Shown in pieces: positions 1 to 43,964 of a stretch of DNA of 43,964 bases. The number at the start of each line of letters is the position of its first letter. Positions within the stretch are counted from its first letter, which is position 1. This DNA comes from a virus (taxonomy: Duplodnaviria; Heunggongvirae; Uroviricota; Caudoviricetes): IMG/VR virus record IMGVR_UViG_3300025861_000004; one strand, 5' to 3'. The notes beneath the pieces were generated by a model. That model worked only from the letters and a program-made list of their open reading frames with translations. It did not search any database and had not been told where the DNA came from. The position numbers and the translations under genes are program-made.

Positions 1-299
1 TCGCGGGCATCTCGATCGCTGAGGCCGCCAACCGAGTTGGTGTGAGCGACGGACTTGTGGCCCAGTGGGTCAAGGACGCGGGCGTCGAGTCCCCCAAGCA
101 GCGTGCGCGTCGCCTGCGGCCTGAGGGCGAGAAGATGCTCATGGCGGGGAAGGCTCCGTCGGAGGTGTCCGCGGCCTTGGGTCTCGCCATTCAGACGACC
201 TCTAGCTGGAAGGTGCGGCTCGTCGCTACGGGTCGGATCGCCAACACTCCGCAGAAGCGGTACCGTCGGTCGCTGGAGGGTTCACGTGCCGCCGCGTAG
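1..299 (+). CDS. 5'-truncated tandem helix-turn-helix DNA-binding protein
   Basis: Frame is open from the window edge; GISIAEAANRVGVSDGLVAQW and APSEVSAALGLAIQTTSSW both look like HTH motifs. Confidence 0.55.
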   Translation, partial: AGISIAEAANRVGVSDGLVAQWVKDAGVESPKQRARRLRPEGEKMLMAGKAPSEVSAALGLAIQTTSSWKVRLVATGRIANTPQKRYRRSLEGSRAAA

Positions 300-306
300 C
301 GGGTAT

Positions 307-765
307 GTGCAGCGGGGAGTTTCGCTGGCCCTCCTGTCGTTTCCCTACTTCTCGATCTCCTACCTCGCCCGCGTGACCTTTGGGGTCGATCAGGACGGGG
401 CGATGCTCTTCCTGTTCGCCTACATGGCGATCGTTGGTGTCGAGAACATCATGCTGATGCGCATTAGTCGCGTGAGTCCCCCCACGTGGTACCTCGTGAC
501 CATTCTCACCCTGGACTTCCTGTTCGGGGTCTGGGGGTCGTCCGTCACCCCACGGTTGGGCCTGACCCTGCTGGCGGTCTCGTGCATCATCCTGCGTGTG
601 GCCTCCTTGATGATGGGGGTTCGGGCGATCATCGAGCGTCGCTGGGTCATTCCGTTTGCTCTGGCGTCCAAGGACCCAGAGCTCACGCGTATTGGGGCGC
701 GGCGCAAGCGATTCTACGAGGACGCCGACCAGAAACTCGTCGAGATGGGGTGGATTCGAGACTAG
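307..765 (+). CDS. Hypothetical membrane protein
   Basis: About 4 hydrophobic segments; GTG at 307 follows the upstream TAG; start uncertain. Confidence 0.55.
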   Translation: MQRGVSLALLSFPYFSISYLARVTFGVDQDGAMLFLFAYMAIVGVENIMLMRISRVSPPTWYLVTILTLDFLFGVWGSSVTPRLGLTLLAVSCIILRVASLMMGVRAIIERRWVIPFALASKDPELTRIGARRKRFYEDADQKLVEMGWIRD

Positions 766-766
766 C

Positions 767-773
767 TCAGCTC
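767..773 (+). promoter_or_regulatory. TCAGCTC promoter-like motif
   Basis: ATG 805 is 32 nt after the last motif base. Confidence 0.65.
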
Positions 774-804
774 CACCTCACGACGTGGGGTGAGGTACGA
801 CCCC

Positions 805-1347
805 ATGATCCGTATCGTGAGACGCGCCACGCGCGTCGCCGCCCTCCTCACCTACATGACCATGAACATGGTGTTCGTCCTCTCGACCACCTACGTGGTC
901 CGTCCAGATCCGGGCGCGACGAGTACGTCCACCCTGATGGTCCTGCTCTTCCTGGTTCTCGTGCTGGGACTGACCAGCCTCGACGTGCGTGTGACGCACG
1001 ACCTAGGTTTTCGGGAGCCCGGTTGGGTTCTCGTCCCGCGGTTTGCCCTGATGACTGCCGCGGTCCTAGCGAGCGACCAAATCCACCCCACCCCCACCTT
1101 GCGAGCCGTCGCCCTGACCGTCGTGGCGCTGGCCGTCGCCCGTGGTGTGTTCCAGGTGGCCGTCATGCTGAACCGAAGGGTCGTTGAGGTCGACTCTCCA
1201 GAGGTCACGCAGGACGACGACCTGGAGGTCATCGAGCTCCCCCCGGTCCTGGTGTCCTGCCTCCTAGCCTTAGACCCCTTCGTCGACGCGTACTGTGCGG
1301 GTCTCGCCTTCCTGTTCGGCGACCCAGAGGAAGTCACCACCCCCTAA
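805..1347 (+). CDS. Hypothetical membrane protein
   Basis: Several TM-like segments; start chosen from motif spacing. Confidence 0.6.
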   Translation: MIRIVRRATRVAALLTYMTMNMVFVLSTTYVVRPDPGATSTSTLMVLLFLVLVLGLTSLDVRVTHDLGFREPGWVLVPRFALMTAAVLASDQIHPTPTLRAVALTVVALAVARGVFQVAVMLNRRVVEVDSPEVTQDDDLEVIELPPVLVSCLLALDPFVDAYCAGLAFLFGDPEEVTTP

Positions 1348-1378
1348 GAAACCTCTGCGGTATCCTGTAGTTACTACT

Positions 1379-1385
1379 ACAGCTC
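1379..1385 (+). promoter_or_regulatory. ACAGCTC variant of the promoter-like motif
   Basis: 44 nt before ATG 1429, which has a GGAGG SD. Confidence 0.5.
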
Positions 1386-1428
1386 CAGAACCACTGCACA
1401 GACGGTGCGTAGTAGCTGGAGGATACAG

Positions 1429-2109
1429 ATGGCGGAGAAGCGTCAAAGTCTGGGCCAGAGCCTGATGGGCTTGTTCGTGCAGCGGCCTGCGGTAGAGACT
1501 TCCCCTGCGACCAAGACTTCCCCTGCGGCCGAGACACCGACCGTGCTCGCGGAGGCCACACCTCCGGTGGAGACCCCTACGGTCGACCTCAAGGAGCCCA
1601 TCCAGCCCGCGGAGCTCGACTTTCCGAGCGTCCTGCGACGGCAGGGTGTGAACGAGGAGGACCAGGCTGCCGTCGATAAGACGCTCGCGCTCCTGCACAA
1701 GCTGCCCGCCGATACTCCGGTAGAGGTGCGGCGCTCGATCGTCAGCGCGGCGCTCAGCACCTTCGGGACACCGGTCGACCGGATCATCGAGGCCGCGCTC
1801 CTGCACGAGGCCGCACTCGACCGTCACGTGCAGCTCGCGGCGGAGGAGACGGCCGCCGCGACCTCCCGGGTTCGCCAGGTCCTTGACGACCTGGACAAGC
1901 AGGTGCAGGCGGCCCGTCAGCGCGAGGCGGACCTGCGCACCAAGCAGCAGGGCATCGTGAAGGCGTGCGCGGACCTGCGGGCCCGCGTGGGCGAGGTGGT
2001 GACCTTCTTCGGTCCTACCGAGACCGCCAGGGTCCGTGAGTCCTCGGCCAGGCTGCGCGACGTCGTCAAGGTGGACACGGAAGCTCCAGCGACACGGAGG
2101 CCGTCGTGA
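1429..2109 (+). CDS. Hypothetical coiled-coil protein
   Basis: GGAGG SD, high GC3, helical C-terminus; GTGA overlap with the transporter gene. Confidence 0.75.
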   Translation: MAEKRQSLGQSLMGLFVQRPAVETSPATKTSPAAETPTVLAEATPPVETPTVDLKEPIQPAELDFPSVLRRQGVNEEDQAAVDKTLALLHKLPADTPVEVRRSIVSAALSTFGTPVDRIIEAALLHEAALDRHVQLAAEETAAATSRVRQVLDDLDKQVQAARQREADLRTKQQGIVKACADLRARVGEVVTFFGPTETARVRESSARLRDVVKVDTEAPATRRPS

Positions 2110-3452
2110 GCTATCAAAACGCGCGACACCCCCGAGGGCTCTACGTCCTATCCGCCGCTGAGATGTGCGAGAGGTTCGGCTTCTACCTGATGGCCGCCCT
2201 GTTCGTCCTCTACATGAACGAGAAGCTCGGCTGGTCCGAGTCGTACGCGCTGTCCGCCAACGGCTGGTACAAGTTCTTCGCCTACTTCACCCCGATCTTC
2301 GGCGGGATCCTGGCCGACAGGAAGATCGGGTACCGGCGCGCGGTCCTCCTGGGGACGGCGCTGCTGGGGGCGGGCTACTTCCTCGTGAGCCTTCCCCACA
2401 TGCTGTTCGTCGCGATGGCCCTGCTCGTCGTCGGGAACGGGCTGTTCAAGCCCAACATCTCGACGATGGTCGGGAACCTCTACCCTCGCGACGACCCGCG
2501 CCGCGACGACGCGTTCAGCATCTTCTACATGGGTATCAACATCGGAGCGGGGGTGTCCCCCCTGGTCGGGGAGGCGCTCCGCAATACCCTCGGGTGGACG
2601 GCCGCCTTCATGGCCTCAGGCGTCGCGATGGTGTGCTCGCACATCATCCTGCGCGTGTACGGCGCGCACATCCGGGTCACGGAAGAGCGCTCTAGCGTCG
2701 CTGCGGTGCTCGACGTACCGCTCGGACCAGACTACGAGGACAAGCCCGACCCTCCCGAGGAGGAGCGCAAGCGCATCATCGCGCTGCTCATCATGTGCGG
2801 GATCGTCCTGATCTTCTGGCTGTCGTTCCAGCAGAACGACGGGACCATGCCCCTGTGGGCGCGAGACAACACCGACCGCGTGATCCCCATGCTGGACTTC
2901 CGGGAGCTCTGGGTCCACCACCAGTTCCGGCTCAGGCCGTGGGAGATTCCGCCCGGGGTGTTCAACGCGGCCAACCCGACGTTCATCGTCCTGCTCACCC
3001 CTCCGATCGTGCTCGTGCTGCGCTGGCTTCGTCGGGTCGGCGTGGTCGTGTCGACTCCGACCAAGATCGGCCTCGGGATGTTCCTCACAGCGGTCTCGTA
3101 CGTCATCATGGCCCTCGCGGCGTTGTGGGGGGGCAACACGGGCAGGGTGTCGCTGTGGTGGCTCCTGGCCAACTACCTCGTCATCACGATCGCCGAGATC
3201 TTCCTGTCCCCCATGGGACTGTCGATGGTGACCAAGCTCGCTCCGCGTCGCATGACCGCCATGCTCATGGGGGTGTGGCTCCTGTCGACCGCTATCGGTA
3301 GCTGGCTCGCGGGAAAGACGGGGGCCTGGTTCTGGAAGCGGTGGCTCCACTCCGACTTCTTCCTCATGCTGGTGGGGGCCTCACTCTTGGCGTTCGTCTT
3401 CCTGATCACCCAGCACCGTCGTCTGAAGTCCGCCATCCCTGTGGAGTCCTAG
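2106..3452 (+). CDS. POT/PTR-family proton-dependent oligopeptide MFS transporter
   Basis: EMCERFGFY (ExxERFxYY-like), GNGLFKPNISTMVGNLY, FSIFYMGINIG, AEIFLSPMGLS motifs; about 12 TM segments. Confidence 0.93.
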   Translation: MSYQNARHPRGLYVLSAAEMCERFGFYLMAALFVLYMNEKLGWSESYALSANGWYKFFAYFTPIFGGILADRKIGYRRAVLLGTALLGAGYFLVSLPHMLFVAMALLVVGNGLFKPNISTMVGNLYPRDDPRRDDAFSIFYMGINIGAGVSPLVGEALRNTLGWTAAFMASGVAMVCSHIILRVYGAHIRVTEERSSVAAVLDVPLGPDYEDKPDPPEEERKRIIALLIMCGIVLIFWLSFQQNDGTMPLWARDNTDRVIPMLDFRELWVHHQFRLRPWEIPPGVFNAANPTFIVLLTPPIVLVLRWLRRVGVVVSTPTKIGLGMFLTAVSYVIMALAALWGGNTGRVSLWWLLANYLVITIAEIFLSPMGLSMVTKLAPRRMTAMLMGVWLLSTAIGSWLAGKTGAWFWKRWLHSDFFLMLVGASLLAFVFLITQHRRLKSAIPVES

Positions 3453-3511
3453 ATCGGACCGGACGAGATCCCGCGGAAACCGTCCGGCCTTGATCGCGCT
3501 ACTCCTGGTGC

Positions 3512-3916
3512 ATGGCCAACCTCGCCGCCCTCGCTATCCTCAACCGCATCAACGCCGGCCTCAACGCCAGCCTCACCGGAGGAGCCGTCTCGAAGCCGAA
3601 CGGTATCCGCTACGCCACTTATCGGGGTACGCGCCCGGGACCCGTGCGCCCCGAAGGCGCGTCGGTCAGCGTCGCGATCGAGAGCACCTCTGTCACCTTG
3701 CTAGTGGGTGGGGTCCAGGTGCAGGTCGAGAAGACCACCCTCACCGCGGCCCTGTTCCGGTCGCTCGCCCAGGTCGGCTCGACTCCCGCCGGCCCGCTGA
3801 CGATCGCGCGCGGCGCGCGGGGCCCCCTCTCGCTGCTGGTATCAAGCCCGCGTCGCGCGCGCGTCTGGCTCCCTCAGGCAGCGGTCGCCAACCTGGCGAA
3901 CCTGCTCTCCACCTAG
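3512..3916 (+). CDS. Hypothetical protein
   Basis: 134-aa ORF with high GC3 that fills the gap. Confidence 0.6.
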   Translation: MANLAALAILNRINAGLNASLTGGAVSKPNGIRYATYRGTRPGPVRPEGASVSVAIESTSVTLLVGGVQVQVEKTTLTAALFRSLAQVGSTPAGPLTIARGARGPLSLLVSSPRRARVWLPQAAVANLANLLST

Positions 3917-3923
3917 TCAGCTC
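3917..3923 (+). promoter_or_regulatory. TCAGCTC promoter-like motif
   Basis: ATG 3954 at +31. Confidence 0.7.
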
Positions 3924-3953
3924 GAGGACGGTGCGAACTTCATCCCATCCAGG

Positions 3954-4157
3954 ATGAAGAAGTTCACCATAAACCTCTCTGACGCCGAGGCGTCTAAGCT
4001 CGACCTCCTGGGCGCGGAGTTCGGCCCCACATGGGCCGCGGTCCTACGCAGGGCGATCAACCTGTTGCTGCTCTACGTCGAGGTGCGGGAGAAGAAGCAG
4101 AACCTCTGCGTCGTCGACGAGTCTGGCAAGATCGTCGAGCGGGTAAGGATCCTCTGA
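3954..4157 (+). CDS. CopG/ribbon-helix-helix DNA-binding protein
   Basis: N-terminal beta strand KKFTINL followed by two helices (WAAVLRRAINLL). Confidence 0.65.
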   Translation: MKKFTINLSDAEASKLDLLGAEFGPTWAAVLRRAINLLLLYVEVREKKQNLCVVDESGKIVERVRIL

Positions 4158-4837
4158 TGACCATCCAAGTGATCGGAGCGCACTTCAGCCACAAGGGAAA
4201 GGTCCGGGCGAACCAGGAGGACTGGGCCGGGGCACAGGGCGACGTGTTCGTCGTCTGCGACGGGATGGGGGGGCACGAGGGTGGCGAGGTTGCCTCGCGG
4301 GCCTGCGTGGACGCCATCCTGACGGGTCCTCGTGACCCTGTTGCGGCCTTCCGCGCCGCGCAGCAGGCGGTGCGAGACAGCGCCTCGGCGCTCAACCTCC
4401 CCGACGCGGGGACGACCTGCGTGGCGCTCATCGGGGACCGCATCTTGCACGTGGGGGACTCGCGGGTCTACCTGCTGCGCGCGGGCCAGCTGACCCAGTT
4501 GACTCGCGACCACACCGTCGCCCAGGACCTCATCGACAGTGGTCGATACACCTTCGATGAGGTGCGAAACCACCGGGTGTGGCACATCCTCACGCACTGC
4601 GTGGGGTACATGGACTGCGACCCGGACGTCATCCCGCTGGATCTACAGGAAGGCGACCGACTGCTACTCTGCACGGACGGGCTCTCGGACGAGGTGGAGG
4701 CTGGTGACATCGCCGCGGTCCTCTCCGGTGACGAGGAACCGCTGTGGATGGCGCAGAAGCTCGTGGCGCTCGCCATGGAGGGCGAGGCCCCCGACAACAT
4801 CACCGCGCTCGTCGTGCAGGCGCGCTCCGTCAACTGA
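4157..4837 (+). CDS. PP2C/PPM-family Ser/Thr protein phosphatase
   Basis: RANQED, VCDGMGGHEGGEVAS, HVGDSRVY, LCTDGL, DNIT motifs; TGATG coupling. Confidence 0.92.
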   Translation: MTIQVIGAHFSHKGKVRANQEDWAGAQGDVFVVCDGMGGHEGGEVASRACVDAILTGPRDPVAAFRAAQQAVRDSASALNLPDAGTTCVALIGDRILHVGDSRVYLLRAGQLTQLTRDHTVAQDLIDSGRYTFDEVRNHRVWHILTHCVGYMDCDPDVIPLDLQEGDRLLLCTDGLSDEVEAGDIAAVLSGDEEPLWMAQKLVALAMEGEAPDNITALVVQARSVN

Positions 4838-4856
4838 CCCCTAGCGGGCCTGTGGG

Positions 4857-5267
4857 TTACGACGTCGAATCCCGTCGTACCTTGAGGCCCTGCTGCCTTC
4901 GGATGTTCGGGAACCAGGTGGAGTTCACGAAGCTCGCCACGTCGCGCTGCGCGCGGGGTTTGAAGACGACCTTTCCGTTCTCCACCCACAGCGACTCGAC
5001 GCGGCAGCCCGTCCCGTCCAGTCGGTACATGCAGGGAAATACCTCCCCGCTTGGTGCAACGTAGAAGTGGACCTCGGGGTCCATCATCACGTCACCGTTC
5101 TGCTCGTACTGGTGCGATACCGAGTAGAGCCGGTCACCAAGTTGCGCCACGTGGACCGCCATGTAGGTGCCGGCCGCGTTGTCGACCTTGCGGCGCAGCA
5201 CGAGCCCCTGGATGAGGGTGTCGAACAGGGCCTTGGACGTCTGAGTGAGGGGGCGGGGGCGGGCCAT
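4857..5267 (-). CDS. Hypothetical protein resembling the DUF6908/DUF1249 family
   Basis: SHQYEQNGDVMMDPE motif recalled from that family; AGGAG SD. Confidence 0.55.
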   Translation of the reverse strand: MARPRPLTQTSKALFDTLIQGLVLRRKVDNAAGTYMAVHVAQLGDRLYSVSHQYEQNGDVMMDPEVHFYVAPSGEVFPCMYRLDGTGCRVESLWVENGKVVFKPRAQRDVASFVNSTWFPNIRRQQGLKVRRDSTS

Positions 5268-5307
5268 GGGGTTCTCCTTGTGGTTATCAGTCGAAGGTGG
5301 ACATCAT

Positions 5308-5331
5308 TTCAGAGCTGACGTCAGCTCTGAA
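5308..5331. promoter_or_regulatory. Perfect 24-bp palindrome made of two back-to-back TCAGCTC motifs (5312-5318 minus, 5321-5327 plus)
   Basis: TTCAGAGCTGACGTCAGCTCTGAA lies between divergent genes; starts at 5267 (45 nt, SD) and 5359 (32 nt). Confidence 0.8.
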
Positions 5332-5358
5332 TCACCGAGAACCCTCGAAGGCTCCGCC

Positions 5359-7377
5359 ATGAGCACAACAACCTTGGACGACCTCCTCAACGAGGCCCTG
5401 CCCCTGTGGGGGGACGTGGCGGGGCTCATCCAGCAGGATGGGCCCGTCAAGCACTACACGGTGAGCTCCTGGGAGGCGGAGAAGCACGCCAAGGACCTGT
5501 CGGAGAGTCGCTTGGATGACCCGTCAGGGCGCACCACGTTGCTGCTCCTGCGGGGGCTGGTGTCCCACTACCTCCAGTGGAGCAAGTTGTCGGTCTGGGA
5601 CCTAGTAAAGAACTACGACGCGATGTCGCCGGTCATCGAGCGGGGGCGCAAGCTCCTCGCGCTCATCGACCATCCGGTCGCGGCGGCGGAGGTGGCGGCG
5701 GCGCGAGCGGAGGTGGCGGCGGCGTGCGACCACTACGAGCTCACCCCTGGCCAGCGCGAGAAGGTCCTCGCGTTCGACGACTACGCGCTCGGGCTGCTCT
5801 CCTACCACGCGAGTCGGTCGATGCGTCGTCTGTCCCGCCACGACTTCGCGCAGGCGGAGCCCTCCGCGGAGCGGCCCGGCTACAATCGCCAGGTCTACGA
5901 GTTCTGGAACATCGCCTCAGTCGTGTGCGCGCTCGCCGAGCAGCGGGTGTCGGGCGTGACGCTCGTGATGTTCCGCGACCCCGAGGGCACGTTCCGCAGC
6001 TACTTCGCGCTCGCGGTTCGCCACGGGGGGACCATCACGCTCTTCACCGACCGACCGAACCACCCGCACCCGGACTTCGCCAGCATGACGCGCCGGCCGG
6101 ACCGCGACCTTGAGCGGCGTGCCGAGCAGCACTGGTTCCCCTACGACCTGCTCGGACTCGTCAAGCGCGAGGACCCAGGCAGTGTGTCGGGAGCCGCCCG
6201 GTTGTTCGAGGGCCCGCAGACCCAGGTCGCGCGCGTCAACACGGTCGGGGTGCCGATCCGTGAGGTGCGCGACCTCCAGCCGGAGCAGTTCCTGTGGCTC
6301 ATCCACGTCTTTCGTCACATCGTGGACAAGTGCCTCGCGGGCGAGCGGACGGAAAGTATCTCCTACACGGCCAACATGATCCGCGCCCCGCTGGAGCTCG
6401 CCGAGCGGTCGGCCGCCCTCATGGTGCCGGGGGCCTACGAGCCGCTTGCGCTCGCCCCGCTCACTAAGGCCGACCTCGCGCCCGAGGCGCTCGCCCCTCA
6501 GTGGGAGCGCCCGTCGACGGGGTTCAACCGCTGGATGGTGGACCGCTACGGGGCCGAGGTGCCCGACGTGGTGTTCAACGTGGTGAGCGTGGGAGAGGCG
6601 GATCAACTCCTGCCAGCCATGGAGGAGCAGGGTCTGCTACAGCGCACGACCGACCCTTGGGGGAAGGTCGCCCCGAACCCCCTCCGAACCCTCGGGGCGA
6701 ACGACTTTGGGACCGCCGCGTCCCTCGACCGCGACCGCAGGTGGTGCGCGCGTGTGAACCAGTGTCGCGTCATCCAGCGGCTCGCCGTGCGGGAGTTCCA
6801 GCAGGACAAGGAGGTGACCCTGGACTGGTACCGGCGGGCCCTCGTGAAGAATCGAGATCGCCTTGTGCAGGCGGTCGCGGAAGGGGCCCTCGTGCTCCCT
6901 TCCGTTCGCTTCGAGGGCTGCTCAGACGACCCGCAGGCCGCCAACCGGAACACGGTAAAAGTCGGGACGGGCAGGACCTACGGGGATGCCTTCCCTGGTA
7001 GCTACGGGTTTATGGGCGAGGGGAAGCTGTCCGTGTGGTCACGGTCAGACGGTGGCCGGTACCTGTGCGCGGATCGACAGGTCGTGGCGAGCGTCTTTGG
7101 GACTCTCTCGCCTACCTGCCCGGAGGCGCTCGCCGCCCTCTGTGGGGTGGAGGTCCGCGACCTCCCCTGGGGGCTTCAGCACTGGTACAAGGGAGCCCCC
7201 TACTACGGCAACAGCATCCTGGACCGTCTCGACCCTGAGGACTGGGTGCTCAGTAATCCCTGGCTCAAGCTCGACCTGCGCGTCATGGTCGCCCTCTCGC
7301 GCACGGCCTACAAGGAGCGGCGCAAGCGCGTCGGGCTCGACCCCCTCGGGGTGCTCGCTGAGCCGAGGAAGAGCTAG
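5359..7377 (+). CDS. Large hypothetical protein (672 aa)
   Basis: Long ORF with high GC3; start from motif spacing; no family recognised. Confidence 0.8.
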   Translation: MSTTTLDDLLNEALPLWGDVAGLIQQDGPVKHYTVSSWEAEKHAKDLSESRLDDPSGRTTLLLLRGLVSHYLQWSKLSVWDLVKNYDAMSPVIERGRKLLALIDHPVAAAEVAAARAEVAAACDHYELTPGQREKVLAFDDYALGLLSYHASRSMRRLSRHDFAQAEPSAERPGYNRQVYEFWNIASVVCALAEQRVSGVTLVMFRDPEGTFRSYFALAVRHGGTITLFTDRPNHPHPDFASMTRRPDRDLERRAEQHWFPYDLLGLVKREDPGSVSGAARLFEGPQTQVARVNTVGVPIREVRDLQPEQFLWLIHVFRHIVDKCLAGERTESISYTANMIRAPLELAERSAALMVPGAYEPLALAPLTKADLAPEALAPQWERPSTGFNRWMVDRYGAEVPDVVFNVVSVGEADQLLPAMEEQGLLQRTTDPWGKVAPNPLRTLGANDFGTAASLDRDRRWCARVNQCRVIQRLAVREFQQDKEVTLDWYRRALVKNRDRLVQAVAEGALVLPSVRFEGCSDDPQAANRNTVKVGTGRTYGDAFPGSYGFMGEGKLSVWSRSDGGRYLCADRQVVASVFGTLSPTCPEALAALCGVEVRDLPWGLQHWYKGAPYYGNSILDRLDPEDWVLSNPWLKLDLRVMVALSRTAYKERRKRVGLDPLGVLAEPRKS

Positions 7378-8031
7378 ACCCAGGGTAGCGAGCACGGGCG
7401 CGCACGCCTGCGTTCCCGCGCAGCGCGCGGCCGTCTCGGCCAGGGAGGTCGATCCAGGTTCCCGCTCGTACCTGTAGACGGCGTCGAGGTCGGTGAAGGC
7501 CCGATCGAGGTCGTCGTTCACCACGCGGTAGCGGTAGCTCGTGTGGTGTCGGAGCTCCTCGGGGGCCTTAGCGAGACGACGCGCGATGACCAGGTCGGAG
7601 TCGGTGCCTCGTGACCGGAGGCGCTGCTCCAGGACCTGCATCGAGGGGGGCAGCACGTAGACGAGGAGCGTCTCGTTTGGAAACCGGTCTCGCAGCTTTC
7701 CTGCGCCCTGGTTGTCGACCTCCAGGACGACGTCGCGCCCCGCCTTGACGGCCGCTGCCAGGGGCTGAACGGCGGTCCCGTAGCGGTGCCCGTGCACGAC
7801 GCACCACTCCGCGAAGGCGTCCTGCGCGACCATCACGTCAAAGTCGTCCTCACTGACGAAGTGGTAGTCGACTCCGTCACGCTCTCCGCGCCGTGGCCGG
7901 CGCGTCGTGTGCGATACGGAGAACAGGAGGTCCTCGTGCGCACCAAGCAGCCGGCGCGCGAGTGTGGTCTTCCCGCCCCCCGACGGAGACGATAGGACCA
8001 GCAGCATCCCGCGTCGCGTCATCCCGCGCAT
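7045..8031 (-). CDS. gmk: Guanylate kinase (domain ends near 7380; ORF runs on antisense to 7045)
   Basis: SSPSGGGKTT P-loop, SVSHTTRRPRRGERDGVDYHFV, YGT, LEVDNQG, PPSMQVLEQRLRSRGTD. Confidence 0.93.
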   Translation of the reverse strand: MRGMTRRGMLLVLSSPSGGGKTTLARRLLGAHEDLLFSVSHTTRRPRRGERDGVDYHFVSEDDFDVMVAQDAFAEWCVVHGHRYGTAVQPLAAAVKAGRDVVLEVDNQGAGKLRDRFPNETLLVYVLPPSMQVLEQRLRSRGTDSDLVIARRLAKAPEELRHHTSYRYRVVNDDLDRAFTDLDAVYRYEREPGSTSLAETAARCAGTQACAPVLATLGLALPRLSEHPEGVEPDALAPLLVGRAREGDHDAQVELEPGITEHPVLRVETVQDAVAVVGGSLVPVLKPPGEVADLHPTEGGERLRAGRRESPKDARHDLSIRAQVPATV

Positions 8032-8037
8032 ACTACC

Positions 8038-8044
8038 TCAGCTC
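8038..8044 (+). promoter_or_regulatory. TCAGCTC promoter-like motif
   Basis: ATG 8075 at +31; -10 slot reads TCGTA. Confidence 0.7.
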
Positions 8045-8074
8045 TGATTGTGGGTGGAGGTTCGTAAGGAGGGT

Positions 8075-8365
8075 ATGCGTTTTGAGATCCGCGTCTTCGT
8101 CGACCACCTGGACGTCATCCACGTGGCCGCAAACCCCTCCGAGTTTCTCCAGACGATGTGCAAGGAAATCACCAGGGCAAACTACCCCCTGGAGTCGACC
8201 TTCCACGTCCAGGGGAGTCTGTACATATCGACCTGGACGTTCCCCGGAAAGTCTTGGGACCAGGCCCTCGCGCGGGTCGTGAATGCCCTTCGGCACCACG
8301 GGATGGACCTCGTGGTCGTCGACGGCACGACGGCCCCGCTACTTCAGCAGCCGGGAGACGCCTAG
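8075..8365 (+). CDS. Hypothetical protein
   Basis: High GC3 ORF with start at the motif spacing. Confidence 0.7.
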   Translation: MRFEIRVFVDHLDVIHVAANPSEFLQTMCKEITRANYPLESTFHVQGSLYISTWTFPGKSWDQALARVVNALRHHGMDLVVVDGTTAPLLQQPGDA

Positions 8366-8367
8366 TC

Positions 8368-8374
8368 TCAGCTC
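8368..8374 (+). promoter_or_regulatory. TCAGCTC promoter-like motif
   Basis: ATG 8405 at +31. Confidence 0.7.
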
Positions 8375-8404
8375 CGGACGTGCGGGTCCGGGTACATGGT
8401 GACT

Positions 8405-9439
8405 ATGCTCACACCCACCCGCAAGCTCGCCTCGATCCAGGTGATCGAGGGCTTCGACCCTATCCCGAACGCCGACGCCATCCTGCGCACCCGCGTGCTC
8501 GGCTGGACCCAGGTGGTTCGCCGTGACGAGGTCGAGGCGTTCCGCGCCTCCGACAACCTCTGCGTGTTCTTCGAGATCGACGCCCAGCTTCCAGACGGTC
8601 CCGCGTGGTCGGAGTTCATGCGCAAGCACGGCTTCGTGGTGCGTACCGTGCGGCTGCGCGGAGTGCTCGCCCAGGGGCTCGCGCTGCCCGTCTCGATCCT
8701 TGGGGAGGGCCCTGTGCCCGCCGTGGGTACCGACGTGTCGGAGCAGCTTGGGGTCACGCACTACGAGAAGGAGGTGCCGGACGACCCACGCATCTCGGGT
8801 CCCTTCCCGCCGCTCGTCCCCAAGACCGGGGAGCTGCGCCTCCAGTCGTACCCCGCGGTGCTCGACGACCTCCGGGGACACGCCTTCTACGTGACGACCA
8901 AGATCGACGGCGTGTCGGGGACCTTCTTCCAGCCGTTTGACGGGTCTCCACTCGTCGCGTGCCAGCGCAACTGGTCGGCCGCTCCTGGGGACCATCCCAT
9001 CTGGCGGGTCGTGGACCGCTACGACCTCCGCGTCATGATCCCGCCCGGCCTGGCCGTGCAGGGGGAGATCGCCGGCCCTGGCGTACCGGGCAAGAAGAAC
9101 CACCTTGGGCTCAAGGAGATGGAGTTCTTCGTCTTCCGCGTCTACGACGTGCGCAGGGACCGCTTCTTCAACTACTACGAGCTCGTCGCGTTCTGTCGCG
9201 ACCGGGGCCTCCGCATGGTGCCCGTCGAGCGCGTCGTGGAGGGACGGGAGGCCGTCGAGTATCTCCACACCTTGGAGGGGTGGCTCGCCGCGGCGCGGGG
9301 CTTCTACGAGGGTACGACGCACCGCAAGGAGGGGATCGTCGTCCAGACCATCGACGTCGTTCGGTCGGAGGCTCTCGGCGGCTCTCGCCTCTCGTTCAAG
9401 GTCATCAACAACGACTTCCTCCTCAAGGAGCAGGCATGA
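8405..9439 (+). CDS. ATP-dependent RNA ligase, DRB0094/Rnl2-like family
   Basis: RKLASI N-terminal OB domain, motif I KIDG, QGEI, FRVYD, EGIVV, FKVINNDFLLK. Confidence 0.9.
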   Translation: MLTPTRKLASIQVIEGFDPIPNADAILRTRVLGWTQVVRRDEVEAFRASDNLCVFFEIDAQLPDGPAWSEFMRKHGFVVRTVRLRGVLAQGLALPVSILGEGPVPAVGTDVSEQLGVTHYEKEVPDDPRISGPFPPLVPKTGELRLQSYPAVLDDLRGHAFYVTTKIDGVSGTFFQPFDGSPLVACQRNWSAAPGDHPIWRVVDRYDLRVMIPPGLAVQGEIAGPGVPGKKNHLGLKEMEFFVFRVYDVRRDRFFNYYELVAFCRDRGLRMVPVERVVEGREAVEYLHTLEGWLAAARGFYEGTTHRKEGIVVQTIDVVRSEALGGSRLSFKVINNDFLLKEQA

Positions 9440-9987
9440 ACCTCCCCAAGCGAATCGTGCTGTCCGCCGAGATCGGCGCGCAGATCCAGAAGATGCCTGC
9501 TAACGCGCTGCCGTACCGCGAGCAGGTGTGGTCGATATGCAACACGGCCTCTCGTCTGGGGATCGAGGTCGCCCTACACGGTGTCTGGTCTGTGTCCCTC
9601 GCCGAGGGACCCCACTTTCCCCCTGCGAAACTCCACTTCAACGCCGGCCCAGAGCGGGAGGATGACGTGTGGATCGGGCGTGACGGAGATGTCTCGCTCG
9701 CGGACCTCGAGACGGTCCTCCTGCGCAAGGTCGTCATCAAGCTCGACGCGGCGCTTGTCGACGCCACTGCTGAGGGTCGGCAGATCTTCCGCAAGAACTA
9801 CCAGGGTGCCTACGACTTCTCAGCCTTCCTCCAGGATGCTCGCGACCTGCTGGTCGGAAAGGGTATCCCAGAGAACTTCCACGGGGTCGTCGCCGTGGAG
9901 GCCCGCTACATAGACCTTGATGGGGAGTCCATATCGGCCCCACAAGTCCCCACGCTGCTCCCGCCGTCCAGCAAGAGGCCCGGCTAG
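9436..9987 (+). CDS. Hypothetical protein
   Basis: ATGA coupling to the RNA ligase gene. Confidence 0.7.
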   Translation: MNLPKRIVLSAEIGAQIQKMPANALPYREQVWSICNTASRLGIEVALHGVWSVSLAEGPHFPPAKLHFNAGPEREDDVWIGRDGDVSLADLETVLLRKVVIKLDAALVDATAEGRQIFRKNYQGAYDFSAFLQDARDLLVGKGIPENFHGVVAVEARYIDLDGESISAPQVPTLLPPSSKRPG

Positions 9988-11072
9988 CCGATCCCCATCT
10001 GGCGCAGGGCCTTGCGGTGGCGCGCGGCACCCAACTCGTCTCCCGTCGAGGCCAGCAGGTCGGGGGACCACAGGGGGACACCGATCTTAGCTGCGATGCT
10101 CGTCAGTACCGCCGCAGCGTGCGCGGCGCTTTCCACTGTGGGGGAGTGGATGACGAGGCCCCCCTGTAGAGAAAGGGTCTCGTCAGGGTTGAGCGCGGGC
10201 TCCTCGGGGACACGCATCGTGACCGACCACACCTCGATGTGCAGACCCGCCTCGCGAAACTCCTCCGTGACCTGCATGGCGACACCAGCGGACACCGCAC
10301 CCCCATACACTTTGTACATGGTGTAGTTGGCGGGCTCTAGGCACTGGAGGTAGCGAAAAACTGCGGGAGGATCTTCGTCTGACGTCCAGGGCATACCGGT
10401 GAAGAACTTGTTGTTGTAAACCTCGTCGCACAGGACTACGTCGCCGAACTGGCAGGGGCCGTCGTAGCGAACCACCGACAGGACGCGAGCCCGCACGGGG
10501 TCCATCCACTGCACCCACACTTTCTCGCGGGTGTACCGGTTTCCTGACAGGGGGACGTCCATGAGTGCCACCCCCTTGTCCCTTCGCTGGCTAAGCAAGC
10601 CCGTCTCCGTCCACAGCCGTTTAGCTTCCGTCACGTTGTTGAGGGCCACGTAGGCAAGGGCCAAGTTGTGCTTGGCCAGGCGCAAGCACTCCGCGGATAG
10701 CGTCTTGAGGTCGATGGCCTTCTTCAGGAGGTCGACTACCTCCTGCCACTTGGCCTCGGGTTTTCGCAGCAGGACCGCCAGGTTGTAGTAGGGCACCGCC
10801 CAGGTAGGGTCGGCGGTCATGGCGGCACGAAAGCGATCTTCCTTGCCCGGGGAGTCGTCCAGGATTCCGGCCAGGTTGAGCAGGCGAGCTTGCGCGAGGT
10901 CGCTGTAGGAGCGGCTCGCGATCATCCGGCGCAGGAGCGAGAGCCCCTGTTGCTCGGTCGCGCACTTCTGCATGGTTTCGAGCGCCTGGGTAAGCACCTG
11001 CGTGGGATGCTGCGTGGGATGCTGTGGAGTTGCGGGAGCTTCGCGTCCCACCAGGCGTAGTAGAGAGGTCAT
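9984..11072 (-). CDS. TPR-repeat-containing hypothetical protein
   Basis: DPTWAVPYYNLAVLL and AKHNLALAY TPR-like helices; somewhat lower GC than neighbours. Confidence 0.7.
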   Translation of the reverse strand: MTSLLRLVGREAPATPQHPTQHPTQVLTQALETMQKCATEQQGLSLLRRMIASRSYSDLAQARLLNLAGILDDSPGKEDRFRAAMTADPTWAVPYYNLAVLLRKPEAKWQEVVDLLKKAIDLKTLSAECLRLAKHNLALAYVALNNVTEAKRLWTETGLLSQRRDKGVALMDVPLSGNRYTREKVWVQWMDPVRARVLSVVRYDGPCQFGDVVLCDEVYNNKFFTGMPWTSDEDPPAVFRYLQCLEPANYTMYKVYGGAVSAGVAMQVTEEFREAGLHIEVWSVTMRVPEEPALNPDETLSLQGGLVIHSPTVESAAHAAAVLTSIAAKIGVPLWSPDLLASTGDELGAARHRKALRQMGIG

Positions 11073-11097
11073 GTGAGCCTGTCGATAAAACTAGGGA

Positions 11098-14000
11098 TTA
11101 TGGAGCTGACGGGTTCGCAGCTAGCGCCTGCGCCACGGCCTCCTGCGCGAGCTCGACGAAGAAGTTGGCCCCTGTGGAGTCGAAATCCGCGAGCCCTCCC
11201 GTCTCGTCCCCATCGACCATCTCGGCCGCCCGCATCTTGCGGGCGATGAGGCGCATCGCGACCTCCTGCATGGTGGCGCGATAGGCGAGGAAGACCACTC
11301 GGATCGGAGCCACCTGACCAAGCCGCCAGGAGCGGCGCACGGACTGTCGAAGGATGGGGACCGAGTACTCGGTCCCGTACTGGATGATCGTCTTGGCGAA
11401 GAGCAGGTCGAGGCCCGTCTCGACGAGACGGCCGTTGGTGAGCAGGACGTCGAACCCGCGCTTGCACGCCTTCTCCAGCCACTCCTCACGCTTCTCGGGG
11501 GACACGCTCGCGTCGAGCACTTCGACGCGGAATCCCTCAGCCTCTAGGGCCTCGCGGACACGCCCTCGCGCGTCCCTCTTGTGGGTCTGAGCGAAGAACA
11601 CGAGGACCTGTCGTCCCGCCTGCTTCTCCTCCCGTACGATGCGCACGACCTCCGCGTCCTTGGGTTGCGGGGTGCGCGGGAAGGCGGGGGCGCTCGCCAG
11701 GAACTCCCGGCGGCCCGACTCCTCGTCGGTCCCCCAGATCTCCTCGGCCTGCTCGGGGCAGTCGGGGTAGCCAAGGCACGTCTGGAGGTACTGGCCGAGC
11801 ACCTTGGGGTACTTGCGCATGACCTTCCGGACCTCCTTGGTGAGCTCAGCGATCGCCCGGAGGATCGCTGGGTCGTGGTCGACGATCCTCACCTCCTCGT
11901 CATACGGGGGGAGGTCCTGACGAAGGTCCTTGAGCTTGACGAATATCGTGTAGGGCAACAGCAGGGGGACCATCGCGGGGTTCATCCCCGGGATCTCCCT
12001 GGTCCGTCCGCCCGATCGCTTCCCTCCTCGACGGGTCCCGTAGCGGGAGGTCGAAGACTTGAGGTCATAGCGTGTCTCGAAGAGCCCGAAGTGCTGCGAG
12101 AAGCGCGCGCAGTCCTTGAACCCGTAGCGCTTACGGAACGAGGGCTCCACCTTGTAGAGCAGGTAGAACAGGGAGCTCGCGCGCCCGCCGTACAGGGTGC
12201 CGGTCATCGCGAGGATCTTGTGCGCGCCGGCCGCGAGGTCCTGTACGGCCCGCGACTGGTCGGACTCGGCACCAGCGAACTTGTGGCAGTTGGACACGAG
12301 GATCCCCTCGACGAAGTAGCAGTGCGTGTCCTCGACCTCCAGGTCGTAGACCCACTCCTCGTCGAGATTGACGGGTTCTACCGAGGTGACGCGGACGCCT
12401 CGGCATCCCGGATACGCATCAGGACGAGGTCGATGTTCGTCGTGACCTCCGAGTTCCAGAACCGCAGCACGGTCCACCCGAGCGCTTGGAGCATGCGACT
12501 CTTCCGTCGGTCCCGGTTGCGCTGCTTGCTCGTGTGGTGGGAGGCTCCGTCGCATTCCACCGCGATCTTCAGGGTCGGATGAATGAGGTCCACTCGCGCC
12601 ATTCGCCAGGATGGATCCATCGTCGGGATGCAGCCCTCCATCTCCCAGCCCAGACGGGCGTGCAGTAGCTTCTGCTCTGGTGTGAGGTATCCGTTCCCGC
12701 CCCTGCGACCGGAGAACGGAAGACCCTTTCGGGCTTCGCTCGTCTTCGCTCGGACCTCGGGACTTCTGTTGAGCTTCGTCATCCACTCCGACGACCGCTT
12801 CCTCGCCTCGGGCAGGCGCTGCGTTGTCCGCATGCGTTCCCGTGTCTGGGTGCGACGAGCGGGATTGCGCGCCCAGGCCGCAAGCTGGGTACACGACCGA
12901 CTGCAATAGCGCCGACCCCTCTTGCGTGCGGGAACCTGTTCCGTCTTCTGACACCACCCGCACGTCACAGGGAACCGACGCGTCGGACGCTTGGGTGTAG
13001 GTCTCGTCCGGCGACGAAGCTGCGCGCCGCAGATCGGGCTGCACGTCTTCTGCTCGCGCCTCGCCCGTCGCACGAACGGGAACTCGGACTTGCAAATAGG
13101 GCAAGCCTTGGTCGGCATCGTTGATCTCTATCAATACGTTTGTATTAGTGAGACACCGTGCCTTCCTGTAGTCAAGCTGGTCCTCCGTCCAGATCTTGTG
13201 GTCGTCGGTACAGACGATGGATCCCGTCTCATGTGAGACGCGCACCATGGGTTTGACCCTCGGCTTGCAAAGGGCACGCACGACTCGACGCAGCACGACC
13301 TGTCCGTCTCGTGTTCTCGACCACACGAGGTCACCGACCCGTATGTCCTTGATCGGGATGCGTCCTCTCGACGTACTTACTAGGCTGGCCCCAGGGAAAC
13401 ACTCGTCCACGACGAGCACGTACCGGCGCGCGTATCGCTGACTGATGTACTCGGCCAGCGGCCAGCGGGTCGATCCCTTGTCGTTCAGGGTCGTCACGGT
13501 CCAGAGGGGGGACCGGCAGCCGGCGCAGTACTGGTGGTTGTCGCGGTCGAACGCTGCGGCCGTGTAGCCCGTCGTTCGTCCGCACTGCGGGCAGGAAACG
13601 AGGCTCACGATCTGGCGCACCTGCTTGGTGATCGTCCTGCGCGCGTAGAAGGGAAGCGCGTCCATCGCCTCGTGGTCCGGGACCTCACGCATCCACGTCC
13701 TGGTGCGCAGCACGAAGGCAGGCTCCCATCGTGTTCCGAGCTTGGCGATCTCCTTGGAGATCACGAGGTAGCGAGCCGGCTTCGCCTCGGTTGACCGAAA
13801 GAATGCGTCCACGTCGGAGAGCTTCTTGCCCGCCACCGCAACGCCACGCTGGCCGGTGACCGCCTCGAACTCTCGGATCCACTTGCGTACCAGGTGCGCG
13901 GGACAGACCACGACGGTGCGGCGTGCCCCGTACAGCTCGACGGCGACGGCCGCCATCGAGGTGTTGTGGGTCACGATGTAGTCGTCGGTGACGTACAGGG

Positions 14001-16314
14001 AGTTACGGCTCGATACCCTGATGCACTGACACTCCTCGTCCCTCACGTAATCGACGTTCTCGATCGAGCGGGAGGGCCCGTACTTTGTTCCAGGTGAGTA
14101 GGTAGCCAGTTTTCGCGCGAGGCGGAAGGGCTGGATGTCCGGGGGAAGCGTGATGTAGAGACGGTACGCCGTCTGACCCTGCCGTCTCTCCCCGTTGTAG
14201 ACGTAGGTCGTCTCCTTGGGAGCCATGGTCACGACTCCCCCGAGGGATTGGGCGAGCTCGCGGACGTGACGGGCGAGCTGGATCGAGACGGACGTGTACT
14301 CGACGCCTGTCCCTCTCTCGTTCGCGATACCTCCGTCGGTGTCGAGTAGTCCCTGGAGGAGCGCGACACGTACCTCGACGCTGTTGTACAGGTACAGGGG
14401 AGGCACGAACTTGTGCTCGCTGCGCTTCCCGAACAGATCCAACCGACGCAGCGCCCGCGTGACGGGGTTGCGTTGCCCCCTCTCCACGACGAGAGAGTAG
14501 TCGTAGGGTGAGTTTTTTACGGGCGCGATCGATACGTTCGGAGGCAGTAAGGGTTCGATGAGTCGCAGGATCTGCTGGTCTCCCGTAGAGAGGCGAACAC
14601 TGCTCGTAAGCCCTCCGTCTCCAAGGAGTACGCCGAGCAGGTATGGGTCGAGGAGGACTGGAACCTCCTCGAACTCTACGGGAGCCACCAACGGGATGAA
14701 GTGTTGTCGGTTGCCGTTCGCGTGGTGCAGGCGTTCGCGGATCTCCCTGAGCGGTAGCACGCGAGGGGCTTGGTCGCGCCACTTGCGCAGGGGCGTGTTG
14801 ACGAGCCACAGGTGGTCGTCGCAGCACTCCGTCGAGGAACCGTCGCAGAACGTGACTCGGTAGACGGGCTTGACGCCCTGCGGGAATACGCCCTCGATCG
14901 TCGCCGTTCCCCCGTCGGGATCGATGACCGAATCTCCGACGCGCAAGGCCCCCATGGTTCGCCATCCCGTCGGAGTGAGCACCTTGGCGGTGAGCGGTTG
15001 GGCCTTCCCCGTCCCCATCTCTCCCGACAGGATGGCGGTCTTGTGGGGCTTGCGGGTCGGGCTCCCGCGCCACTGGAAGCAGACGGCGGCGGCGGCCTCC
15101 TTCTGGACCTGGAGGATCTCGGGCTGCGCGTGGCCGGGCAGAAGGCCGGGGGCGTGAAGCTGGACGAGGCGGTTCGCATAGGGTGCGAGGTTCCCGTCGA
15201 ACTCCGGCGTGTGGAGCTTGCGGGTGGCCTGCGCGAGGTCGGCGCCGTACTCCTGGAACCACGCGGCCGTCTTCTCCGGAGCGTCGCTCACGCGCCAGGC
15301 ATCGAAGTCACCCGTGCGGAGGTCGAGCACGGCCAGTCGGGAGGCGACGCGCTCGCGGTCGACGACCGTATCGTCTCCTCCTCCCGCCTTGTCCTCCTCG
15401 ACGATCGTGTCGGTGACCTTCTCGCTCGACCCCTTGATGAGGTAGCACCCGCGAATCTCGGCCCCGTTGAGCGCCCCAGCGGCGAGGAGCATCGCCTGGT
15501 GGCCCGGCCTGGGGGGCATGAGGGGCCGCTCGATCTTGTTGCCCGCGTGTCCGACGAGTGCGTCCCACGTGGGGGTCGCGTAGGCCCCGGTGGGGGCGGG
15601 GCCCCACGCGGGAGCCAGGTCGAACGGGTTTATCCCGTGGAGTGCGAAGAAGTCTAGGGAGGTGGCGCTGACGTCGATAACCTCCCCGTGCTTCGTGTAG
15701 GGTTCGTCCCCGATGACGGGGATGTGCTCCGTGTTGATCGGGTTGGCGTAGCTGTAGCCGGAGGAGCGACGTGCCAGCACGACGACCTGGTCGAACTTCT
15801 CCCTCTCGGGGAGGGGGTAGTCGAACACGCGCGCGCCGTAGTAGCGCCCCTGCATGAACTCCTTGAACTTCGTGTTTCGCAGGATGGCGCGGGGCACGAT
15901 GAGCACGAGGAGGCCGTTCGGCGCGAGGTGAACGGTCGCCGCCTGGAGGAACAGCACCTCCAGGCGCACCGAGTTTCCCTCTCCGTCCTGGCCCGCGTCG
16001 TACGGAGGGTTGCAGAACAGCACGTGGAAGCTCCCCTCGCTCGCGTGTAGCTGCGTGTAGCTGCCTCGCAGGCACTGTCGCATGCGGGGACGCGCGACTT
16101 CCGCACGCTCGGCGTCGAGCTCTACTCCGTACGCCTCGAATCCCCAGGCGGCGGCGAGCGCCGAGACCGCACGTCCTTCCCCCGCGCACACGTCGAGGAT
16201 ACGGCCCACCTGGCCCGCGGGTGCGCGCACGGTGATGGTACGCACGATCCGCGCGGTCACGTCGTCGGACGTGGGGTAGTAGAGCGCCTTGGCGATAGCG
16301 GCTAAGCGAGCCAT
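11098..16314 (-). CDS. Adenine methyltransferase (DUF6094-like)-SF2/SNF2-like helicase fusion precursor with two inteins (about 1020 aa after splicing)
   Basis: LDVCAGEG, NPPY; Walker A GEMGTGK|T and Walker B VVDE|CH, each split by an intein; helicase-C TGLDL and RRSWRLGQ. Confidence 0.88.
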   Translation of the reverse strand: MARLAAIAKALYYPTSDDVTARIVRTITVRAPAGQVGRILDVCAGEGRAVSALAAAWGFEAYGVELDAERAEVARPRMRQCLRGSYTQLHASEGSFHVLFCNPPYDAGQDGEGNSVRLEVLFLQAATVHLAPNGLLVLIVPRAILRNTKFKEFMQGRYYGARVFDYPLPEREKFDQVVVLARRSSGYSYANPINTEHIPVIGDEPYTKHGEVIDVSATSLDFFALHGINPFDLAPAWGPAPTGAYATPTWDALVGHAGNKIERPLMPPRPGHQAMLLAAGALNGAEIRGCYLIKGSSEKVTDTIVEEDKAGGGDDTVVDRERVASRLAVLDLRTGDFDAWRVSDAPEKTAAWFQEYGADLAQATRKLHTPEFDGNLAPYANRLVQLHAPGLLPGHAQPEILQVQKEAAAAVCFQWRGSPTRKPHKTAILSGEMGTGKAQPLTAKVLTPTGWRTMGALRVGDSVIDPDGGTATIEGVFPQGVKPVYRVTFCDGSSTECCDDHLWLVNTPLRKWRDQAPRVLPLREIRERLHHANGNRQHFIPLVAPVEFEEVPVLLDPYLLGVLLGDGGLTSSVRLSTGDQQILRLIEPLLPPNVSIAPVKNSPYDYSLVVERGQRNPVTRALRRLDLFGKRSEHKFVPPLYLYNSVEVRVALLQGLLDTDGGIANERGTGVEYTSVSIQLARHVRELAQSLGGVVTMAPKETTYVYNGERRQGQTAYRLYITLPPDIQPFRLARKLATYSPGTKYGPSRSIENVDYVRDEECQCIRVSSRNSLYVTDDYIVTHNTSMAAVAVELYGARRTVVVCPAHLVRKWIREFEAVTGQRGVAVAGKKLSDVDAFFRSTEAKPARYLVISKEIAKLGTRWEPAFVLRTRTWMREVPDHEAMDALPFYARRTITKQVRQIVSLVSCPQCGRTTGYTAAAFDRDNHQYCAGCRSPLWTVTTLNDKGSTRWPLAEYISQRYARRYVLVVDECFPGASLVSTSRGRIPIKDIRVGDLVWSRTRDGQVVLRRVVRALCKPRVKPMVRVSHETGSIVCTDDHKIWTEDQLDYRKARCLTNTNVLIEINDADQGLPYLQVRVPVRATGEARAEDVQPDLRRAASSPDETYTQASDASVPCDVRVVSEDGTGSRTQEGSALLQSVVYPACGLGAQSRSSHPDTGTHADNAAPARGEEAVVGVDDEAQQKSRGPSEDERSPKGSSVLRSQGRERIPHTRAEATARPSGLGDGGLHPDDGSILANGASGPHSSDPEDRGGMRRSLPPHEQAAQPGPTEESHAPSARVDRAAVLELGGHDEHRPRPDAYPGCRGVRVTSVEPVNLDEEWVYDLEVEDTHCYFVEGILVSNCHKFAGAESDQSRAVQDLAAGAHKILAMTGTLYGGRASSLFYLLYKVEPSFRKRYGFKDCARFSQHFGLFETRYDLKSSTSRYGTRRGGKRSGGRTREIPGMNPAMVPLLLPYTIFVKLKDLRQDLPPYDEEVRIVDHDPAILRAIAELTKEVRKVMRKYPKVLGQYLQTCLGYPDCPEQAEEIWGTDEESGRREFLASAPAFPRTPQPKDAEVVRIVREEKQAGRQVLVFFAQTHKRDARGRVREALEAEGFRVEVLDASVSPEKREEWLEKACKRGFDVLLTNGRLVETGLDLLFAKTIIQYGTEYSVPILRQSVRRSWRLGQVAPIRVVFLAYRATMQEVAMRLIARKMRAAEMVDGDETGGLADFDSTGANFFVELAQEAVAQALAANPSAP
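11103..11109 (-). promoter_or_regulatory. TCAGCTC promoter-like motif
   Basis: ATG 11072 at +31; -10 slot TCGAC. Confidence 0.75.
12289..13401 (-). mobile_element. Intein 2 (371 aa) in helicase Walker B, containing an out-of-frame endonuclease gene
   Basis: Starts CFPGASLV, has block B CTDDHKIW, ends VYDLEVEDTHCYFVEGILVSN, +1 residue Cys. Confidence 0.88.
12378..13118 (-). CDS. Zn-finger plus DUF559/Vsr-like endonuclease, nested in an alternative frame of intein 2
   Basis: CPIC, CSPIC, CGWC, CSRSC motifs; VDLIHPTLKIAVECDGASHH...LQALGWTVLRFWNSEV; own ATG with in-frame TGA TAG stops just upstream. Confidence 0.85.
   Translation of the reverse strand: MPTKACPICKSEFPFVRRARREQKTCSPICGAQLRRRTRPTPKRPTRRFPVTCGWCQKTEQVPARKRGRRYCSRSCTQLAAWARNPARRTQTRERMRTTQRLPEARKRSSEWMTKLNRSPEVRAKTSEARKGLPFSGRRGGNGYLTPEQKLLHARLGWEMEGCIPTMDPSWRMARVDLIHPTLKIAVECDGASHHTSKQRNRDRRKSRMLQALGWTVLRFWNSEVTTNIDLVLMRIRDAEASASPR
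13963..15003 (-). mobile_element. Intein 1 (347 aa), Ala-start class-3-type, with LAGLIDADG endonuclease, in Walker A
   Basis: AQPLTAKVLTP...DDHLW...ECQCIRV...IVTHN|T; LLGVLLGDG and LQGLLDTDG. Confidence 0.92.
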
Positions 16315-16321
16315 GTTGTCC

Positions 16322-16870
16322 TCACGACAGCGACCCGTCCTGGATCGCCTTCTTCACGATGGGTCCCCAAACGTCGGAGGACGCGTTGATGCGGTAGACG
16401 GGCAGCCCGTACCCTCCAAGTGCCTCGATGGTGTGGCCCTCACGACCGATCCTCCACAGCGTCTCTTGCCACTCGGGGCGGAACGGTATCGGGCACATGC
16501 GATTCAAGCGGTTGAAGAACAGCGTCTTCGCCTCCGACTCCTCTCCCGCGACCATGAACCAGGACGAGAACGGCGACCACTGGTGGGTCATGGCGGGGTG
16601 GACCATCACGAGGTGAAGCAGGTCGACCCCCGTCGTAGTGGCTATCCGCATCATCCCCGGCTGCACCATTACGGTGTGTCCACCGATGTCGAGGAGGCCG
16701 TCAACCTTCCGGTTGCCGTCGTGCACCTTGGCCCAGACGGCCCGCACGCTCACGGAGTCCCCAAACAATGACAGCATCGCCACCACAGGGTGGTAGCCAC
16801 TGCCGGGCATCACGCGGTACGAGTCCGCCCAGCAGGTGATCCCCCCGCTGTAGGGCTTTACGACTAGCAT
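16322..16870 (-). CDS. Hypothetical protein, co-oriented partner of the MTase-helicase
   Basis: ORF ends 7 nt upstream of the helicase start; start sits at motif +31. Confidence 0.75.
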   Translation of the reverse strand: MLVVKPYSGGITCWADSYRVMPGSGYHPVVAMLSLFGDSVSVRAVWAKVHDGNRKVDGLLDIGGHTVMVQPGMMRIATTTGVDLLHLVMVHPAMTHQWSPFSSWFMVAGEESEAKTLFFNRLNRMCPIPFRPEWQETLWRIGREGHTIEALGGYGLPVYRINASSDVWGPIVKKAIQDGSLS

Positions 16871-16900
16871 GCCTCCCTGTCGCGATGAGGTCGCGGTTCA

Positions 16901-16907
16901 GAGCTGA
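16901..16907 (-). promoter_or_regulatory. TCAGCTC promoter-like motif
   Basis: ATG 16870 at +31; -10 slot GCGAC. Confidence 0.75.
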
Positions 16908-16938
16908 CGCACTACTCGGCTTCGGATTGTGTGTTTTT

Positions 16939-16945
16939 TCAGCTC
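16939..16945 (+). promoter_or_regulatory. TCAGCTC motif upstream of the tRNA array
   Basis: -10 slot TTGAC (16963-16967); flanked by two T6 tracts. Confidence 0.65.
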
Positions 16946-17014
16946 TTTTTTCAGAAAACTATTTGACAGTATGCCGAACAAGTGGTTACTTCATTCACAC
17001 GTAGCGAGAACGCC

Positions 17015-17119
17015 ATGAACTCCTTCATCCACATCGAACAGCCAGAACCTACGACGGTCCCCGCGACCGATCGCGTGGACTCGCTCGATCAGGACCCCGA
17101 GGTGATGGCCTCCCGGTAG
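17015..17119 (+). CDS. Possible 34-aa leader peptide
   Basis: MNSFIHIEQPEPTTVPATDRVDSLDQDPEVMASR; lies between the promoter and a strong hairpin. Confidence 0.35.
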   Translation: MNSFIHIEQPEPTTVPATDRVDSLDQDPEVMASR

Positions 17120-17146
17120 ACGGTACGCTACATACGCACCGCCACC

Positions 17147-17190
17147 GAGAGGCCGGGACTTCGAGAGGAGTCCCGGCCTTTCTCGTTTAT
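17147..17190 (+). terminator. Terminator/attenuator-like hairpin
   Basis: AGGCCGGGACT/AGTCCCGGCCT 11-bp perfect stem (14 with extension), followed by TCGTTTAT. Confidence 0.55.
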
Positions 17191-17192
17191 GC

Positions 17193-17268
17193 GGTCCCAT
17201 CGGCCAATGGTCAAGCCGCCGGCCTCTCAAGTCGGAAATGGCGGGTTCAAGTCCCCCTGGGATCACCA
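17193..17268 (+). tRNA. tRNA-Glu(CUC)
   Basis: Full cloverleaf, loop CT-CTC-AA, TTCAAGT T-loop, encoded CCA. Confidence 0.88.
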
Positions 17269-17269
17269 C

Positions 17270-17340
17270 ACCCTGTTCGTCCAGCGGCAGGACGCCGGCT
17301 TTTCGCTCCGGAAAGGAGGGTTCAACTCCCTCACAGGGTA
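17270..17340 (+). tRNA. tRNA-Glu(UUC)
   Basis: ACCCTGT/ACAGGGT acceptor, loop TT-TTC-GC, one mismatch in the anticodon stem, no encoded CCA. Confidence 0.72.
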
Positions 17341-17349
17341 CATAATTAT

Positions 17350-17424
17350 GCCTCGTGATGCGACGGGTGTCGCAGTCCGACTGTCTATCGGATGAGAGGG
17401 GTTCAAGTCCCCTACGAGGCGCCA
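17350..17424 (+). tRNA. tRNA-Asp(GUC)
   Basis: GCCTCGT/ACGAGGC acceptor, TCCGA/TCGGA stem, CT-GTC-TA loop, CCA. Confidence 0.92.
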
Positions 17425-17444
17425 GTCATGGTATACATGAACCC

Positions 17445-18080
17445 ATGACATTACCGATCGGTCTACGAGAAGAAGCTGTTCGTCTCCGAGTCGAGGAGCG
17501 GCGTTCCAATAAGGAGATATGCACGAAGTTGAAGGTGTCGGCGGGAACCATGAGTTTTTGGCTAAAGGATCATCCGCTGGCCCCTGAAGAGAAACAAAGC
17601 AGGTGGAAGGAGAAGATGGAGGGCGGGGCTAGAAGACCTCGGGGTCCGCAGAAAATAAAAGATGTAGCAGGTCCATCTAAGCACTATGCGGTAGTGAAGG
17701 ACTGTGAATTATCTAATTCACATAAGATGGCCATATCTGAGTCTGCTATTCTATTTCGATTAGCTCTACATGGCTACGCTGTAGCTACTCCTGTATTTGA
17801 AGGGACTAAGATTGATTGGCTCGTCAAAGTTCCGACGACAGGTCGGATCATTCAGGTTCAGGTGAAGACGGTTCGCAAGGGATCGATCAGTCTTCGTTGT
17901 GCGAACGGTCGAGGCAAGCTGAGACGCTACGTGGAGGGTGAGTTTGATGTCATTGTTGGGTATGACCTGTTTTCTGATACGGCCTACGTGTACCTGGCCC
18001 GGGAGGTGATGCACCTGGGCTATGTTGCGGCAGCCTCCCAGGAGGCTGCCGAACGATGGGGTAAACTTCTGGAAGTTTGA
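17445..18080 (+). CDS. PD-(D/E)XK endonuclease of the group-I-intron-associated type, with N-terminal HTH
   Basis: SESAILFRL...IDWLV...IQVQVKT...FDVIVGYD; low GC; inserted between tRNAs. Confidence 0.8.
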   Translation: MTLPIGLREEAVRLRVEERRSNKEICTKLKVSAGTMSFWLKDHPLAPEEKQSRWKEKMEGGARRPRGPQKIKDVAGPSKHYAVVKDCELSNSHKMAISESAILFRLALHGYAVATPVFEGTKIDWLVKVPTTGRIIQVQVKTVRKGSISLRCANGRGKLRRYVEGEFDVIVGYDLFSDTAYVYLAREVMHLGYVAAASQEAAERWGKLLEV

Positions 18081-18086
18081 ATTTCT

Positions 18087-18160
18087 CGGGGTGTGACGCA
18101 GCCTGGTAGCGTACTTGCTTTGGAGGCAAGGAGCCGGAGGTTCAAATCCTCTCACCCCGA
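18087..18160 (+). tRNA. tRNA-Pro(UGG)
   Basis: CGGGGTG/CACCCCG acceptor, CTTGC/GCAAG stem, TT-TGG-AG loop. Confidence 0.92.
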
Positions 18161-18197
18161 CTCAGGAAGAAAAAAGATCGCGGGATCGATACTTTTC

Positions 18198-18204
18198 TCA
18201 GCTC
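18198..18204 (+). promoter_or_regulatory. TCAGCTC motif upstream of the structured RNA block
   Basis: -10 slot ACGAT; no credible ORF follows. Confidence 0.6.
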
Positions 18205-18240
18205 GGCCCCGTTCAGGGTATACGATAAGACTTCATAAAC

Positions 18241-18426
18241 GGCGATGGCTGCACGCCGAAGCCCAAACACCAAACTCCTTCGGGAGGGAAGTGGATGGGA
18301 CAAAGGGGCCACCAAACCTCAAGACCATTCGGGTTTGCTGTCGATCCGGCCCTTCCGCAAGGAGGGTGAAGTGGGCACCCCCCACAAGACAGCTTCCTGA
18401 CAAACCCTGAGGTGCCCCATGCGCCA
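18241..18426 (+). ncRNA. Candidate structured ncRNA
   Basis: Nested long-range pairings GGGGC/GCCCC, ACCTCA/TGAGGT, GGGTTTG/CAAACCC, CTGTC/GACAG; UUCG and GCAA tetraloop hairpins. Confidence 0.55.
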
Positions 18427-18459
18427 CTAAACAGATTGCTCCCCCCTCGGAAGGCTCAT

Positions 18460-18534
18460 ACAAGCGTAGCTCATCAGGTAGAGCATCGGTCTAACTCACC
18501 GAGGGTAGCTGGTTCAACTCCAGTCCTTGATCCA
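18460..18534 (+). tRNA. Atypical or degenerate tRNA-like element, anticodon AAC (Val)
   Basis: Canonical D, anticodon (TCGGT/ACCGA) and T arms; defective acceptor stem; U37; ends in CCA. Confidence 0.5.
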
Positions 18535-18535
18535 A

Positions 18536-18860
18536 ACGGGCCCCACACTCGGGGAGCAGTTTCACCTTCGTAGGCCAGGTTCATGACCTGGCCAAACAGG
18601 GTCGGTACGCTAACCAAGCGGCTGCGGCTTCCACCGCAGCGATGCCAGCTGGACGCTGGCCCGTCCCCCTAAGACTCCGCCCTCGGCGGGACCTTACATG
18701 CGCGCCGTCGCAAGGCGGCACCTAATCTCCACCAAAACGGGGATACTTGGCTCATACCCAAGCAACGACCATGTGAGGTCACCAAAGACGGTCCCGCCTC
18801 TCGCGGGGTCTGTCCTCTGACAACCGAATACCAGCTTCTTCTCCCCCTCGGGTCGATCCA
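18536..18860 (+). ncRNA. Candidate multi-hairpin ncRNA(s), punctuated by CCA at 18732-18734 and 18858-18860
   Basis: ACGGGCC/GGCCCGT closes four hairpins; further GCAA-loop hairpin and a cloverleaf-like fold at 18739-18817. Confidence 0.5.
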
Positions 18861-18862
18861 AC

Positions 18863-18937
18863 ATGCTTATCGCCCAGTGGTTGGGCATCTGTCTACGGAA
18901 CAGACCTCGGCAGGTTCAATTCCTGCTAAGCGTACCA
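18863..18937 (+). tRNA. tRNA-Arg(ACG)
   Basis: ATGCTTA/TAAGCGT acceptor, TCTGT/ACAGA stem, CT-ACG-GA loop, CCA. Confidence 0.92.
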
Positions 18938-18988
18938 CCAAGGGTCGACACACTCGGGAGGAGATCCCCATCGGCCGCAAGGCCGGTA

Positions 18989-19039
18989 GCGGCCCGACGG
19001 TCTCCCCCCCCGACAAGACCGTCGGGCCGCTTTTCTTTT
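18989..19039 (+). terminator. Intrinsic terminator ending the RNA island
   Basis: 15-bp stem GCGGCCCGACGGTCT/AGACCGTCGGGCCGC followed by TTTTCTTTT. Confidence 0.85.
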
Positions 19040-19045
19040 CAGCTC
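19039..19045 (+). promoter_or_regulatory. TCAGCTC promoter-like motif
   Basis: ATG 19076 at +31; -10 slot GCGAC. Confidence 0.75.
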
Positions 19046-19075
19046 CAGATTCACGCTGGGTCGCGACGACCCGGC

Positions 19076-19351
19076 ATGCCCTACAGCTTCACGTACAAGC
19101 AGCTCGTCGCGTACCTGCGACGGACCGGATGGACCTACGACGAGTCCTCCATGTTCTGGCGGCACCCCGACACGTTCGAGGTGGTCTGTGTGGACTCGAA
19201 CTACGACCTTGGTCGGGGTCTTGTGCGGGCCTCGATCCTCGGAGTTCTCGGGCGGCTGAAGGCGCGGGACCAGAAGGGTCCTGACCTCCCGGAGGAGGAA
19301 CTCACGCGGCTCAGCTCCGATCCGCAGGCTCATGTCGACTCGTCGACATGA
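19076..19351 (+). CDS. HicA-like small protein lacking the catalytic His
   Basis: YKQLVAYLRRTGW...SSMFWRHPD...VVCV...DLGRGLVRASIL follows the HicA pattern. Confidence 0.45.
   Translation: MPYSFTYKQLVAYLRRTGWTYDESSMFWRHPDTFEVVCVDSNYDLGRGLVRASILGVLGRLKARDQKGPDLPEEELTRLSSDPQAHVDSST
19311..19317 (+). promoter_or_regulatory. TCAGCTC promoter-like motif
   Basis: ATG 19348 at +31; -10 slot TCGAC. Confidence 0.75.
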
Positions 19352-19812
19352 GCCACTACGCAGACCCCACCTCCAGCGACTTCGCCCCTAACCCGCGCGC
19401 CATCTGCGGACAGGCTGGGCCCCTCACCGAGGATCCTCGCCAGGTCGACTGCGAGGCGTGCCGGGGGCGGATGGCGGCCCACCTGGCCATGACGCTTGGT
19501 CTGGATGTCGAGGCCGACTACGACCAGCGCGAGGTCTGCCCGCATGGGGACGACGACGAGTGCTCCTGCCCGCTTGAGCCGACCAAGTACTACGCGTGGG
19601 AGGAGACGTTTGCGGTCTCTCGACCCCACTACGACCTGTCGTTCGAGATCGGTCGTGAGGTCGCGCTCCAGGTCGGGGGTGAGGGGACGGAGCAGGGTCC
19701 CTCCCGCCTACGGAGCGTCAAGAAGGACTTCGTCTCGGAGGGAGAGGCCGCCCTCCACTACCTGCGCGTCCTGCGGGACCGCCTCAACGTCGTGCTCGGA
19801 GACAAGTCGTGA
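19348..19812 (+). CDS. Hypothetical Cys-containing protein
   Basis: First of a translationally coupled run; high GC3. Confidence 0.7.
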   Translation: MSHYADPTSSDFAPNPRAICGQAGPLTEDPRQVDCEACRGRMAAHLAMTLGLDVEADYDQREVCPHGDDDECSCPLEPTKYYAWEETFAVSRPHYDLSFEIGREVALQVGGEGTEQGPSRLRSVKKDFVSEGEAALHYLRVLRDRLNVVLGDKS

Positions 19813-20237
19813 GCGACAACGATCAGGTCTACACCTTCACCAAGTCAGGCAACCTGGTGACCCTCGTGGGCAATCCCGCCCCGAGCGAGAAGTTCGTCAC
19901 CGTGTGTCGGGTCGATGCGGACAAGGAGATGCTCGTGTCCCGCGACGCGCTCGTCCCCTATGAGCCCGAGCCCGGCGAGGCTACCTTCGACGGCGCGCGC
20001 ATCGAGGCGCACGCGAGGCGCATCGCGCGGGAGCTCGTGACCCGCTGGCACATCCCGGCGGACGTTGCGGTGCGGCTCGCCAAGGGGCTCGCGGGGACCG
20101 CGGAGGCGGTCAACGTGCTCTACGCTCGCGGCATCACGCTGTCGGAGGTCGGGATGGAGTACGTCGCGCGGGAGTGCTTCAAGCTCGCGCAGGAGGACGA
20201 CGCGCTCCCGTCCCCAGCGGGAGGGTTGACGAAATGA
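19809..20237 (+). CDS. Hypothetical protein
   Basis: GTGA coupling. Confidence 0.7.
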   Translation: MSDNDQVYTFTKSGNLVTLVGNPAPSEKFVTVCRVDADKEMLVSRDALVPYEPEPGEATFDGARIEAHARRIARELVTRWHIPADVAVRLAKGLAGTAEAVNVLYARGITLSEVGMEYVARECFKLAQEDDALPSPAGGLTK

Positions 20238-20926
20238 GCCAGGACAAGCCGCAGCACGTCCTGCGAGACGAGTTCCAGGTGCTCCTGGACCAGTCGCGCG
20301 AGCCGAACGTGGACCTCAAGGAGACCTGGCTGGCCATGTGCGCGGAGGTTGCCCAGAAGAAGCGACCCCGACATCGCGGCCCGTGGACGTGGGCGCAGAT
20401 CGACCGGGTCCTGACGAAGGAGGACTCCGAGCCCCTCCGTGCGGCGTTCGGCGAGATACAGGACCGCCTCTTCAAGGAAGTAGACACGAGGCGTCAGGCG
20501 GCCAAGAAGGCCCTCTACGAGCTCGCACCACGCCTCGTGGTGCAGCGGGCGGCCTTCGTGGCGTTCCCCTACTCGACCCACCACGGGAGCACCTATCGGT
20601 CGTCCGGCGACGGGGAGGGGTACGCGCGCGGGTACGCCGAGATAGAGGTCGAGGAGATCCAGGCGACCCGCAACGTGCGGGCCGGCGTCGAGCGGGTCGA
20701 TGATGGGGGTCGCGATGTGTACCGCGTGATGGTGCTGGTCTCCTCGGAGTTCGATGTCGAGATCCTGCACTACCAGCCTGGCTGGGGGATGCGGGACTTC
20801 TTCAAGGCGTGCTGGCGACGGGCGCTAAACCCCCGCGTCTACTTTCCCGGCCTCGCGCACGGCCTGGAGGAGAAGTGGGGTATCGACTACCAGGGCAACG
20901 ACCTCCCCAGGAAGGAAGCACCATGA
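20234..20926 (+). CDS. Hypothetical protein
   Basis: ATGA coupling. Confidence 0.75.
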   Translation: MSQDKPQHVLRDEFQVLLDQSREPNVDLKETWLAMCAEVAQKKRPRHRGPWTWAQIDRVLTKEDSEPLRAAFGEIQDRLFKEVDTRRQAAKKALYELAPRLVVQRAAFVAFPYSTHHGSTYRSSGDGEGYARGYAEIEVEEIQATRNVRAGVERVDDGGRDVYRVMVLVSSEFDVEILHYQPGWGMRDFFKACWRRALNPRVYFPGLAHGLEEKWGIDYQGNDLPRKEAP

Positions 20927-21540
20927 CTCAGGCGGACATCAAGAAGCGAGAGGCCGACGAGAAGCGCCGAGCCGAGCTCCCCGGCAAGCTGGCGGCCCTG
21001 CGGGGGCACGTGGGTGAGGTGGTGCGGCGGTGGCGGGAGTCCGCGATCGCCGTGTCGCTCAGCCTGCACCGCGCCCCGAGCCCAGAGCAGCAGGCCGAGC
21101 GCTTTCCCCCGATGCCGAGCGGAACGCCCAAGTGGGCCGAGACGTACGGGCTGGAAGCCCGTCAGGCGGCCGAGAAGGCCGCGCAGGTCGTGTGGCCGGC
21201 GTTCGACGAGCCTCAGCCGCTGCCCCCGGTCCGGGAGGGAGAGCGGCGCGCGTGGTCGTTCCACATGGGCGGACTCGGGAACACACCGCGCGTTTTCCCG
21301 ACCATCGCGGGCCCCGTCTCCTGGTGCGAGGTCTTCCTGGTCAGGCTCCCGGACGGGACGTCCAGGGAGAAGCGAGACATCGCCCACAGCACGTCCATCG
21401 TGCAGTACGAGACGCGCGCGGGGGCACTCCAGGCCGCCCACTACAAGCTGTGCCGGGAGGTATGCGAGAGCCTCTACCGCTCGCTTCGCCTGTGTGAGGA
21501 CGCCACAGCTCCGAGACCTCCCAAGGGATCGACCAAGTAG
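20923..21540 (+). CDS. Hypothetical protein
   Basis: ATGA coupling, AAGGA SD-like sequence. Confidence 0.7.
   Translation: MTQADIKKREADEKRRAELPGKLAALRGHVGEVVRRWRESAIAVSLSLHRAPSPEQQAERFPPMPSGTPKWAETYGLEARQAAEKAAQVVWPAFDEPQPLPPVREGERRAWSFHMGGLGNTPRVFPTIAGPVSWCEVFLVRLPDGTSREKRDIAHSTSIVQYETRAGALQAAHYKLCREVCESLYRSLRLCEDATAPRPPKGSTK
21505..21511 (+). promoter_or_regulatory. ACAGCTC variant of the promoter-like motif
   Basis: ATG 21542 at +31; -10 slot TCGAC. Confidence 0.7.
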
Positions 21541-21541
21541 C

Positions 21542-21870
21542 ATGCCGAACGTCGCCTGCCTCACCCCCTAAGGTCTGCTCGGTCGAGGACCCTGGGCAGG
21601 TCATGGAAGACATTGAGTGCGCGCTGTCGTTCTGCCCCGAGATGAAGCGGAGCGGCTACCACTACTGGCAGCCGAACGCCTCTCGGGGGCTCGCGGAGCA
21701 GCCGAGCACGGACCTGCCGTCGGGCACGCTGGTGCCCGTGACCCCCCGAAGGGGTCGCGGACACCCTAACCAAGTTTCGGGAAGCGTATCGAGACGAGAT
21801 CGAGAAGCTCGCCCGCGCGTACGCGAGCGAGCCGGAGGTAGGCTTTGGGTTCCTCGTGACGTACGAGTGA
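21542..21870 (+). CDS. Hypothetical 108-aa protein needing two +1 frame changes (programmed shift, pseudogene or sequence error)
   Basis: The high-GC3 frame moves at ACC-CCC-TAA (21563-21571) and ACC-CCC-CGA (21741-21749). Confidence 0.5.
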
Positions 21871-21874
21871 CCGC

Positions 21875-22706
21875 TTACGGACGCTGGATGATGGGGCCGT
21901 CGACCACGACACCCTCGGTCGCGGACTGCGCGTCGAGGACGAGCCGGGTGTACTTGGTCGACCCGACGCCAGTGAACGGCACGAGCGACCCGTCCTCCTT
22001 GGCGAAGTAGTCGCCCGGCGTGAGCCCGACGAGGCCGGAGAGCGCGACGCCCGGAGGGGCGTAGGTGACGGTCGCGCCGATGGCGTAGGTTCCACCGTCG
22101 GACACGCCGATGTACTTCTGGGCGTTGGCGAGCGTCCCGTCGAGCGGGTACACCAGCGCACCGTCTGAGTAGATCGCCGTGAAGGGGTTGATGATGGCAC
22201 CGGCGATCGCCGTACGGAACGAGTTGGCGTTCGTGTCGACGACGATCGCACCGGAGGCGTTTTCGATTGCAGCAGGAGTCGAGGGCATGGCCGATCCTTT
22301 CTGGAGGACGATCCCCTTATCTACGAGGACCGTCGTGGAGTTCGTGGCACCCCCCACGCTGCGCGTCATCGCGCCCGTGGGGACCAAAGCAAGCGGGACC
22401 GGAGGCCCCGCGTTGTAGACGAAGTACTGGACGCCTGGCGTGAGCCCCGCGAAGAGCGACGTCAGGCCGGTGTGGCGCACCACGACGGGAGATCCGTCCG
22501 AAGCAGAGTTCTCCGCGAACCCTGCCATCAGGGAGACGGCGTTCGCTGATCCGTCGAGCGCGCGCACTCGGTCCGCGTCCCCCAGGGGGAAGTAGACCGC
22601 CTGCCCCCGCACCACAGGTCCGCGTGCGGTGGACAGGAAGGTGCAGCACCCATCCGTCTGAGGTGGAGACGGAGGGGTCGATCGAGCGCGACGGCGTTCG
22701 GGACAT
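21875..22706 (-). CDS. Putative virion accessory protein with two tandem beta-rich (capsid cement/DUF2190-like) domains; probable +1 discontinuity near 22640
   Basis: Internal duplication (VYFP..GLTPGVQYFV versus VYPL..GLTPGDYFA); start uncertain. Confidence 0.5.
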
Positions 22707-22787
22707 CCACACACCCTTGAAAGTAGGGGCAAGACGACCCGCGCGGGGGGATCAGTATCTGGTTGGGATCTGTGCGGCCTGCCTAGC

Positions 22788-22794
22788 TCAGCTC
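22788..22794 (+). promoter_or_regulatory. TCAGCTC promoter-like motif
   Basis: -10 slot TCGAC; ATG 22833 at +39 with AGGAGG SD. Confidence 0.75.
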
Positions 22795-22832
22795 CGAACC
22801 ATTGACCCGCATCGACTCCTTCTCAGGAGGAT

Positions 22833-23147
22833 ATGACGATGGGTTGGTCCTGTTCGGTTAAGGCAAGCAACGTGGAGCGAGCTTGGTCGCGGGCCTGTAC
22901 GGCCCAGACGGGGGACAGCAACACCTTCCAGAGCGGAGGGCAAACCTACTTCTACGAGGTGTCGCGCACCGAGCACCCGGACGGGGCCATCACGGGTACC
23001 GTGTTCCGCATGGTCAGCAAGACGCACGCGCGCCCCTCGGGGACCTTTCGCATCAGTGGGGATGGGGAGGTAGAGCGCGCGCCCGCGTACCTGCGGGACA
23101 TCGATGTCCCGCAGGTGCCGAAGGTCCCCCTCTTTCAGTTCGTGTAG
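22833..23147 (+). CDS. Hypothetical protein
   Basis: Strong SD and high GC3. Confidence 0.75.
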   Translation: MTMGWSCSVKASNVERAWSRACTAQTGDSNTFQSGGQTYFYEVSRTEHPDGAITGTVFRMVSKTHARPSGTFRISGDGEVERAPAYLRDIDVPQVPKVPLFQFV

Positions 23148-23148
23148 C

Positions 23149-23598
23149 TCATGGGCGGGCGGCCTTGGCGGCCTCGGTGAGGGCGTCGCGGGCCGGGTTG
23201 ACCATGCGGTCGGCTCGCTCCCGGAACGCCGCCTCGTGACCTGGCATGACCGCGTAGTGGTCACCCAGGTTGCGCAGGTGCGCGGGGTCGGTGCCGGGGT
23301 TCTGCGCGAGCACGGCGAGCTTGTCGCGTCGTCGTTGGCGGGCGACCTCCCACCCCGCGCGGGCGGACGCGCCGATAGCGCGGTCCGGCACGTCGTCGAT
23401 CCCCGTGAGACCGGTGTTGCCTGGTCGTGGGGGGCCAGGCTTCGCGCCGCTAGTCCCGTAGGCGAGACGCACCTCTCCGGGCAGGCGAGGTGCGTCCGTC
23501 TGGCAGGAGGGGCAGGGATGAGGGGAGGAGGCTTCGCTTAGGGGGCGACGACGCTCGAAGCGGAGGCCGCACGAGCACTGGTAGGCGTACAGGGGCAT
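23149..23598 (-). CDS. FmdB-family zinc-ribbon protein
   Basis: MPLYAYQCSCGLRFE...CPSC. Confidence 0.8.
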   Translation of the reverse strand: MPLYAYQCSCGLRFERRRPLSEASSPHPCPSCQTDAPRLPGEVRLAYGTSGAKPGPPRPGNTGLTGIDDVPDRAIGASARAGWEVARQRRRDKLAVLAQNPGTDPAHLRNLGDHYAVMPGHEAAFRERADRMVNPARDALTEAAKAARP

Positions 23599-23617
23599 GC
23601 GGGCATGATACGCCCGC

Positions 23618-23992
23618 TCACTGCCGCGTGAACCTGAACCAGAACCAGATGATGTTCACGAGGATCGCTCCCGCGGAGAACCCGAGGACGGCTCCATGCA
23701 ACAGGGCGTCGCGGACGACGCCCTGTTGCGTTCTCGCGGAGATTTTCACCTTGCGCTTCTGGTGCTGCTTCTCCAGGGCCTCCCAGAACTCTCGGGGCAC
23801 TTCGAGGTGTTCACCCAGCTTCTCGGCGACGTCGCCCGTGAGCGGGCAGGTCCCATGGACGATCATCTGCATGTAGCTGTTCGGGATCCCCATCCGACGG
23901 GCTAGCTCGGCGGTGGTGAACCCCTTGGCCTGACAGGTCTCCAGGATGGTCATTCCGGGGGGTGTGGAGTAGTCGGGGTTGAACGCGGTCAT
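23618..23992 (-). CDS. HigA-like XRE HTH protein with a hydrophobic C-terminal tail
   Basis: FNPDYSTPPGMTILE...TAELARRMG...AEKLGEHLEVPREFW. Confidence 0.75.
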   Translation of the reverse strand: MTAFNPDYSTPPGMTILETCQAKGFTTAELARRMGIPNSYMQMIVHGTCPLTGDVAEKLGEHLEVPREFWEALEKQHQKRKVKISARTQQGVVRDALLHGAVLGFSAGAILVNIIWFWFRFTRQ

Positions 23993-24402
23993 GGCTGCGC
24001 CGGCTGCGGGAGGGAGGATGTGGTCTCCGGCACGAACCCCTCGGGGACCGAGCTCCGGTTCTCCAGGCCATCCAGGACGGCCTGCGTGCAGGGGACGTGG
24101 GTGAAGGTGGGTCCCCCCGTGGGGAACTGGTACCATCGACGGCGCTCCTGGTAGAAGTAGGCGAAGCACAGGTGCTTCTCGGGGTCGAAGAAGTACCGGG
24201 GGCGCGACATGCGCTGGTACATCTCCAAGGAGATCGCGTCGCGTTCCTGGGCCGTCTGCCGCGAGTCCCACCATAGGTAGAACGAGGCGACGAACACGGT
24301 CACGGCGACAACCGTCTGCACCATGAGGTACAGAAGGCTCGCGATGAGCTTCGTCTTCTCCCACAGGAACTCAACAAGGTCGCTAAAACTTTGGATGTAC
24401 AT
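23989..24402 (-). CDS. Hypothetical single-TM protein
   Basis: Hydrophobic N-terminus; ATGA coupling to the HTH gene. Confidence 0.65.
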   Translation of the reverse strand: MYIQSFSDLVEFLWEKTKLIASLLYLMVQTVVAVTVFVASFYLWWDSRQTAQERDAISLEMYQRMSRPRYFFDPEKHLCFAYFYQERRRWYQFPTGGPTFTHVPCTQAVLDGLENRSSVPEGFVPETTSSLPQPAQP

Positions 24403-24448
24403 GAGGGGGTTCCTTTCAGGTCTCCTGTCTCCTTGAGTCCCTGGTCTG

Positions 24449-24455
24449 GAGCTGA
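24449..24455 (-). promoter_or_regulatory. TCAGCTC promoter-like motif
   Basis: ATG 24402 at +47 with an SD-like leader. Confidence 0.6.
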
Positions 24456-24472
24456 GGCGGGTAGACCTTCGC

Positions 24473-25453
24473 ATGGACAAGACCGAGACGTACGTGAGTA
24501 CCGACATCGAGGCGAACGGACCCGTTCCCGGCCCGCACTCGATGTGGAGCCTGGGAGCAGTGGCCCGCGACCCCAAGGGGGTCGTGCTCGGCCGCTTCTC
24601 CGTGAACTTGGAGGACCTCCCGAACGCCGAGCCAGACCCCGAGACGATGGCCTTCTGGGCGCGGAACCCGGAGGCCCTCGCGGCGGCCCGCAAGGACCCC
24701 GTGCCTCCTGGTGAGGCGATGACGCGCTTCGCCACCTGGCTGCGCGGGCTTCCGGGCAAGGTCGTGTTCGCGGGCTACCCCGCGACGTACGACTTCCTCT
24801 TCGTCTACTGGTACTACTGGGTGTTCGTCGAGGAGATGCCGCCCTTCTCCTTCTCGGGCCTGGACATCAAGACGCTCGCGATGGCGCTGCTCCGGCTCCC
24901 CTACCGGCAGTCGACCAAGAAGAACTTCCCCCTCCGCTGGACGGAGGGCCTCCCGCCCCACACGCACGAGGCGGCCGGCGACGCGGATGAGCAGGGCGAG
25001 ATCCTGGCCCGCATGCTGGCGGAGCTCCACGCGCCCCACGCGCGCCTCACGCAGGAGGAGGTGATCCTCGTGCGCCGGCTCCTTCGCGACGCCGTCGCGG
25101 GCAAGTGCAGCCTGTCGGACCGCACGCGGGAGGTCGCTGTGCGCCTACACCAGAAGCTCGCGGACGCGGGGCCGAAGGTGGTTATCGAGTACGCAGTCTT
25201 CTCCGCACCCACCTACAGGGGGCGGGTCCCCGCGCGCGAGGACCTGCCTGTCACCCAGCCCGTCCATCCCACCCACATGATCCGCGTCCTCTATGGGGGG
25301 ATCGTCCGCACCTGCACAGTTTGTGAGGCCGGAGGCTACTTGCTGGCTCCTCCTGGCCCTCTCCTCCTCGCCCCATGTCCAGGCCGTCCATACCCGCGCG
25401 ACAAGCTCCTGGAGGACGCGGGTGCTTCTCCTGTCGATTCCTCAGCTCCCTAG
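24473..25453 (+). CDS. DEDDh 3'-5' exonuclease with an unknown C-terminal extension
   Basis: STDIEANG, YDFLF, LDIKT, HEAAGDA motifs. Confidence 0.85.
   Translation: MDKTETYVSTDIEANGPVPGPHSMWSLGAVARDPKGVVLGRFSVNLEDLPNAEPDPETMAFWARNPEALAAARKDPVPPGEAMTRFATWLRGLPGKVVFAGYPATYDFLFVYWYYWVFVEEMPPFSFSGLDIKTLAMALLRLPYRQSTKKNFPLRWTEGLPPHTHEAAGDADEQGEILARMLAELHAPHARLTQEEVILVRRLLRDAVAGKCSLSDRTREVAVRLHQKLADAGPKVVIEYAVFSAPTYRGRVPAREDLPVTQPVHPTHMIRVLYGGIVRTCTVCEAGGYLLAPPGPLLLAPCPGRPYPRDKLLEDAGASPVDSSAP
25442..25448 (+). promoter_or_regulatory. TCAGCTC promoter-like motif
   Basis: GTG 25501 at +53 with AGGAG SD. Confidence 0.55.
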
Positions 25454-25500
25454 CTCAAGCGGGGGGTCCGCTGTAGGTCACCTCAAACTAGGAGTCCCCT

Positions 25501-27330
25501 GTGGCTAAGAAAAACAAAGAGAAGAAGGGCAAAGAGAAGGACCAGAAGACCGCTCAGCCTACGCCGGACGCGAAGAACTACACCGAGACGTCGATGACGG
25601 GGTTTGTCGAGCGCGTCTACACGGACGGTCGGACGATGCTGCACGTCGGTTACTGGAACCTGCTCGACAAGATGCGCCCCTACATCGGGGGCGCCACCGT
25701 CGAGGGGATGCACAAGAAGAACAACCTCCGGAAGGACCTTGAGAAGCAGAATGGCAAGGACGGGGTCATCGACCTGAACGACCTACTCCATGAGTACACC
25801 CACATCCTTATCGCGGAGCTCTCCGACAACGGCCACCTCCAGGAGGCGGCCACCTACCTGTCTCGGAAGTGGTACGCGAAGTTCCCCAACGCGCGCGAGG
25901 CGCTCATCGCCTCAGGCAAGGCCCGCTTCGAGGACCTCCCGCTGCTGCTGCCCGTCGGATCCTCCGTCCTGGTGCGCGATCCGAGCGACTGCAACCGGGA
26001 CCTCGGGGCCGAGGTCGTCGGGATCTCCTTTGACGCCTGGTGGCATCGCCTCATCTTTGAGGTGAAGTTCATTGAAGGGATCAAGGGCAACGCGGTCTAC
26101 GCGCAGAAGCGGATCCGCGTCCGCGCCCATGATGGCTACCTCCCGTTCGGGGAGCTCAACCTCCGGCCCCTGGACGACCAGAACCGGGAGCGCCTGTCTC
26201 GTCGGGGGGAGACCTTCCTGTCTCTACTCACCCGCGACGGAGCGCACTACGCGCAGTACCACGGCAGCCTGGTGCTGAACTACGGCTGGGGCGAGATGAC
26301 GGTTCGGGCGGATGGCCGCTGCATGATCGACCCGACCGGGTTCGCGCGCTTCGACAAGACCCAGTACGGAGCGTCTCAGAACCAGTACAGCAATCGCTGG
26401 TGGGAGGTCGCCGACTCGGACAACGAGGATGCCGGTGCTGCGCGCTGCGCGCTGACCCCAGACATGCTGTGGATGACCTCTCCGATGGTGGCGGGCTACT
26501 CGCTGACCGCCAAGCGGTGGGGTAAGTTCCTCATCGCCAACGTCTCCGAGATCAACTTCCGCGACGATGCCATCGACGCGCTCGTGCTCGACGACCGGAA
26601 GAAGAAGCTCATCATCGCTCTCGTCAAGCACAACGACGACAAGCTGCGGTTCCGGGACGTCATCGAGGGCAAGGGCGGGGGGACGATCTTCCTGCTGCAC
26701 GGCACGCCGGGAACGGGCAAGACGCTGACCGCCGAGGCGGTCGCTGAGGCCCTGCACCAGCCGCTGTACTCGGTGTCGATCGGCGAGCTCGGCACCGACC
26801 CTGAGTCGCTGGAGAGCAAGCTCACCACCATCCTGGAGCTCGCCGCCATGTGGCGGGCGGTGCTGCTGCTCGACGAGGCCGACATCTTCCTGGAGAAGCG
26901 CGCCTCGGACATCGAGCGCAACGCGATGGTCGGTGTGTTCCTCCGGCTGCTGGAGTACCACAACGGCGTCCTCATGCTGACGACCAACCGCGTCAACGAG
27001 TTCGACGCGGCCTTCCACAGCCGGATCTCGCTCGCCATCAAGTACCCCAAGATGGGCCGCGAGACCCGTGAGGCCGTGTGGACGCGCCTGCTTAAAGCCT
27101 CTGGCTTCGGGCACATCGAAGCCTCCAAGCTCTCCCACCTGGAGATCAACGGACGCGAGGTGAAGAACCTCATCCGCATCGCCTCCATCTCCGCCAAGGA
27201 GGAGGGAGTCGCGCTGTCGGTCCAGCACCTGCTCGACTGCTACGCCCTCCAGCAGGAGTTCATCGCCGACGCGACCGCCTCCAGCCGCCAGAAGCGCCAG
27301 AAGCGCCCGAAGCGGGTCAAGGCCGCCTAG
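25501..27330 (+). CDS. AAA+ ATPase
   Basis: GTPGTGKT, LLLDEAD, LLEYHNGVLMLTTNR, AFHSRI. Confidence 0.9.
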   Translation: MAKKNKEKKGKEKDQKTAQPTPDAKNYTETSMTGFVERVYTDGRTMLHVGYWNLLDKMRPYIGGATVEGMHKKNNLRKDLEKQNGKDGVIDLNDLLHEYTHILIAELSDNGHLQEAATYLSRKWYAKFPNAREALIASGKARFEDLPLLLPVGSSVLVRDPSDCNRDLGAEVVGISFDAWWHRLIFEVKFIEGIKGNAVYAQKRIRVRAHDGYLPFGELNLRPLDDQNRERLSRRGETFLSLLTRDGAHYAQYHGSLVLNYGWGEMTVRADGRCMIDPTGFARFDKTQYGASQNQYSNRWWEVADSDNEDAGAARCALTPDMLWMTSPMVAGYSLTAKRWGKFLIANVSEINFRDDAIDALVLDDRKKKLIIALVKHNDDKLRFRDVIEGKGGGTIFLLHGTPGTGKTLTAEAVAEALHQPLYSVSIGELGTDPESLESKLTTILELAAMWRAVLLLDEADIFLEKRASDIERNAMVGVFLRLLEYHNGVLMLTTNRVNEFDAAFHSRISLAIKYPKMGRETREAVWTRLLKASGFGHIEASKLSHLEINGREVKNLIRIASISAKEEGVALSVQHLLDCYALQQEFIADATASSRQKRQKRPKRVKAA

Positions 27331-27342
27331 CGGTCCCGCAGC

Positions 27343-27381
27343 TGCACATGGGTCATAGTCGACGACTATGACCCATGTGCA
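27343..27381. repeat. Perfect inverted repeat (18-bp arms, 3-nt loop)
   Basis: TGCACATGGGTCATAGTC-GAC-GACTATGACCCATGTGCA. Confidence 0.9.
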
Positions 27382-27614
27382 TCGCCCCCAAAGACTCCTA
27401 CTTCCTCATCACGAGCGACGAGGACGGCATCAAGATCCGAGAGATCGACGAAGCTGACCTCGCCGAGTTCCTGTACCACAAGCCCGGATGCCACGGTGGA
27501 GTCCCCGACCAGTACAAGGGGTCGTTCGAGGGCGCGGCGGCGAACAAGTCCCTCGTCATCAAGGGGCGCATCGTGACCCCGCGACGTCGAGGCCGTCGCT
27601 TCGTGTCCTGCTAG
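27375..27614 (+). CDS. Small hypothetical protein
   Basis: High GC3; start lies inside the inverted repeat. Confidence 0.55.
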   Translation: MCIAPKDSYFLITSDEDGIKIREIDEADLAEFLYHKPGCHGGVPDQYKGSFEGAAANKSLVIKGRIVTPRRRGRRFVSC

Positions 27615-28708
27615 CCGAACCGCTCGGTGTCGGTGCCTGGAGGTGGGCCGGGAGGTACCTCCCCCGTCGTGGCGAGCACCTGGATGTCGCGGACGGGCAT
27701 GTCGAGCGGGTAGTGCTCTGACCACTCGGTCGTGCAGGCAAGGTTCAGGGTCGTGGTGAAGTAGGGCTCGTCGGCGTTGTCGTCGTAGCTCTCCTCCGAG
27801 TCGGCTCCAATACTTACCTGGGATATCTCGATCCCCTCGCTGGACAGGCGGGACCTCGCGACCCCCCAGAGGTAGCTGGCGGTCTTGTCGGCGATCTCGC
27901 GCTGGTCGTGGACGTCGCGCGCGAACACGTCGATGTCCGCCGAGAGCTCCCACTGTCCTCCGTACTCCATCGCGGTGGGCCGACGGAACGGTTCCACCAC
28001 GACCCCCACCACGTCCCCCTCGCGGAGGTTACGGCCTATCGCGACCACGACACCCGGTACCGCTGTGGTGAGGGGCGTGTTCCCCGACACGGGGAACGGT
28101 CCTCGCTCCCCAGCGTCGTAGCGGTAGTCGGCGACGGCCGACTCCTTGCGGGTGAGGGGCTTCTTGAGGGTCACGACCCCGCGCGCGGGGTCGGTGGTGA
28201 ACTCCGACTCCTCCAGGACGTAGTCGTACGGCTGCACGCGGATCCGCATGGACCGCGGGACGAAGGGGCGGCTTGCCAGCAGGTCGAGCGGGCCCTTCGG
28301 TTTGAGGGTCTCCTTCCGCACGTCGAGGAAGGCGTCCACCAGGACGACGAGCTGCTTGTGGTGCAGGTCGTACGCGAGGCAGAGCCAGTAGATGCCTGGC
28401 GGGGAGGGGAAGGGCTGACCTGGCCGGATGGCGCTTGGGTCCTCGCGGACCCACTCGACGAATGCCCCCCGCTTGCCCGCGAAGTAGGTGAGACGGACGC
28501 GCGAGTGAACCAAGCCCCGGTAGTGGTCGGCGCTCGTGATGACGGGGTTTGCCCCTCCGATCTTCACCACGATCCCCCGCTGGGGCCGCTCGCGTAATCC
28601 GTGCTTACCTTGCACCTGGAGGTCGGGGAACGCCGCGTGGTCGGCCCAGTAGCGCTGAAGCTCCTCGACCAGGCGGCGGCCGAGAAGCTCGGTCATTCGT
28701 AGGAACAT
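27611..28708 (-). CDS. Putative virion structural (neck/tail-completion-like) protein
   Basis: C-terminal WELSADIDVFARD...IADK...YFTTTLNL resembles tail-terminator folds; weak similarity judged by eye. Confidence 0.45.
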   Translation of the reverse strand: MFLRMTELLGRRLVEELQRYWADHAAFPDLQVQGKHGLRERPQRGIVVKIGGANPVITSADHYRGLVHSRVRLTYFAGKRGAFVEWVREDPSAIRPGQPFPSPPGIYWLCLAYDLHHKQLVVLVDAFLDVRKETLKPKGPLDLLASRPFVPRSMRIRVQPYDYVLEESEFTTDPARGVVTLKKPLTRKESAVADYRYDAGERGPFPVSGNTPLTTAVPGVVVAIGRNLREGDVVGVVVEPFRRPTAMEYGGQWELSADIDVFARDVHDQREIADKTASYLWGVARSRLSSEGIEISQVSIGADSEESYDDNADEPYFTTTLNLACTTEWSEHYPLDMPVRDIQVLATTGEVPPGPPPGTDTERFG

Positions 28709-28739
28709 CTTGACAGGGGCCGCGTGATAGGGGACGTGC

Positions 28740-28746
28740 TCAGCTC
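28740..28746 (+). promoter_or_regulatory. TCAGCTC promoter-like motif
   Basis: ATG 28777 at +31; -10 slot TCGGC. Confidence 0.72.
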
Positions 28747-28776
28747 TTAGGGCCCGCTACCCCTCGGCTCACTCCC

Positions 28777-28974
28777 ATGAGCGCACCCATGTACGAGTGC
28801 ACGGGGCCCTGTCGCGGTAAGTGGACGGCGGAGGCGACCTTTCCCTACGGGAAGTGTCCCCGCTGCGGGACTTCCCTCTTCAACCCCGCCGCCCAACCCC
28901 TGCGGGTCGTGCCCCTCTCCGTCTTCATGGCCGAGGAGGCCCGGTCCACATCCCCGGATAAGCTCAAGACATGA
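28777..28974 (+). CDS. Small zinc-ribbon protein
   Basis: CTGPC...CPRC. Confidence 0.65.
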   Translation: MSAPMYECTGPCRGKWTAEATFPYGKCPRCGTSLFNPAAQPLRVVPLSVFMAEEARSTSPDKLKT

Positions 28975-29573
28975 GTCCAAACGAACCCTCGCGCCGTGCT
29001 ATCCCCGCGGCCACCAAGATCCCCCTCGTCGTCATAGGCGAGCCCTTCCAGCGTCCCTGCGATCAGACCGTCGTGGTCTTCCTCCGCAAGCCCGAGTGGC
29101 AGCAGGCGACCCTGATGACGAACGGGATGTTCTCGGTCACCTCCGCGTGGGGAAACTACGCCTACTCGTGGAACGGCTTCGGGGACGACTTCGTCGGGTG
29201 GTTCTGCGGGATCGACGGCAGCTACCTGCTGTCCAAGGTGAACCCCGGCAACGTGTTTGACCGAGAGACGTCCGAGAGAATGGCCCGCAACCTCGTGCGA
29301 GATCTCCGTCGCGACAATACCATCACTCCCGGCCAGGCACGAGCGCTACGCAAAGACGTCGACATCGGGAGCGAATCGGAGGCGGTTGACTGGTTCAGCA
29401 AGACCCACGCGACGGCGGACTACTCCGAGTCGGTGCGCGTCTCGGACCACACGGACTGGAACGCGGTCCCGGTCGCGAGCATGCCAAACCCGCAGGCTGC
29501 GGCATACTGTCGTAAGGGCCTGCCCGCCCTCCAGCGGGCGCTTCGGCGAGCTCGAAAGGAAGGGAAGATCTGA
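28971..29573 (+). CDS. Hypothetical protein
   Basis: ATGA coupling. Confidence 0.75.
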   Translation: MSPNEPSRRAIPAATKIPLVVIGEPFQRPCDQTVVVFLRKPEWQQATLMTNGMFSVTSAWGNYAYSWNGFGDDFVGWFCGIDGSYLLSKVNPGNVFDRETSERMARNLVRDLRRDNTITPGQARALRKDVDIGSESEAVDWFSKTHATADYSESVRVSDHTDWNAVPVASMPNPQAAAYCRKGLPALQRALRRARKEGKI

Positions 29574-29827
29574 TGTCCAAGGGCAGCAGGCGGGTGGTCT
29601 TCTGGTCAGCGGTTACGGCCGCCGGCCTTGGCGTGACGCTCGCGGCGGGCACGAGCGCGGGTCAGCGGGTCCTCGGGACGTGGCAGGACGCGGTCGCCAC
29701 CTGGACCTCGCTGGGCACCCTCGCGTCAGGTGCCGCTGGGGGCCTAGCGGCCGTTCGTCGCGCGGGCCAGGTGGTTCGGTCCGTCCTCACGCGGGTCAGC
29801 TCCGCGGCGGATCGCCCCGGCGATTAA
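29573..29827 (+). CDS. Small hypothetical membrane-associated protein
   Basis: TGATG coupling; hydrophobic. Confidence 0.6.
   Translation: MSKGSRRVVFWSAVTAAGLGVTLAAGTSAGQRVLGTWQDAVATWTSLGTLASGAAGGLAAVRRAGQVVRSVLTRVSSAADRPGD
29796..29802 (+). promoter_or_regulatory. TCAGCTC promoter-like motif inside the end of the upstream CDS
   Basis: ATG 29833 at +31; -10 slot GCGAT. Confidence 0.7.
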
Positions 29828-29832
29828 CCCGC

Positions 29833-30270
29833 ATGGCCACCCTACCGAGCTACGAGATCGTGAGGGCGCGCGAGGACGCGCGCGTTGCGGCCTTCTTGGC
29901 TCCCTACAAGGGGAACGCGTCTTCCGAGGTGCTCAGCCTAGTCCTGACGACCAAGAGGGAGCGCATCGACCAGGCGCTCACCCCGTACCGACCAGGGCTC
30001 CCCCCGAAGGACCTCGTGCTCCTCCATGCGAGTTGGCAAGCGTATGCTGAGGGGTTTGAGGCGGGTGTCATCTACGACTTCTACGTCGTCGACGGGGTGC
30101 TGTTCTACAAGCTGCACCACGAACCGTGCACGAACATCCGGCCCGTGACTGCGTTCCCCGACTGGGACAAGCTGGAGTTTCGACCCTGGTGCGCCACCTG
30201 GGACGACACGGAGGTGTGGCTCGCCCGGCGACGAGAGCAAACCTTGACAGCCAAGGTTGCCGACAGATAA
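29833..30270 (+). CDS. Hypothetical protein
   Basis: High GC3; start at motif spacing. Confidence 0.7.
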   Translation: MATLPSYEIVRAREDARVAAFLAPYKGNASSEVLSLVLTTKRERIDQALTPYRPGLPPKDLVLLHASWQAYAEGFEAGVIYDFYVVDGVLFYKLHHEPCTNIRPVTAFPDWDKLEFRPWCATWDDTEVWLARRREQTLTAKVADR

Positions 30271-30273
30271 CTT
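30244..30273 (+). promoter_or_regulatory. Sigma70-like promoter
   Basis: TTGACA (30244-30249), 18 nt, TAACTT (30268-30273). Confidence 0.5.
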
Positions 30274-30279
30274 ACCAGT

Positions 30280-30472
30280 TGGTCACGGGTCCGACGGGAT
30301 CGCCAGGGCCTCGCCGACCTCGGCGTTAAGGAGGGCTGCCGGAACAGGCTTCTGCGTTGCTTGGTTCCGCAAGCTGGAGGAGTACACAGGTAACGCAACG
30401 GGTTGAGGTGTGATGCTTGCACCCTAACTCCGAAGGGCCGTGTTGGGGTGACCTGACACGGCCCTTCCTTTT
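30280..30472 (+). ncRNA. Candidate structured leader or small RNA upstream of the release factor
   Basis: Non-coding, multiple hairpins, ends in a terminator. Confidence 0.45.
30432..30472 (+). terminator. Intrinsic terminator/attenuator
   Basis: GAAGGGCCGTGT/ACACGGCCCTTC 12-bp stem followed by CTTTT. Confidence 0.75.
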
Positions 30473-30480
30473 GACCCTCT

Positions 30481-30589
30481 GCAATCTTTTTTCGGGTACG
30501 AGGTCCGACCTGCAATGTTTTTTCGGATTAGAGGCCATTCTCGTAATCTTTTTTCGGGTACGAGGTCCGACCTGCAATGTTTTTTCGGA
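30481..30589 (+). repeat. Four G(C/T)AAT(C/G)TTTTTTCGG boxes at a 31-bp period (45-bp perfect direct repeat, period 62)
   Basis: Boxes at 30481, 30512, 30543 and 30574; 30483-30527 is identical to 30545-30589. Confidence 0.92.
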
Positions 30590-30620
30590 GAAGGGCCCAG
30601 CCAGGCCCAGGAGGAACGTC

Positions 30621-31290
30621 ATGAACAGCATCCTGGTAGAAGTGAGGGCCGCCGAGGGCGGCGACGACGCGAAGAACCTCGTGCGCCAGCAGGTACGCAT
30701 CTATGTGCGACGCTGCGAGCGGAGGGGTCTTTAGCGCGGCTCTCGTTGAGGAGCGACCGGGGATCGCGATCCTTGAGGTGTCCGGCGCCGGCGCGGAGGC
30801 AGCCTTTGCGGACGAGCCCGGCGGGCACCGGTGGCAGCGGGTCCCCGAGACCGAGAAGCGGGGGCGCGTCCATACTTCTTCGCTGACGGTCGCCATCCTT
30901 CCTGTAGCGACAGACGCTGAGGTAGATGTACGAAGTTCCGACTTTGAATGGCAAGCCACCCGAGGCAGCGGAGCAGGAGGCCAGCATCGCAATAAAACGA
31001 GCTCAGCCGTCATCTTGCGTCATATACCGACGGGAATCGTGGTCCGCTGCGAATCGGAACGCAGCCAACACAGCAACCGACGCACCGCGATGTCCCTCCT
31101 CCTGTTCAAGCTGAGAACCCAGAGCCAAGAGGGTGCGCAAGCAGGCCGAGCCAAGCTGCGACGTGATCAAGTTGGAAGAGGGTGTCGCGGAGATAAGATC
31201 CGTACGGTCGCCGTTCAGCGCGACGAGGTTGTCGACCACCGACTGAACAAACGCTGGAGCTACCGCGAGTATGAGCGAGGAGGATGGTAG
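30621..31290 (+). CDS. Class-I peptide chain release factor homolog (RF1-type PET loop, GGQ, no domain 1), 222 aa via +1 frameshift
   Basis: GGAGGA SD; ILVEVRAAEGG; GHRWQRVPETEKRGRVHTSS; GAGGQHRNKTSSAV; ERSQHSNR. Confidence 0.88.
30721..30735 (+). promoter_or_regulatory. prfB-type +1 programmed frameshift cassette with UAG
   Basis: GGAGG-GGT-CTT-TAG-C: internal SD 3 nt before CUU-U, stop codon, then C. Confidence 0.82.
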
Positions 31291-31294
31291 GCCG

Positions 31295-31909
31295 CTAGGC
31301 GGCAGCATGCGGGCATACCCCTCCGTTGACCGCGCGTCCGCAGTTGCAGTTGAAACATAGCACTCGGTACCCGTCTGGATACTTCTGCCTCTTCAACCAC
31401 CTATATAGTTTCCCGTGGAGGTCGATACGATGCTTCTTGCCTCCACCCATCACGTGGTCGATGGTTAGGAACCCGATTCGGTCCTCTCTGCAACATTCGC
31501 AACGTCCCCCATAGGCCGTCAGTACCTCAACCTTCAGGGTCTGTTCGCGCTTCCGAAGTCGGAGCTTGCACCGATCACACCAACGAGGTCCCTCTCCCTC
31601 ACATTTTGGCGCCCCACATCGAGGGCATAAAGTAGGGTCGACTTGGTGGGCTTCGCGTCTCGTCTTTCCCTTCTCTTGGTACTTCTCCCGACATGCGGTG
31701 CAGAGCTTCCCCGGGGAGTCCAGCGGACCTCGACAATCCGCGCATCTTCCTGACGCGACTAGCGCGGCCTTCCTCCGCCGGTCATACTCAATAGCGCAAC
31801 CACATGTCTGTTTACCAAGACGCGGCGGGTTCGTCCCACACCTGACACAGAGTCCGGCCTCTTGGAGGGACTTACGCCTGGCGGTTTGCCAGGCTGTCTT
31901 CTTGTTCAT
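31295..31909 (-). CDS. Free-standing HNH endonuclease with Cys-rich N-terminal repeats
   Basis: FLTIDHVMGGG...YRVLCFNCNCG; several CxxC motifs; lower GC. Confidence 0.82.
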   Translation of the reverse strand: MNKKTAWQTARRKSLQEAGLCVRCGTNPPRLGKQTCGCAIEYDRRRKAALVASGRCADCRGPLDSPGKLCTACREKYQEKGKTRREAHQVDPTLCPRCGAPKCEGEGPRWCDRCKLRLRKREQTLKVEVLTAYGGRCECCREDRIGFLTIDHVMGGGKKHRIDLHGKLYRWLKRQKYPDGYRVLCFNCNCGRAVNGGVCPHAAA

Positions 31910-31950
31910 ACTTCTACGCTGGCCATAAACCCAGCACAAAAACATCCTGG

Positions 31951-31995
31951 GGCCGGCGGTGGACCTACCGCGACTACGAGCGCGGCGACTGGTAA
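31951..31995 (+). pseudogene. Orphan duplicate of the release factor 3' end
   Basis: GRRWTYRDYERGDW* versus the RF terminus NKRWSYREYERGGW*. Confidence 0.85.
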
Positions 31996-32032
31996 CCGAT
32001 CATCGTTGAGCGGTTAGGTCCCCCAGGAAGGT

Positions 32033-32347
32033 CTAGGCGCTCATCCGTGAGCGCCTAGCCGTGGGGATTGGCTCGCAACGAATGCGCCGGGCCAGGATCT
32101 TCATCGCCCACGGCTGAGGGAGTGCGGGGGTCGTGAAGACGAAGCCGAACGGTCGACGCAGCATGCGCGTGACCTGCACGTTGAAGGGCGTGCAGGCTTC
32201 TTGCAGGACCTTCCGGTACTCCTCGATGTCCTCGTACTCGGACTCGTCGCGCCAGCGGTCAGCGAGGCGGCACGCAAGGTCGCGGATCGCGTCGAAGAAC
32301 GGACGAACGACGTCCATGGGGCGGGAGGGGGTCGAAGGTGGGCTCAT
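32033..32347 (-). CDS. Hypothetical protein
   Basis: Start at motif +31. Confidence 0.7.
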   Translation of the reverse strand: MSPPSTPSRPMDVVRPFFDAIRDLACRLADRWRDESEYEDIEEYRKVLQEACTPFNVQVTRMLRRPFGFVFTTPALPQPWAMKILARRIRCEPIPTARRSRMSA

Positions 32348-32366
32348 ACCCACTTGTCAACGATCC

Positions 32367-32918
32367 CTACGACTTCAGAGCTGACCCGAGCCGCGCGCGA
32401 AGGGAGTCGAGGACCCCGCGGGCGTCGTCGTTCATGGCCCGCATGGTCTTCTCGGCGTGGGTGAGCTCGCTTTGGAGGCGAGCTACCTCCTCGGTGAGTC
32501 GGCGGATCTCTGCCTTATGGGCGGCTGCCTCACGGCCGATGCGCGTGACGATGTCGACCTCGTCCTCGATGAGGTTGTCATCGTCCAGGTGCCTGCGAAT
32601 GGTGCCCTCCAGCAGGAGTCGGCGCTGCTCGGACTGGCGACGAACGCGAATCGCCTCGTTACGGTCGCGCTCAGCGAGCGCTAGTTGACCGCGCAGGTAG
32701 GAGGGATCATCCTTGTCATCGACGGTCTCTGATCCTTCAAGGATCGCGTTGATGTACCGGACGTGCGGGCACTTGCAGGTGTCGTCCTCGGGGCAGTCCT
32801 TGAGGTGCTCGACGCTGTAGTCAACGACGTAGCGGGCGAGCCACGCGGCCAGGAGGTCCGATCGGTCCTTCTGGGCGCGAAGCTCCTTCTCTAGCTCGAT
32901 CTCGCGGGTGGTGGGCAT
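32367..32918 (-). CDS. Hypothetical coiled-coil protein
   Basis: Heptad-like C-terminus; GAGG SD-like sequence. Confidence 0.7.
   Translation of the reverse strand: MPTTREIELEKELRAQKDRSDLLAAWLARYVVDYSVEHLKDCPEDDTCKCPHVRYINAILEGSETVDDKDDPSYLRGQLALAERDRNEAIRVRRQSEQRRLLLEGTIRRHLDDDNLIEDEVDIVTRIGREAAAHKAEIRRLTEEVARLQSELTHAEKTMRAMNDDARGVLDSLRARLGSALKS
32378..32384 (-). promoter_or_regulatory. TCAGCTC promoter-like motif
   Basis: ATG 32347 at +31; -10 slot TTGAC. Confidence 0.75.
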
Positions 32919-32998
32919 GGGTTCCTCTCTGATTGCCTCCTCTGAATACCCCACACGCCAGGATCTGTCGGTAGGTCGCCTCTCCCCCAGCGGATCGC

Positions 32999-33454
32999 AT
33001 GGCGGACAACGCGACACGCAGCTACATCCTGGAGAACGCGGCCGAGTGGGCGAGGCGCGAGCGCAAGTGGCACCGACGCCTGGAGTGGGAGCGCCGGTGG
33101 AAGTGGATCGGGGCGGGCGCGCCCCCCGTCGTTGCCGCCGCGGGCGGACTCGTCGTCCACCTGTGGGGGCATCAGACGCTGGTGGTGGTGGTCGCCCCAC
33201 TGCTCCTGGGCCTCATCGGCCTCCGCAGCCTGGTGGCGAGCGGGCGGATCAGCGAGGGCAAGTACGAGGAGGTCTGGGCGATCGCCGACCGAGTGTCCAA
33301 GGTGTACAGGTCGCTGCGGGCCCGGCTCGACGACGGGGAGGACCCCACCCTGCTGCGGGTGGCGGCCGACGCGGTGGAGGCGGAGGCCCGCCTGGGGGTG
33401 CCCGAGGCGCTGCGGGGCGCGATCCGACTCGCTAGCGGAACGGGTCACCCTTAG
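32999..33454 (+). CDS. Two-TM protein, SLATT-like topology
   Basis: Amphipathic helix, TM hairpin, helical tail. Confidence 0.5.
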   Translation: MADNATRSYILENAAEWARRERKWHRRLEWERRWKWIGAGAPPVVAAAGGLVVHLWGHQTLVVVVAPLLLGLIGLRSLVASGRISEGKYEEVWAIADRVSKVYRSLRARLDDGEDPTLLRVAADAVEAEARLGVPEALRGAIRLASGTGHP

Positions 33455-34067
33455 CGAGGCGGCTCGCGGCGACCTCCAGCAGGAGCTCGGCCATCTCCTG
33501 TCGCGCGCGGCGCACGGCACGGTCTCCGAACGTCAGGCGGCGGATGCCCGGGTGGACCCAGGCGTCCGCGATGCGTTCGGGGGCGACGCGAAACAGCGTC
33601 GTCCCGAAGGGTCCTCGCATGGGGACGACGAGAGGACCCTTGCGGCTCGGGTCGTGCCGACGCGCCATCTCCTGAGTGAGCCAGGGCATCGGGTGGCGCG
33701 GGACACCCTTGGACAGCAGCTCGTCGAGCCCGTAGTAGGTGGAGGTGACCTCCACCTGGTTGCCCACGACCCGGAAGGAGAAGGACTTGTCGATGGGAGG
33801 CCCGCCCTGCGGCTGCCCCTCCTGCGCGTGGTGGACCCGCTTGGGCGCATCGACCCCCCCGATCTGGGCGGACGCGCTGCTCCCCCCGTGGGAGCCGGGG
33901 GCCTTGAGGCTCCAGTTGCGGCGGGCGAAGTCCTTGCGGGCCTCCTCCGCGAAGACCTTGACGAGTAGCTTCCCGATCGCCTGGACCTCACGGGGTGTCA
34001 GGGGCTCCCGCTTGATCTTCGACCACGGCTTGAGGTAGGTGCGGCGCGCGACTCGTAAGCCCTTCAT
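33432..34067 (-). CDS. Putative virion morphogenesis/neck protein
   Basis: Basic protein with WVHPG...F pattern typical of gp10-like neck proteins; weak. Confidence 0.4.
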   Translation of the reverse strand: MKGLRVARRTYLKPWSKIKREPLTPREVQAIGKLLVKVFAEEARKDFARRNWSLKAPGSHGGSSASAQIGGVDAPKRVHHAQEGQPQGGPPIDKSFSFRVVGNQVEVTSTYYGLDELLSKGVPRHPMPWLTQEMARRHDPSRKGPLVVPMRGPFGTTLFRVAPERIADAWVHPGIRRLTFGDRAVRRARQEMAELLLEVAASRLAKGDPFR

Positions 34068-34111
34068 GCCCTCATGATATCGGGCTCCAGCGAGAGGGTT
34101 GACGAAATAAG

Positions 34112-34118
34112 TCAGCTC
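34112..34118 (+). promoter_or_regulatory. TCAGCTC promoter-like motif
   Basis: -10 slot TCTAC; ATG 34159 at +41 with GGAGG SD. Confidence 0.7.
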
Positions 34119-34158
34119 CGATCTTTGCGTTCCTCTCTACCTGTTAGGGAGGAACGAG

Positions 34159-34380
34159 ATGGCACACCAGATCACCATTAGCGACGCGTTGTTGACCCGC
34201 CTGCGTGAGCTAGCGAGCGACAAGACGGGGCTTGACCAGGCCGAGGAGCAGGGAAAAGAGTTTCGAGTCCCGGAGGCCAGCGAGGGAGATCCGGAAGCAG
34301 CCTACGACTTAGGTTGCGCGGACGGTGAGATCCTGCTGGCTCGAAGCCTGATCGCAGAGATCGACAAGGTGAACTCATGA
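34159..34380 (+). CDS. Small hypothetical protein
   Basis: Strong SD. Confidence 0.7.
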   Translation: MAHQITISDALLTRLRELASDKTGLDQAEEQGKEFRVPEASEGDPEAAYDLGCADGEILLARSLIAEIDKVNS

Positions 34381-34715
34381 GCGACATCGCTGATATCCGA
34401 CGGAACAAGCACCTGGACTCATTGGTTCGCACTTTTGAAGGAAAGGTCCAGAGCCTGCGCGAGATGATCGACGAGATGCTGGCTTCCGGGAGTGCTGCGC
34501 GACTCAAGTTCGCGCACTCCCAGGGCCGCAAGGTGGGGGGTCTGTACCAGGTCAAGCGGCCCGTATGGACCCTGTGGGTCGGTGATGACGGGGTTGACCT
34601 CTCCAAGATCGGAGCGGAGTACGCCGCCAGTCAGATGAACCCCCGTCCCGACCTCAAGCTCCTTGAGGAGCAGGGAAACGCAGCCTACGAGAAGGCGTTG
34701 AAGGAATCACGCTAG
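34377..34715 (+). CDS. Hypothetical protein
   Basis: ATGA coupling. Confidence 0.7.
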   Translation: MSDIADIRRNKHLDSLVRTFEGKVQSLREMIDEMLASGSAARLKFAHSQGRKVGGLYQVKRPVWTLWVGDDGVDLSKIGAEYAASQMNPRPDLKLLEEQGNAAYEKALKESR

Positions 34716-34737
34716 ATCGCCCTCCTCGTCGGGAACT

Positions 34738-34744
34738 TCAGCTC
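34738..34744 (+). promoter_or_regulatory. TCAGCTC promoter-like motif
   Basis: ATG 34775 at +31; -10 slot TTTAC. Confidence 0.72.
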
Positions 34745-34774
34745 CCGTCAGACGGCTCGTGTTTACTACCCCCC

Positions 34775-35905
34775 ATGAGCAAACACACCTTCCCCACCCT
34801 GTACGAGAAGAGCAGCACGGGCGCGATCAAGCAGTGGACCATCTCGGTGGATGGCAACGTCATCACCACCGAGTGGGGCCTCAAGGGAGGCGCCCTCCAG
34901 AAGACGAGCGACCCCATCACGGAGGGCAAGAACCTCGGCAAGTCGAACGCCACGACCCCCGAGCAGCAGGCGATGCTGGAGGCGGAGGCCAAGCACACCA
35001 AGAAGAAGAAGTCGGGCTACGTCGAGTCGATCGACTCCGCCGAGGCCGGCGAGGTGGACGCGCTCGTGCAGGGCGGTGAGTGGCCCATGCTGGCGGAGGT
35101 CTTTCGAGACCACGCGCACAAGGTCGTCTACCCCGCCGTCATCCAGAAGAAGTACGACGGGCACCGCTGCATCGCGCAGGTGGACAAGGCAGGCAAGGTG
35201 ACGCTGTGGTCGCGCGAGCGTCGCCCTATCGAGACGATGCCTCACATCCAGAACGAGCTTGAACGCGTCTGCGCACTCGCGGGCATCAAGGACTGCTTCC
35301 TCGACGGGGAACTCTACATCCACGGGATGGGGTTCCAGTTGCTCACGAAGTTCATCAAGAAGTATCGGCCCGGCGAGAGCGAGAAGGTCCAGTACCACAT
35401 CTACGACATCATCACCGACGAGTGCTACCGGAAGCGGTACGCACGACTGTCGTTCATCGAGGAGCACGGGGACAAGACCAAGGTCGTCCGCGTCGAGTCG
35501 ATCTTCGTGAACAACGAGGCCGAGGCCGCGGAAGCCTTCGCGCACTTCGTGTCCCTCGGCTACGAGGGGCTCATGATGCGCCTGCTCGGTGAGGGCTACA
35601 AGCGGGGCAAGCGCACTTGGTTCCTCCTCAAGATGAAGGGGTTCCTTGACGCGGTCGCCCGCGTCAAGAAGCTCATCGAGGGAACGGGCAAGCTCTTGGG
35701 CCATGTCGCCGTGTACGAGTGCGAGACACCCGAGGGACGCACCATCCTCGTCACGGCGACGGGCGAGTTCGGCCCACGCAAGGCCGCGTGGGAGCAGCAG
35801 ACCGGGATCGGGGAGAACCTGGAGTACCAGTACTTCGAGCGCACCGACGACGGCCTCCCCCGCTTCCCGACGGCCCTAAGGTTCGTTCCCGGCCTGCACT
35901 CGTGA
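34775..35905 (+). CDS. ATP-dependent DNA ligase
   Basis: WPMLA, motif I KYDG, FLDGELY, YHIYD, YEGLMMR, LLKMK, C-terminal OB domain ending PRFP. Confidence 0.92.
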   Translation: MSKHTFPTLYEKSSTGAIKQWTISVDGNVITTEWGLKGGALQKTSDPITEGKNLGKSNATTPEQQAMLEAEAKHTKKKKSGYVESIDSAEAGEVDALVQGGEWPMLAEVFRDHAHKVVYPAVIQKKYDGHRCIAQVDKAGKVTLWSRERRPIETMPHIQNELERVCALAGIKDCFLDGELYIHGMGFQLLTKFIKKYRPGESEKVQYHIYDIITDECYRKRYARLSFIEEHGDKTKVVRVESIFVNNEAEAAEAFAHFVSLGYEGLMMRLLGEGYKRGKRTWFLLKMKGFLDAVARVKKLIEGTGKLLGHVAVYECETPEGRTILVTATGEFGPRKAAWEQQTGIGENLEYQYFERTDDGLPRFPTALRFVPGLHS

Positions 35906-36594
35906 ACCCCGCCGAGGCCACCCTCGCGGAGCAGCCCGTCATGCAGCGGGCCGCCCGCGAGTCGTATCGGGTCGCCCGCGCTGCCGCGACGGGCGAGGAG
36001 ATCCTCGCGTGGGCGGAGACGGTCGTCGAGATGGAGCAGGAGGCCACTGCGTCCCACTGGCCCCTCACCGCGTGTGGGCCTGGCTGCGCGCACTGCTGCC
36101 ACATCCCGGTGGAGGTGTCTCCCGTGGAGGTCACGATCCTTCACCGCGCCTCGTGCCTTTTGCCGGGCTACGAGGAGAGGGTCCGCGCCTCCGCCTCCGC
36201 TGACGCGGAGGGGCGGGTCGCATGTCCACTCCTCGTGGCGAACCGATGCGTCGCGTACGCGGCCCGTCCGGCCGCGTGCCGCGGGGAGAACTCGACGAGC
36301 GCTGAGGAGTGTGCCCAGCCTAGGGGGAGCCACCACTACTACGGGGAGGTCCGCATGCTTTCCCGCAGCGTCATCGGGGGCGCGACGATCGCTTTTGGGG
36401 AGCGCGGCCTGGACGTTCGCCCGCTGCTCCTGCGTCGTGCGCTCGCCGAGGTCGCCCATCTTCCACCTGACGAGCCGCTAGAGAGGTGGCTCGCCGGGGA
36501 AGTCCTGTTTTCCCCCGCCAGTCGCATGCCGTATGGTCGACGCGTCAAGTCCATGCTCCTCCAGATCAGTAGGCGCAAAACCCAACTCACGTAG
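35902..36594 (+). CDS. YkgJ-family Cys-cluster (putative Fe-S or Zn) protein
   Basis: CGPGCAHCC and CPLL...CVAYAARPAACR. Confidence 0.85.
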   Translation: MNPAEATLAEQPVMQRAARESYRVARAAATGEEILAWAETVVEMEQEATASHWPLTACGPGCAHCCHIPVEVSPVEVTILHRASCLLPGYEERVRASASADAEGRVACPLLVANRCVAYAARPAACRGENSTSAEECAQPRGSHHYYGEVRMLSRSVIGGATIAFGERGLDVRPLLLRRALAEVAHLPPDEPLERWLAGEVLFSPASRMPYGRRVKSMLLQISRRKTQLT

Positions 36595-36595
36595 G

Positions 36596-37405
36596 ATGAA
36601 CCTCATGCTGTTTCGTGTCGGAATCCCCAAGCTGTCAGGCCAGATCGCGCGCACCCTGCACCGCCTGCGTCAGCCCGGCATGGTGTCCGCAGGAGCCCTG
36701 TGGCGGCCCGACCGGGAGCAGTTCGCCTCGCCGGGCCTGCTGGCGCTGCGCATGGAGCTCGCGCTCGACTCTGGCGGGTACGTCGCGGCGACCCGCGGCG
36801 GGTTCCCCTGGACCGTCGAGCAGTTCGTGACGCTCGCCTGCGCTTATGGCTGGGACTGGTGGAGCCAGATGGACCTGCCATGCGAGAAGGCCCTCGCGCC
36901 CAACCAGGCGGCCGTGCGCGCGCGGGTCGAGGAGACGGCCCGCCTGCTCGAGTTGTGCCTCCTGGAGGCTCGGCGGCAGCGGGGAGATAGCGGTCGGTAC
37001 CCGTGGATGCAGGACCCGGTGCCTGTCCTTCAGGGCCGTAGGCCCGACGACTACGCCTACAGCGCGGAGCTCGCGACCAAGGTGATGGGGGGCAAGCTGC
37101 CCAACTTCGTCGGGATAGGCTCGATGTGTACGCGCCACGTCAACGGGCCGGACGGCATCCTGGCGATCGTGGACGCCCTCGACCAGATCCTACCTAAGAA
37201 CACCCAGTTCCACCTCTACGGGGTCAAGGGGGATGCGCTTCCCCACCTCAAGAACAACCCTCGCGTCAGGTCGTGCGACTCGATGGCGTGGGACGACCGC
37301 GCGCGCTGGGCCGCGTTCGCGGAGGGACGACCCAGCGCGCGCGTCAAGGAGCGTGTGAACCACATGCTGCACTTCACGGAAGTAAACCTGGCACACATAC
37401 GATAG
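36596..37405 (+). CDS. DpdA/TGT-like transglycosylase (putative deazaguanine DNA modification)
   Basis: LDSGGY, MDLPCE, PVLQG, GIGSMC, HLYGVKG, SCDSMAW motifs of the TGT-like family. Confidence 0.68.
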   Translation: MNLMLFRVGIPKLSGQIARTLHRLRQPGMVSAGALWRPDREQFASPGLLALRMELALDSGGYVAATRGGFPWTVEQFVTLACAYGWDWWSQMDLPCEKALAPNQAAVRARVEETARLLELCLLEARRQRGDSGRYPWMQDPVPVLQGRRPDDYAYSAELATKVMGGKLPNFVGIGSMCTRHVNGPDGILAIVDALDQILPKNTQFHLYGVKGDALPHLKNNPRVRSCDSMAWDDRARWAAFAEGRPSARVKERVNHMLHFTEVNLAHIR

Positions 37406-37412
37406 ACAGCTC
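37406..37412 (+). promoter_or_regulatory. ACAGCTC variant of the promoter-like motif
   Basis: 73 nt before the RRM gene; no -10 match. Confidence 0.35.
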
Positions 37413-37484
37413 CCGCTCCACCTGGGTATCCTCCCAACGTACGGGGCGCGATGTGTGCCCAGATGAACAAAAGGACCTTAGATC

Positions 37485-37850
37485 ATGAGTAAGAAGCTAT
37501 ACGTGGGGAACCTCCCCTACGGCGTCGACGACGCCGAACTCGCCCAGACCTTCAGCAGGCACGGTGCGGTCAAGAGCGCCCAGGTCATCCGTGACCGCAC
37601 GACCGACCAGTCCAAGGGGTTCGGGTTCGTCGAGATGGAGACCGCCGCGGAGGCGCAGGCCGCCATCGACAAGCTGCACGGCACGCAGCTTGGTGGGCGC
37701 ACCTTGACGGTCAACGAGGCCAAGCCTCGTGAGGACCGTGGCGGCGGCGGAGGCGGTGGCTACGGTGGCGGGGGCGGCTATGGTGGTCGCGATAGCGGCA
37801 ATCGCCGTCGCCGCGACGACGATGACGGCAACCGTCGCTCACGCTACTAG
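37485..37850 (+). CDS. RRM RNA-binding protein with Gly/Arg-rich tail
   Basis: RNP2 LYVGNL, RNP1 KGFGFVEM, LTVNEAKPR, GGGGY tail. Confidence 0.95.
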   Translation: MSKKLYVGNLPYGVDDAELAQTFSRHGAVKSAQVIRDRTTDQSKGFGFVEMETAAEAQAAIDKLHGTQLGGRTLTVNEAKPREDRGGGGGGGYGGGGGYGGRDSGNRRRRDDDDGNRRSRY

Positions 37851-37853
37851 CTC

Positions 37854-37860
37854 TCAGCTC
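37854..37860 (+). promoter_or_regulatory. TCAGCTC promoter-like motif
   Basis: ATG 37892 at +32. Confidence 0.68.
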
Positions 37861-37891
37861 CGGTTCGGGCTCACTCTCCGGGTTCCCTCCC

Positions 37892-38431
37892 ATGCGGGAA
37901 CCCTCCATCCATCCCGGTGAGGTCCTCCTCACCGACTTCAGCAGCAACACCTACGCCTACAAGTACCGCCTCTCCTTCACGGGAGAGCGGAGCTTCCTGC
38001 GCGTCCACAGAACCGATCTCCACATCGGACAGGCAGCCCTGATCTGCGATCTGTCCCTAACCCGGCCCGAGGCCGAGGCCCTGGGCGCGGCCTTGGACAT
38101 CTACCTGATGTGCGGGGGGTTGCGTAACAGGTACGAGCTACATCCGAGCCGTGGTGAGTACCCCCTCATACACTCGAACGGCAACGTGACGCTTGGGAAG
38201 TTCGTCACGTTGCCGAGCGGGCGGGTCTACACCTGCAAGTCGCTCGCGACCTACCGCGCCGACCTGGTCGATAGCTTCGGGCTCGTCGTGGACGAGCCGC
38301 AAGGCCACGAGTGCGTGGGTCTTGGCGACCGCGTCGCTGACCTGGCGCTCGACCTTGCGGACGCCACCATGCTGCGAGATGGGCTGGCGCAGTTCGTCGC
38401 GTCCGCTCAGTTAAGCAGCCTTCCCTCCTGA
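37892..38431 (+). CDS. Hypothetical protein
   Basis: High GC3; motif-spaced start. Confidence 0.7.
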   Translation: MREPSIHPGEVLLTDFSSNTYAYKYRLSFTGERSFLRVHRTDLHIGQAALICDLSLTRPEAEALGAALDIYLMCGGLRNRYELHPSRGEYPLIHSNGNVTLGKFVTLPSGRVYTCKSLATYRADLVDSFGLVVDEPQGHECVGLGDRVADLALDLADATMLRDGLAQFVASAQLSSLPS

Positions 38432-38919
38432 GGAAGCATGGAGCGGAAGGCTCCCTCGACCCTGGTGGGCTGCCAGCGTGTGATGCGCGGGGTGCAGGAC
38501 TCTCCACGCTCGATGAGGCCGCTCCATACGGAGACGCCATCCCCGCGGGCCTCGCTGAGCAGCAGCACCCCGTCCTGACATCCAGGCACCTCGTCGAGTC
38601 GGCCATCCAGGTAGAGGAGCTCGATACGACGCTCCTCGGCGGGGTCGTCCGGGACCTTGGGCATCCAGCACTCGGCCGCGTGGAACACCGCGAAGGCCCC
38701 CTCGAGTTGGTGGCACAGCGCCCGGAGGGCCTCTCGCTGGTCCTCCAGCCGAGGGATGCGGGACAGGTCTGAGGGGACCTCCGCGTGGACCTGTCCCAAG
38801 AGGTCTCGCCACATCACGAAGCCAAACGGCGCAATGCGCCCGTCCCGAGCGAACTTGCTCTCGATGAGGTGCTGTATCCGGGCGACCGCTTCGTCCCGGT
38901 CGAAGGATGTTGGGTACAT
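38407..38919 (-). CDS. Hypothetical protein
   Basis: Start at 38919 (or 38928); high GC3. Confidence 0.65.
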   Translation of the reverse strand: MYPTSFDRDEAVARIQHLIESKFARDGRIAPFGFVMWRDLLGQVHAEVPSDLSRIPRLEDQREALRALCHQLEGAFAVFHAAECWMPKVPDDPAEERRIELLYLDGRLDEVPGCQDGVLLLSEARGDGVSVWSGLIERGESCTPRITRWQPTRVEGAFRSMLPQEGRLLN

Positions 38920-38951
38920 GTCTTGCATAGTGGCCTGATGAACCCTCAAGA

Positions 38952-38958
38952 GAGCTGA
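38952..38958 (-). promoter_or_regulatory. TCAGCTC promoter-like motif
   Basis: ATG 38919 at +33; -10 slot GCCAC. Confidence 0.62.
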
Positions 38959-38970
38959 GCGAGGAGGACA

Positions 38971-39504
38971 GTGATGAAGGACATCAAGACGTGGGCACGG
39001 GACATCGTACGAGACGCGCGTCGGACTGGGTCGACCACCCAGATCGCACGGGCTGCCGTGCAGGGACGCACCGACGTGGCGGTCGTGCTGCCGAGCAGCA
39101 ACGCGGCCCTGGACTTCCGCACGCACTACCTGGTGCCCGCGGCCGTCCGGGCTAACCTCGCGGTCGAGCAGCTTCCCAAGAGCCCAGCCATCAGGATCTT
39201 TGGAGACGACGGCACGAACCACTATGTGTACGTGCTGGTGGCCGGACAGGACGTGCAGGGGTTGCCCGCGGTGCCTCTCCTGTTCGACCCGGCCGTCGTG
39301 TACCTGGTCTCGACGTTCGGGCAAGGGGCGTCCCCCGTGGCGTCCCTGCGCGAGATCATCCTGTACGGGACGACCGCGGGGACGGCGGGCCTGCTCGGCC
39401 TCCTGCTGCGCCCGCACCTGGGGCGCTGGGCGGTCGGGGCTGCCGTGGCGGTCGGGACGCTGGTTCCCGCGCTGCGCGCGCTACGCCGGCTGCGCCGCCG
39501 GTAG
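38971..39504 (+). CDS. Hypothetical protein with two C-terminal TM segments
   Basis: GAGGAGG SD; hydrophobic tail followed by basic residues. Confidence 0.7.
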   Translation: MMKDIKTWARDIVRDARRTGSTTQIARAAVQGRTDVAVVLPSSNAALDFRTHYLVPAAVRANLAVEQLPKSPAIRIFGDDGTNHYVYVLVAGQDVQGLPAVPLLFDPAVVYLVSTFGQGASPVASLREIILYGTTAGTAGLLGLLLRPHLGRWAVGAAVAVGTLVPALRALRRLRRR

Positions 39505-39933
39505 CGTGAGAGAGGGGCCTGACCGCGCACTCAGCACGAGCCCCGCGGGAAAGCTGCGCAGCCACTCGGAGTCGTGCCCCACGTAGAAGTGTGGGCACGA
39601 CTCCTTGCCACAGGAGTGCCCCGTCTCGATGACGAGCAGGTGCGGAGGGAGGTTCGACACGAACTCCACGTAGGTTGGGTTGAACGGGGAGCCGGCGACC
39701 TGCCGCACGGTGCTCGCGTCGACGACCTTGATCGTTCCCCCCTCGCACGACACGACGGTCATCTCAGTTCGAGACCCCTCGCTCCAGCACAGGCTGGTCT
39801 GGGGGATGCGATACTCGGCCTGCATCGACAGGAAGCCGTCACGTTTGCGGCACTTGATCCCCACGGTCTGGAGCAGGTCGCGGAGCACCTTGGTGAGGTG
39901 GAACTTCTCGCTGTGGTGGTTCGGGGTCGACAT
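39481..39933 (-). CDS. Hypothetical protein
   Basis: Start at motif +31. Confidence 0.7.
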   Translation of the reverse strand: MSTPNHHSEKFHLTKVLRDLLQTVGIKCRKRDGFLSMQAEYRIPQTSLCWSEGSRTEMTVVSCEGGTIKVVDASTVRQVAGSPFNPTYVEFVSNLPPHLLVIETGHSCGKESCPHFYVGHDSEWLRSFPAGLVLSARSGPSLTLPAAQPA

Positions 39934-39955
39934 GACCGTTAGTCGATGAGGTTAG

Positions 39956-40264
39956 CTACTTCGGAGCTGAGTCCCACAAGGCCGCGATCGCGTCCCGCCC
40001 TACCTGGGCCGCCAGGGCGCGCAGCTTGCGGACCTTGTTGGCGTCCTTGCGACGCACCCGCGAGATCCAGCGCTCGAAGTCGCCCCCGTGCTGGCGGGCG
40101 AGGCCGGCGGCCCCGTCCACGATCTCACCGAGCTCGGTGACTCCGAGAAGCAGGGTGTAGCGTCCCTGCCACTCGTAGACCGAGAAGGGCGCGCGCTCCC
40201 AGACGAGGAGGCCCCGCGGGGGTCCCGGTTCGCACCTGCGGTTCGAGGCCGTGTAGTAGCTCAC
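39956..40264 (-). CDS. Hypothetical protein
   Basis: GTGA coupling. Confidence 0.65.
   Translation of the reverse strand: MSYYTASNRRCEPGPPRGLLVWERAPFSVYEWQGRYTLLLGVTELGEIVDGAAGLARQHGGDFERWISRVRRKDANKVRKLRALAAQVGRDAIAALWDSAPK
39964..39970 (-). promoter_or_regulatory. TCAGCTC promoter-like motif
   Basis: ATG 39933 at +31; -10 slot TCGAC. Confidence 0.75.
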
Positions 40265-40518
40265 CGGCGAGCCCTGGGGGCCGATCCCCGGACGAAGCTG
40301 AAGTGGACGACGCGGAGCTCGCGCTCTCCCTCCACCAGCACGGCGACGTGCTGCCCCCCGACGAGATGGTGGTGGGAGTCCTCGCGGAGGAAGCCCTGAA
40401 ACGTGGCTGTCTGCTCGATGCGGCGTGGGGGTGACAGGTCCTTCTGGTAGACCTCGACGAGGACCCGCGACCCCACCTGGCGTCGCTTGAGGTTAGCCCG
40501 CAGGCGCGTGAAGTCCAT
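40261..40518 (-). CDS. Small hypothetical protein
   Basis: TGATG coupling with the upstream gene. Confidence 0.6.
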   Translation of the reverse strand: MDFTRLRANLKRRQVGSRVLVEVYQKDLSPPRRIEQTATFQGFLREDSHHHLVGGQHVAVLVEGERELRVVHFSFVRGSAPRARR

Positions 40519-41108
40519 CAGTCCTCCACGTGCCGAAGGCCGAAGGACGTCGCGGCGCTGACGAGCGCGCGGAACGCGTGGTTCTCGGTGGGTCCCGCGT
40601 CGTGGATGCCTCGGCGGTGGCGAAGGCGTGCGCGCCAGCAGCCCGACCGGCCCGAGTGGAACCCGCTGGGGTCGAAGTACACCTCGACGTCGGCCGTCGT
40701 GTAGCTGTCCTCGTGGAGCGTGTGGGGAGACGCGTCGGGCGGCAGGGGCTCGAACGCCGACTCCAGCGGGTCGCAGAGACACGAGTGCAGCCTCTCGCTG
40801 CACGTCGCGCAGCGGTCGCCTCCGTCCGTGACCAGGCACAGGTAGCTTGAGGGCTGGACCTTTCGGCGCATGAGGGGCAGCGACGCGCGGCAGAACGGGC
40901 AGGCCACCAGGCCCGCCACCTCCCCCATGCACCAGGAGCCCGTCCATAGGTGGGAGGCCAGCATCCCTCCGTTGTGGACGCGGAACCGAATGTGCGACTC
41001 GGCGCGTCCGCAGCAGGTGGGTCGGGGACGCAGCGCCTCGATCTCCTGCCGCCGTCGGTCGAGTAGGTTGCCGCGGAACTCTCGGATCTGCCTGGGAACG
41101 TCGCTCAT
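40518..41108 (-). CDS. Cys-rich hypothetical protein
   Basis: TCCG, CPFC, CATC, CLC motifs. Confidence 0.7.
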   Translation of the reverse strand: MSDVPRQIREFRGNLLDRRRQEIEALRPRPTCCGRAESHIRFRVHNGGMLASHLWTGSWCMGEVAGLVACPFCRASLPLMRRKVQPSSYLCLVTDGGDRCATCSERLHSCLCDPLESAFEPLPPDASPHTLHEDSYTTADVEVYFDPSGFHSGRSGCWRARLRHRRGIHDAGPTENHAFRALVSAATSFGLRHVED

Positions 41109-41139
41109 CCCTGATGGGTAGAGCGATGCCGACCGACCG

Positions 41140-41190
41140 GAGCTGAAGGAGTTTCGTCAACCCACCCGCTGGGCTACGAGACGTCAGCTC
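41140..41190. promoter_or_regulatory. Divergent pair of TCAGCTC motifs (41140-41146 minus, 41184-41190 plus)
   Basis: Starts at 41108 (+32, TCTAC) and 41221 (+31, CCGAC). Confidence 0.75.
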
Positions 41191-41220
41191 CATCCCGCCG
41201 GAAGGTTCCGACCCTTGGTC

Positions 41221-41565
41221 ATGCAGACCTTCATCCTGCGGGAGGAGCACGTGAAGCTGCTCCGCGCCGCCTCCGTCGACACGAACCTGGCCGAGTGGGG
41301 AGCCCCCACGATCGACCCGAAGCGCCCCTTCGGGAACGGCGACATCACCGGGGACATGGCCCGCATCCTCGGGATGGGGGACCCGTCGGAGCTCGGGAAG
41401 ACCGACCGGGAGCGGTTCGAGCGTCTGATGCTGAAGCTCTTCCGGGAACTCGGCGACGCCCTCCAGGTGGTGCTGGCGGCCGGGTCGTTCGCGCCGGGGA
41501 CCTACGTGCAGGGGCTGGTGGACGGGCGCCACTCGTGGCGGCGCGTCGATCGGCTTACCGACTGA
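41221..41565 (+). CDS. Hypothetical protein
   Basis: WGAPTIDPKRPFGNGDI; high GC3. Confidence 0.75.
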   Translation: MQTFILREEHVKLLRAASVDTNLAEWGAPTIDPKRPFGNGDITGDMARILGMGDPSELGKTDRERFERLMLKLFRELGDALQVVLAAGSFAPGTYVQGLVDGRHSWRRVDRLTD

Positions 41566-41593
41566 TAGCCTATATGGCTATCAAGCCATCTAG

Positions 41594-42595
41594 CTAGCTC
41601 TTTAATTCAGAATAGAACACGCCGTAGCTATATTCGCTTAAATCGACCCATTTGTCCTCGTGAACTTTAACTGAGGTATGTGGTGCCACACACCATAAGT
41701 AACCAGGCCACGGTTGGAGAGCTGCAATGATTAGTTGCGTTTTATTCACAGTAACGTGAAGCGGAACAGTTTGATTGATTATGTCAACCCACCCTGTGTA
41801 GGGTGCGTTATTGATGTATGTTATTATAGGTAGGGGCAAGGATTCTAACCCCAGGCTCTCCAAATTCATGTGCTTAAAGCGAGCTGCTGATAGTTCTTTA
41901 GCCGTTTTTCGTGGGTCTTCATTGCTCCAATTCTTGGGATAGTCGACCTCAAAAATGGGTACGAGACTATCGACGACGCTCCACATAATTAAGATTCTTT
42001 GCTTCTTGGTAGTCACTTCTTTCCATGACCTATTGTTTATAGATATACGATTGTCAATCGCGGACAACGCGATTCTATGTATTATAGACCTCAAACAATC
42101 AAACAAGTGTGACTTACACACCTTACCTTCCCAGTCCCTGCACTTTACACTGTAAGTGGTGGATGCGTGACATGCCCCGTTGTGTTTATCAAGAGAAGTG
42201 TTCCTGACACTTACGTAGTCGCATGTAATAGCACGGAACAGCACATACTCGTCCAACAGACTGTTACCATCTCTCTGTATCACAGAATATTTTGATCCCG
42301 CGGGGGCTTCTGCCAGTACGACTCTTATGTCAGGAGGTACTGATCGAGCCAGTTCAATAGGTTTTTGAATTGACTCGTCTAATATCCCCTTAACCTCTAC
42401 AAAAACGCGGGCACCAGGTAGCCAGAAGTCGGGCAGGTACCACGTCCCGCTCGGTAGCTGGTAGCCCTCCTGCTCGTAGGTCCACTCGATCCCCTTGGAG
42501 TCGAACCACTCGGCCCAGGCGGCTTCCAGCTTGGAGCGGAACTTGACGCCCTTGTAGGTGGTGGGGATGGCGGCGATGCGAGGTGGGGTGCTCAT
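41594..42595 (-). CDS. PD-(D/E)XK nuclease-domain protein with an AT-rich C-terminal region
   Basis: FRSKLEAAWA...YLPDFWLP...FVEVKG; abrupt GC drop after about codon 55. Confidence 0.75.
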   Translation of the reverse strand: MSTPPRIAAIPTTYKGVKFRSKLEAAWAEWFDSKGIEWTYEQEGYQLPSGTWYLPDFWLPGARVFVEVKGILDESIQKPIELARSVPPDIRVVLAEAPAGSKYSVIQRDGNSLLDEYVLFRAITCDYVSVRNTSLDKHNGACHASTTYSVKCRDWEGKVCKSHLFDCLRSIIHRIALSAIDNRISINNRSWKEVTTKKQRILIMWSVVDSLVPIFEVDYPKNWSNEDPRKTAKELSAARFKHMNLESLGLESLPLPIITYINNAPYTGWVDIINQTVPLHVTVNKTQLIIAALQPWPGYLWCVAPHTSVKVHEDKWVDLSEYSYGVFYSELKS

Positions 42596-43584
42596 GGGGT
42601 GCGTCCTGCCTGGGGTTCGAGGTGTTCGACTGCGGGGTACCAGGTGCGGCATACCCTCAGAGCTGACGTCTTGAGCCGGTCGAGCACCCCGAGCAGGTGA
42701 GAGGCGGCCTCGCCCGACCGGATCTCCGTCTCCGAGTACCGGAGCGCCGAGTAGCCGAGGGCGTAGAACGCCTGGGCGGTCTCGGTGTCGTAGTCGATGC
42801 ACGCCGACGGATCGCGGAAGCGGCAGCTGGGGCCATGGAAGGCTTCACCGTCGCAGAAGATGAGGATCGTCCGTCCATCCTCCAGGCGCACCTCGATGTC
42901 GGCCTCTCGGCAGGTCGTCTCCCCTCGGACTTGGATCGTGCGCCAGCGATTGCGAGCGTGGATGACGATGCCTTCCGCCTCCATCTGGCTCACTAGCTCG
43001 TCTTCCAGGCCGCTGTGGAGCGTAAGGAGGGTCAGAGTCTGATGGATGGTTCGGACCTTCCGCGTGTGCATCATGCGGTCGAGGATCTCCTTCCCGAACG
43101 CATGCTCACCGATGGCCCGCAGCACCGGGTAGGTGACCCCCGCTTGCTGTCGGATGTCGTTGATGCGGTCGCCGGCCTGGATGGCGTGAACGACCCTCTG
43201 ATAGGTGGGGTCCCCTGGCTCCCAGCGAAGCGTCCTCGCAGTCAGCCCGTCTCGCCGCACCATGGGCACCTTGCCCTTTGGGCTGAGGTGATCAGTCGGC
43301 TTGGTGTCGAAGGTCAGGGCCTCGTACTGGCGCTTCCCGAGCTTCCTCCGCAGGTCGTCGCAGGTGGGGCAGCGCTTACGCCCCTTGAGCGCCTTGTCGC
43401 GCACCTCAAAGAGGCTCCCGCACTTCCTGCACCTCGTCGTGAGCCGGTACTCTGCGCGCCAGGCTAGCCACTCGTGTAGGAGCTTCCGGTGATCGTCGTC
43501 GAGGCGCTTGCGGAGGTGCTGTGTGAGGGCGCGGTAGGTGGGCATGGGCTGCCCGCAGACCCGGCAGTCGCCTAAATAGTTCAT
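42592..43584 (-). CDS. Zn-finger plus DUF559/Vsr-like endonuclease
   Basis: CRVC, CRKC, CPTC; EADI...IFCDGEAFH...LGYSALRYSETEI. Confidence 0.72.
   Translation of the reverse strand: MNYLGDCRVCGQPMPTYRALTQHLRKRLDDDHRKLLHEWLAWRAEYRLTTRCRKCGSLFEVRDKALKGRKRCPTCDDLRRKLGKRQYEALTFDTKPTDHLSPKGKVPMVRRDGLTARTLRWEPGDPTYQRVVHAIQAGDRINDIRQQAGVTYPVLRAIGEHAFGKEILDRMMHTRKVRTIHQTLTLLTLHSGLEDELVSQMEAEGIVIHARNRWRTIQVRGETTCREADIEVRLEDGRTILIFCDGEAFHGPSCRFRDPSACIDYDTETAQAFYALGYSALRYSETEIRSGEAASHLLGVLDRLKTSALRVCRTWYPAVEHLEPQAGRTP
42660..42666 (-). promoter_or_regulatory. TCAGCTC motif inside the end of a CDS
   Basis: 65 nt before ATG 42595; extended CGTCAGCTCTGA match. Confidence 0.45.
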
Positions 43585-43601
43585 TCTGCCAGGGTAGCAT
43601 A

Positions 43602-43964
43602 CTACCGCATTATATTGTTCCAAGGTCTAGATCGGCCGCGGAACTGCTCGCCCTCGGGCTTGGCGGGGTCGTCGGTCACCATGGGGACGAAGTGTCGAGG
43701 CCCCACGGGGAAGGGGGGACCGGCCCAGCCCTCCTCCTCGTCGTAGGAGATCTCTCCCGTGACGGGCAGGCGCGGCTCGACGATGTCGACGTCCCTGGTC
43801 TCGGGGTTGGGGAGCAGGACCCCGTAGGTGGGGACGCGGTACCGCACGTCCCCCTCGTCGATGAAGCTGAGCGTGGTGTGCTGCTGGAGCAGCGCCCCGC
43901 GGTTGGTGGGCCGGTGGGTCGGGCCGACGAGGTAGCGCTCCCCCGACTGCTTGACGACGAGGTC
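43602..43964 (-). CDS. 5'-truncated hypothetical (possibly structural) protein
   Basis: High-GC3 frame open to the window edge. Confidence 0.6.
   Translation of the reverse strand, partial: DLVVKQSGERYLVGPTHRPTNRGALLQQHTTLSFIDEGDVRYRVPTYGVLLPNPETRDVDIVEPRLPVTGEISYDEEEGWAGPPFPVGPRHFVPMVTDDPAKPEGEQFRGRSRPWNNIMR

Follow-up and report, generated by a model that had tools for sequence, protein, structure and literature searches.

What reads the heptamer TCAGCTC, which recurs at the gene boundaries of a 43,964-nt stretch of viral DNA (the window), and where do the transcripts that it might specify begin? An earlier note on this DNA had proposed a bipartite promoter whose transcription start falls on the ATG, served by a dedicated phage-encoded or ECF-like sigma factor. 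From the sequence evidence set out below, we think it likely that the two-box TCAGCTC element is the main promoter of the phage, with +1 on the ATG, and that it is read by the host core polymerase carrying a phage sigma factor. The element that carries the motif is an uncultured tailed huge phage with terminase, portal, protease and tail hub-lysin genes. Its four contigs in the assembly (C242, C103, C37 and C98, of which C103 is the window) were binned with a 7.2-Mb Verrucomicrobiota MAG from activated (wastewater) sludge, which is weak evidence for the phage host.

The window contains 26 exact TCAGCTC copies, where dinucleotide shuffles give 8.94 ± 2.76 and none of 100 reaches 26. Four ACAGCTC copies (1379, 13932, 21505 and 37406) raise the total to 30; the earlier note had counted 29, with three ACAGCTC among them. 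The ATG of a GC3-supported ORF begins 31–33 nt past the last motif base in 18 exact copies, at 31 nt in 13 (3917, 8038, 8368, 11109, 16907, 19039, 19311, 28740, 29796, 32384, 34738, 39970 and 41184), at 32 nt in those at 767, 5321, 37854 and 41146, and at 33 nt in that at 38958. Together with the ACAGCTC copy at 21505, these reproduce the 19 starts at 31–33 nt, 14 of them at 31, reported before, and the proposed corrections to the ORF track (e.g., 8405, 32347, 41221 and 5359) agree with the starts called here. Six longer-spaced copies (1379, 5318 on the minus strand, 22788, 24455 on the minus strand, 25442 and 34112) have starts 39–53 nt away that are preceded by a Shine-Dalgarno (SD) sequence of AGGAGG, GGAGGA or AAGGAG type, in line with the claim that such copies mostly have an SD leader. 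The features of the window are as follows, with the distance from the last motif base to the start codon in brackets.

767–805, plus strand: putative class I promoter; ATG 805 (32 nt), predicted leaderless gene 805–1347
1379–1431, plus strand: ACAGCTC variant with weak −10; SD-led ATG 1429 (44 nt), gene 1429–2109
3917–3954, plus strand: putative class I promoter; ATG 3954 (31 nt), predicted leaderless gene 3954–4157
5267–5318, minus strand: putative class I promoter, TTCGACT box, short AAGGAG leader; ATG 5267, gene 5267–4857
5321–5359, plus strand: putative class I promoter; ATG 5359 (32 nt), predicted leaderless 672-aa gene 5359–7377
8038–8075, plus strand: putative class I promoter; ATG 8075 (31 nt), gene 8075–8365
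8368–8405, plus strand: putative class I promoter; ATG 8405 (31 nt), RNA ligase gene 8405–9439
11072–11109, minus strand: putative class I promoter, ATCGACA box; ATG 11072 (31 nt), gene 11072–9984
13932–13938, plus strand: ACAGCTC lying antisense within the helicase-methylase gene, no ORF behind; probably a chance copy
16870–16907, minus strand: putative class I promoter, GCGACA box; ATG 16870 (31 nt), gene 16870–16322; divergent from the 16939 copy
16939–16976, plus strand: putative class I promoter, TTTGACA box; no ATG at +31, predicted +1 C-G; points at the tRNA cluster, with tRNA-Glu at 17193 and 17270
18198–18235, plus strand: TCAGCTC with weak −10 (TACGAT, no CGAC); no ORF behind, +1 predicted at A 18235, preceded by C; an unannotated 225-nt stretch follows, then tRNA-Val 18460
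19039–19076, plus strand: putative class I promoter, GCGACG box; ATG 19076 (31 nt), gene 19076–19351
19311–19348, plus strand: putative class I promoter, GTCGACT box; ATG 19348 (31 nt), gene 19348–19812
21505–21542, plus strand: ACAGCTC variant, ATCGAC box; from the ATG at 31 nt runs only an 11-codon ORF, followed by ORF 21603–22010
22788–22835, plus strand: putative class I promoter, ATCGACT box; predicted +1 (C-A) directly on AGGAGG; ATG 22833, gene 22833–23147
24402–24455, minus strand: TCAGCTC copy; SD-led ATG 24402 (47 nt), gene 24402–23989
24459–24475, plus strand: class II element GGGTAG-N8-ATG; ATG 24473, gene 24473–25453
25442–25503, plus strand: TCAGCTC with weak −10; SD-led GTG 25501 (53 nt), AAA ATPase gene 25501–27330
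28740–28777, plus strand: putative class I promoter; ATG 28777 (31 nt), gene 28777–28974
29796–29833, plus strand: putative class I promoter; ATG 29833 (31 nt), gene 29833–30270
32347–32384, minus strand: putative class I promoter, GTTGACA box; ATG 32347 (31 nt), gene 32347–32033
34112–34161, plus strand: putative class I promoter, TCTACC box; SD-led ATG 34159 (41 nt), gene 34159–34380
34738–34775, plus strand: putative class I promoter, GTTTACTA box; ATG 34775 (31 nt), ATP-dependent DNA ligase gene 34775–35905
37406–37412, plus strand: ACAGCTC without −10 box, 73 nt ahead of ATG 37485; assignment doubtful
37854–37892, plus strand: putative class I promoter; ATG 37892 (32 nt), gene 37892–38431
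38919–38958, minus strand: putative class I promoter; ATG 38919 (33 nt), gene 38919–38407
39933–39970, minus strand: putative class I promoter, ATCGACTA box; ATG 39933 (31 nt), gene 39933–39481
41108–41146, minus strand: putative class I promoter, CTCTACC box; ATG 41108 (32 nt), gene 41108–40518; divergent from the 41184 copy
41184–41221, plus strand: putative class I promoter, TCCGACC box; ATG 41221 (31 nt), gene 41221–41565
42660–42666, minus strand: TCAGCTC; no start codon at 31 nt, no clear −10 box; unassigned

Across the assembly, an ATG stands at offset 31 in 96 of 1137 TCAGCTC copies, as opposed to 3–30 at adjacent offsets, and nearly all of these 96 sit on the four phage contigs. These contigs hold 146 copies, 98 of which are followed at 30–33 nt by a coding-looking ORF start, in 84 cases at exactly 31 nt. 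Full copies of the element are essentially absent from the other 256 MAG contigs, and no motif was found adjoining the MAG's own sigma genes. Both observations speak against a host regulon signal, in which the phage would exploit a host alternative sigma with no factor of its own. The MAG does contain ~30 sigma-70-family genes, and its binning with the phage is weak evidence for the true host. The box also varies between related phages, however, which a phage-borne reader fits better than a host sigma does, and we find the host reading scarcely credible.

The 96 aligned genome-wide copies define a class I consensus with TCAGCTCCG at −37 to −29, tCGACta at −13 to −7, C at −1 and A(+1)TG; in the promoter reading, the first two would serve as a −35-like box, (T/A)CAGCTC(CG), and a −10-like box. 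TCAGCTC itself occupies −37 to −31, and 17 nt separate C(−31) from T(−13), placing the boxes ~17–18 bp apart. The second box, noted earlier at 18–22 nt past the motif, is real by position counts (C 73, G 69, A 72 and C 72 at −12 to −9, and T 46 at −13). A −10 box of CGAC, CTAC or TGAC form is present in 54 of 98 copies and absent or weak in ~45%. The layout, with a 16–18 bp spacer and pointing at the gene, is that of a sigma-type promoter. The boxes bear no resemblance to the sigma-70 consensus and lack the ECF hallmarks AAC (−35) and CGT (−10), being TCAGCTC and CGAC instead.

Given this two-box geometry, the A of the ATG, mostly preceded by a C, would be the transcription start. The C at −1 is found in 77 of 96 aligned copies, but because it also precedes 52% of this phage's SD-led starts, the signal is only moderately specific. 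Where no ATG lies downstream, the predicted +1 is a pyrimidine-purine step in 15 of 19 copies, several of which sit right on AGGAG. This pattern would suit a sigma-70-family promoter, whose start lies 6–8 nt past the −10 box and is as a rule a purine following a pyrimidine.

The starts themselves differ with spacing. An SD-like pentamer at −16 to −5 precedes 2 of 98 starts at 30–33 nt versus 14 of 26 at 34–70 nt, and ATG is used in 96 of 98 versus 19 of 26 (GTG in the other 7). Phage-wide, GTG opens 140 of 290 SD-led starts, a crudely called set. The starts at 30–33 nt thus show two marks of leaderless genes, no SD and a strong AUG preference. These counts support the proposal that the motif yields leaderless mRNAs: we infer that the 5′ ends of most class I messages lie at the predicted +1, on the first base of the start codon. 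With +1 on the ATG, most of the ~100–130 target genes would yield leaderless mRNAs, whose translation starts at a 5′-terminal AUG with no SD. A minority of copies lie 8–22 nt farther upstream, where the short leader would bear an SD, and a few may serve tRNA genes or non-coding RNAs.

A motif that works in RNA, as part of a 5′ leader of constant length (37 nt) or of an inter-cistronic element (a processing site or non-SD translation enhancer) within longer transcripts, could also account for the strict distance to the ATG. Many copies do lie in short co-directional gaps, and in 18 cases a TAG directly adjoins the motif. Yet divergent intergenic regions are filled by back-to-back copies (e.g., 5312/5321, 16901/16939 and 41140/41184) that leave no space for upstream promoters, and TCAGCTC copies stand before the cluster of five tRNA genes and before ORF-free stretches. 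An ordinary SD appears at longer spacing, the pyrimidine-purine step persists at the predicted +1 even where there is no ATG, and the asymmetric two-part motif with a variable spacer is typical of sigma recognition. An RNA element is therefore highly improbable in our view. Every sequence-level test that could be run fits a promoter with −35/−10 geometry and a predicted +1 on the ATG, from the two boxes, C(−1)/A(+1) and near-exclusive ATG to the restriction of SD to longer spacing, the tRNA-directed and back-to-back copies, and the confinement to phage contigs.

What, then, reads this promoter? Pfam PF00562 and PF00623 (beta and beta′ core) match rpoB and rpoC of the host, on C12, and nothing else, and no DFDGD-type motif was found in the phage ORFs. 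PF00940 (T7-type RNAP) has no match in the phage, but none in controls either; the promoter, in two parts from −37 to −7, is unlike the contiguous ~23-bp T7-like promoter (−17 to +6). The one large DVDGD protein is the tail hub-lysin. The phage appears to have no RNA polymerase of its own; very divergent enzymes could be missed, and since ~85% of its genes fall in no known family, a polymerase or activator may have gone unrecognised. With no phage polymerase apparent and boxes unlike sigma-70, the reader is most likely the host core with a phage-encoded sigma.

The phage encodes one complete divergent ECF-like sigma, a 257-aa protein (C242:20701–21483) with an N-terminal beta domain (~60–80 aa) followed by sigma2 and sigma4. 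A local ECF profile backs this candidate, which also matches PHROG 1740. Its family has 425 representatives; 12 of 40 members match Sigma70_r2 and 11 of 40 Sigma70_ECF, and the family profile aligns with sigma-H (PDB 3mzy; E 9.6e-12) across sigma2–sigma4. The AlphaFold model (pLDDT 87.5) finds as top Foldseek matches almost exclusively ECF or other sigma factors; the matches include 1or7, 6jcx and 5zx2, structures of ECF sigmas such as sigma-E and sigma-H. The dedicated sigma postulated earlier thereby gains a concrete candidate in the same genome, and we infer its pairing with TCAGCTC, of which it would most likely be the reader. Phages whose sigmas are 83% and 63% identical retain TCAGCTC-N30-ATG beside the sigma gene with a fully diverged spacer, and the contig of a 44% identical sigma carries 16 TCAGATC in 20.8 kb, 7 with an ATG at the offset of TCAGCTC. 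No TCAGCTC lies upstream of the sigma gene, in its orientation, in four related phages, and ECF-style autoregulation is therefore not seen.

The second start-adjacent class in the phage, GGGTAG-N8-ATG, has no conserved upstream box. GGGTAG or GGGTAA stands 14–16 nt before the sigma gene's start in the four related phages, and a weak, ~2-fold peak of GGTAG-N9-ATG over 51 loci of distant phages sharing the sigma family means that the 257-aa sigma might read class II instead. The class I geometry would then be right and its reader another factor of the phage: a further sigma-like protein, a polymerase not recognised as such, or an activator of MotA/AsiA style that re-targets the host primary sigma. 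Within the 257-aa family, sigma2 is conserved far above sigma4, which also favors another reader, as do a sigma4-like protein with two region-4 matches (C37:128340–128969) and a 127-aa protein whose C terminus matches Sigma70_r4, encoded behind a TCAGCTC promoter at C37:97902. Against this, two-domain ECF-like sigmas normally need both −35 and −10 boxes, which class I has and class II has not; the −35 box has A in place of C as its fifth base where sigma identity is 44% and is fixed at 63–83%; the remaining sigma4-like candidates have no sigma2 domain; and a non-exhaustive search saw neither MotA/AsiA nor a polymerase. On balance, we regard a different reader as rather unlikely and retain the 257-aa sigma as the probable partner of TCAGCTC.

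Although the kind of signal is already known, its TCAGCTC version and likely reader, an unusual phage sigma, have not been described, and the same two-box promoter stands ahead of well over a hundred genes of one giant phage. In phage sigma cascades, such as those of Bacillus subtilis SPO1 (gp28, gp33/34) and T4 (gp55, late promoters TATAAATA), a phage sigma diverts the host core polymerase to promoters of the phage's own class, as proposed here, and the boxes of related phages differ. T4 late promoters are −10-only and require gp33 and the clamp; a genome-wide leaderless design is not known from SPO1 or T4. Unlike phages with phiKZ/AR9-type multisubunit polymerases, this phage has no matched beta/beta′-like subunits. 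Some metagenomic huge phages encode sigma-70 and anti-sigma-like proteins of their own (Al-Shayeb et al. 2020, PMC7162821). The text of that study does not contain the word "leaderless", its sole mention of a promoter does not concern phage promoters, and it draws no connection between a family of sigmas, a two-box promoter private to the phage and leaderless starts.

Class I shares with promoters of ECF (group 4) sigmas, e.g., Escherichia coli sigma-E and Mycobacterium tuberculosis sigma-H, the two short boxes ~17 bp apart, and the candidate protein fits the sigma2 + sigma4 fold and profiles. It departs from them in boxes without AAC/CGT, the extra ~60–80-aa N-terminal beta domain, the missing autoregulatory copy, a regulon of >100 genes and a predicted +1 at the ATG. 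Thermus phage phiYS40, a large phage whose middle and late promoters have reportedly been characterized, is said to have a promoter class placed so that transcripts start at the start codon and messages are mostly leaderless. Class I resembles it in having +1 predicted on the start codon and in the leaderless form that its messages would mostly take. Genes with a "−10 region adjacent to ORF" are described in Deinococcus-Thermus (PMC12340547), in an article that cites Sevostyanova et al. 2007 (J Mol Biol 366:420) for phiYS40. The phiYS40 and Deinococcus-Thermus promoters are −10-only (TAnnnT) and use the host primary sigma holoenzyme, a design to which the GGGTAG-N8-ATG class comes closer than class I. 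Class I, by contrast, is dominated by a −35-like heptamer, has a CGAC-type −10 box and is likely read by a phage sigma.

In the window, TCAGCTC occurs 26 times against 8.9 ± 2.8 in dinucleotide-preserving shuffles, none of 100 of which reached 26, and four copies of the variant ACAGCTC bring the total to 30. With ORFs called by third-position GC (GC3), which suits the 65% GC of this DNA, 18 exact copies are followed by an ATG that opens a coding-looking ORF, at 31 (n = 13), 32 (n = 4) or 33 nt (n = 1) after the last motif base. Six further copies lie 39-53 nt from a start, each with a Shine-Dalgarno (SD) sequence of the AGGAGG, GGAGGA or AAGGAG type. This recount and the GC3 calls bear out, for the window, the counts and coordinates of the earlier note, which had proposed a two-box promoter driving mostly leaderless genes; the starts that it had corrected to 5359, 8405, 32347 and 41221 agree with the GC3-based ORFs.

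Window positions 1-39432 correspond to C103:21237-60668 in a 7.2-Mb, 260-contig, 66% GC assembly, throughout which ATG stands at offset 31 in 96 of 1137 TCAGCTC copies, as against 3-30 at neighbouring offsets. The spacing bias that the earlier note had named as a check is thus present as a peak at offset 31, nearly confined to four phage contigs:

Motif-bearing phage contigs of the assembly
C242, 195 kb
C103, 61 kb
C37, the first ~70 kb of 155 kb
C98, which has a promoter identical to that at window 41184

On the remaining 256 contigs no full two-box copy is correctly spaced from a start, and the partial matches are a handful, at chance level. Because it shares the 41184 promoter, C98 probably continues the tail of the window; a search for a 60-nt exact match from that tail found no contig of the assembly. 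C37 codes for the large terminase, portal and head protease and C242 for a tail hub of 1556 aa that includes a lysin domain. The four contigs have almost no paralogues in common and probably make up a single genome, 270 to about 426 kb in size. The assembly itself (7.45% contamination) is Verrucomicrobiota by its own RpoB, 85-88% identical to Limisphaerales-like MAGs, so the phage contigs are passengers of the bin and weak evidence of the host. Near-identical pieces of the phage are present in IMG/VR. Among the sequencing runs listed for window 16000-24000 and 18900-20300, which come from activated sludge and wastewater and are tagged "DNA?" or "?", there is no RNA run. A megablast of 8 kb against INPHARED phages gave no match, and an exact-pattern scan of IMG/VR returned near-identical copies of the same phage and single, probably chance, matches, with no diverged relatives.

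Alignment of the 96 copies gives an upstream consensus of G(-38), TCAGCTC C G (-37 to -29) and T(-27), and a second, -10-like box of T46 C73 G69 A72 C72 T44 at -13 to -8; C stands at -1 in 77 of the 96, directly before the ATG. The spacers between the boxes are unrelated, conservation is limited to the two boxes, and the motif is asymmetric. Boxes-only conservation, unrelated spacers and the gene-facing orientation of the copies rule out a MITE, another repeat or chance as the origin, and the first of these features together with the asymmetry fits a monomeric sigma domain better than a dimeric regulator.

Across the phage contigs, an ORF start lies at 30-33 nt in 98 of 146 copies and at 34-70 nt in 26. 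An SD-like pentamer precedes 2 of the 98 close starts as against 14 of the 26 distant ones, and ATG is used in 96/98 and 19/26, respectively; GTG is common among SD-led starts across the phage. Nearly exclusive ATG starts are what would be expected if leaderless messages are translated from a 5' AUG. The C at -1 is weak as a lone signal because it also precedes 52% of SD-led starts. Nineteen copies have a -10 box but lack an ATG at +31; 15 of them show pyrimidine-purine at the predicted -1/+1 (~25% expected), and several predicted +1 sites of this kind fall directly on AGGAG. We consider it likely, from the pattern of boxes and starts, that TCAGCTC/CGAC is a promoter class whose messages are leaderless.

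The alternative of a translation signal can be weighed at copies that face no ORF. Five tRNA genes (Glu-CTC, Glu-TTC, Pro-TGG, Val-AAC and Arg-ACG) occupy window 17193-18937. The copy at 16939 faces this cluster and that at 18198 a 225-nt ORF-free stretch ahead of tRNA-Val, with a predicted +1 at C-A (18234/18235); a translation signal would be purposeless there. The GC-rich ORF-free stretches among the tRNAs (18235-18460 and 18540-18860) have no Rfam match. A tRNA-like sequence with a GCCA end, not called by ARAGORN, lies at about 17345-17425. In divergent pairs the motif fills the intergenic space: at 5312/5321, GAGCTGA-nn-TCAGCTC occupies the entire gap between two divergent genes. Comparable pairs stand at 16901/16939 and at 41140/41184, and at least seven more lie elsewhere; this arrangement leaves no space for other promoters. 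TAG is the commonest phage stop (173 of 317 ORFs versus 130 of 400 in host contigs) and directly abuts TCAGCTC in 18 promoters, where the 37-nt promoter runs without a gap from the stop codon to the following ATG. The TCAGCTC class is a real and well-supported phage promoter, with leaderless mRNAs as its most probable output. A Pfam search of ten window proteins driven by it found no family for any, and about 85% of the phage proteins lack a known family. The recognisable window genes fit a huge phage, comprising an AAA ATPase and two ligases, one for RNA and one for DNA, as well as the guanylate kinase, POT-family transporter and intein-bearing methylase-helicase located below; a membrane transporter is unusual phage cargo.

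Selected genes of the window
2106-3452, + strand, POT/MFS peptide-transporter gene
7045-8031, - strand, guanylate kinase gene
11098-16314, - strand, DUF6094 methyltransferase and helicase gene (1738 aa), interrupted by Hint/intein and LAGLIDADG matches

Pfam beta/beta' core domains matched host genes on host contig C12 exclusively, the DFDGD-type motif is absent from phage ORFs, and a T7-type polymerase search gave no phage match, its controls being equally silent. A profile of the ECF sigmas encoded by the MAG itself matches two phage proteins, C242:20701-21483 (257 aa) and C37:128340-128969. The earlier note had envisaged a phage-encoded or ECF-like sigma, and the 257-aa protein is a divergent ECF-like one. 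It matches PHROG 1740 ("RNA polymerase sigma factor"). Among representatives clustered at 50% identity, 425 are related to it (E ≤ 1e-3), and most of the family resides on viral contigs 100-600 kb long; among 40 sampled relatives, 12 match Sigma70_r2 and 11 Sigma70_ECF. The family profile matches PDB 3mzy (sigma-H) with an E value of 9.6e-12, spanning sigma2-sigma4. In an AlphaFold model (pLDDT 87.5), two helical domains come after an N-terminal beta domain, and sigma factors, ECF and other, account for nearly all of the best Foldseek matches. The C37 protein has two region-4-like stretches without sigma2. Sigma70_r4 also matches the C terminus of a 127-aa protein that sits behind the TCAGCTC promoter at C37:97902. 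The sigma-like genes at C242:21474 (-) and C37:128969 (-) have an identical 16-nt start context, GGTATCGTGGCGATCC, with a GTG start and "VAI..."; no other genes of the phage contigs share a context in this way. In the 83% identical sigma orthologue, GGTAGCGTGGCGATCC is kept. This common context may be a joint translational control site or a duplication remnant.

Whether the 257-aa sigma reads TCAGCTC is, in our estimate, roughly an even question, on which related viral contigs bear. Those with 83% and 63% identical sigmas keep TCAGCTC-N30-ATG at the divergent neighbouring gene with the 30-nt spacer fully diverged. The contig of a 44% identical sigma has 16 copies of TCAGATC in 20.8 kb, 7 with ATG at the same offset (this TCAGATC phage is represented by a 51-kb contig, Logan SRR13208895 contig 8603), and that of a 31% relative (L027, IMGVR_UViG_3300036770_002369) has five copies of TGTCGATTGTGGCTAAACC-N12-GGATAG-N7-ATG at 11476-13790, adjoining the sigma homologue; this arrangement is the predicted leaderless two-box promoter of that phage's own. 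The putative promoter layout is common to the relatives and the upstream box is phage-specific, as expected if a phage-borne sigma4 reads the box. The covariation is consistent with the 257-aa sigma as reader, short of proof. Sigma4 recognition helices differ across orthologues in ways that favour no particular reading. The 20-kb neighbourhoods of 58 IMG/VR sigma homologues were searched for k-mers at fixed distance, and most were at background. A signal in two loci (L048/L049), GAGTGG 37 times, was rejected as a promoter, being a coding repeat inside ORFs (K-E-W-x-x-N-G-x-L-H-R-E-D-G-P-A, which we take to be MORN-like). A 188-kb viral contig with the sigma family (L028, IMGVR_UViG_3300023257_000008) carries eight copies of a start-abutting motif, CTACTC-N14-ATGATCC. 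Two relatives (L088 4190-4231 and L089 4836-4877) conserve CCCACTAGCGGnGTGATACATCGG ~20 nt upstream of an SD-led gene; this sequence is similar to an extended -10 (TGnTAcAt), possibly an early promoter for host sigma.

The same sigma could instead serve a second start-adjacent class. Across the four phage contigs, some 41 gene starts outside the TCAGCTC set have (G)GGTAG-N8/9 before their ATG or GTG. C stands at -1 here too, but no upstream or -35 box is conserved. Members include the portal gene (C37:119939), several large C242 genes and the window gene 24473-25453 (element 24459-24475, +). In four related phages the sigma gene itself starts 14-16 nt after GGGTAA or GGGTAG, and GGTAG-N9-ATG shows a roughly twofold peak across 51 loci carrying the family; both points are what raise this pairing. 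Intergenic regions of the structural module hold no obvious consensus late promoter, only scattered TATAAT-like boxes.

If the 5' ends are as predicted, most non-structural genes and some tRNAs would be transcribed from ~130 copies of one private promoter, and few leaderless regulons inferred so far, in whatever genome, would be as uniform. Possible, if somewhat doubtful, is a broader reading in which a huge-phage clade would carry private, N-terminally extended ECF-like sigmas, each paired with a particular -35 box (TCAGCTC in this phage, TCAGATC where sigma identity is 44% and GCTAAACC where it is 31%) and initiating on the AUG. The mRNAs of more than 100 genes would in that case be obligately leaderless and translated only when transcription had begun at the gene's own promoter, since a read-through copy would have neither an SD nor a 5' AUG. 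If true, these would be natural orthogonal sigma/promoter pairs with built-in transcription-translation insulation. The family (425 representatives at 50% identity) with its phage-specific -35 boxes would offer such pairs to synthetic biology and is a testable case of sigma4/-35 co-evolution. The promoter is also a precise annotation tool that fixes start codons and finds small genes.

Sigma factors encoded by huge phages have been described (PMC7162821) in a paper without discussion of promoters or leaderless design. Searches of the literature on jumbo phages, leaderless transcription and sigma yielded AR9 and phiKZ only, both with their own polymerases; the present promoter, if its 5' ends are as predicted, would be a direct handle on how huge phages take over host transcription without one. 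Middle and late transcription of Thermus phage phiYS40 is reportedly leaderless, -10-only and dependent on host sigma. In Deinococcus-Thermus, promoters of the "-10 adjacent to ORF" type are likewise -10-only and host-sigma dependent (PMC12340547), and these two are the closest analogues of this promoter class. ECF promoters share its two-box logic and differ from it in box sequences, autoregulation and +1 position.

Follow-up and report, generated by a model that had tools for sequence, protein, structure and literature searches.

Gosselin, Arsenault & Gogarten described non-canonical actinobacteriophage inteins in which a separate ORF encodes the homing endonuclease, and proposed that a free-standing endonuclease gene invades the intein, with evidence of continuing transfer (10.1101/2025.01.02.630785). 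The VSR-like endonucleases they describe are antisense only, and their same-strand case is endonuclease VII-like and lies in frame 3. A preprint reports that in a cyanobacterial dnaX intein the homing endonuclease is read out of frame (10.64898/2026.09.14.751524). The Synechocystis dnaX endonuclease has been placed on the antisense strand, and antisense LAGLIDADG intein cases, on record since 1998, are credited to Gorbalenya 1998 and Gogarten 2002. Three further systems share parts of this design. Dassa et al. 2009 described fractured genes, in which split inteins flank a free-standing Vsr-like endonuclease gene and the host gene occupies two ORFs (PMC2677866). I-Bth0305I, found in a group I intron, joins an N-terminal DNA-binding region to a C-terminal Vsr-like nuclease (2011, PMC3239194; PDB 3r3p). 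In ShiLan the overprinted gene is again that of a homing endonuclease, and the host ORF stays free of stops; ShiLan has no splicing domain and remains as a loop in the host protein (2025, PMC11855218).

We analyzed a locus in a jumbo phage, within a window (the whole stretch of DNA studied) of 43,964 nt from IMGVR_UViG_3300025861_000004 (Caudoviricetes). Two inteins interrupt a gene whose product combines a DUF6094-type methyltransferase and an SF2 helicase in one fusion protein, with Pfam matches to DUF6094 at residues 3–184 and to Helicase_C at residues 1556–1666; homologues without inteins measure ~1030–1130 aa. Intein 2 shares with the inteins of Gosselin et al. a contiguous, presumably splicing intein and a separate, overlapping endonuclease ORF between the splicing blocks. 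Its endonuclease gene, however, is on the sense strand, reads in frame +1 and encodes a Vsr/DUF559-type protein with zinc ribbons; it occupies Walker B sites of helicases, both in a jumbo phage and across many bacterial phyla. As in the fractured genes, a Vsr-like endonuclease accompanies inteins in phage DNA-metabolism genes and its 3′ end overlaps the downstream intein half, but at this locus the host frame runs unbroken across the endonuclease gene, and selection keeps it open. The endonuclease also lies outside the intein frame in the dnaX case, as far as the available text goes, although the host gene differs, and in contrast to ShiLan a complete intein is present to remove the read-through. 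The general design has thus already been published, in 2025–2026, and the sense-strand, +1, Vsr-type form differs from it in detail. A preliminary description of this DNA did not recognize the architecture as a standard one; it is indeed non-canonical, but its general form has precedents in the actinobacteriophage inteins and the dnaX preprint. The coordinates in that description hold to the base (Table 1).

Table 1. Features of the intein-bearing host gene and the nested endonuclease gene (window coordinates)
Feature	Coordinates	Strand	Basis
Host gene, 1738 aa	11098..16314	−	ORF list and translation
Intein 2, 371 codons	12289..13401	−	Sequence, Pfam Hint/Intein_splicing, TIGR01443, alignment, AlphaFold model
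N-terminal splicing half, residues 1–97	13111..13401	−	Host frame; pLDDT 92–97; conserved in 28 relatives
Host-frame read-through linker, residues 98–332	12406..13110	−	Unconserved, predicted disordered, stop-free
C-terminal splicing half, residues 333–371	12289..12405	−	Host frame; pLDDT 92–97, four strands; TIGR01443 intein_Cterm
N-extein side of homing site, encoding VLVVDE	13402..13416	−	X5, X7 contigs
C-extein side of homing site, encoding CHKFA	12274..12288	−	X5, X7 contigs
AT-rich, weakly structured stretch	13119..13150	−	Probable internal translation-initiation region
Nested homing-endonuclease gene, 246 codons + TAG	12378..13118	−	ORF; +1 frame
Two Cys4 zinc ribbons	12891..13103	−	C6/C9/C26/C30 and C53/C56/C72/C76; beta hairpins in model
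Helical region, residues 77–135	12714..12890	−	Helices 74–130 in model; recurring NPM..PE.R.K motif (alignment)
Vsr/EDxHD-type nuclease domain, residues 147–243	12390..12680	−	Invariant columns, PDB sequence and Foldseek matches

Intein 2 is inserted in helicase motif II (Walker B), at the DE|CH box between VVDE and CHKF. Its first residue is Cys1 (TGT, 13401–13399) and its last Asn371 (AAC, 12291–12289). Cys1 and Cys+1 (12288–12286) are the nucleophilic residues expected of a class 1 intein; the T..H of block B is present as CTDDH, and C1, H68 and N371 are invariant in an alignment with 28 relatives. The penultimate residue is Ser, a form found in some relatives in place of the His of most, and the substitution may slow Asn cyclisation. 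Boundaries of the form C1...(H/S)N|C/S at Walker B recur at 30 loci in several ATPase gene families. Pfam splicing blocks (Hint, intein) are confined to intein residues 1–75 and 350–371, and AlphaFold models the whole as a mini-intein (HINT) fold plus a disordered linker of ~230–235 residues. Beta strands of the N-terminal half extend to residue 93, and in Foldseek comparisons the intein ends match the DnaX, DnaE, DnaB, gp41-1 and NrdJ-1 mini-inteins (E 1e-5 to 1e-4, rmsd 1.4–2.6 Å). The linker is rich in A/G/S/P/R/D/E and is modeled at pLDDT 32–58 without secondary structure, in keeping with the low-complexity, stop-free middle noted in the preliminary description. Because the splicing residues are intact and selection holds the frame open, we infer from the sequence that the intein probably splices.

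The linker is what the host frame reads from a second gene. Base 1 of the nested ORF is base 2 of a host codon; its ATG overlaps intein codons 95–96 (D-A) and its TAG codons 341–342 (V-E), so the first 10 codons of the C-terminal splicing half overlap the nested gene's tail. These overlaps, like the assignment of the 741-nt frame to a Zn-finger/DUF559 endonuclease, had been read from the sequence at the outset and are borne out. The product matches PF04480 (DUF559) with 51.4 bits (E 1e-13), well over the curated cut-off of 20.6; the domain is found in 28 of 28 relatives, and the product is modeled at pLDDT 90.1. The zinc ribbons probably bind DNA; all four Cys of the second are invariant in the nested-protein alignment, and three relatives give zf-FCS matches. 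By comparison with I-Bth0305I (PMC3239194), the helical region that follows may be NUMOD-like. In the nuclease domain, E188, D190, H194 and D203 are invariant across 28 sequences and fall in the order of EDxHD nucleases. I-Bth0305I, which has its E, D, H and D in that same order, is the best structural match: two chains of 3r3p, with 3hrl and 1vsr, fill the first four places of the Foldseek search of the PDB, all at probability 1.00, with TM by target of 0.42–0.69 but E-values of only 2e-3 to 9e-3. In sequence, similarity to 3r3p is marginal (E 0.13–0.16); the nearer family is DUF559 (3hrl, E 1.3e-15), and zinc ribbons distinguish the family encoded here. Pairwise alignments set E188 and D203 on the E and D of 3r3p, and D203 on the conserved Asp of Vsr chains. 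The nested gene occurs once in the window's assembly. A weak DUF559 match occurs within a 1038-aa ORF on another contig of the same assembly (L002).

Both frames are under selection. When codons of the nested gene were shuffled synonymously, 6.3 host-frame stops were expected, and none is observed (P = 0.0004), making highly significant an openness that the preliminary description had rated only moderately surprising. The same holds at all 32 loci tested, with 0 host-frame stops against 4–14 expected per locus. A host-frame stop can arise only if an NNT codon of the nuclease precedes an AA, AG or GA codon, and since the change from NNT to NNC is synonymous, such a stop is removable at no cost to the nuclease. 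Third-base T is found at 0 of 2121 at-risk codon positions and at 1418 of 6168 positions elsewhere. An identical register and a stop-free host frame are seen in 31 relatives, of 28–66% GC, from several ATPase gene families. The register recurs in 11 genome loci and 21–23 viral loci spanning 28–69% GC, in which the third frame is filled with stops. The relatives were retrieved via the WTVLRFWN peptide, so the sample is biased to one branch of the family. Over most of the overlap, up to the GWTVLRFWN motif, dN/dS is 0.13–0.30 in the nested frame and 0.9–1.9 in the host frame, values that for overlapping frames are a relative measure only; after the motif, constraint shifts to the host frame in many lineages.

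The element is also mobile. An exact intein-less allele, VVDE-G-HKF, is present in runs X5 and X7, whose contigs join position 13403 to 12285 with four letters between; in X5 the intein-bearing form is present too, on a contig with 99% identity to the window. The independent runs examined are from sludge and marine samples. We regard the intein-less allele as the candidate cleavage target. It carries Gly at the +1 residue where the window has Cys, and homing into this, the sole intein-less allele observed, would therefore need co-conversion of the +1 codon. Distribution across homologous loci is scattered: the DExH box is contiguous in 79 of 86 and interrupted by the intein in 7, the nearest phage homologue (L186) lacks it, and on an extein tree from a quick search the intein label changes 6–7 times among 8 rows. 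A single-protein search of viral contigs with the C-extein gave no match; an alignment-based search did. Among the remaining genome-collection matches (L013, L015–L082), nearly all cover only nested residues 145–246, mostly the last 60, and in the three checked (L013, L015 and L016) the match lies outside any long open host frame. Decayed stages exist within the family: at L103 and L104 the mini-intein measures 180 aa and contains a remnant of 80 codons.

Ahead of the nested ATG stands a weak Shine-Dalgarno-like element (GAGA), and a scan of 12250–13500 for sigma-70-type promoters gave no match. The phage's own promoter has the form TCAGCTC-N17-CGAC; its bipartite pattern, TCAGCTC-N15-19-CGAC, occurs in 8 copies in the window and in none within the intein. 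The weak ribosome-binding site, the lack of a promoter found in the window and the existence of the decayed L103 and L104 would fit a nested gene that is a relic, its intein fixed and splicing, its endonuclease unexpressed or inactive and its frame not yet decayed. We consider this improbable. Nested-frame dN/dS against the nearest relative (L003) is 0.26, and five of the six substitutions common to independent populations are silent in the nuclease while altering the linker. The invariant, putatively catalytic and zinc-binding residues are all intact, the nested protein is modeled with confidence, and intein-less and intein-bearing alleles co-occur, so that targets are available.

The nested gene is most probably translated from its own ATG. 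The preliminary description had suggested a possible internal promoter in the AT-rich patch before it. The patch is indeed AT-rich, and the 50 nt centered on the ATG, which overlap it, have 44% GC against 64% in the surroundings; with no consensus match, we dropped the promoter in favor of an initiation region. Folding of the 50-nt window at the ATG gives an MFE of −7.2 against −14.5 ± 3.3, a value as weak in only 1% of windows, and the ATG sits in the least structured window of the intein. Given this setting of the ATG and the negative promoter scans, the ribosome is likely to initiate internally; in many relatives SD-like sites precede the nested ATG, the GGAGG-like ones being clear. Alternatively, programmed +1 ribosomal frameshifting from the intein frame could yield the nuclease as a fusion protein, both frames being on one strand and presumably on one mRNA. 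This is very unlikely: two nested-frame stops, TGA and TAG at 13133–13128, stand 9–15 nt ahead of the ATG as first described, in the relatives examined the conserved protein is headed by an ATG, with a nested-frame stop a few codons before it and often a GGAGG-like site, and no slippery motif was noticed.

Two further readings are more doubtful still. That the nuclease and host gene form a fractured gene, with two polypeptides trans-splicing via a split intein around a free-standing endonuclease gene, is suggested by the matching endonuclease superfamily and host-gene type, yet is scarcely credible given a host frame without a stop across the intein in the window and 31 relatives, selection that keeps it open, and no restart signal for the C-terminal half. 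An artefact of sequencing or assembly, in which two compensating indels mask an in-frame endonuclease domain, can be dismissed as next to impossible: no point in its support was found, contigs from four further runs, each of a separate study, span most of the intein and carry no indel in 12289–13401, and more than 30 independent assemblies have the same two-frame register at 27–52% protein identity. A chance ORF was likewise rejected. The layout is real and kept by selection, and the nuclease is encoded by a separate overlapping gene, as had been proposed and as every test applied supports, from layout conservation, two-frame selection and predicted folds to the intein-less allele and the lack of indels.

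We therefore favor, with considerable confidence in the full mechanism, a composite mobile element made of a class 1 intein and a homing endonuclease encoded separately over its middle. Helicase mRNA would be translated straight across the insert, whose ends (residues 1–97 and 333–371) would fold as a mini-intein of the HINT type, excise themselves and rebuild the DECH box. The ~235 residues between them, only the host-frame reading of the nuclease gene, would serve as a disordered tether. From the +1 frame, a 246-aa enzyme would be made, most probably by ribosomes that initiate internally at the nested ATG. This enzyme would cleave the Walker B site of alleles that lack the intein, and the element would be copied in whole during repair. 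The host frame is held free of stops by selection on the helicase. The +1 register is the same-strand arrangement in which a nuclease-silent change from NNT to NNC before AA, AG or GA codons can eliminate any host-frame stop. We see an even chance that the register reflects a lasting rule of design and did not come about by accident of insertion. On that proposal one Vsr-type endonuclease lineage could stay overprinted on inteins over long periods, hopping between the Walker B sites of unrelated ATPase genes in phages and many bacterial phyla, and overprinting would be an end state, as opposed to a brief stage that leads to an in-frame fusion or a split intein.

The locus offers a clean natural case in which selection acts on two proteins read in different frames from one piece of DNA, and a simple rule at the level of codons accounts for upkeep of the overlap. 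It supports the view of intein evolution in which the splicing domain came first and endonucleases invaded later, and it connects contiguous inteins with both fractured genes and split inteins. Surveys of inteins restricted to the host frame overlook a whole endonuclease family, and annotators should not label such inteins "degenerate" or "endonuclease-less". The element pairs a compact mini-intein with a candidate site-specific nuclease, for which the co-sampled intein-less allele supplies the putative natural target.

Two inserts interrupt the helicase part of the host ORF. One is an intein lying between VVDE and CHKF, which therefore splits the DExH box; profile searches recognize Hint and intein blocks at its ends only (residues 1–75 and 350–371). 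The nested ORF begins at an ATG over intein codons 95–96, with TGA and TAG 9–15 nt upstream in its own frame, and terminates at a TAG overlapping codons 341–342. Its product matches DUF559 with an E value of 1e-13, well above the Pfam cut-off. Rechecking the sequence showed all coordinates in the preliminary description to be correct; its observation is confirmed, and its interpretation of the nuclease as a separate overlapping gene is supported. The other insert, at the Walker A motif (GTGK|...THN|TS), contains an ordinary in-frame LAGLIDADG endonuclease. Its first residue is Ala, neither Cys nor Ser, and it may therefore belong to class 3 or to another non-class-1 type. Two splicing events are needed to produce the helicase. 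In L099, another helicase with an intein of the kind that carries the nested gene, an ...IVTHN|T junction upstream of 2751 suggests a second intein in the Walker A region, and thus that the double-intein arrangement recurs.

Features of the methyltransferase-helicase gene and its inserts
Feature	Codons	Coordinates	Strand	Remarks
Host ORF	1738	11098-16314	-	N-terminal DUF6094-type methyltransferase, C-terminal SF2 helicase
First intein	347	13963-15003	-	
Second intein	371	12289-13401	-	Cys codon 13401-13399 to Asn codon 12291-12289
Nested ORF	246	12378-13118	-	+1 frame, same strand as intein

AlphaFold models were built with 28-sequence alignments. The nested protein is predicted with a mean pLDDT of 90.1 to comprise two zinc-ribbon hairpins, four long helices, and one alpha/beta domain, and its best PDB matches are 3r3p (the I-Bth0305I homing endonuclease catalytic domain), the DUF559 protein 3hrl, and E. 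coli Vsr. In sequence-profile searches, 3hrl matches at E 1.3e-15 and 3r3p marginally, at E 0.16. Residues E188, D190, H194, and D203 are invariant among relatives, and their order fits the EDxHD composite motif described for the I-Bth0305I family (PMC3239194). The host-frame intein model is confident only at residues 1–97 and 331–371 (pLDDT 92–97), and these ends match the solved mini-inteins DnaX, DnaE, DnaB, gp41-1, and NrdJ-1 at 1.4–2.6 Å. Residues 101–325 are modeled without secondary structure (pLDDT 32–58), and this linker, the host-frame reading of the nuclease region, is rich in Ala, Gly, Ser, Pro, Arg, Asp, and Glu, with hydrophobic residues almost absent.

Using the nested protein as query, we retrieved relatives from 11 bacterial loci (genomes and MAGs) and 21–23 viral contigs, a sample that represents one branch of a probably larger family, as retrieval depended on the peptide WTVLRFWN. 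The bacterial loci derive from Chloroflexota (including the isolate Longilinea arvoryzae), Patescibacteria, Hyphomicrobium, Sulfuricella, Myxococcales, and Acidobacteriaceae. Every bacterial and viral relative has an endonuclease ORF of 200–360 codons in one frame, f, with frame f-1 open across it, and where the contig includes the gene this second frame stays open over about 450–1700 codons. The third frame is riddled with stops, and the loci span local GC contents of 28–69%. In 30 loci the intein could be delimited cleanly as C1...(H/S)N with Cys or Ser as the next residue; the insertion points, DE|C, DE|S, DEAA|C, DEAQ(R)|C, or DEAHHA|C, belong to several distinct families of ATPase genes, which means that the element has moved from one Walker B site to another. 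The nested gene has its closest relative in L003 (a Chloroflexi MAG, 50% identity), where a putative transposase-like ORF on the opposite strand (L003:2013-2975) stands in place of the N-terminal intein half and the beginning of the endonuclease gene; at this locus the long frame remains open, partly by chance in 69% GC DNA. At two other loci (L103:1853-2392 and L104:15-554), 180-codon mini-inteins occupy DE|CH with no more than 80 codons of the endonuclease frame left. They resemble a late homing-cycle stage in which the endonuclease has decayed and the splicing domain is retained.

The openness of the host frame had been attributed to GC3 bias and considered only moderately surprising, a view contradicted by permuting the synonymous codons of the nested gene while preserving protein and codon usage. 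This shuffle yields a mean of 6.3 host-frame stops in the window and a stop-free frame in 0.04% of permutations. All 32 loci tested in this way lack host-frame stops, with 4–14 expected per locus. The +1 register permits a host-frame stop only if a nested codon that ends in T is followed by one starting AA, AG, or GA; T occurs at none of the 52 at-risk positions in the window versus 16% of other positions, and across the pooled loci at 0 of 2121 versus 1418 of 6168. Pairwise dN/dS, calculated for each frame on an alignment guided by the nested protein, as the preliminary description had proposed, is 0.13–0.30 in the nested frame versus 0.9–1.9 in the host frame upstream of the motif GWTVLRFWN. 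Downstream of it the relationship is reversed in many lineages (0.2–0.4 host frame, about 1 nested frame); here RVD.VEILE, read in the host frame, forms the opening strand of the C-terminal splicing half. In the window's lineage (the window and L003), this strand lies mostly beyond the nested stop, and only about 10 codons are truly common to the two folded parts.

Two compensating indels that bring the nuclease into frame were a refuting condition set in the preliminary description. Contigs of four other runs, recorded as activated or bioreactor sludge, wastewater, and a set labeled marine, were aligned to 11900–13800 and answer it: they contain no indel within 12289–13401. The sole indel pair, a one-base insertion and a one-base deletion 5 nt apart, affects the N-extein (13574/13579) of one contig of run X4, an about 95% identical relative, where it amounts to a local compensated frameshift of about two codons. 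Among the differences listed, six substitutions fall in the overlap, each in two or three runs (63 further differences on the stretch lie beyond this list); five are silent in the nuclease and alter the linker, and one does the reverse.

In contigs of runs X5 (depth 16.5) and X7, four nucleotides separate 12285 from 13403, a net loss of exactly 1113 nt. The junction translates as VVDE-G-HKF, an intein-less allele with Gly (GGG) in place of the +1 Cys (12286–12288) and GAA rather than GAG for Glu (13402); invasion of this allele would therefore need co-conversion of the +1 codon. X5 also yields an intein-bearing contig with 10 differences from the window in 1012 nt, so both alleles occur in one sample. 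A search with the C-extein recovered 86 homologous loci; the DExH box is contiguous in 79 (12 DECH, the remainder mostly DEVH or DESH), and seven contain the intein. Closest to the window's gene is L186 (59% identity), which lies on a 206-kb viral contig and lacks both inteins. On a quick maximum-likelihood extein tree, the eight intein-bearing rows require six or seven gains or losses and cluster no more than shuffled labels. The methyltransferase-helicase family (L106–L185) is very common in Anaerolineae, often with several copies per MAG (for example, many CAYOHX01 contigs), which suggests carriage by a mobile element or prophage.

An internal promoter had been suggested before the nested ATG; the intein contains neither a sigma-70-like match nor a copy of the phage's own TCAGCTC-N17-CGAC promoter. 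Of all windows across the intein, the 50 nt around this ATG have the least structure (MFE -7.2 kcal/mol vs -14.5 ± 3.3; GC 44% vs 64%), and in 30 of 31 relatives, too, folding at the start window is weaker than the local average. In many relatives a GGAGG-like element precedes the ATG by 6–10 nt; the window has only GAGA. The most economical reading is that the nested protein would be translated by internal initiation on the helicase mRNA.

Out-of-frame intein endonucleases have long been noted for antisense LAGLIDADG genes. The first link between Vsr-like endonucleases and inteins came from free-standing genes located between the halves of split inteins (PMC2677866). For actinobacteriophages, a 2025 report describes VSR-like genes in antisense and, on the same strand in frame 3, an endonuclease VII-like gene (10.1101/2025.01.02.630785), and a 2026 preprint deals with a cyanobacterial dnaX intein with an out-of-frame endonuclease. 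The literature we searched contains no account of a Vsr/DUF559-type gene lying on the sense strand in the +1 frame of a contiguous intein, although the principle is the one already published. To the published cases the window adds population-level evidence in the form of an exact empty allele beside an occupied one, a +1 residue that differs between these alleles (Gly for Cys), a canonical in-frame LAGLIDADG intein in one and the same gene for direct contrast, and a codon rule explaining why the +1 register is cheap to maintain.

What the first reader, a model, noticed from the sequence alone, without database searches (positions are those of the whole stretch)
18241..18860. About 620 nt of unexplained structured RNA, punctuated like a tRNA polycistron
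After its own motif promoter comes a non-coding block rich in helices and stable tetraloops (UUCG at 18279-18282; GCAA at 18357-18360 and 18710-18713). Units are delimited as CCA + short A-rich linker + new 5' end: 18532-CCA-AAC-GGGCC, 18732-CCA-AAAC-GGGGAT, 18858-CCA-AC-tRNA-Arg. The end at 18725-18734 (ATCTCC-A-CCA) can pair with GGGGAT (18739-18744), giving a G3:U70 Ala-identity-like acceptor. 18536-18664 forms a four-hairpin junction and 18739-18817 a cloverleaf without T-loop consensus. These could be tRNA mimics or decoys, or part of a large phage ncRNA; GOLLD and ROOL are known to sit beside phage tRNAs.
Basis: partly seen in the sequence, partly recalled or inferred. Interest (0 to 1): 0.76.

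Follow-up and report, generated by a model that had tools for sequence, protein, structure and literature searches.

The report
Clamped tRNA-like RNA cluster in phage
The "unexplained" stretch is the bulk of one roughly 800-base RNA of an uncultured giant phage, built from several tRNA-derived folds, three of them locked inside a repeated helix formed by their own flanks. The folds are kept by compensating mutations in related phages while the anticodons drift, so these are probably tRNA mimics rather than ordinary tRNAs.

Summary

**The unit.** The interval lies in one transcription unit of a ~278-kb jumbo phage. It runs from the phage promoter at 18198-18226 to the terminator at 18989-19036.

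**Support.** I found six further lineages at 73-88% identity. On the 10-row alignment:
- 97% of 154 proposed pairs hold.
- 31 pairs change on both sides, against 16±2 in shuffles and 0-2 in slid controls.
- RNAalifold recovers the same helices independently.

**Contents.**
- A poorly conserved 5' leader (48% identity). Both 5' tetraloops sit in window-only insertions.
- Three paralogous leader-trailer "clamps" with a conserved CCUC/ACUC internal loop. They enclose:
  - a remodelled four-hairpin body (18694-18789);
  - the "tRNA-Arg".
- A free cloverleaf (18599-18667) with non-canonical D and T loops.

**Anticodons** drift between close relatives: AAC/CAC/AUC/CUC in unit 1 and ACG/AAG/AUG in unit 3. 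The phage has a full canonical tRNA set elsewhere.

Only the CCA at 18532 behaves as an end. The CCA at 18732 is a hairpin loop, replaced by UUCG in a relative. The proposed junction and cloverleaf closures fail.

**Known families.** There is no Rfam family; GOLLD, ROOL and YrlA are all absent.

**Function.** Mimic or decoy is inference only.

Other first readers of this scan noted the same sequence on another assembly.

The parts
18198..18226 (+). Phage two-box promoter (TCAGCTCG, 16 nt, ACGAT). The transcript start is inferred at about 18235.
   Evidence: The motif is enriched in the window. The box and its spacing are nearly invariant in all lineages that cover it (columns 36-64). The start is inferred from the spacing at the neighbouring gene's promoter (19039 motif, ATG 19076).
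18235..18435 (+). Variable 5' leader. It includes two window-lineage-only blocks: 18268-18292 with the UUCG hairpin and 18331-18399 with the GCAA hairpin.
   Evidence: Mean pairwise identity is 48%. The two blocks are gapped in every other lineage. Fold z is -1.1.
18436..18459 (+). Clamp 1, 5' strand: outer stem 18436-18444, internal loop CCUC 18445-18448, inner stem 18449-18457.
   Evidence: It pairs with 18538-18559. Changes on both sides: C-G to U-A in the outer stem, C-G to A-U and U.G to C-G or U-A in the inner stem (helices 2-3, 83).
18460..18534 (+). tRNA-like 1. The D, anticodon and T arms are canonical, only the inner 4 acceptor pairs form, and the 3' CCA is conserved. The anticodon is AAC here.
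   Evidence: ARAGORN calls Val-aac. Rfam tRNA gives 36 bits for model positions 7-64 only. Acceptor cells are 57% paired, while the anticodon and T stems covary (helices 4-7). The anticodon is AAC, AUC or CUC in the aligned lineages and CAC in run X2.
18535..18559 (+). Clamp 1, 3' strand: inner stem 18538-18546, loop ACUC 18547-18550, outer stem 18551-18559. It can also form a local hairpin, 18541-44 with 18551-54.
   Evidence: The alternative hairpin is kept in all lineages.
18573..18593 (+). Hairpin B (7-bp stem).
   Evidence: Two pairs change on both sides (helix 8). Run X2 adds two more compensated pairs, 18574/18592 and 18577/18589.
18599..18667 (+). tRNA-like 2: a free cloverleaf with D loop UAACCAA, an invariant T loop CUGGACG, a variable 6-7-nt 'anticodon' loop and no CCA.
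   Evidence: All four stems covary (helices 9-12: 3, 2, 2 and 2 pairs changed on both sides). ARAGORN calls the homologous stretch 'tRNA-Ile gat' in L023-L029. Rfam gives no tRNA hit in the window.
18675..18693 (+). Clamp 2, 5' strand: outer CUCCGC 18675-80, loop CCUCGG, inner CGGGACC 18687-93.
   Evidence: It is complementary to 18790-18808. It is predicted by the single-sequence MFE and by RNAalifold. The stems are invariant, so covariation cannot separate this from local hairpins 18676-90 and 18790-18810.
18694..18789 (+). Unit 2 body: leader UUACAUGCG, hairpin D 18704-19 (GNRA loop), hairpin E 18725-44, hairpin F 18746-62 (7-nt loop CUCAUAC), hairpin G 18767-80, then ACCA 18781-84 and an A-rich linker.
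   Evidence: Hairpins D and E covary. Hairpins F and G are invariant (helices 15-18). The hairpin E loop is replaced by UUCG in L021 and ACAA in L023.
18790..18808 (+). Clamp 2, 3' strand: GGUCCCG, CCUCUC, GCGGGG.
   Evidence: It is 100% identical in all lineages..
18837..18862 (+). Clamp 3, 5' strand: outer stem 18837-45, loop CCUC, inner stem 18852-58, linker CAAC.
   Evidence: It pairs with 18943-18964. Two outer pairs and one inner pair change on both sides (helices 19-20).
18863..18937 (+). Clamped tRNA ('Arg-ACG'; outside the finding's interval but part of the same unit). It has a full 7-bp acceptor, A73, CCA, U20 and G37.
   Evidence: The anticodon is ACG, AAG or AUG across lineages on an unchanged acceptor stem and discriminator. 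The phage's canonical Arg-ACG elsewhere has A20.
18938..18964 (+). Clamp 3, 3' strand: linker CCAAG, inner stem 18943-49, loop ACUC, outer stem 18956-64.
18989..19036 (+). Intrinsic terminator: a 14-bp stem followed by a T run.
   Evidence: Five pairs change on both sides (helix 26). Its inner 6-bp core (19009-19026) was picked up by the terminator scan.

Best explanation
**What is shown.** The interval is the bulk of one roughly 800-nt non-coding transcription unit of an uncultured jumbo phage. The unit is assembled from tRNA-derived modules.

- Three paralogous units share one plan: outer stem, a CCUC/ACUC-type internal loop, an inner stem, a (C)UACAUGC leader, a body ending in CCA, and an A-rich linker. 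The flanks of each body pair to form a leader-trailer 'clamp'.
- The three bodies are:
  - a tRNA-like RNA with a truncated acceptor stem;
  - a remodelled four-hairpin RNA;
  - a complete tRNA that lacks the A20 identity base of tRNA-Arg.
- A fourth module is a free cloverleaf with swapped-type D and T loops.

**What is inferred.**
- The unit is made as one precursor. The clamps act as processing or protecting stems, as the leader-trailer helices of rRNA operons do. They release or hold several stable small tRNA-shaped RNAs.
- These RNAs do not serve as ordinary decoders. They act through their tRNA shape, as mimics, competitors or decoys for enzymes that bind tRNA. Host tRNA-targeting nucleases are the most plausible target.
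For: **Unit boundaries**
- The promoter and terminator are conserved (helix 26).

**Structure**
- z = -5.4.
- 97.1% of cells are paired. 31 of 154 pairs change on both sides, against 16.1±2.3 in shuffles (0 of 500 reach the observed value) and 0-2 when the partners are slid.
- RNAalifold finds the same clamps, cloverleaf and hairpins unaided.
- A further lineage in run X2 adds six more compensated pairs.

**Selection**
- The modules are 72-100% identical while the leader has decayed to 48%.

**Paralogy and uniqueness of the clamps**
- All three units share motifs.
- Of 48 phage tRNAs, only these two have both flank motifs. Their flank duplexes are among the strongest of the 48: -34.6 and -33.2 kcal/mol against a median of -21.3, exceeded only by Phe-GAA (-38.2) and Arg-CCU (-35.8).

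**Not ordinary decoders**
- The anticodon changes among close relatives on an unchanged acceptor stem and A73.
- Unit 1 has only 4 acceptor pairs (helix 4).
- The clamped 'Arg' has U20, whereas the phage's canonical Arg-ACG has A20. A20 and C35 as ArgRS identity elements, and G-1/C73 for HisRS, are textbook knowledge rather than something tested here.
- The phage carries a near-complete canonical tRNA set elsewhere.

**Precedents**
- rRNA leader-trailer helices (PMC10250234).
- A tRNA-like leader-trailer interaction that aids RNase P processing (PMC8457004).
- tRNA-mimicking YrlA RNAs (PMC4201824).
- Phage tRNAs as counters to host tRNases (PMC10264068).
Against: - There are no RNA data, so transcription as one unit, any cleavage site and the stability of the products are all unshown.
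- Only about seven lineages of one narrow phage clade are available, and they are related and partly mosaic. Counts of compensatory cells therefore overstate the number of independent events.
- Clamp 2 is invariant and cannot be told apart from two local hairpins.
- A local hairpin that competes with clamp 1 is also kept in all lineages.
- No RNase III, Ro60 or tRNA deaminase was found on the 255 kb of phage contigs held, so no dedicated partner protein is known.
- Anticodon drift could also mean real switches of decoding specificity.
- Nothing links the RNA to any defence system.
Confidence: 0.55

Rival explanations
1. It is an ordinary phage tRNA operon. Units 1 and 3 are working tRNAs with unusual A34 (possibly inosine) anticodons. 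The clamps merely control the timing or order of maturation, and the rest is structured spacer.
For: - Units 1 and 3 keep canonical D and T loops, 7-nt anticodon loops with U33, and an encoded CCA.
- Unit 3 has a perfect 7-bp acceptor (helix 21).
- A34 is kept in most variants.
Against: - The acceptor of unit 1 is mispaired at positions 1-3 in all lineages (helix 4).
- AUC or AUG anticodons with I34 would misread Glu and Gln codons (standard wobble rules, not tested here).
- The 'His-AUG' and 'Leu-AAG' variants share the acceptor and A73 of the 'Arg' variant.
- No phage deaminase was found.
- Canonical isoacceptors already exist in the phage.
Confidence: 0.2
2. The spacers are decaying tRNA pseudogenes left by tandem duplication. 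The structure is an evolutionary relic without function.
For: The three units are clearly paralogous, and the modules look like remodelled tRNAs.
Against: - 24 of the pairs inside 18436-18862 change on both sides while staying paired.
- 45 nt around 18767-18810 are almost invariant, while the adjacent leader has fallen to 48% identity.
Confidence: 0.07
3. The roughly 800 nt act as one large ncRNA, in the manner of GOLLD or ROOL next to phage tRNAs, with tRNA-like domains, rather than being cut into pieces.
For: - There is a single promoter and a single terminator.
- RNAalifold proposes a weak 4-bp long-range helix, 18432-35 with about 18815-18818, bracketing units 1-2.
- Linkers are 66% A+C and G-poor, as in compact multi-domain RNAs.
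Against: - No Rfam match to GOLLD, ROOL or any large ncRNA.
- The long-range helix from the single-sequence MFE fails in relatives.
- The modules are self-contained local domains.
- The leader and inter-module linkers are poorly conserved.
Confidence: 0.1
4. The clamped modules are divergent Y RNAs (YrlA-like): a terminal stem that binds a Ro60 protein plus a tRNA-like domain.
For: The architecture is alike: a stem formed by the two flanks, with an internal loop, closing a tRNA-like domain (PMC4201824). Ro60 homologues do occur in phages (PMC12135203, title and abstract).
Against: - No YrlA or Y RNA hit at E <= 10. The same library does pick up sub-threshold YrlA copies beside a Ro60 gene on another contig of the bin.
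- The GNCGAAN0-1G stem motif is not conserved.
- No TROVE gene lies on C103 or C242. About 23 kb of the phage is not in the bin.
Confidence: 0.05

Closest known systems
Leader-trailer (processing) helices flanking 16S and 23S rRNA in bacterial rRNA operons (PMC10250234)
   Same: Sequences on both sides of a stable RNA are complementary and enclose it in a long helix within a polycistronic precursor. The helix is kept by covariation.
   Different: - Here the enclosed RNAs are tRNA-sized (75-96 nt).
- The helix is short (7-9 plus 5-9 bp), with a sequence-conserved 4x4 pyrimidine-rich internal loop repeated three times.
- Cleavage by RNase III is untested.
Phage T4 RNAC and RNAD, small RNAs from the T4 tRNA gene region with unknown role (PMC3014915)
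   Same: They are non-tRNA stable RNAs encoded within, and co-transcribed with, a phage tRNA cluster, and their function is unknown.
   Different: - No sequence similarity to any phage in the INPHARED collection, which should include T4.
- No clamp architecture is described for the T4 RNAs, as far as I know.
Bacterial Y RNA YrlA (Rfam RF02553; PMC4201824)
   Same: A tRNA mimic whose tRNA-like domain is closed by a stem made from the flanking strands. It is recognised by tRNA enzymes.
   Different: - No covariance-model match.
- No conserved Ro60-binding motif.
- No Ro60 gene nearby.
- Here the modules keep a full anticodon arm and are arrayed three in a row in one transcript.
mascRNA / MALAT1 tRNA-like leader-trailer interaction (PMC8457004) and plant mitochondrial t-elements
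   Same: A tRNA-like fold inside a longer transcript serves as a processing signal. Pairing between leader and trailer extends the acceptor stem and promotes cleavage.
   Different: - Those are eukaryotic or organellar.
- They have a single element and no conserved internal loop.
- The 'extension' here is separated from the acceptor stem by 3-5-nt linkers.
Phage tRNAs with altered anticodon loops proposed to escape host anticodon nucleases (PMC10264068)
   Same: These are phage-borne tRNAs whose anticodon loops depart from the host consensus. Variation is concentrated in the loop.
   Different: - Those tRNAs keep their anticodon and decoding identity.
- Here the anticodon itself changes between close relatives.
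- One member here lacks a proper acceptor stem.

Membership tests
Canonical tRNA (Rfam RF00005) | Four-stem cloverleaf with a 7-bp acceptor stem | tested here: not met
   - tRNA-like 1: acceptor cells are 57% paired and positions 1-3 are unpaired in all lineages (helix 4). Rfam aligns only model positions 7-64.
- tRNA-like 2: all four stems are present and covary (helices 9-12).
- The unit 2 body has no acceptor stem.
Canonical tRNA (Rfam RF00005) | D loop with GG and T loop UUCRANY | tested here: inconclusive
   - Met in tRNA-like 1 and in the clamped 'Arg'.
- Not met in tRNA-like 2 (D loop UAACCAA, T loop CUGGACG), which gets no Rfam tRNA hit at E <= 10.
- ARAGORN does call its homologue in L023-L029.
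Canonical tRNA (Rfam RF00005) | Anticodon conserved together with the identity elements of one amino acid | tested here: not met
   - Unit 1 has AAC, CAC, AUC or CUC. Unit 3 has ACG, AAG or AUG on the same acceptor stem and A73.
- The clamped 'Arg' has U20, whereas the canonical phage Arg has A20.
GOLLD (RF01998) / ROOL (RF03087) large phage-associated ncRNAs | Match to the family covariance model | tested here: not met
   cmscan of the window at gathering scores, and of 16900-19200 at E <= 10, lists neither family.
YrlA / bacterial Y RNA (RF02553, RF01053) | Match to the covariance model | tested here: not met
   No hit at E <= 10 in 16900-19200. The same models give 30-42-bit hits on contig C179 of the same bin.
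YrlA / bacterial Y RNA (RF02553, RF01053) | Ro60-binding stem with the GNCGAAN0-1G motif (PMC4201824) | tested here: not met
   The only match, GCCGAAG at 18253-18259, lies in the variable leader and reads GCCGGAG in L014. None of the clamp strands carries the motif.
YrlA / bacterial Y RNA (RF02553, RF01053) | Encoded next to a Ro60 (TROVE) gene | tested here: not met
   The TROVE family hits only C179, not the phage contigs C103 and C242. About 23 kb of the 278-kb phage is not in the bin, so absence from the whole phage is not shown.
RNase III-type leader-trailer processing helix | Complementary flanks enclosing a stable RNA, kept by covariation | tested here: met
   Clamps 1 and 3 each have 3 pairs changed on both sides and 97-100% paired cells (helices 2, 3, 19, 20). 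They are recovered by RNAalifold. Clamp 2 is invariant.
RNase III-type leader-trailer processing helix | Cleavage of the helix by RNase III (or another double-strand nuclease) | not testable with these tools
   No RNA end data are available. No RNA run holder was listed. RNase III is found only on the non-phage contig C220.
tmRNA / 6S / SRP RNA | Match to the family covariance model | tested here: not met
   Searches give no hit. ARAGORN finds no tmRNA in the window.

The most novel reading that the evidence does not exclude
The unit encodes a new class of 'caged' tRNA mimics. The repeated clamp, with its invariant CCUC/ACUC loop, would be the recognition site of a dedicated factor, either a nuclease or a binding protein of the phage or the host. 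That factor would release or hold non-decoding tRNA-shaped RNAs. These RNAs would soak up or mislead host tRNA-targeting immunity such as anticodon nucleases or tail-cleaving nucleases. The fast-changing anticodon loops would then be the trace of an arms race with those enzymes.
Probability: 0.18. Interest if true: 0.85.

Novelty: new variant of a known kind. Interest (0 to 1): 0.62.

Why it matters
Phage tRNA clusters have long been known to carry extra stable RNAs of unknown role. T4 RNAC and RNAD are still unexplained. Here a comparable RNA comes with a clear, covariation-backed anatomy:

- a repeated leader-trailer clamp around tRNA-shaped bodies;
- a cloverleaf with non-canonical D and T loops;
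- anticodons that drift while everything else is held.

This gives concrete, testable hypotheses. One can ask which nuclease cuts the clamp, whether the products are charged, and whether they protect the phage against tRNA-targeting defences.

If the mimic or decoy reading holds, it would add an RNA-based layer to the current picture of phage tRNAs as counter-defence tools. It would also supply a compact natural scaffold for presenting tRNA-like RNAs.

Tried and rejected
**Searches for relatives that found nothing**
- DNA search of the INPHARED phage collection with 18160-19060: no match.
- DNA search of 60 relatives and 400 genomes of the phylum: only short tRNA-like hits.
- Protein-guided loci for the PD-(D/E)XK and 154-aa neighbours in genome contigs and viral contigs: nothing.
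- Pattern scans:
  - anticodon-arm pattern and conserved-core pattern in viral contigs: nothing;
  - core pattern in genome contigs: nothing;
  - core pattern in metagenome contigs: one chance hit, L035, with 37 nt at 81% and no tRNA;
  - clamp-signature pattern in viral contigs: six chance hits in coding DNA.

**RNA evidence**
- No RNA holder was listed.
- Run X1 is labelled metatranscriptomic but is probably DNA. It gave one 220-nt contig over 18431-18561 from a related lineage. This says nothing about expression or RNA ends.

**Structures rejected**
- The long-range MFE helix, 18551-56 with 18841-46.
- An acceptor-like pairing, 18694-18700 with 18770-76, is possible but invariant, so it cannot be tested.

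**Other checks**
- Coding: the ORFs in the interval (51 aa at 18245-18400, 40 aa at 18698-18820) are not conserved. The first lies in the lineage-specific insertion, and substitutions follow helices rather than codons.
- Partner proteins: no RNase III, Ro60 or cytidine/adenosine-deaminase family gene lies on the phage contigs.
- The conserved 154-aa Cys-rich neighbour has no family. The Atlas gave nothing above chance.
- Further copies of the CUGGACG T-arm or of the clamp motif pair in the phage: none.
Full report
**Context.** The window lies on contig C103 of a 7.2-Mb bin. C103 and C242 share a phage promoter box and carry 48 tRNA genes between them. Earlier notes of this scan describe the source as a roughly 278-kb uncultured jumbo phage from activated sludge, with a two-box promoter (TCAGCTCC, 16 nt, TCGAC). 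I re-checked only the box. TCAGCTC occurs 26 times in the window against 8.7 expected, and one copy with the right spacing to an ACGAT box sits at 18198-18226. By analogy with the next promoter (box at 19039, ATG at 19076), the transcript should start near 18235. A covarying 14-bp terminator with a T run ends the unit at 19036. The finding's interval is therefore most of one roughly 800-nt unit that also contains the annotated tRNA-Arg.

**The observation.** Rfam's tRNA model matches it at 36 bits, but only over model positions 7-64, that is without the acceptor stem. No other Rfam family matches, either at gathering scores or at E <= 10. GOLLD, ROOL, YrlA, 6S, tmRNA and SRP are all absent. 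Single-sequence folding separates two halves:
- 18535-18862 is far more stable than shuffles (z = -5.4 on the + strand, -3.0 on the - strand).
- 18162-18459 is not (z = -1.1 and +0.2).

**Relatives.** DNA searches of the phage collection, of 460 genomes and of IMG/VR found nothing beyond tRNA fragments. The neighbouring 91-aa and 154-aa proteins did lead to syntenic contigs in public assemblies. These give six further lineages at 73-88% identity over the unit:
- L031 with L032-34
- L021/22
- L014-16
- L023
- L024-29
- a contig of run X2

 L031 is a mosaic: its first half resembles L014 and its second half resembles the window.

**Structure.**
- *Fixed structure on the 10-row alignment A2.* With 154 pairs in 26 helices, 97.1% of cells pair and 31 pairs show changes on both sides. 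Shuffles give 16.1±2.3 such pairs, and none of 500 reaches the observed value. Sliding the 3' partners gives 0-2.
- *Pairs inside the interval.* 24 of the 31 pairs lie inside 18436-18862.
- *Independent prediction.* RNAalifold, run without my structure on six lineages, returns the same helices: 160 pairs, 25 of them compensated.
- *Extra lineage.* Run X2 adds six more compensated pairs: 18574/18592, 18577/18589, 18603/18663, 18604/18662, 18648/18656 and 18707/18716.
- *Caveat.* The lineages are few, related and partly recombinant, so these are counts of cells, not of independent events.
- *Conservation by module.* Mean pairwise identity is 48% in the 5' leader and 72-100% in the modules. The 3' strand of clamp 2 is invariant.
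- *The two 5' tetraloops.* The UUCG and first GCAA hairpins lie in two blocks (18268-18292 and 18331-18399) that only the window's lineage has.

**Anatomy.** I tested this and extended it to three paralogous units.
- *Shared plan.* Each unit reads: outer stem, CCUC(GG), inner stem, (C)UACAUGC leader, body ending in CCA, A-rich linker, inner stem, ACUC (CCUCUC in unit 2), outer stem.
- *Clamp 1* (18436-59 with 18535-59) and *clamp 3* (18837-62 with 18938-64) covary. Examples are C-G to U-A in both outer stems, and C-G to A-U and A-U to G-C in the inner stems.
- *Clamp 2* (18675-93 with 18790-18808) is invariant. It is predicted by the MFE and by RNAalifold, but covariation cannot separate it from two local hairpins.
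- *A competing hairpin.* A local trailer hairpin that competes with clamp 1 is also kept in all lineages. The clamp may therefore open into it.
- *Specificity.* Within the phage, only these two tRNAs have both flank motifs. Their flank duplexes (-34.6 and -33.2 kcal/mol against a median of -21.3) are among the strongest of the 48; only Phe-GAA (-38.2) and Arg-CCU (-35.8) are stronger.

**The enclosed bodies.**
- *Unit 1* has canonical D, anticodon and T arms that covary. Only the inner four acceptor pairs form, and positions 1-3 are mispaired in every lineage (helix 4).
- *Unit 2* (18694-18789) is four hairpins. D has a GNRA loop kept as GCAA or GUAA, and E covaries. F (7-nt loop CUCAUAC) and G are invariant. 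The body ends in ACCA.
- *Unit 3* is the 'tRNA-Arg', with a perfect acceptor stem.
- *Between units 1 and 2* lie hairpin B and a free cloverleaf (18599-18667). All four of its stems covary. Its T loop is an invariant CUGGACG and its D loop is UAACCAA. ARAGORN calls the homologue 'tRNA-Ile gat' in L023-L029, but Rfam sees no tRNA in the window. CC in the D loop opposite GG in the T loop suggests a swapped G19-C56-type contact. That is inference only.

- The CCA at 18532 is the conserved end of unit 1.
- The CCA at 18732 is inside the loop of hairpin E. That loop is UUCG in L021 and ACAA in L023, so it is not an end. The 'G3:U70' wobble becomes C-G in L023/24.
- 'CCA-AC' at 18858 is the end of the clamp 3 inner strand plus its linker.
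- The closing helices of the 'four-hairpin junction' and of the 18739-18817 'cloverleaf' break in relatives.

**Are units 1 and 3 ordinary tRNAs?**
- The anticodon of unit 1 is AAC (window, L021), CAC (X2), AUC (L014, L023, L024, X1) or CUC (L031).
- The anticodon of unit 3 is ACG (window, L031-34), AAG (L014, L023-29) or AUG (L021).
- Unit 3 keeps the same acceptor stem and A73 throughout.
- The phage already has a canonical tRNA-Arg(ACG) with A20 and a CUACGAA loop, three Val, six Leu and two His genes. The clamped 'Arg' has U20 and G37.
- By textbook identity rules (A20/C35 for ArgRS; G-1/C73 for HisRS), these variants are unlikely to be charged according to their anticodons. I34 in AUC or AUG would misread Glu or Gln codons.
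- No deaminase gene is on the phage contigs.

I therefore read these as tRNA-shaped RNAs whose anticodon is not under decoding constraint. This remains an inference.

**Mechanism.** What is shown is a conserved, promoter-to-terminator unit of tRNA-derived, covarying modules with a repeated leader-trailer clamp. What is inferred is the following.
- The clamps are processing or protective stems, analogous to rRNA leader-trailer helices (PMC10250234) and to the leader-trailer pairing at mascRNA (PMC8457004).
- The products act as tRNA mimics. The current view of phage tRNAs as counters to host tRNases (PMC10264068) makes a decoy role the most attractive guess.
- Nothing here links the RNA to a defence system.
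- No RNase III, Ro60 or other obvious partner lies on the 255 kb of phage held.
- YrlA is the nearest known tRNA mimic with a closing stem (PMC4201824), but membership fails on the covariance model, the motif and the gene neighbourhood.
- T4 RNAC and RNAD are the nearest precedent in kind: small RNAs of unknown role in a phage tRNA region (PMC3014915). There is no sequence similarity.

**Verdict.** It is a narrow-clade, computation-only result without expression data. I class it as a new variant of a known kind (phage tRNA-cluster ncRNAs and tRNA mimics) and score interest at 0.62.

Noticed in passing
window 17349-17421: This is a tRNA-like gene that ARAGORN misses. It has a 7-bp acceptor, an unusual 5-6-bp D stem with a 4-nt loop, and the anticodon loop CUGUCUA (GUC). 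Rfam scores it only with the tRNA-Sec model (37 bits, below the cut-off of 47). Relatives have a canonical tRNA-Asp(GUC) just before tRNA-Pro instead.
   Followed up: partly
window 17358-18080; L014:4456-5005: Different homing-endonuclease-like genes sit inside the tRNA cluster in different lineages. The window has a PD-(D/E)XK ORF that is absent from L014, L021 and L023. L014 has a LAGLIDADG-like ORF (LLEGEGSF motif) at the corresponding place. This recalls SegB in the T4 tRNA region (PMC2330249).
   Followed up: partly
G000 contig C179 (loci L038, L039, L043): A separate 16.8-kb contig of the bin lacks the phage promoter box. It carries 11 tRNAs, an RtcB fragment, a Ro60 (TROVE) gene and, just upstream of it, three sub-threshold YrlA or Deinococcus Y RNA matches (30-42 bits). 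This is probably a tandem Y RNA locus of another element.
   Followed up: partly
window 17015-17119: A 34-codon ORF lies between the promoter box at 16939 and a strong hairpin at 17147-17182, just before the tRNA-Glu pair. A gene of the same size is called at the same place in all syntenic relatives (L014, L018-L023).
   Followed up: no
window 19076-19351: A HicA-like 91-aa gene (Pfam HicA_toxin, E = 7e-4, below the cut-off) lies directly after the unit's terminator. It is present in the window and L014-16 lineages but not called in L021, L023 or L024.
   Followed up: partly
L031:1-721 compared with L014 and the window: The RNA unit is mosaic between lineages. L031 is L014-like up to about the middle of tRNA-like 2 and window-like afterwards, so modules (and anticodon variants) are exchanged by recombination.
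   Followed up: partly
L045:3750-5543 (IMGVR_UViG_3300028802_000186): An unrelated viral contig, hit by chance, carries odd tRNA calls: Pyl(cta), an unassignable tRNA with a 2-base 'anticodon', Val(aac) of 69 nt, and Trp(cca). This is another phage with an AAC-anticodon tRNA.
   Followed up: no
window 19348-19812: The 154-aa protein after the HicA-like gene is conserved (73-83% identity) in all lineages. It has invariant Cys and His residues (C20, C35, C38, C64, H66, C72, C74) that suggest a metal site. It matches no Pfam or PHROG family.
   Followed up: partly

Follow-up and report, generated by a model that had tools for sequence, protein, structure and literature searches.

The stretch of DNA analysed here, hereafter the window, is 43,964 nucleotides long (IMG/VR record IMGVR_UViG_3300025861_000004) and contains a release factor (RF) gene split between two reading frames. 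As read from the sequence, this gene starts at the ATG at position 30621, 5 nt downstream of a ribosome-binding site, GGAGGA (30610-30615, + strand). The first part (ORF1, frame 0, 30621-30731, + strand) is 37 codons long, from this Met to a Leu codon CTT, and its last four codons are CGG AGG GGT CTT. This part contributes to RF domain 2 its first strand and helix, together with the GG-D-D loop. The rest of the gene (ORF2, 30733-31290, + strand) lies in the +1 frame; it encodes residues 38-222, i.e. the remainder of domain 2/4 and the GGQ-bearing domain 3, and is closed by a stop codon at 31288-31290. At the junction stands a predicted shift site, CTT TAG C (30729-30735, + strand), made of CTT (30729-30731), TAG (30732-30734) and C (30735). 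An internal Shine-Dalgarno (SD)-like GGAGG (30721-30725, + strand) ends 3 nt before the slip codon CTT.

Reading CTT-T as one step joins the two parts into a 222-aa protein. The Pfam PCRF profile is itself divided between the frames, its positions 100-134 being matched in frame 0 and positions 153-194 in the +1 frame, where the RF-1 domain follows (2.9e-29). In the gene-caller annotation, only a downstream ORF of 195 aa (P0004) is present. A second frame-0 stop, TGA (30747-30749), is found 4 codons past the TAG, so that plain readthrough of the UAG would be useless, gaining four residues. Readthrough or suppression of the UAG was rejected on this ground, and also because the five tRNAs of the window do not include a suppressor tRNA. 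Searches around the RF gene for known RNA families, sigma-70 promoters and intrinsic terminators found none.

We then looked at the frame break in related strains. Two assemblies from independent studies, X4 (wastewater, 2021) and X5 (2021), contain strains roughly 95% identical to the window. Both cover positions 30729-30735, without indel or any other change. Upstream of the site, the strain differences (30671, 30680, 30695, 30704 and 30710) fall at third positions of frame-0 codons in 5 cases out of 5; downstream, 19 of the 24 differences listed fall at third positions of the +1 frame. The codon phase of substitutions thus switches from frame 0 to +1 at the site, which means that both segments are translated, each in its own frame. 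This shows that selection acts on the ORF1 frame as well as on the ORF2 frame. A look for RNA runs or proteome data covering the locus turned up none. A sequencing error was rejected, given the conservation of the site in independent assemblies and the switch in substitution phase.

The joined 222-aa protein is collinear, across the junction, with solved RF1 structures (E ~1e-44, 36-40% identity), and its matches to structure chains outside RF1 are weaker (RF2 ~1e-28, PrfH 9e-16). Scores against the NCBIfam models rank in the same way: 205 bits for RF1 (TIGR00019 / NF001859, cut-off 400), 142 for RF2 (TIGR00020, cut-off 370), 94 for PrfH (TIGR03072, cut-off 166.65) and 41.8 for ArfB (cut-off 100). 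All of them are under the respective cut-off, so that no model claims the protein. The match to the RF1 profile is confined to positions 105-318 out of 347, and domain 1 and the last C-terminal helix are therefore missing. In an AF2 model of the joined protein (mean pLDDT 89.6), the strand (3-12) and the helix (15-34) built by residues 1-37 have pLDDT 90-97 and pack into the codon-recognition domain, and the junction falls within the turn that precedes strand 38-45. Foldseek comparison of this model gave TM scores of 0.90-0.93 with ribosome-bound RF1 (about 2 Å rmsd), 0.83-0.88 with RF2 and 0.67 with PrfH (9mor_A).

The protein has the PCRF and RF-1 domains, the PxT-type loop and the GGQ of RF1, and lacks its domain 1 and the score of an RF1 equivalog. 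It is not an RF2, having PET instead of SPF, 142 bits against the 370 of TIGR00020, and a frameshift site located in domain 2; neither is it an ArfB, whose match is limited to the GGQ region whereas domain 2/4 is present here. The PET tripeptide (30844-30852, + strand) occupies the RF1 PxT, or "anticodon", position inside QRVPETEKRGRVHTS, which aligns with QRVPATEAQGRIHTS of the host RF1, and the peptidyl-tRNA hydrolysis motif GGQ is encoded at 30976-30984 (+ strand). The decoding residues of the window protein are RF1-like throughout (Q, PET and V-H-T-S). The original prediction of an RF1-like product with PET and GGQ, without domain 1 and distinct from PrfH, thus agrees with profile scores, structure comparison and alignment alike.

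Within the family described below, the residues implicated in decoding are conserved to different extents, taking the host RF1 as reference. The GG of the helix tip and the GGQ are found in 100% of members, the decoding Q in 99% and the P of PxT in 94%. Two changes are characteristic of the family: the E next to the helix-tip GG is D in 96%, and the V before the decoding Q is W in 93%. The T of PxT is kept in 67% and is N in 24%, and the H decoding position is H in 64% and Q in 36%. These last two replacements affect residues that are invariant in canonical RFs, so that not every member can be assumed to read stop codons.

The window as a whole is phage-like, with PHROG matches to an exonuclease, an AAA ATPase, an RNA ligase and an HNH endonuclease, and a Pfam match to an ATP-dependent DNA ligase. 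The RNA ligase, of T4 type (phrog_968, 6.6e-48, 8396-9436), is on the same element as the RF gene and a cluster of five tRNAs at 17.2-18.9 kb. Judged by gene content, the combination of RNA ligase, tRNAs and RF suggests a gene set for translation maintenance or RNA repair. Convergent on the RF gene, and separated from it by a 4-nt gap, is a Cys-rich HNH homing-type endonuclease gene (phrog_2255, 31295-31945, - strand). Despite this convergent gene, the RF ORF reaches the C-terminus normal for the family (Y-x-R-G-x-W), and its 3' half looks neither replaced nor truncated. Positions 1-39432 of the window correspond to contig C103 (21237-60668) of a metagenome-assembled genome (MAG), G000; the last 4.5 kb (39433-43964) are reported to lie off C103, and a 60-mer taken from them was found on no G000 contig.

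Directly upstream of the ribosome-binding site of the RF gene, four TGCAAT(C/G)TTTTTTCGG boxes (30480-30588) are spaced 31 bp apart; they are unique in the window (4 matches, 0.13 expected). In the source-sample assembly X1, the contig breaks over these same positions, 30480-30588, into short contigs of higher depth. Strain X5 carries 298 other bases in place of 30474-30620, and the boxes are also absent from the closest relative of the gene, so that they are not integral to the frameshift device. All-against-all clustering of the 7,486 ORFs flanking 145 family loci revealed no conserved partner gene. Homing endonucleases, of the HNH (16 loci) and GIY-YIG types, are the most frequent neighbours, and tRNAs occur within 6 kb at 53 of the 145 loci. 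RtcB is absent from the contig of the RF gene, with matches on other contigs only. The proposal that the repeat array and the tRNAs form part of one system with the RF gene was therefore not supported. In five complete phages of 390-456 kb, the family RF is the sole full release-factor gene.

How widespread is this arrangement? A protein search returned relatives in two length classes, one of ~222 aa and uninterrupted, the other of ~190 aa and starting with GG-V/L/A-F-D/S, which is precisely the +1 reading of GGAGG-nnn-CTT-T-stop. Viral contigs from IMG/VR and genomes from GTDB gave 160 loci, to which 15 more were added, and the two halves of each gene were placed by tblastn and pairwise alignment. 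Many of the viral contigs are 100-460 kb long, and the genomes are mostly from Myxococcota (Kofleriaceae, Sandaracinaceae, Nannocystis, Archangium, Minicystis). In 129 of 145 non-redundant loci, the two halves can be joined only by a +1 shift at CTT-T-stop, always at the same codon. In all 129, the codon directly 5' of the stop is CTT; the stop is TGA in 91, TAG in 34 and TAA in 4, and the base 3' of it is C in 104 and G in 23. The SD element has the consensus CGGAGG at -12 to -7, present in full in 64 loci, and GG is present at -11/-10 in more than 110. The recurrence of the same cassette at the same codon is, on these sequence counts, far beyond what chance would be expected to give.

Codon choice at the cassette points the same way. 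AGG serves as the second Arg codon in 71 of 77 cases, and CTT is the invariable Leu codon, in genomes that are mostly GC-rich. Such use of the rare codons AGG and CTT shows nucleotide-level selection. In uninterrupted relatives, RRG is found in only 6 of 48, and the Leu position is variable. The uninterrupted state concerns 6 of the 145 loci of the survey, and many more relatives from the protein search. The cassette originally read at this locus (CTT at codon 37, followed by TAG-C, with GGAGG 3 nt upstream) is thus a genuine prfB architecture, and a conserved one (129/145 loci). Of the expected conservation of SD-CTT-TAG in homologs, the CTT (129/129) and, in most loci, the GGAGG 3 nt upstream were found, and the TAG was not, being the stop in only 34/129.

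Among cultured and deposited phages, a nucleotide search gave no match. A protein search of the same phages yielded a single frameshifted relative, in an unannotated 485-kb uncultured phage, the rest being ordinary RF1 or RF2. In one relative, P0006, RR-VFS is continuous in one frame, as though the G-run had lost a G and the two frames had merged ahead of the slip site. P0010, to which it is closely related, is frameshifted, and P0006, which is on a 991-nt contig, is either a natural reversion or an assembly error.

A second cassette position was found in a subfamily of four loci (L164, L171, L173 and L174), with GAG CGG GGG CAC CTT TGA C located ~10 codons further 3', after EERGHL. Two of them are from isolate genomes of culturable bacteria, Thiobacillus denitrificans DSM 12475 (L171) and Novimethylophilus kurashikiensis La2-4 (L174). 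This position is not homologous to the main one, which implies an independent origin or a relocation of the cassette. At nine loci, an in-frame stop takes the place of the frameshift, mostly at one of the two cassette positions: exactly at the main slip site for L020 (TAG), L021 and L023 (both TGA), at the subfamily site for L069, L142 and L160 (all TGA), and elsewhere nearby for L098, L099 and L146. The sequence TGA-CTG recurs among these members.

The in-frame-stop members could be cases of programmed readthrough; some, L099 for instance, could instead have an alternative genetic code. Two of the records contain long stop-free helicase ORFs, apparently in the standard code, although this is a weak test. 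L099, with two in-frame TGAs at 30% GC, may use code 4. On a FastTree phylogeny of the C-terminal parts, the state of the gene (frameshifted, open or with an in-frame stop) changed at least 12 times. Early stops have thus appeared repeatedly and at two positions, which suggests recurrent selection for an early stop.

Taken together, we hold it to be quite probable that the locus encodes a stand-alone, phage-borne class-I RF derived from RF1 and consisting of domains 2-4, which is made via a programmed +1 frameshift of the prfB type. By analogy with prfB, the most likely role of the shift would be to gate the phage RF by termination efficiency. Ribosomes would start at the ATG at 30621, translate 37 codons, and then pause, with the P-site CUU paired to tRNA-Leu and the UAG-C, a weak termination context, standing in the A site. 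The GGAGG 3 nt upstream would pair with the anti-SD of the 16S rRNA, tRNA-Leu would re-pair from CUU to UUU, and translation in the +1 frame would then yield the 222-aa factor. Slippage of this kind, SD:anti-SD pairing at a 3-nt spacing, and competition with RFs are documented for prfB (PMC12421855; PMC5009743). At the window locus, termination at the UAG, by host RF1 and possibly by the phage factor, would compete with the slip, so that slow UAG termination should raise the output and efficient termination lower it. We infer from the parallel with prfB both that the shift occurs and that its efficiency depends on release factors. The prfB of the host MAG (L002, contig C168 of G000, - strand) contains GGAGG TTT CTT TGA C, so that the translation system of the host already uses the device. 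As to why supply should be gated at all, an RF without domain 1 is not recyclable by RF3 (PMC1586002). Speculatively, a factor lacking this domain may be harmful in excess, which would favour a self-limiting or demand-gated supply.

A stricter version of this scheme is autoregulation in which the phage factor itself recognises UAG and so ends translation of its own ORF1, the match between stop and specificity being a design principle, as the original prediction had it. We regard it as possible, with the odds clearly against it. Taken at face value, the match exists at the window locus, where the sensor is UAG and the factor has the RF1-like Q, PET and VHTS. The element is moreover rich in TAG stops: contig C103 has 38 TAG (59%), 20 TGA and 6 TAA, compared with 61% TGA, 29% TAG and 10% TAA in the rest of the MAG, at a GC content of 0.66 in both. 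This makes a demand for an RF1-type factor plausible here. Across loci, the share of TAG among nearby stops was slightly higher where the sensor is TAG (0.31 versus 0.22, p=0.025, uncorrected for phylogeny), which hints weakly at a sensor stop that follows local stop usage.

As a family rule, the match does not hold, TGA being the sensor in 91/129 loci. UGA should not be readable to an RF1-type factor. Since this stop is the sensor in most members, autoregulation alone does not account for the regulatory logic. PET is also present in the closest relative, which is 76% identical and lies on a 393-kb contig, yet its cassette is CGG AGG GGT CTT TGA C. The identity of the sensor stop switched at least 29 times on the tree, compared with 34-38 times in five of 200 label shuffles. 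Over the family, no association was found between the sensor stop and the residue at the PxT position, loci with PPT having TGA in 50 cases, TAG in 15 and TAA in 2. Nor was TGA associated with N at the T position, Q at the H position or S at the T199 position (Fisher p 0.38, 0.43 and 1.0, respectively). The overall ratio of TGA, TAG and TAA sensors, 70:26:3, resembles ordinary stop usage in GC-rich genomes. These distributions indicate that the feature under selection is an early stop to be bypassed, whatever its identity, rather than a stop matched to the specificity of the factor. A product that reads its own sensor cannot be the general logic, unless its stop recognition is wider than that of RF1. 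For the window member taken individually, UAG self-feedback is possible, on the residues and the stop listed above.

Less probable again is a constitutive attenuator, in which the frameshift would keep the yield low and constant for a factor that may be toxic and is not recycled by RF3, without meaningful sensing of RFs. The free interchange of TGA, TAG and TAA fits such an any-stop device, and the uninterrupted members show that gating is dispensable in some lineages. A weak ribosome-binding site would suffice for simple attenuation, however, and the early stops arose repeatedly and independently, which argues that the stop itself is selected. Moreover, the configuration found here, namely CUU, a stop with a weak 3' C and an SD at 3 nt, is the one that in prfB is set by RF competition (PMC12421855).

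A further reading, which we place slightly lower still, is that the phage factor has relaxed or omnipotent stop recognition, every sensor variant then being part of a true self-feedback loop, as in the eRF1 of Mimivirus. That UGA, UAG and UAA interchange freely as sensors could point that way. Hints come from the replacements that the family shows around its decoding pocket, namely D for the E at the helix tip, W for the V that adjoins the decoding Q, N for T in 24% of members and Q for H in 36%. If it were true, the family would provide a bacterial-type class-I factor for all three stops, working without RF3, and a self-limiting back-up terminator for conditions where host RF1 or RF2 is limiting or attacked.

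The remaining two readings are far less probable than these. The locus might encode two products: a leader peptide of 37 aa, and a truncated factor whose translation starts at the +1-frame ATG at 30703. This ATG does exist, but it is formed by a conserved Tyr codon TAT plus the next G and has no SD ahead of it. ORF1, which is under purifying selection, supplies a strand and a helix, both conserved, to the same folded domain and includes the GG-D loop, which in RF1 contacts the stop codon; the geometry of CTT, SD and stop would also be left unexplained. We thus see hardly any likelihood in two separate products. Least probable of all is a broken gene or an assembly error, through an indel that turned it into a pseudogene or a wrongly called T of the T-run: it would account for the callers annotating just the 195-aa downstream ORF, and is already contradicted by CTTTAGC without indel in the assemblies of other studies, by the frame-specific third-position patterns and by the conservation of the cassette in 129 loci.

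The preferred reading, a phage RF gated by termination efficiency, bears on a textbook case, since the prfB frameshift is the classical example of autoregulatory recoding in bacteria. The same device would have evolved independently, at two positions, in a gene derived from RF1, with sister genes using an in-frame stop instead, and its carriers are mainly huge phages and Myxococcota. The family thus offers a natural experiment on what the sensor measures (RF1, RF2 or the product), on how stop identity drifts, and on why large phages bring along a minimal, RF3-independent terminator. There is also a consequence for annotation: as callers give just the 3' ORF, genes of this kind will probably be labelled truncated or pseudogenic.

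Among known systems, the closest in design is prfB itself, with which the phage gene shares GGAGG, the 3-nt spacer, CUU, a stop with a 3' C, and the location of this element early in a class-I RF gene whose remainder is in the +1 frame. The E. coli prfB site is at codon ~26. It lies in domain 1, whereas the site of the phage gene is at codon 37 and in domain 2, which implies an origin independent of the prfB site. The phage gene also differs in being derived from RF1 (PET, not SPF), in having no domain 1, and in its stop, which is UAG in the window and any of the three stops in the family. Most family sensors, being UGA, are even a stop that the product is not expected to read. With RF1 (prfA), the factor shares the PCRF and RF-1 domains, a PxT-type loop, the Q and H-T-S residues and GGQ; it differs by the missing domain 1 and last C-terminal helix and by the family-specific E to D and V to W changes. 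Genes for prfA are not known as frameshifted (PMC5009743). PrfH, or RFH, is likewise a short class-I RF paralog without domain 1, but it lacks the RF1 stop-codon recognition residues that the window factor keeps. Unlike this RtcB-coupled rescue factor, the phage factor has neither RtcB on its contig nor any conserved neighbour. Frameshifting has not been reported for PrfH genes (PMC1586002).

In line with the original statement that no RF1-type version of the shift was characterised, none was found in the literature, and a 2016 review of recoding describes the RF1/UAG counterpart, as well as RF genes with an early in-frame stop, as unknown in bacteria (PMC5009743). A full-text literature search found no description of this phage RF family, which is not mentioned in a 2025 prfB survey, the GeneTack study, a survey of RF evolution, a jumbo-phage survey or the recoded-phage paper. 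Recoded phages of the Lak, Agate and Jade groups encode a full-length RF1 or RF2 tied to a code change, together with suppressor tRNAs (bioRxiv 10.1101/2021.08.26.457843). No frameshift is reported in those RF genes, in contrast to the window factor, which is truncated and frameshift-gated, on an element without sign of recoding. The nearest viral parallel is found in Mimivirus R726 and Megavirus mg280, eRF1-type genes with +1 sites reading CUU UAG C or CUU UAA C and a readthrough stop (PMC3521657). These factors belong to the unrelated eukaryotic/archaeal eRF1 fold and to viruses of eukaryotes, and, eRF1 being omnipotent, any stop provides them with self-feedback; they nevertheless parallel the phage RF family in both of its devices, the frameshift and the in-frame stop.
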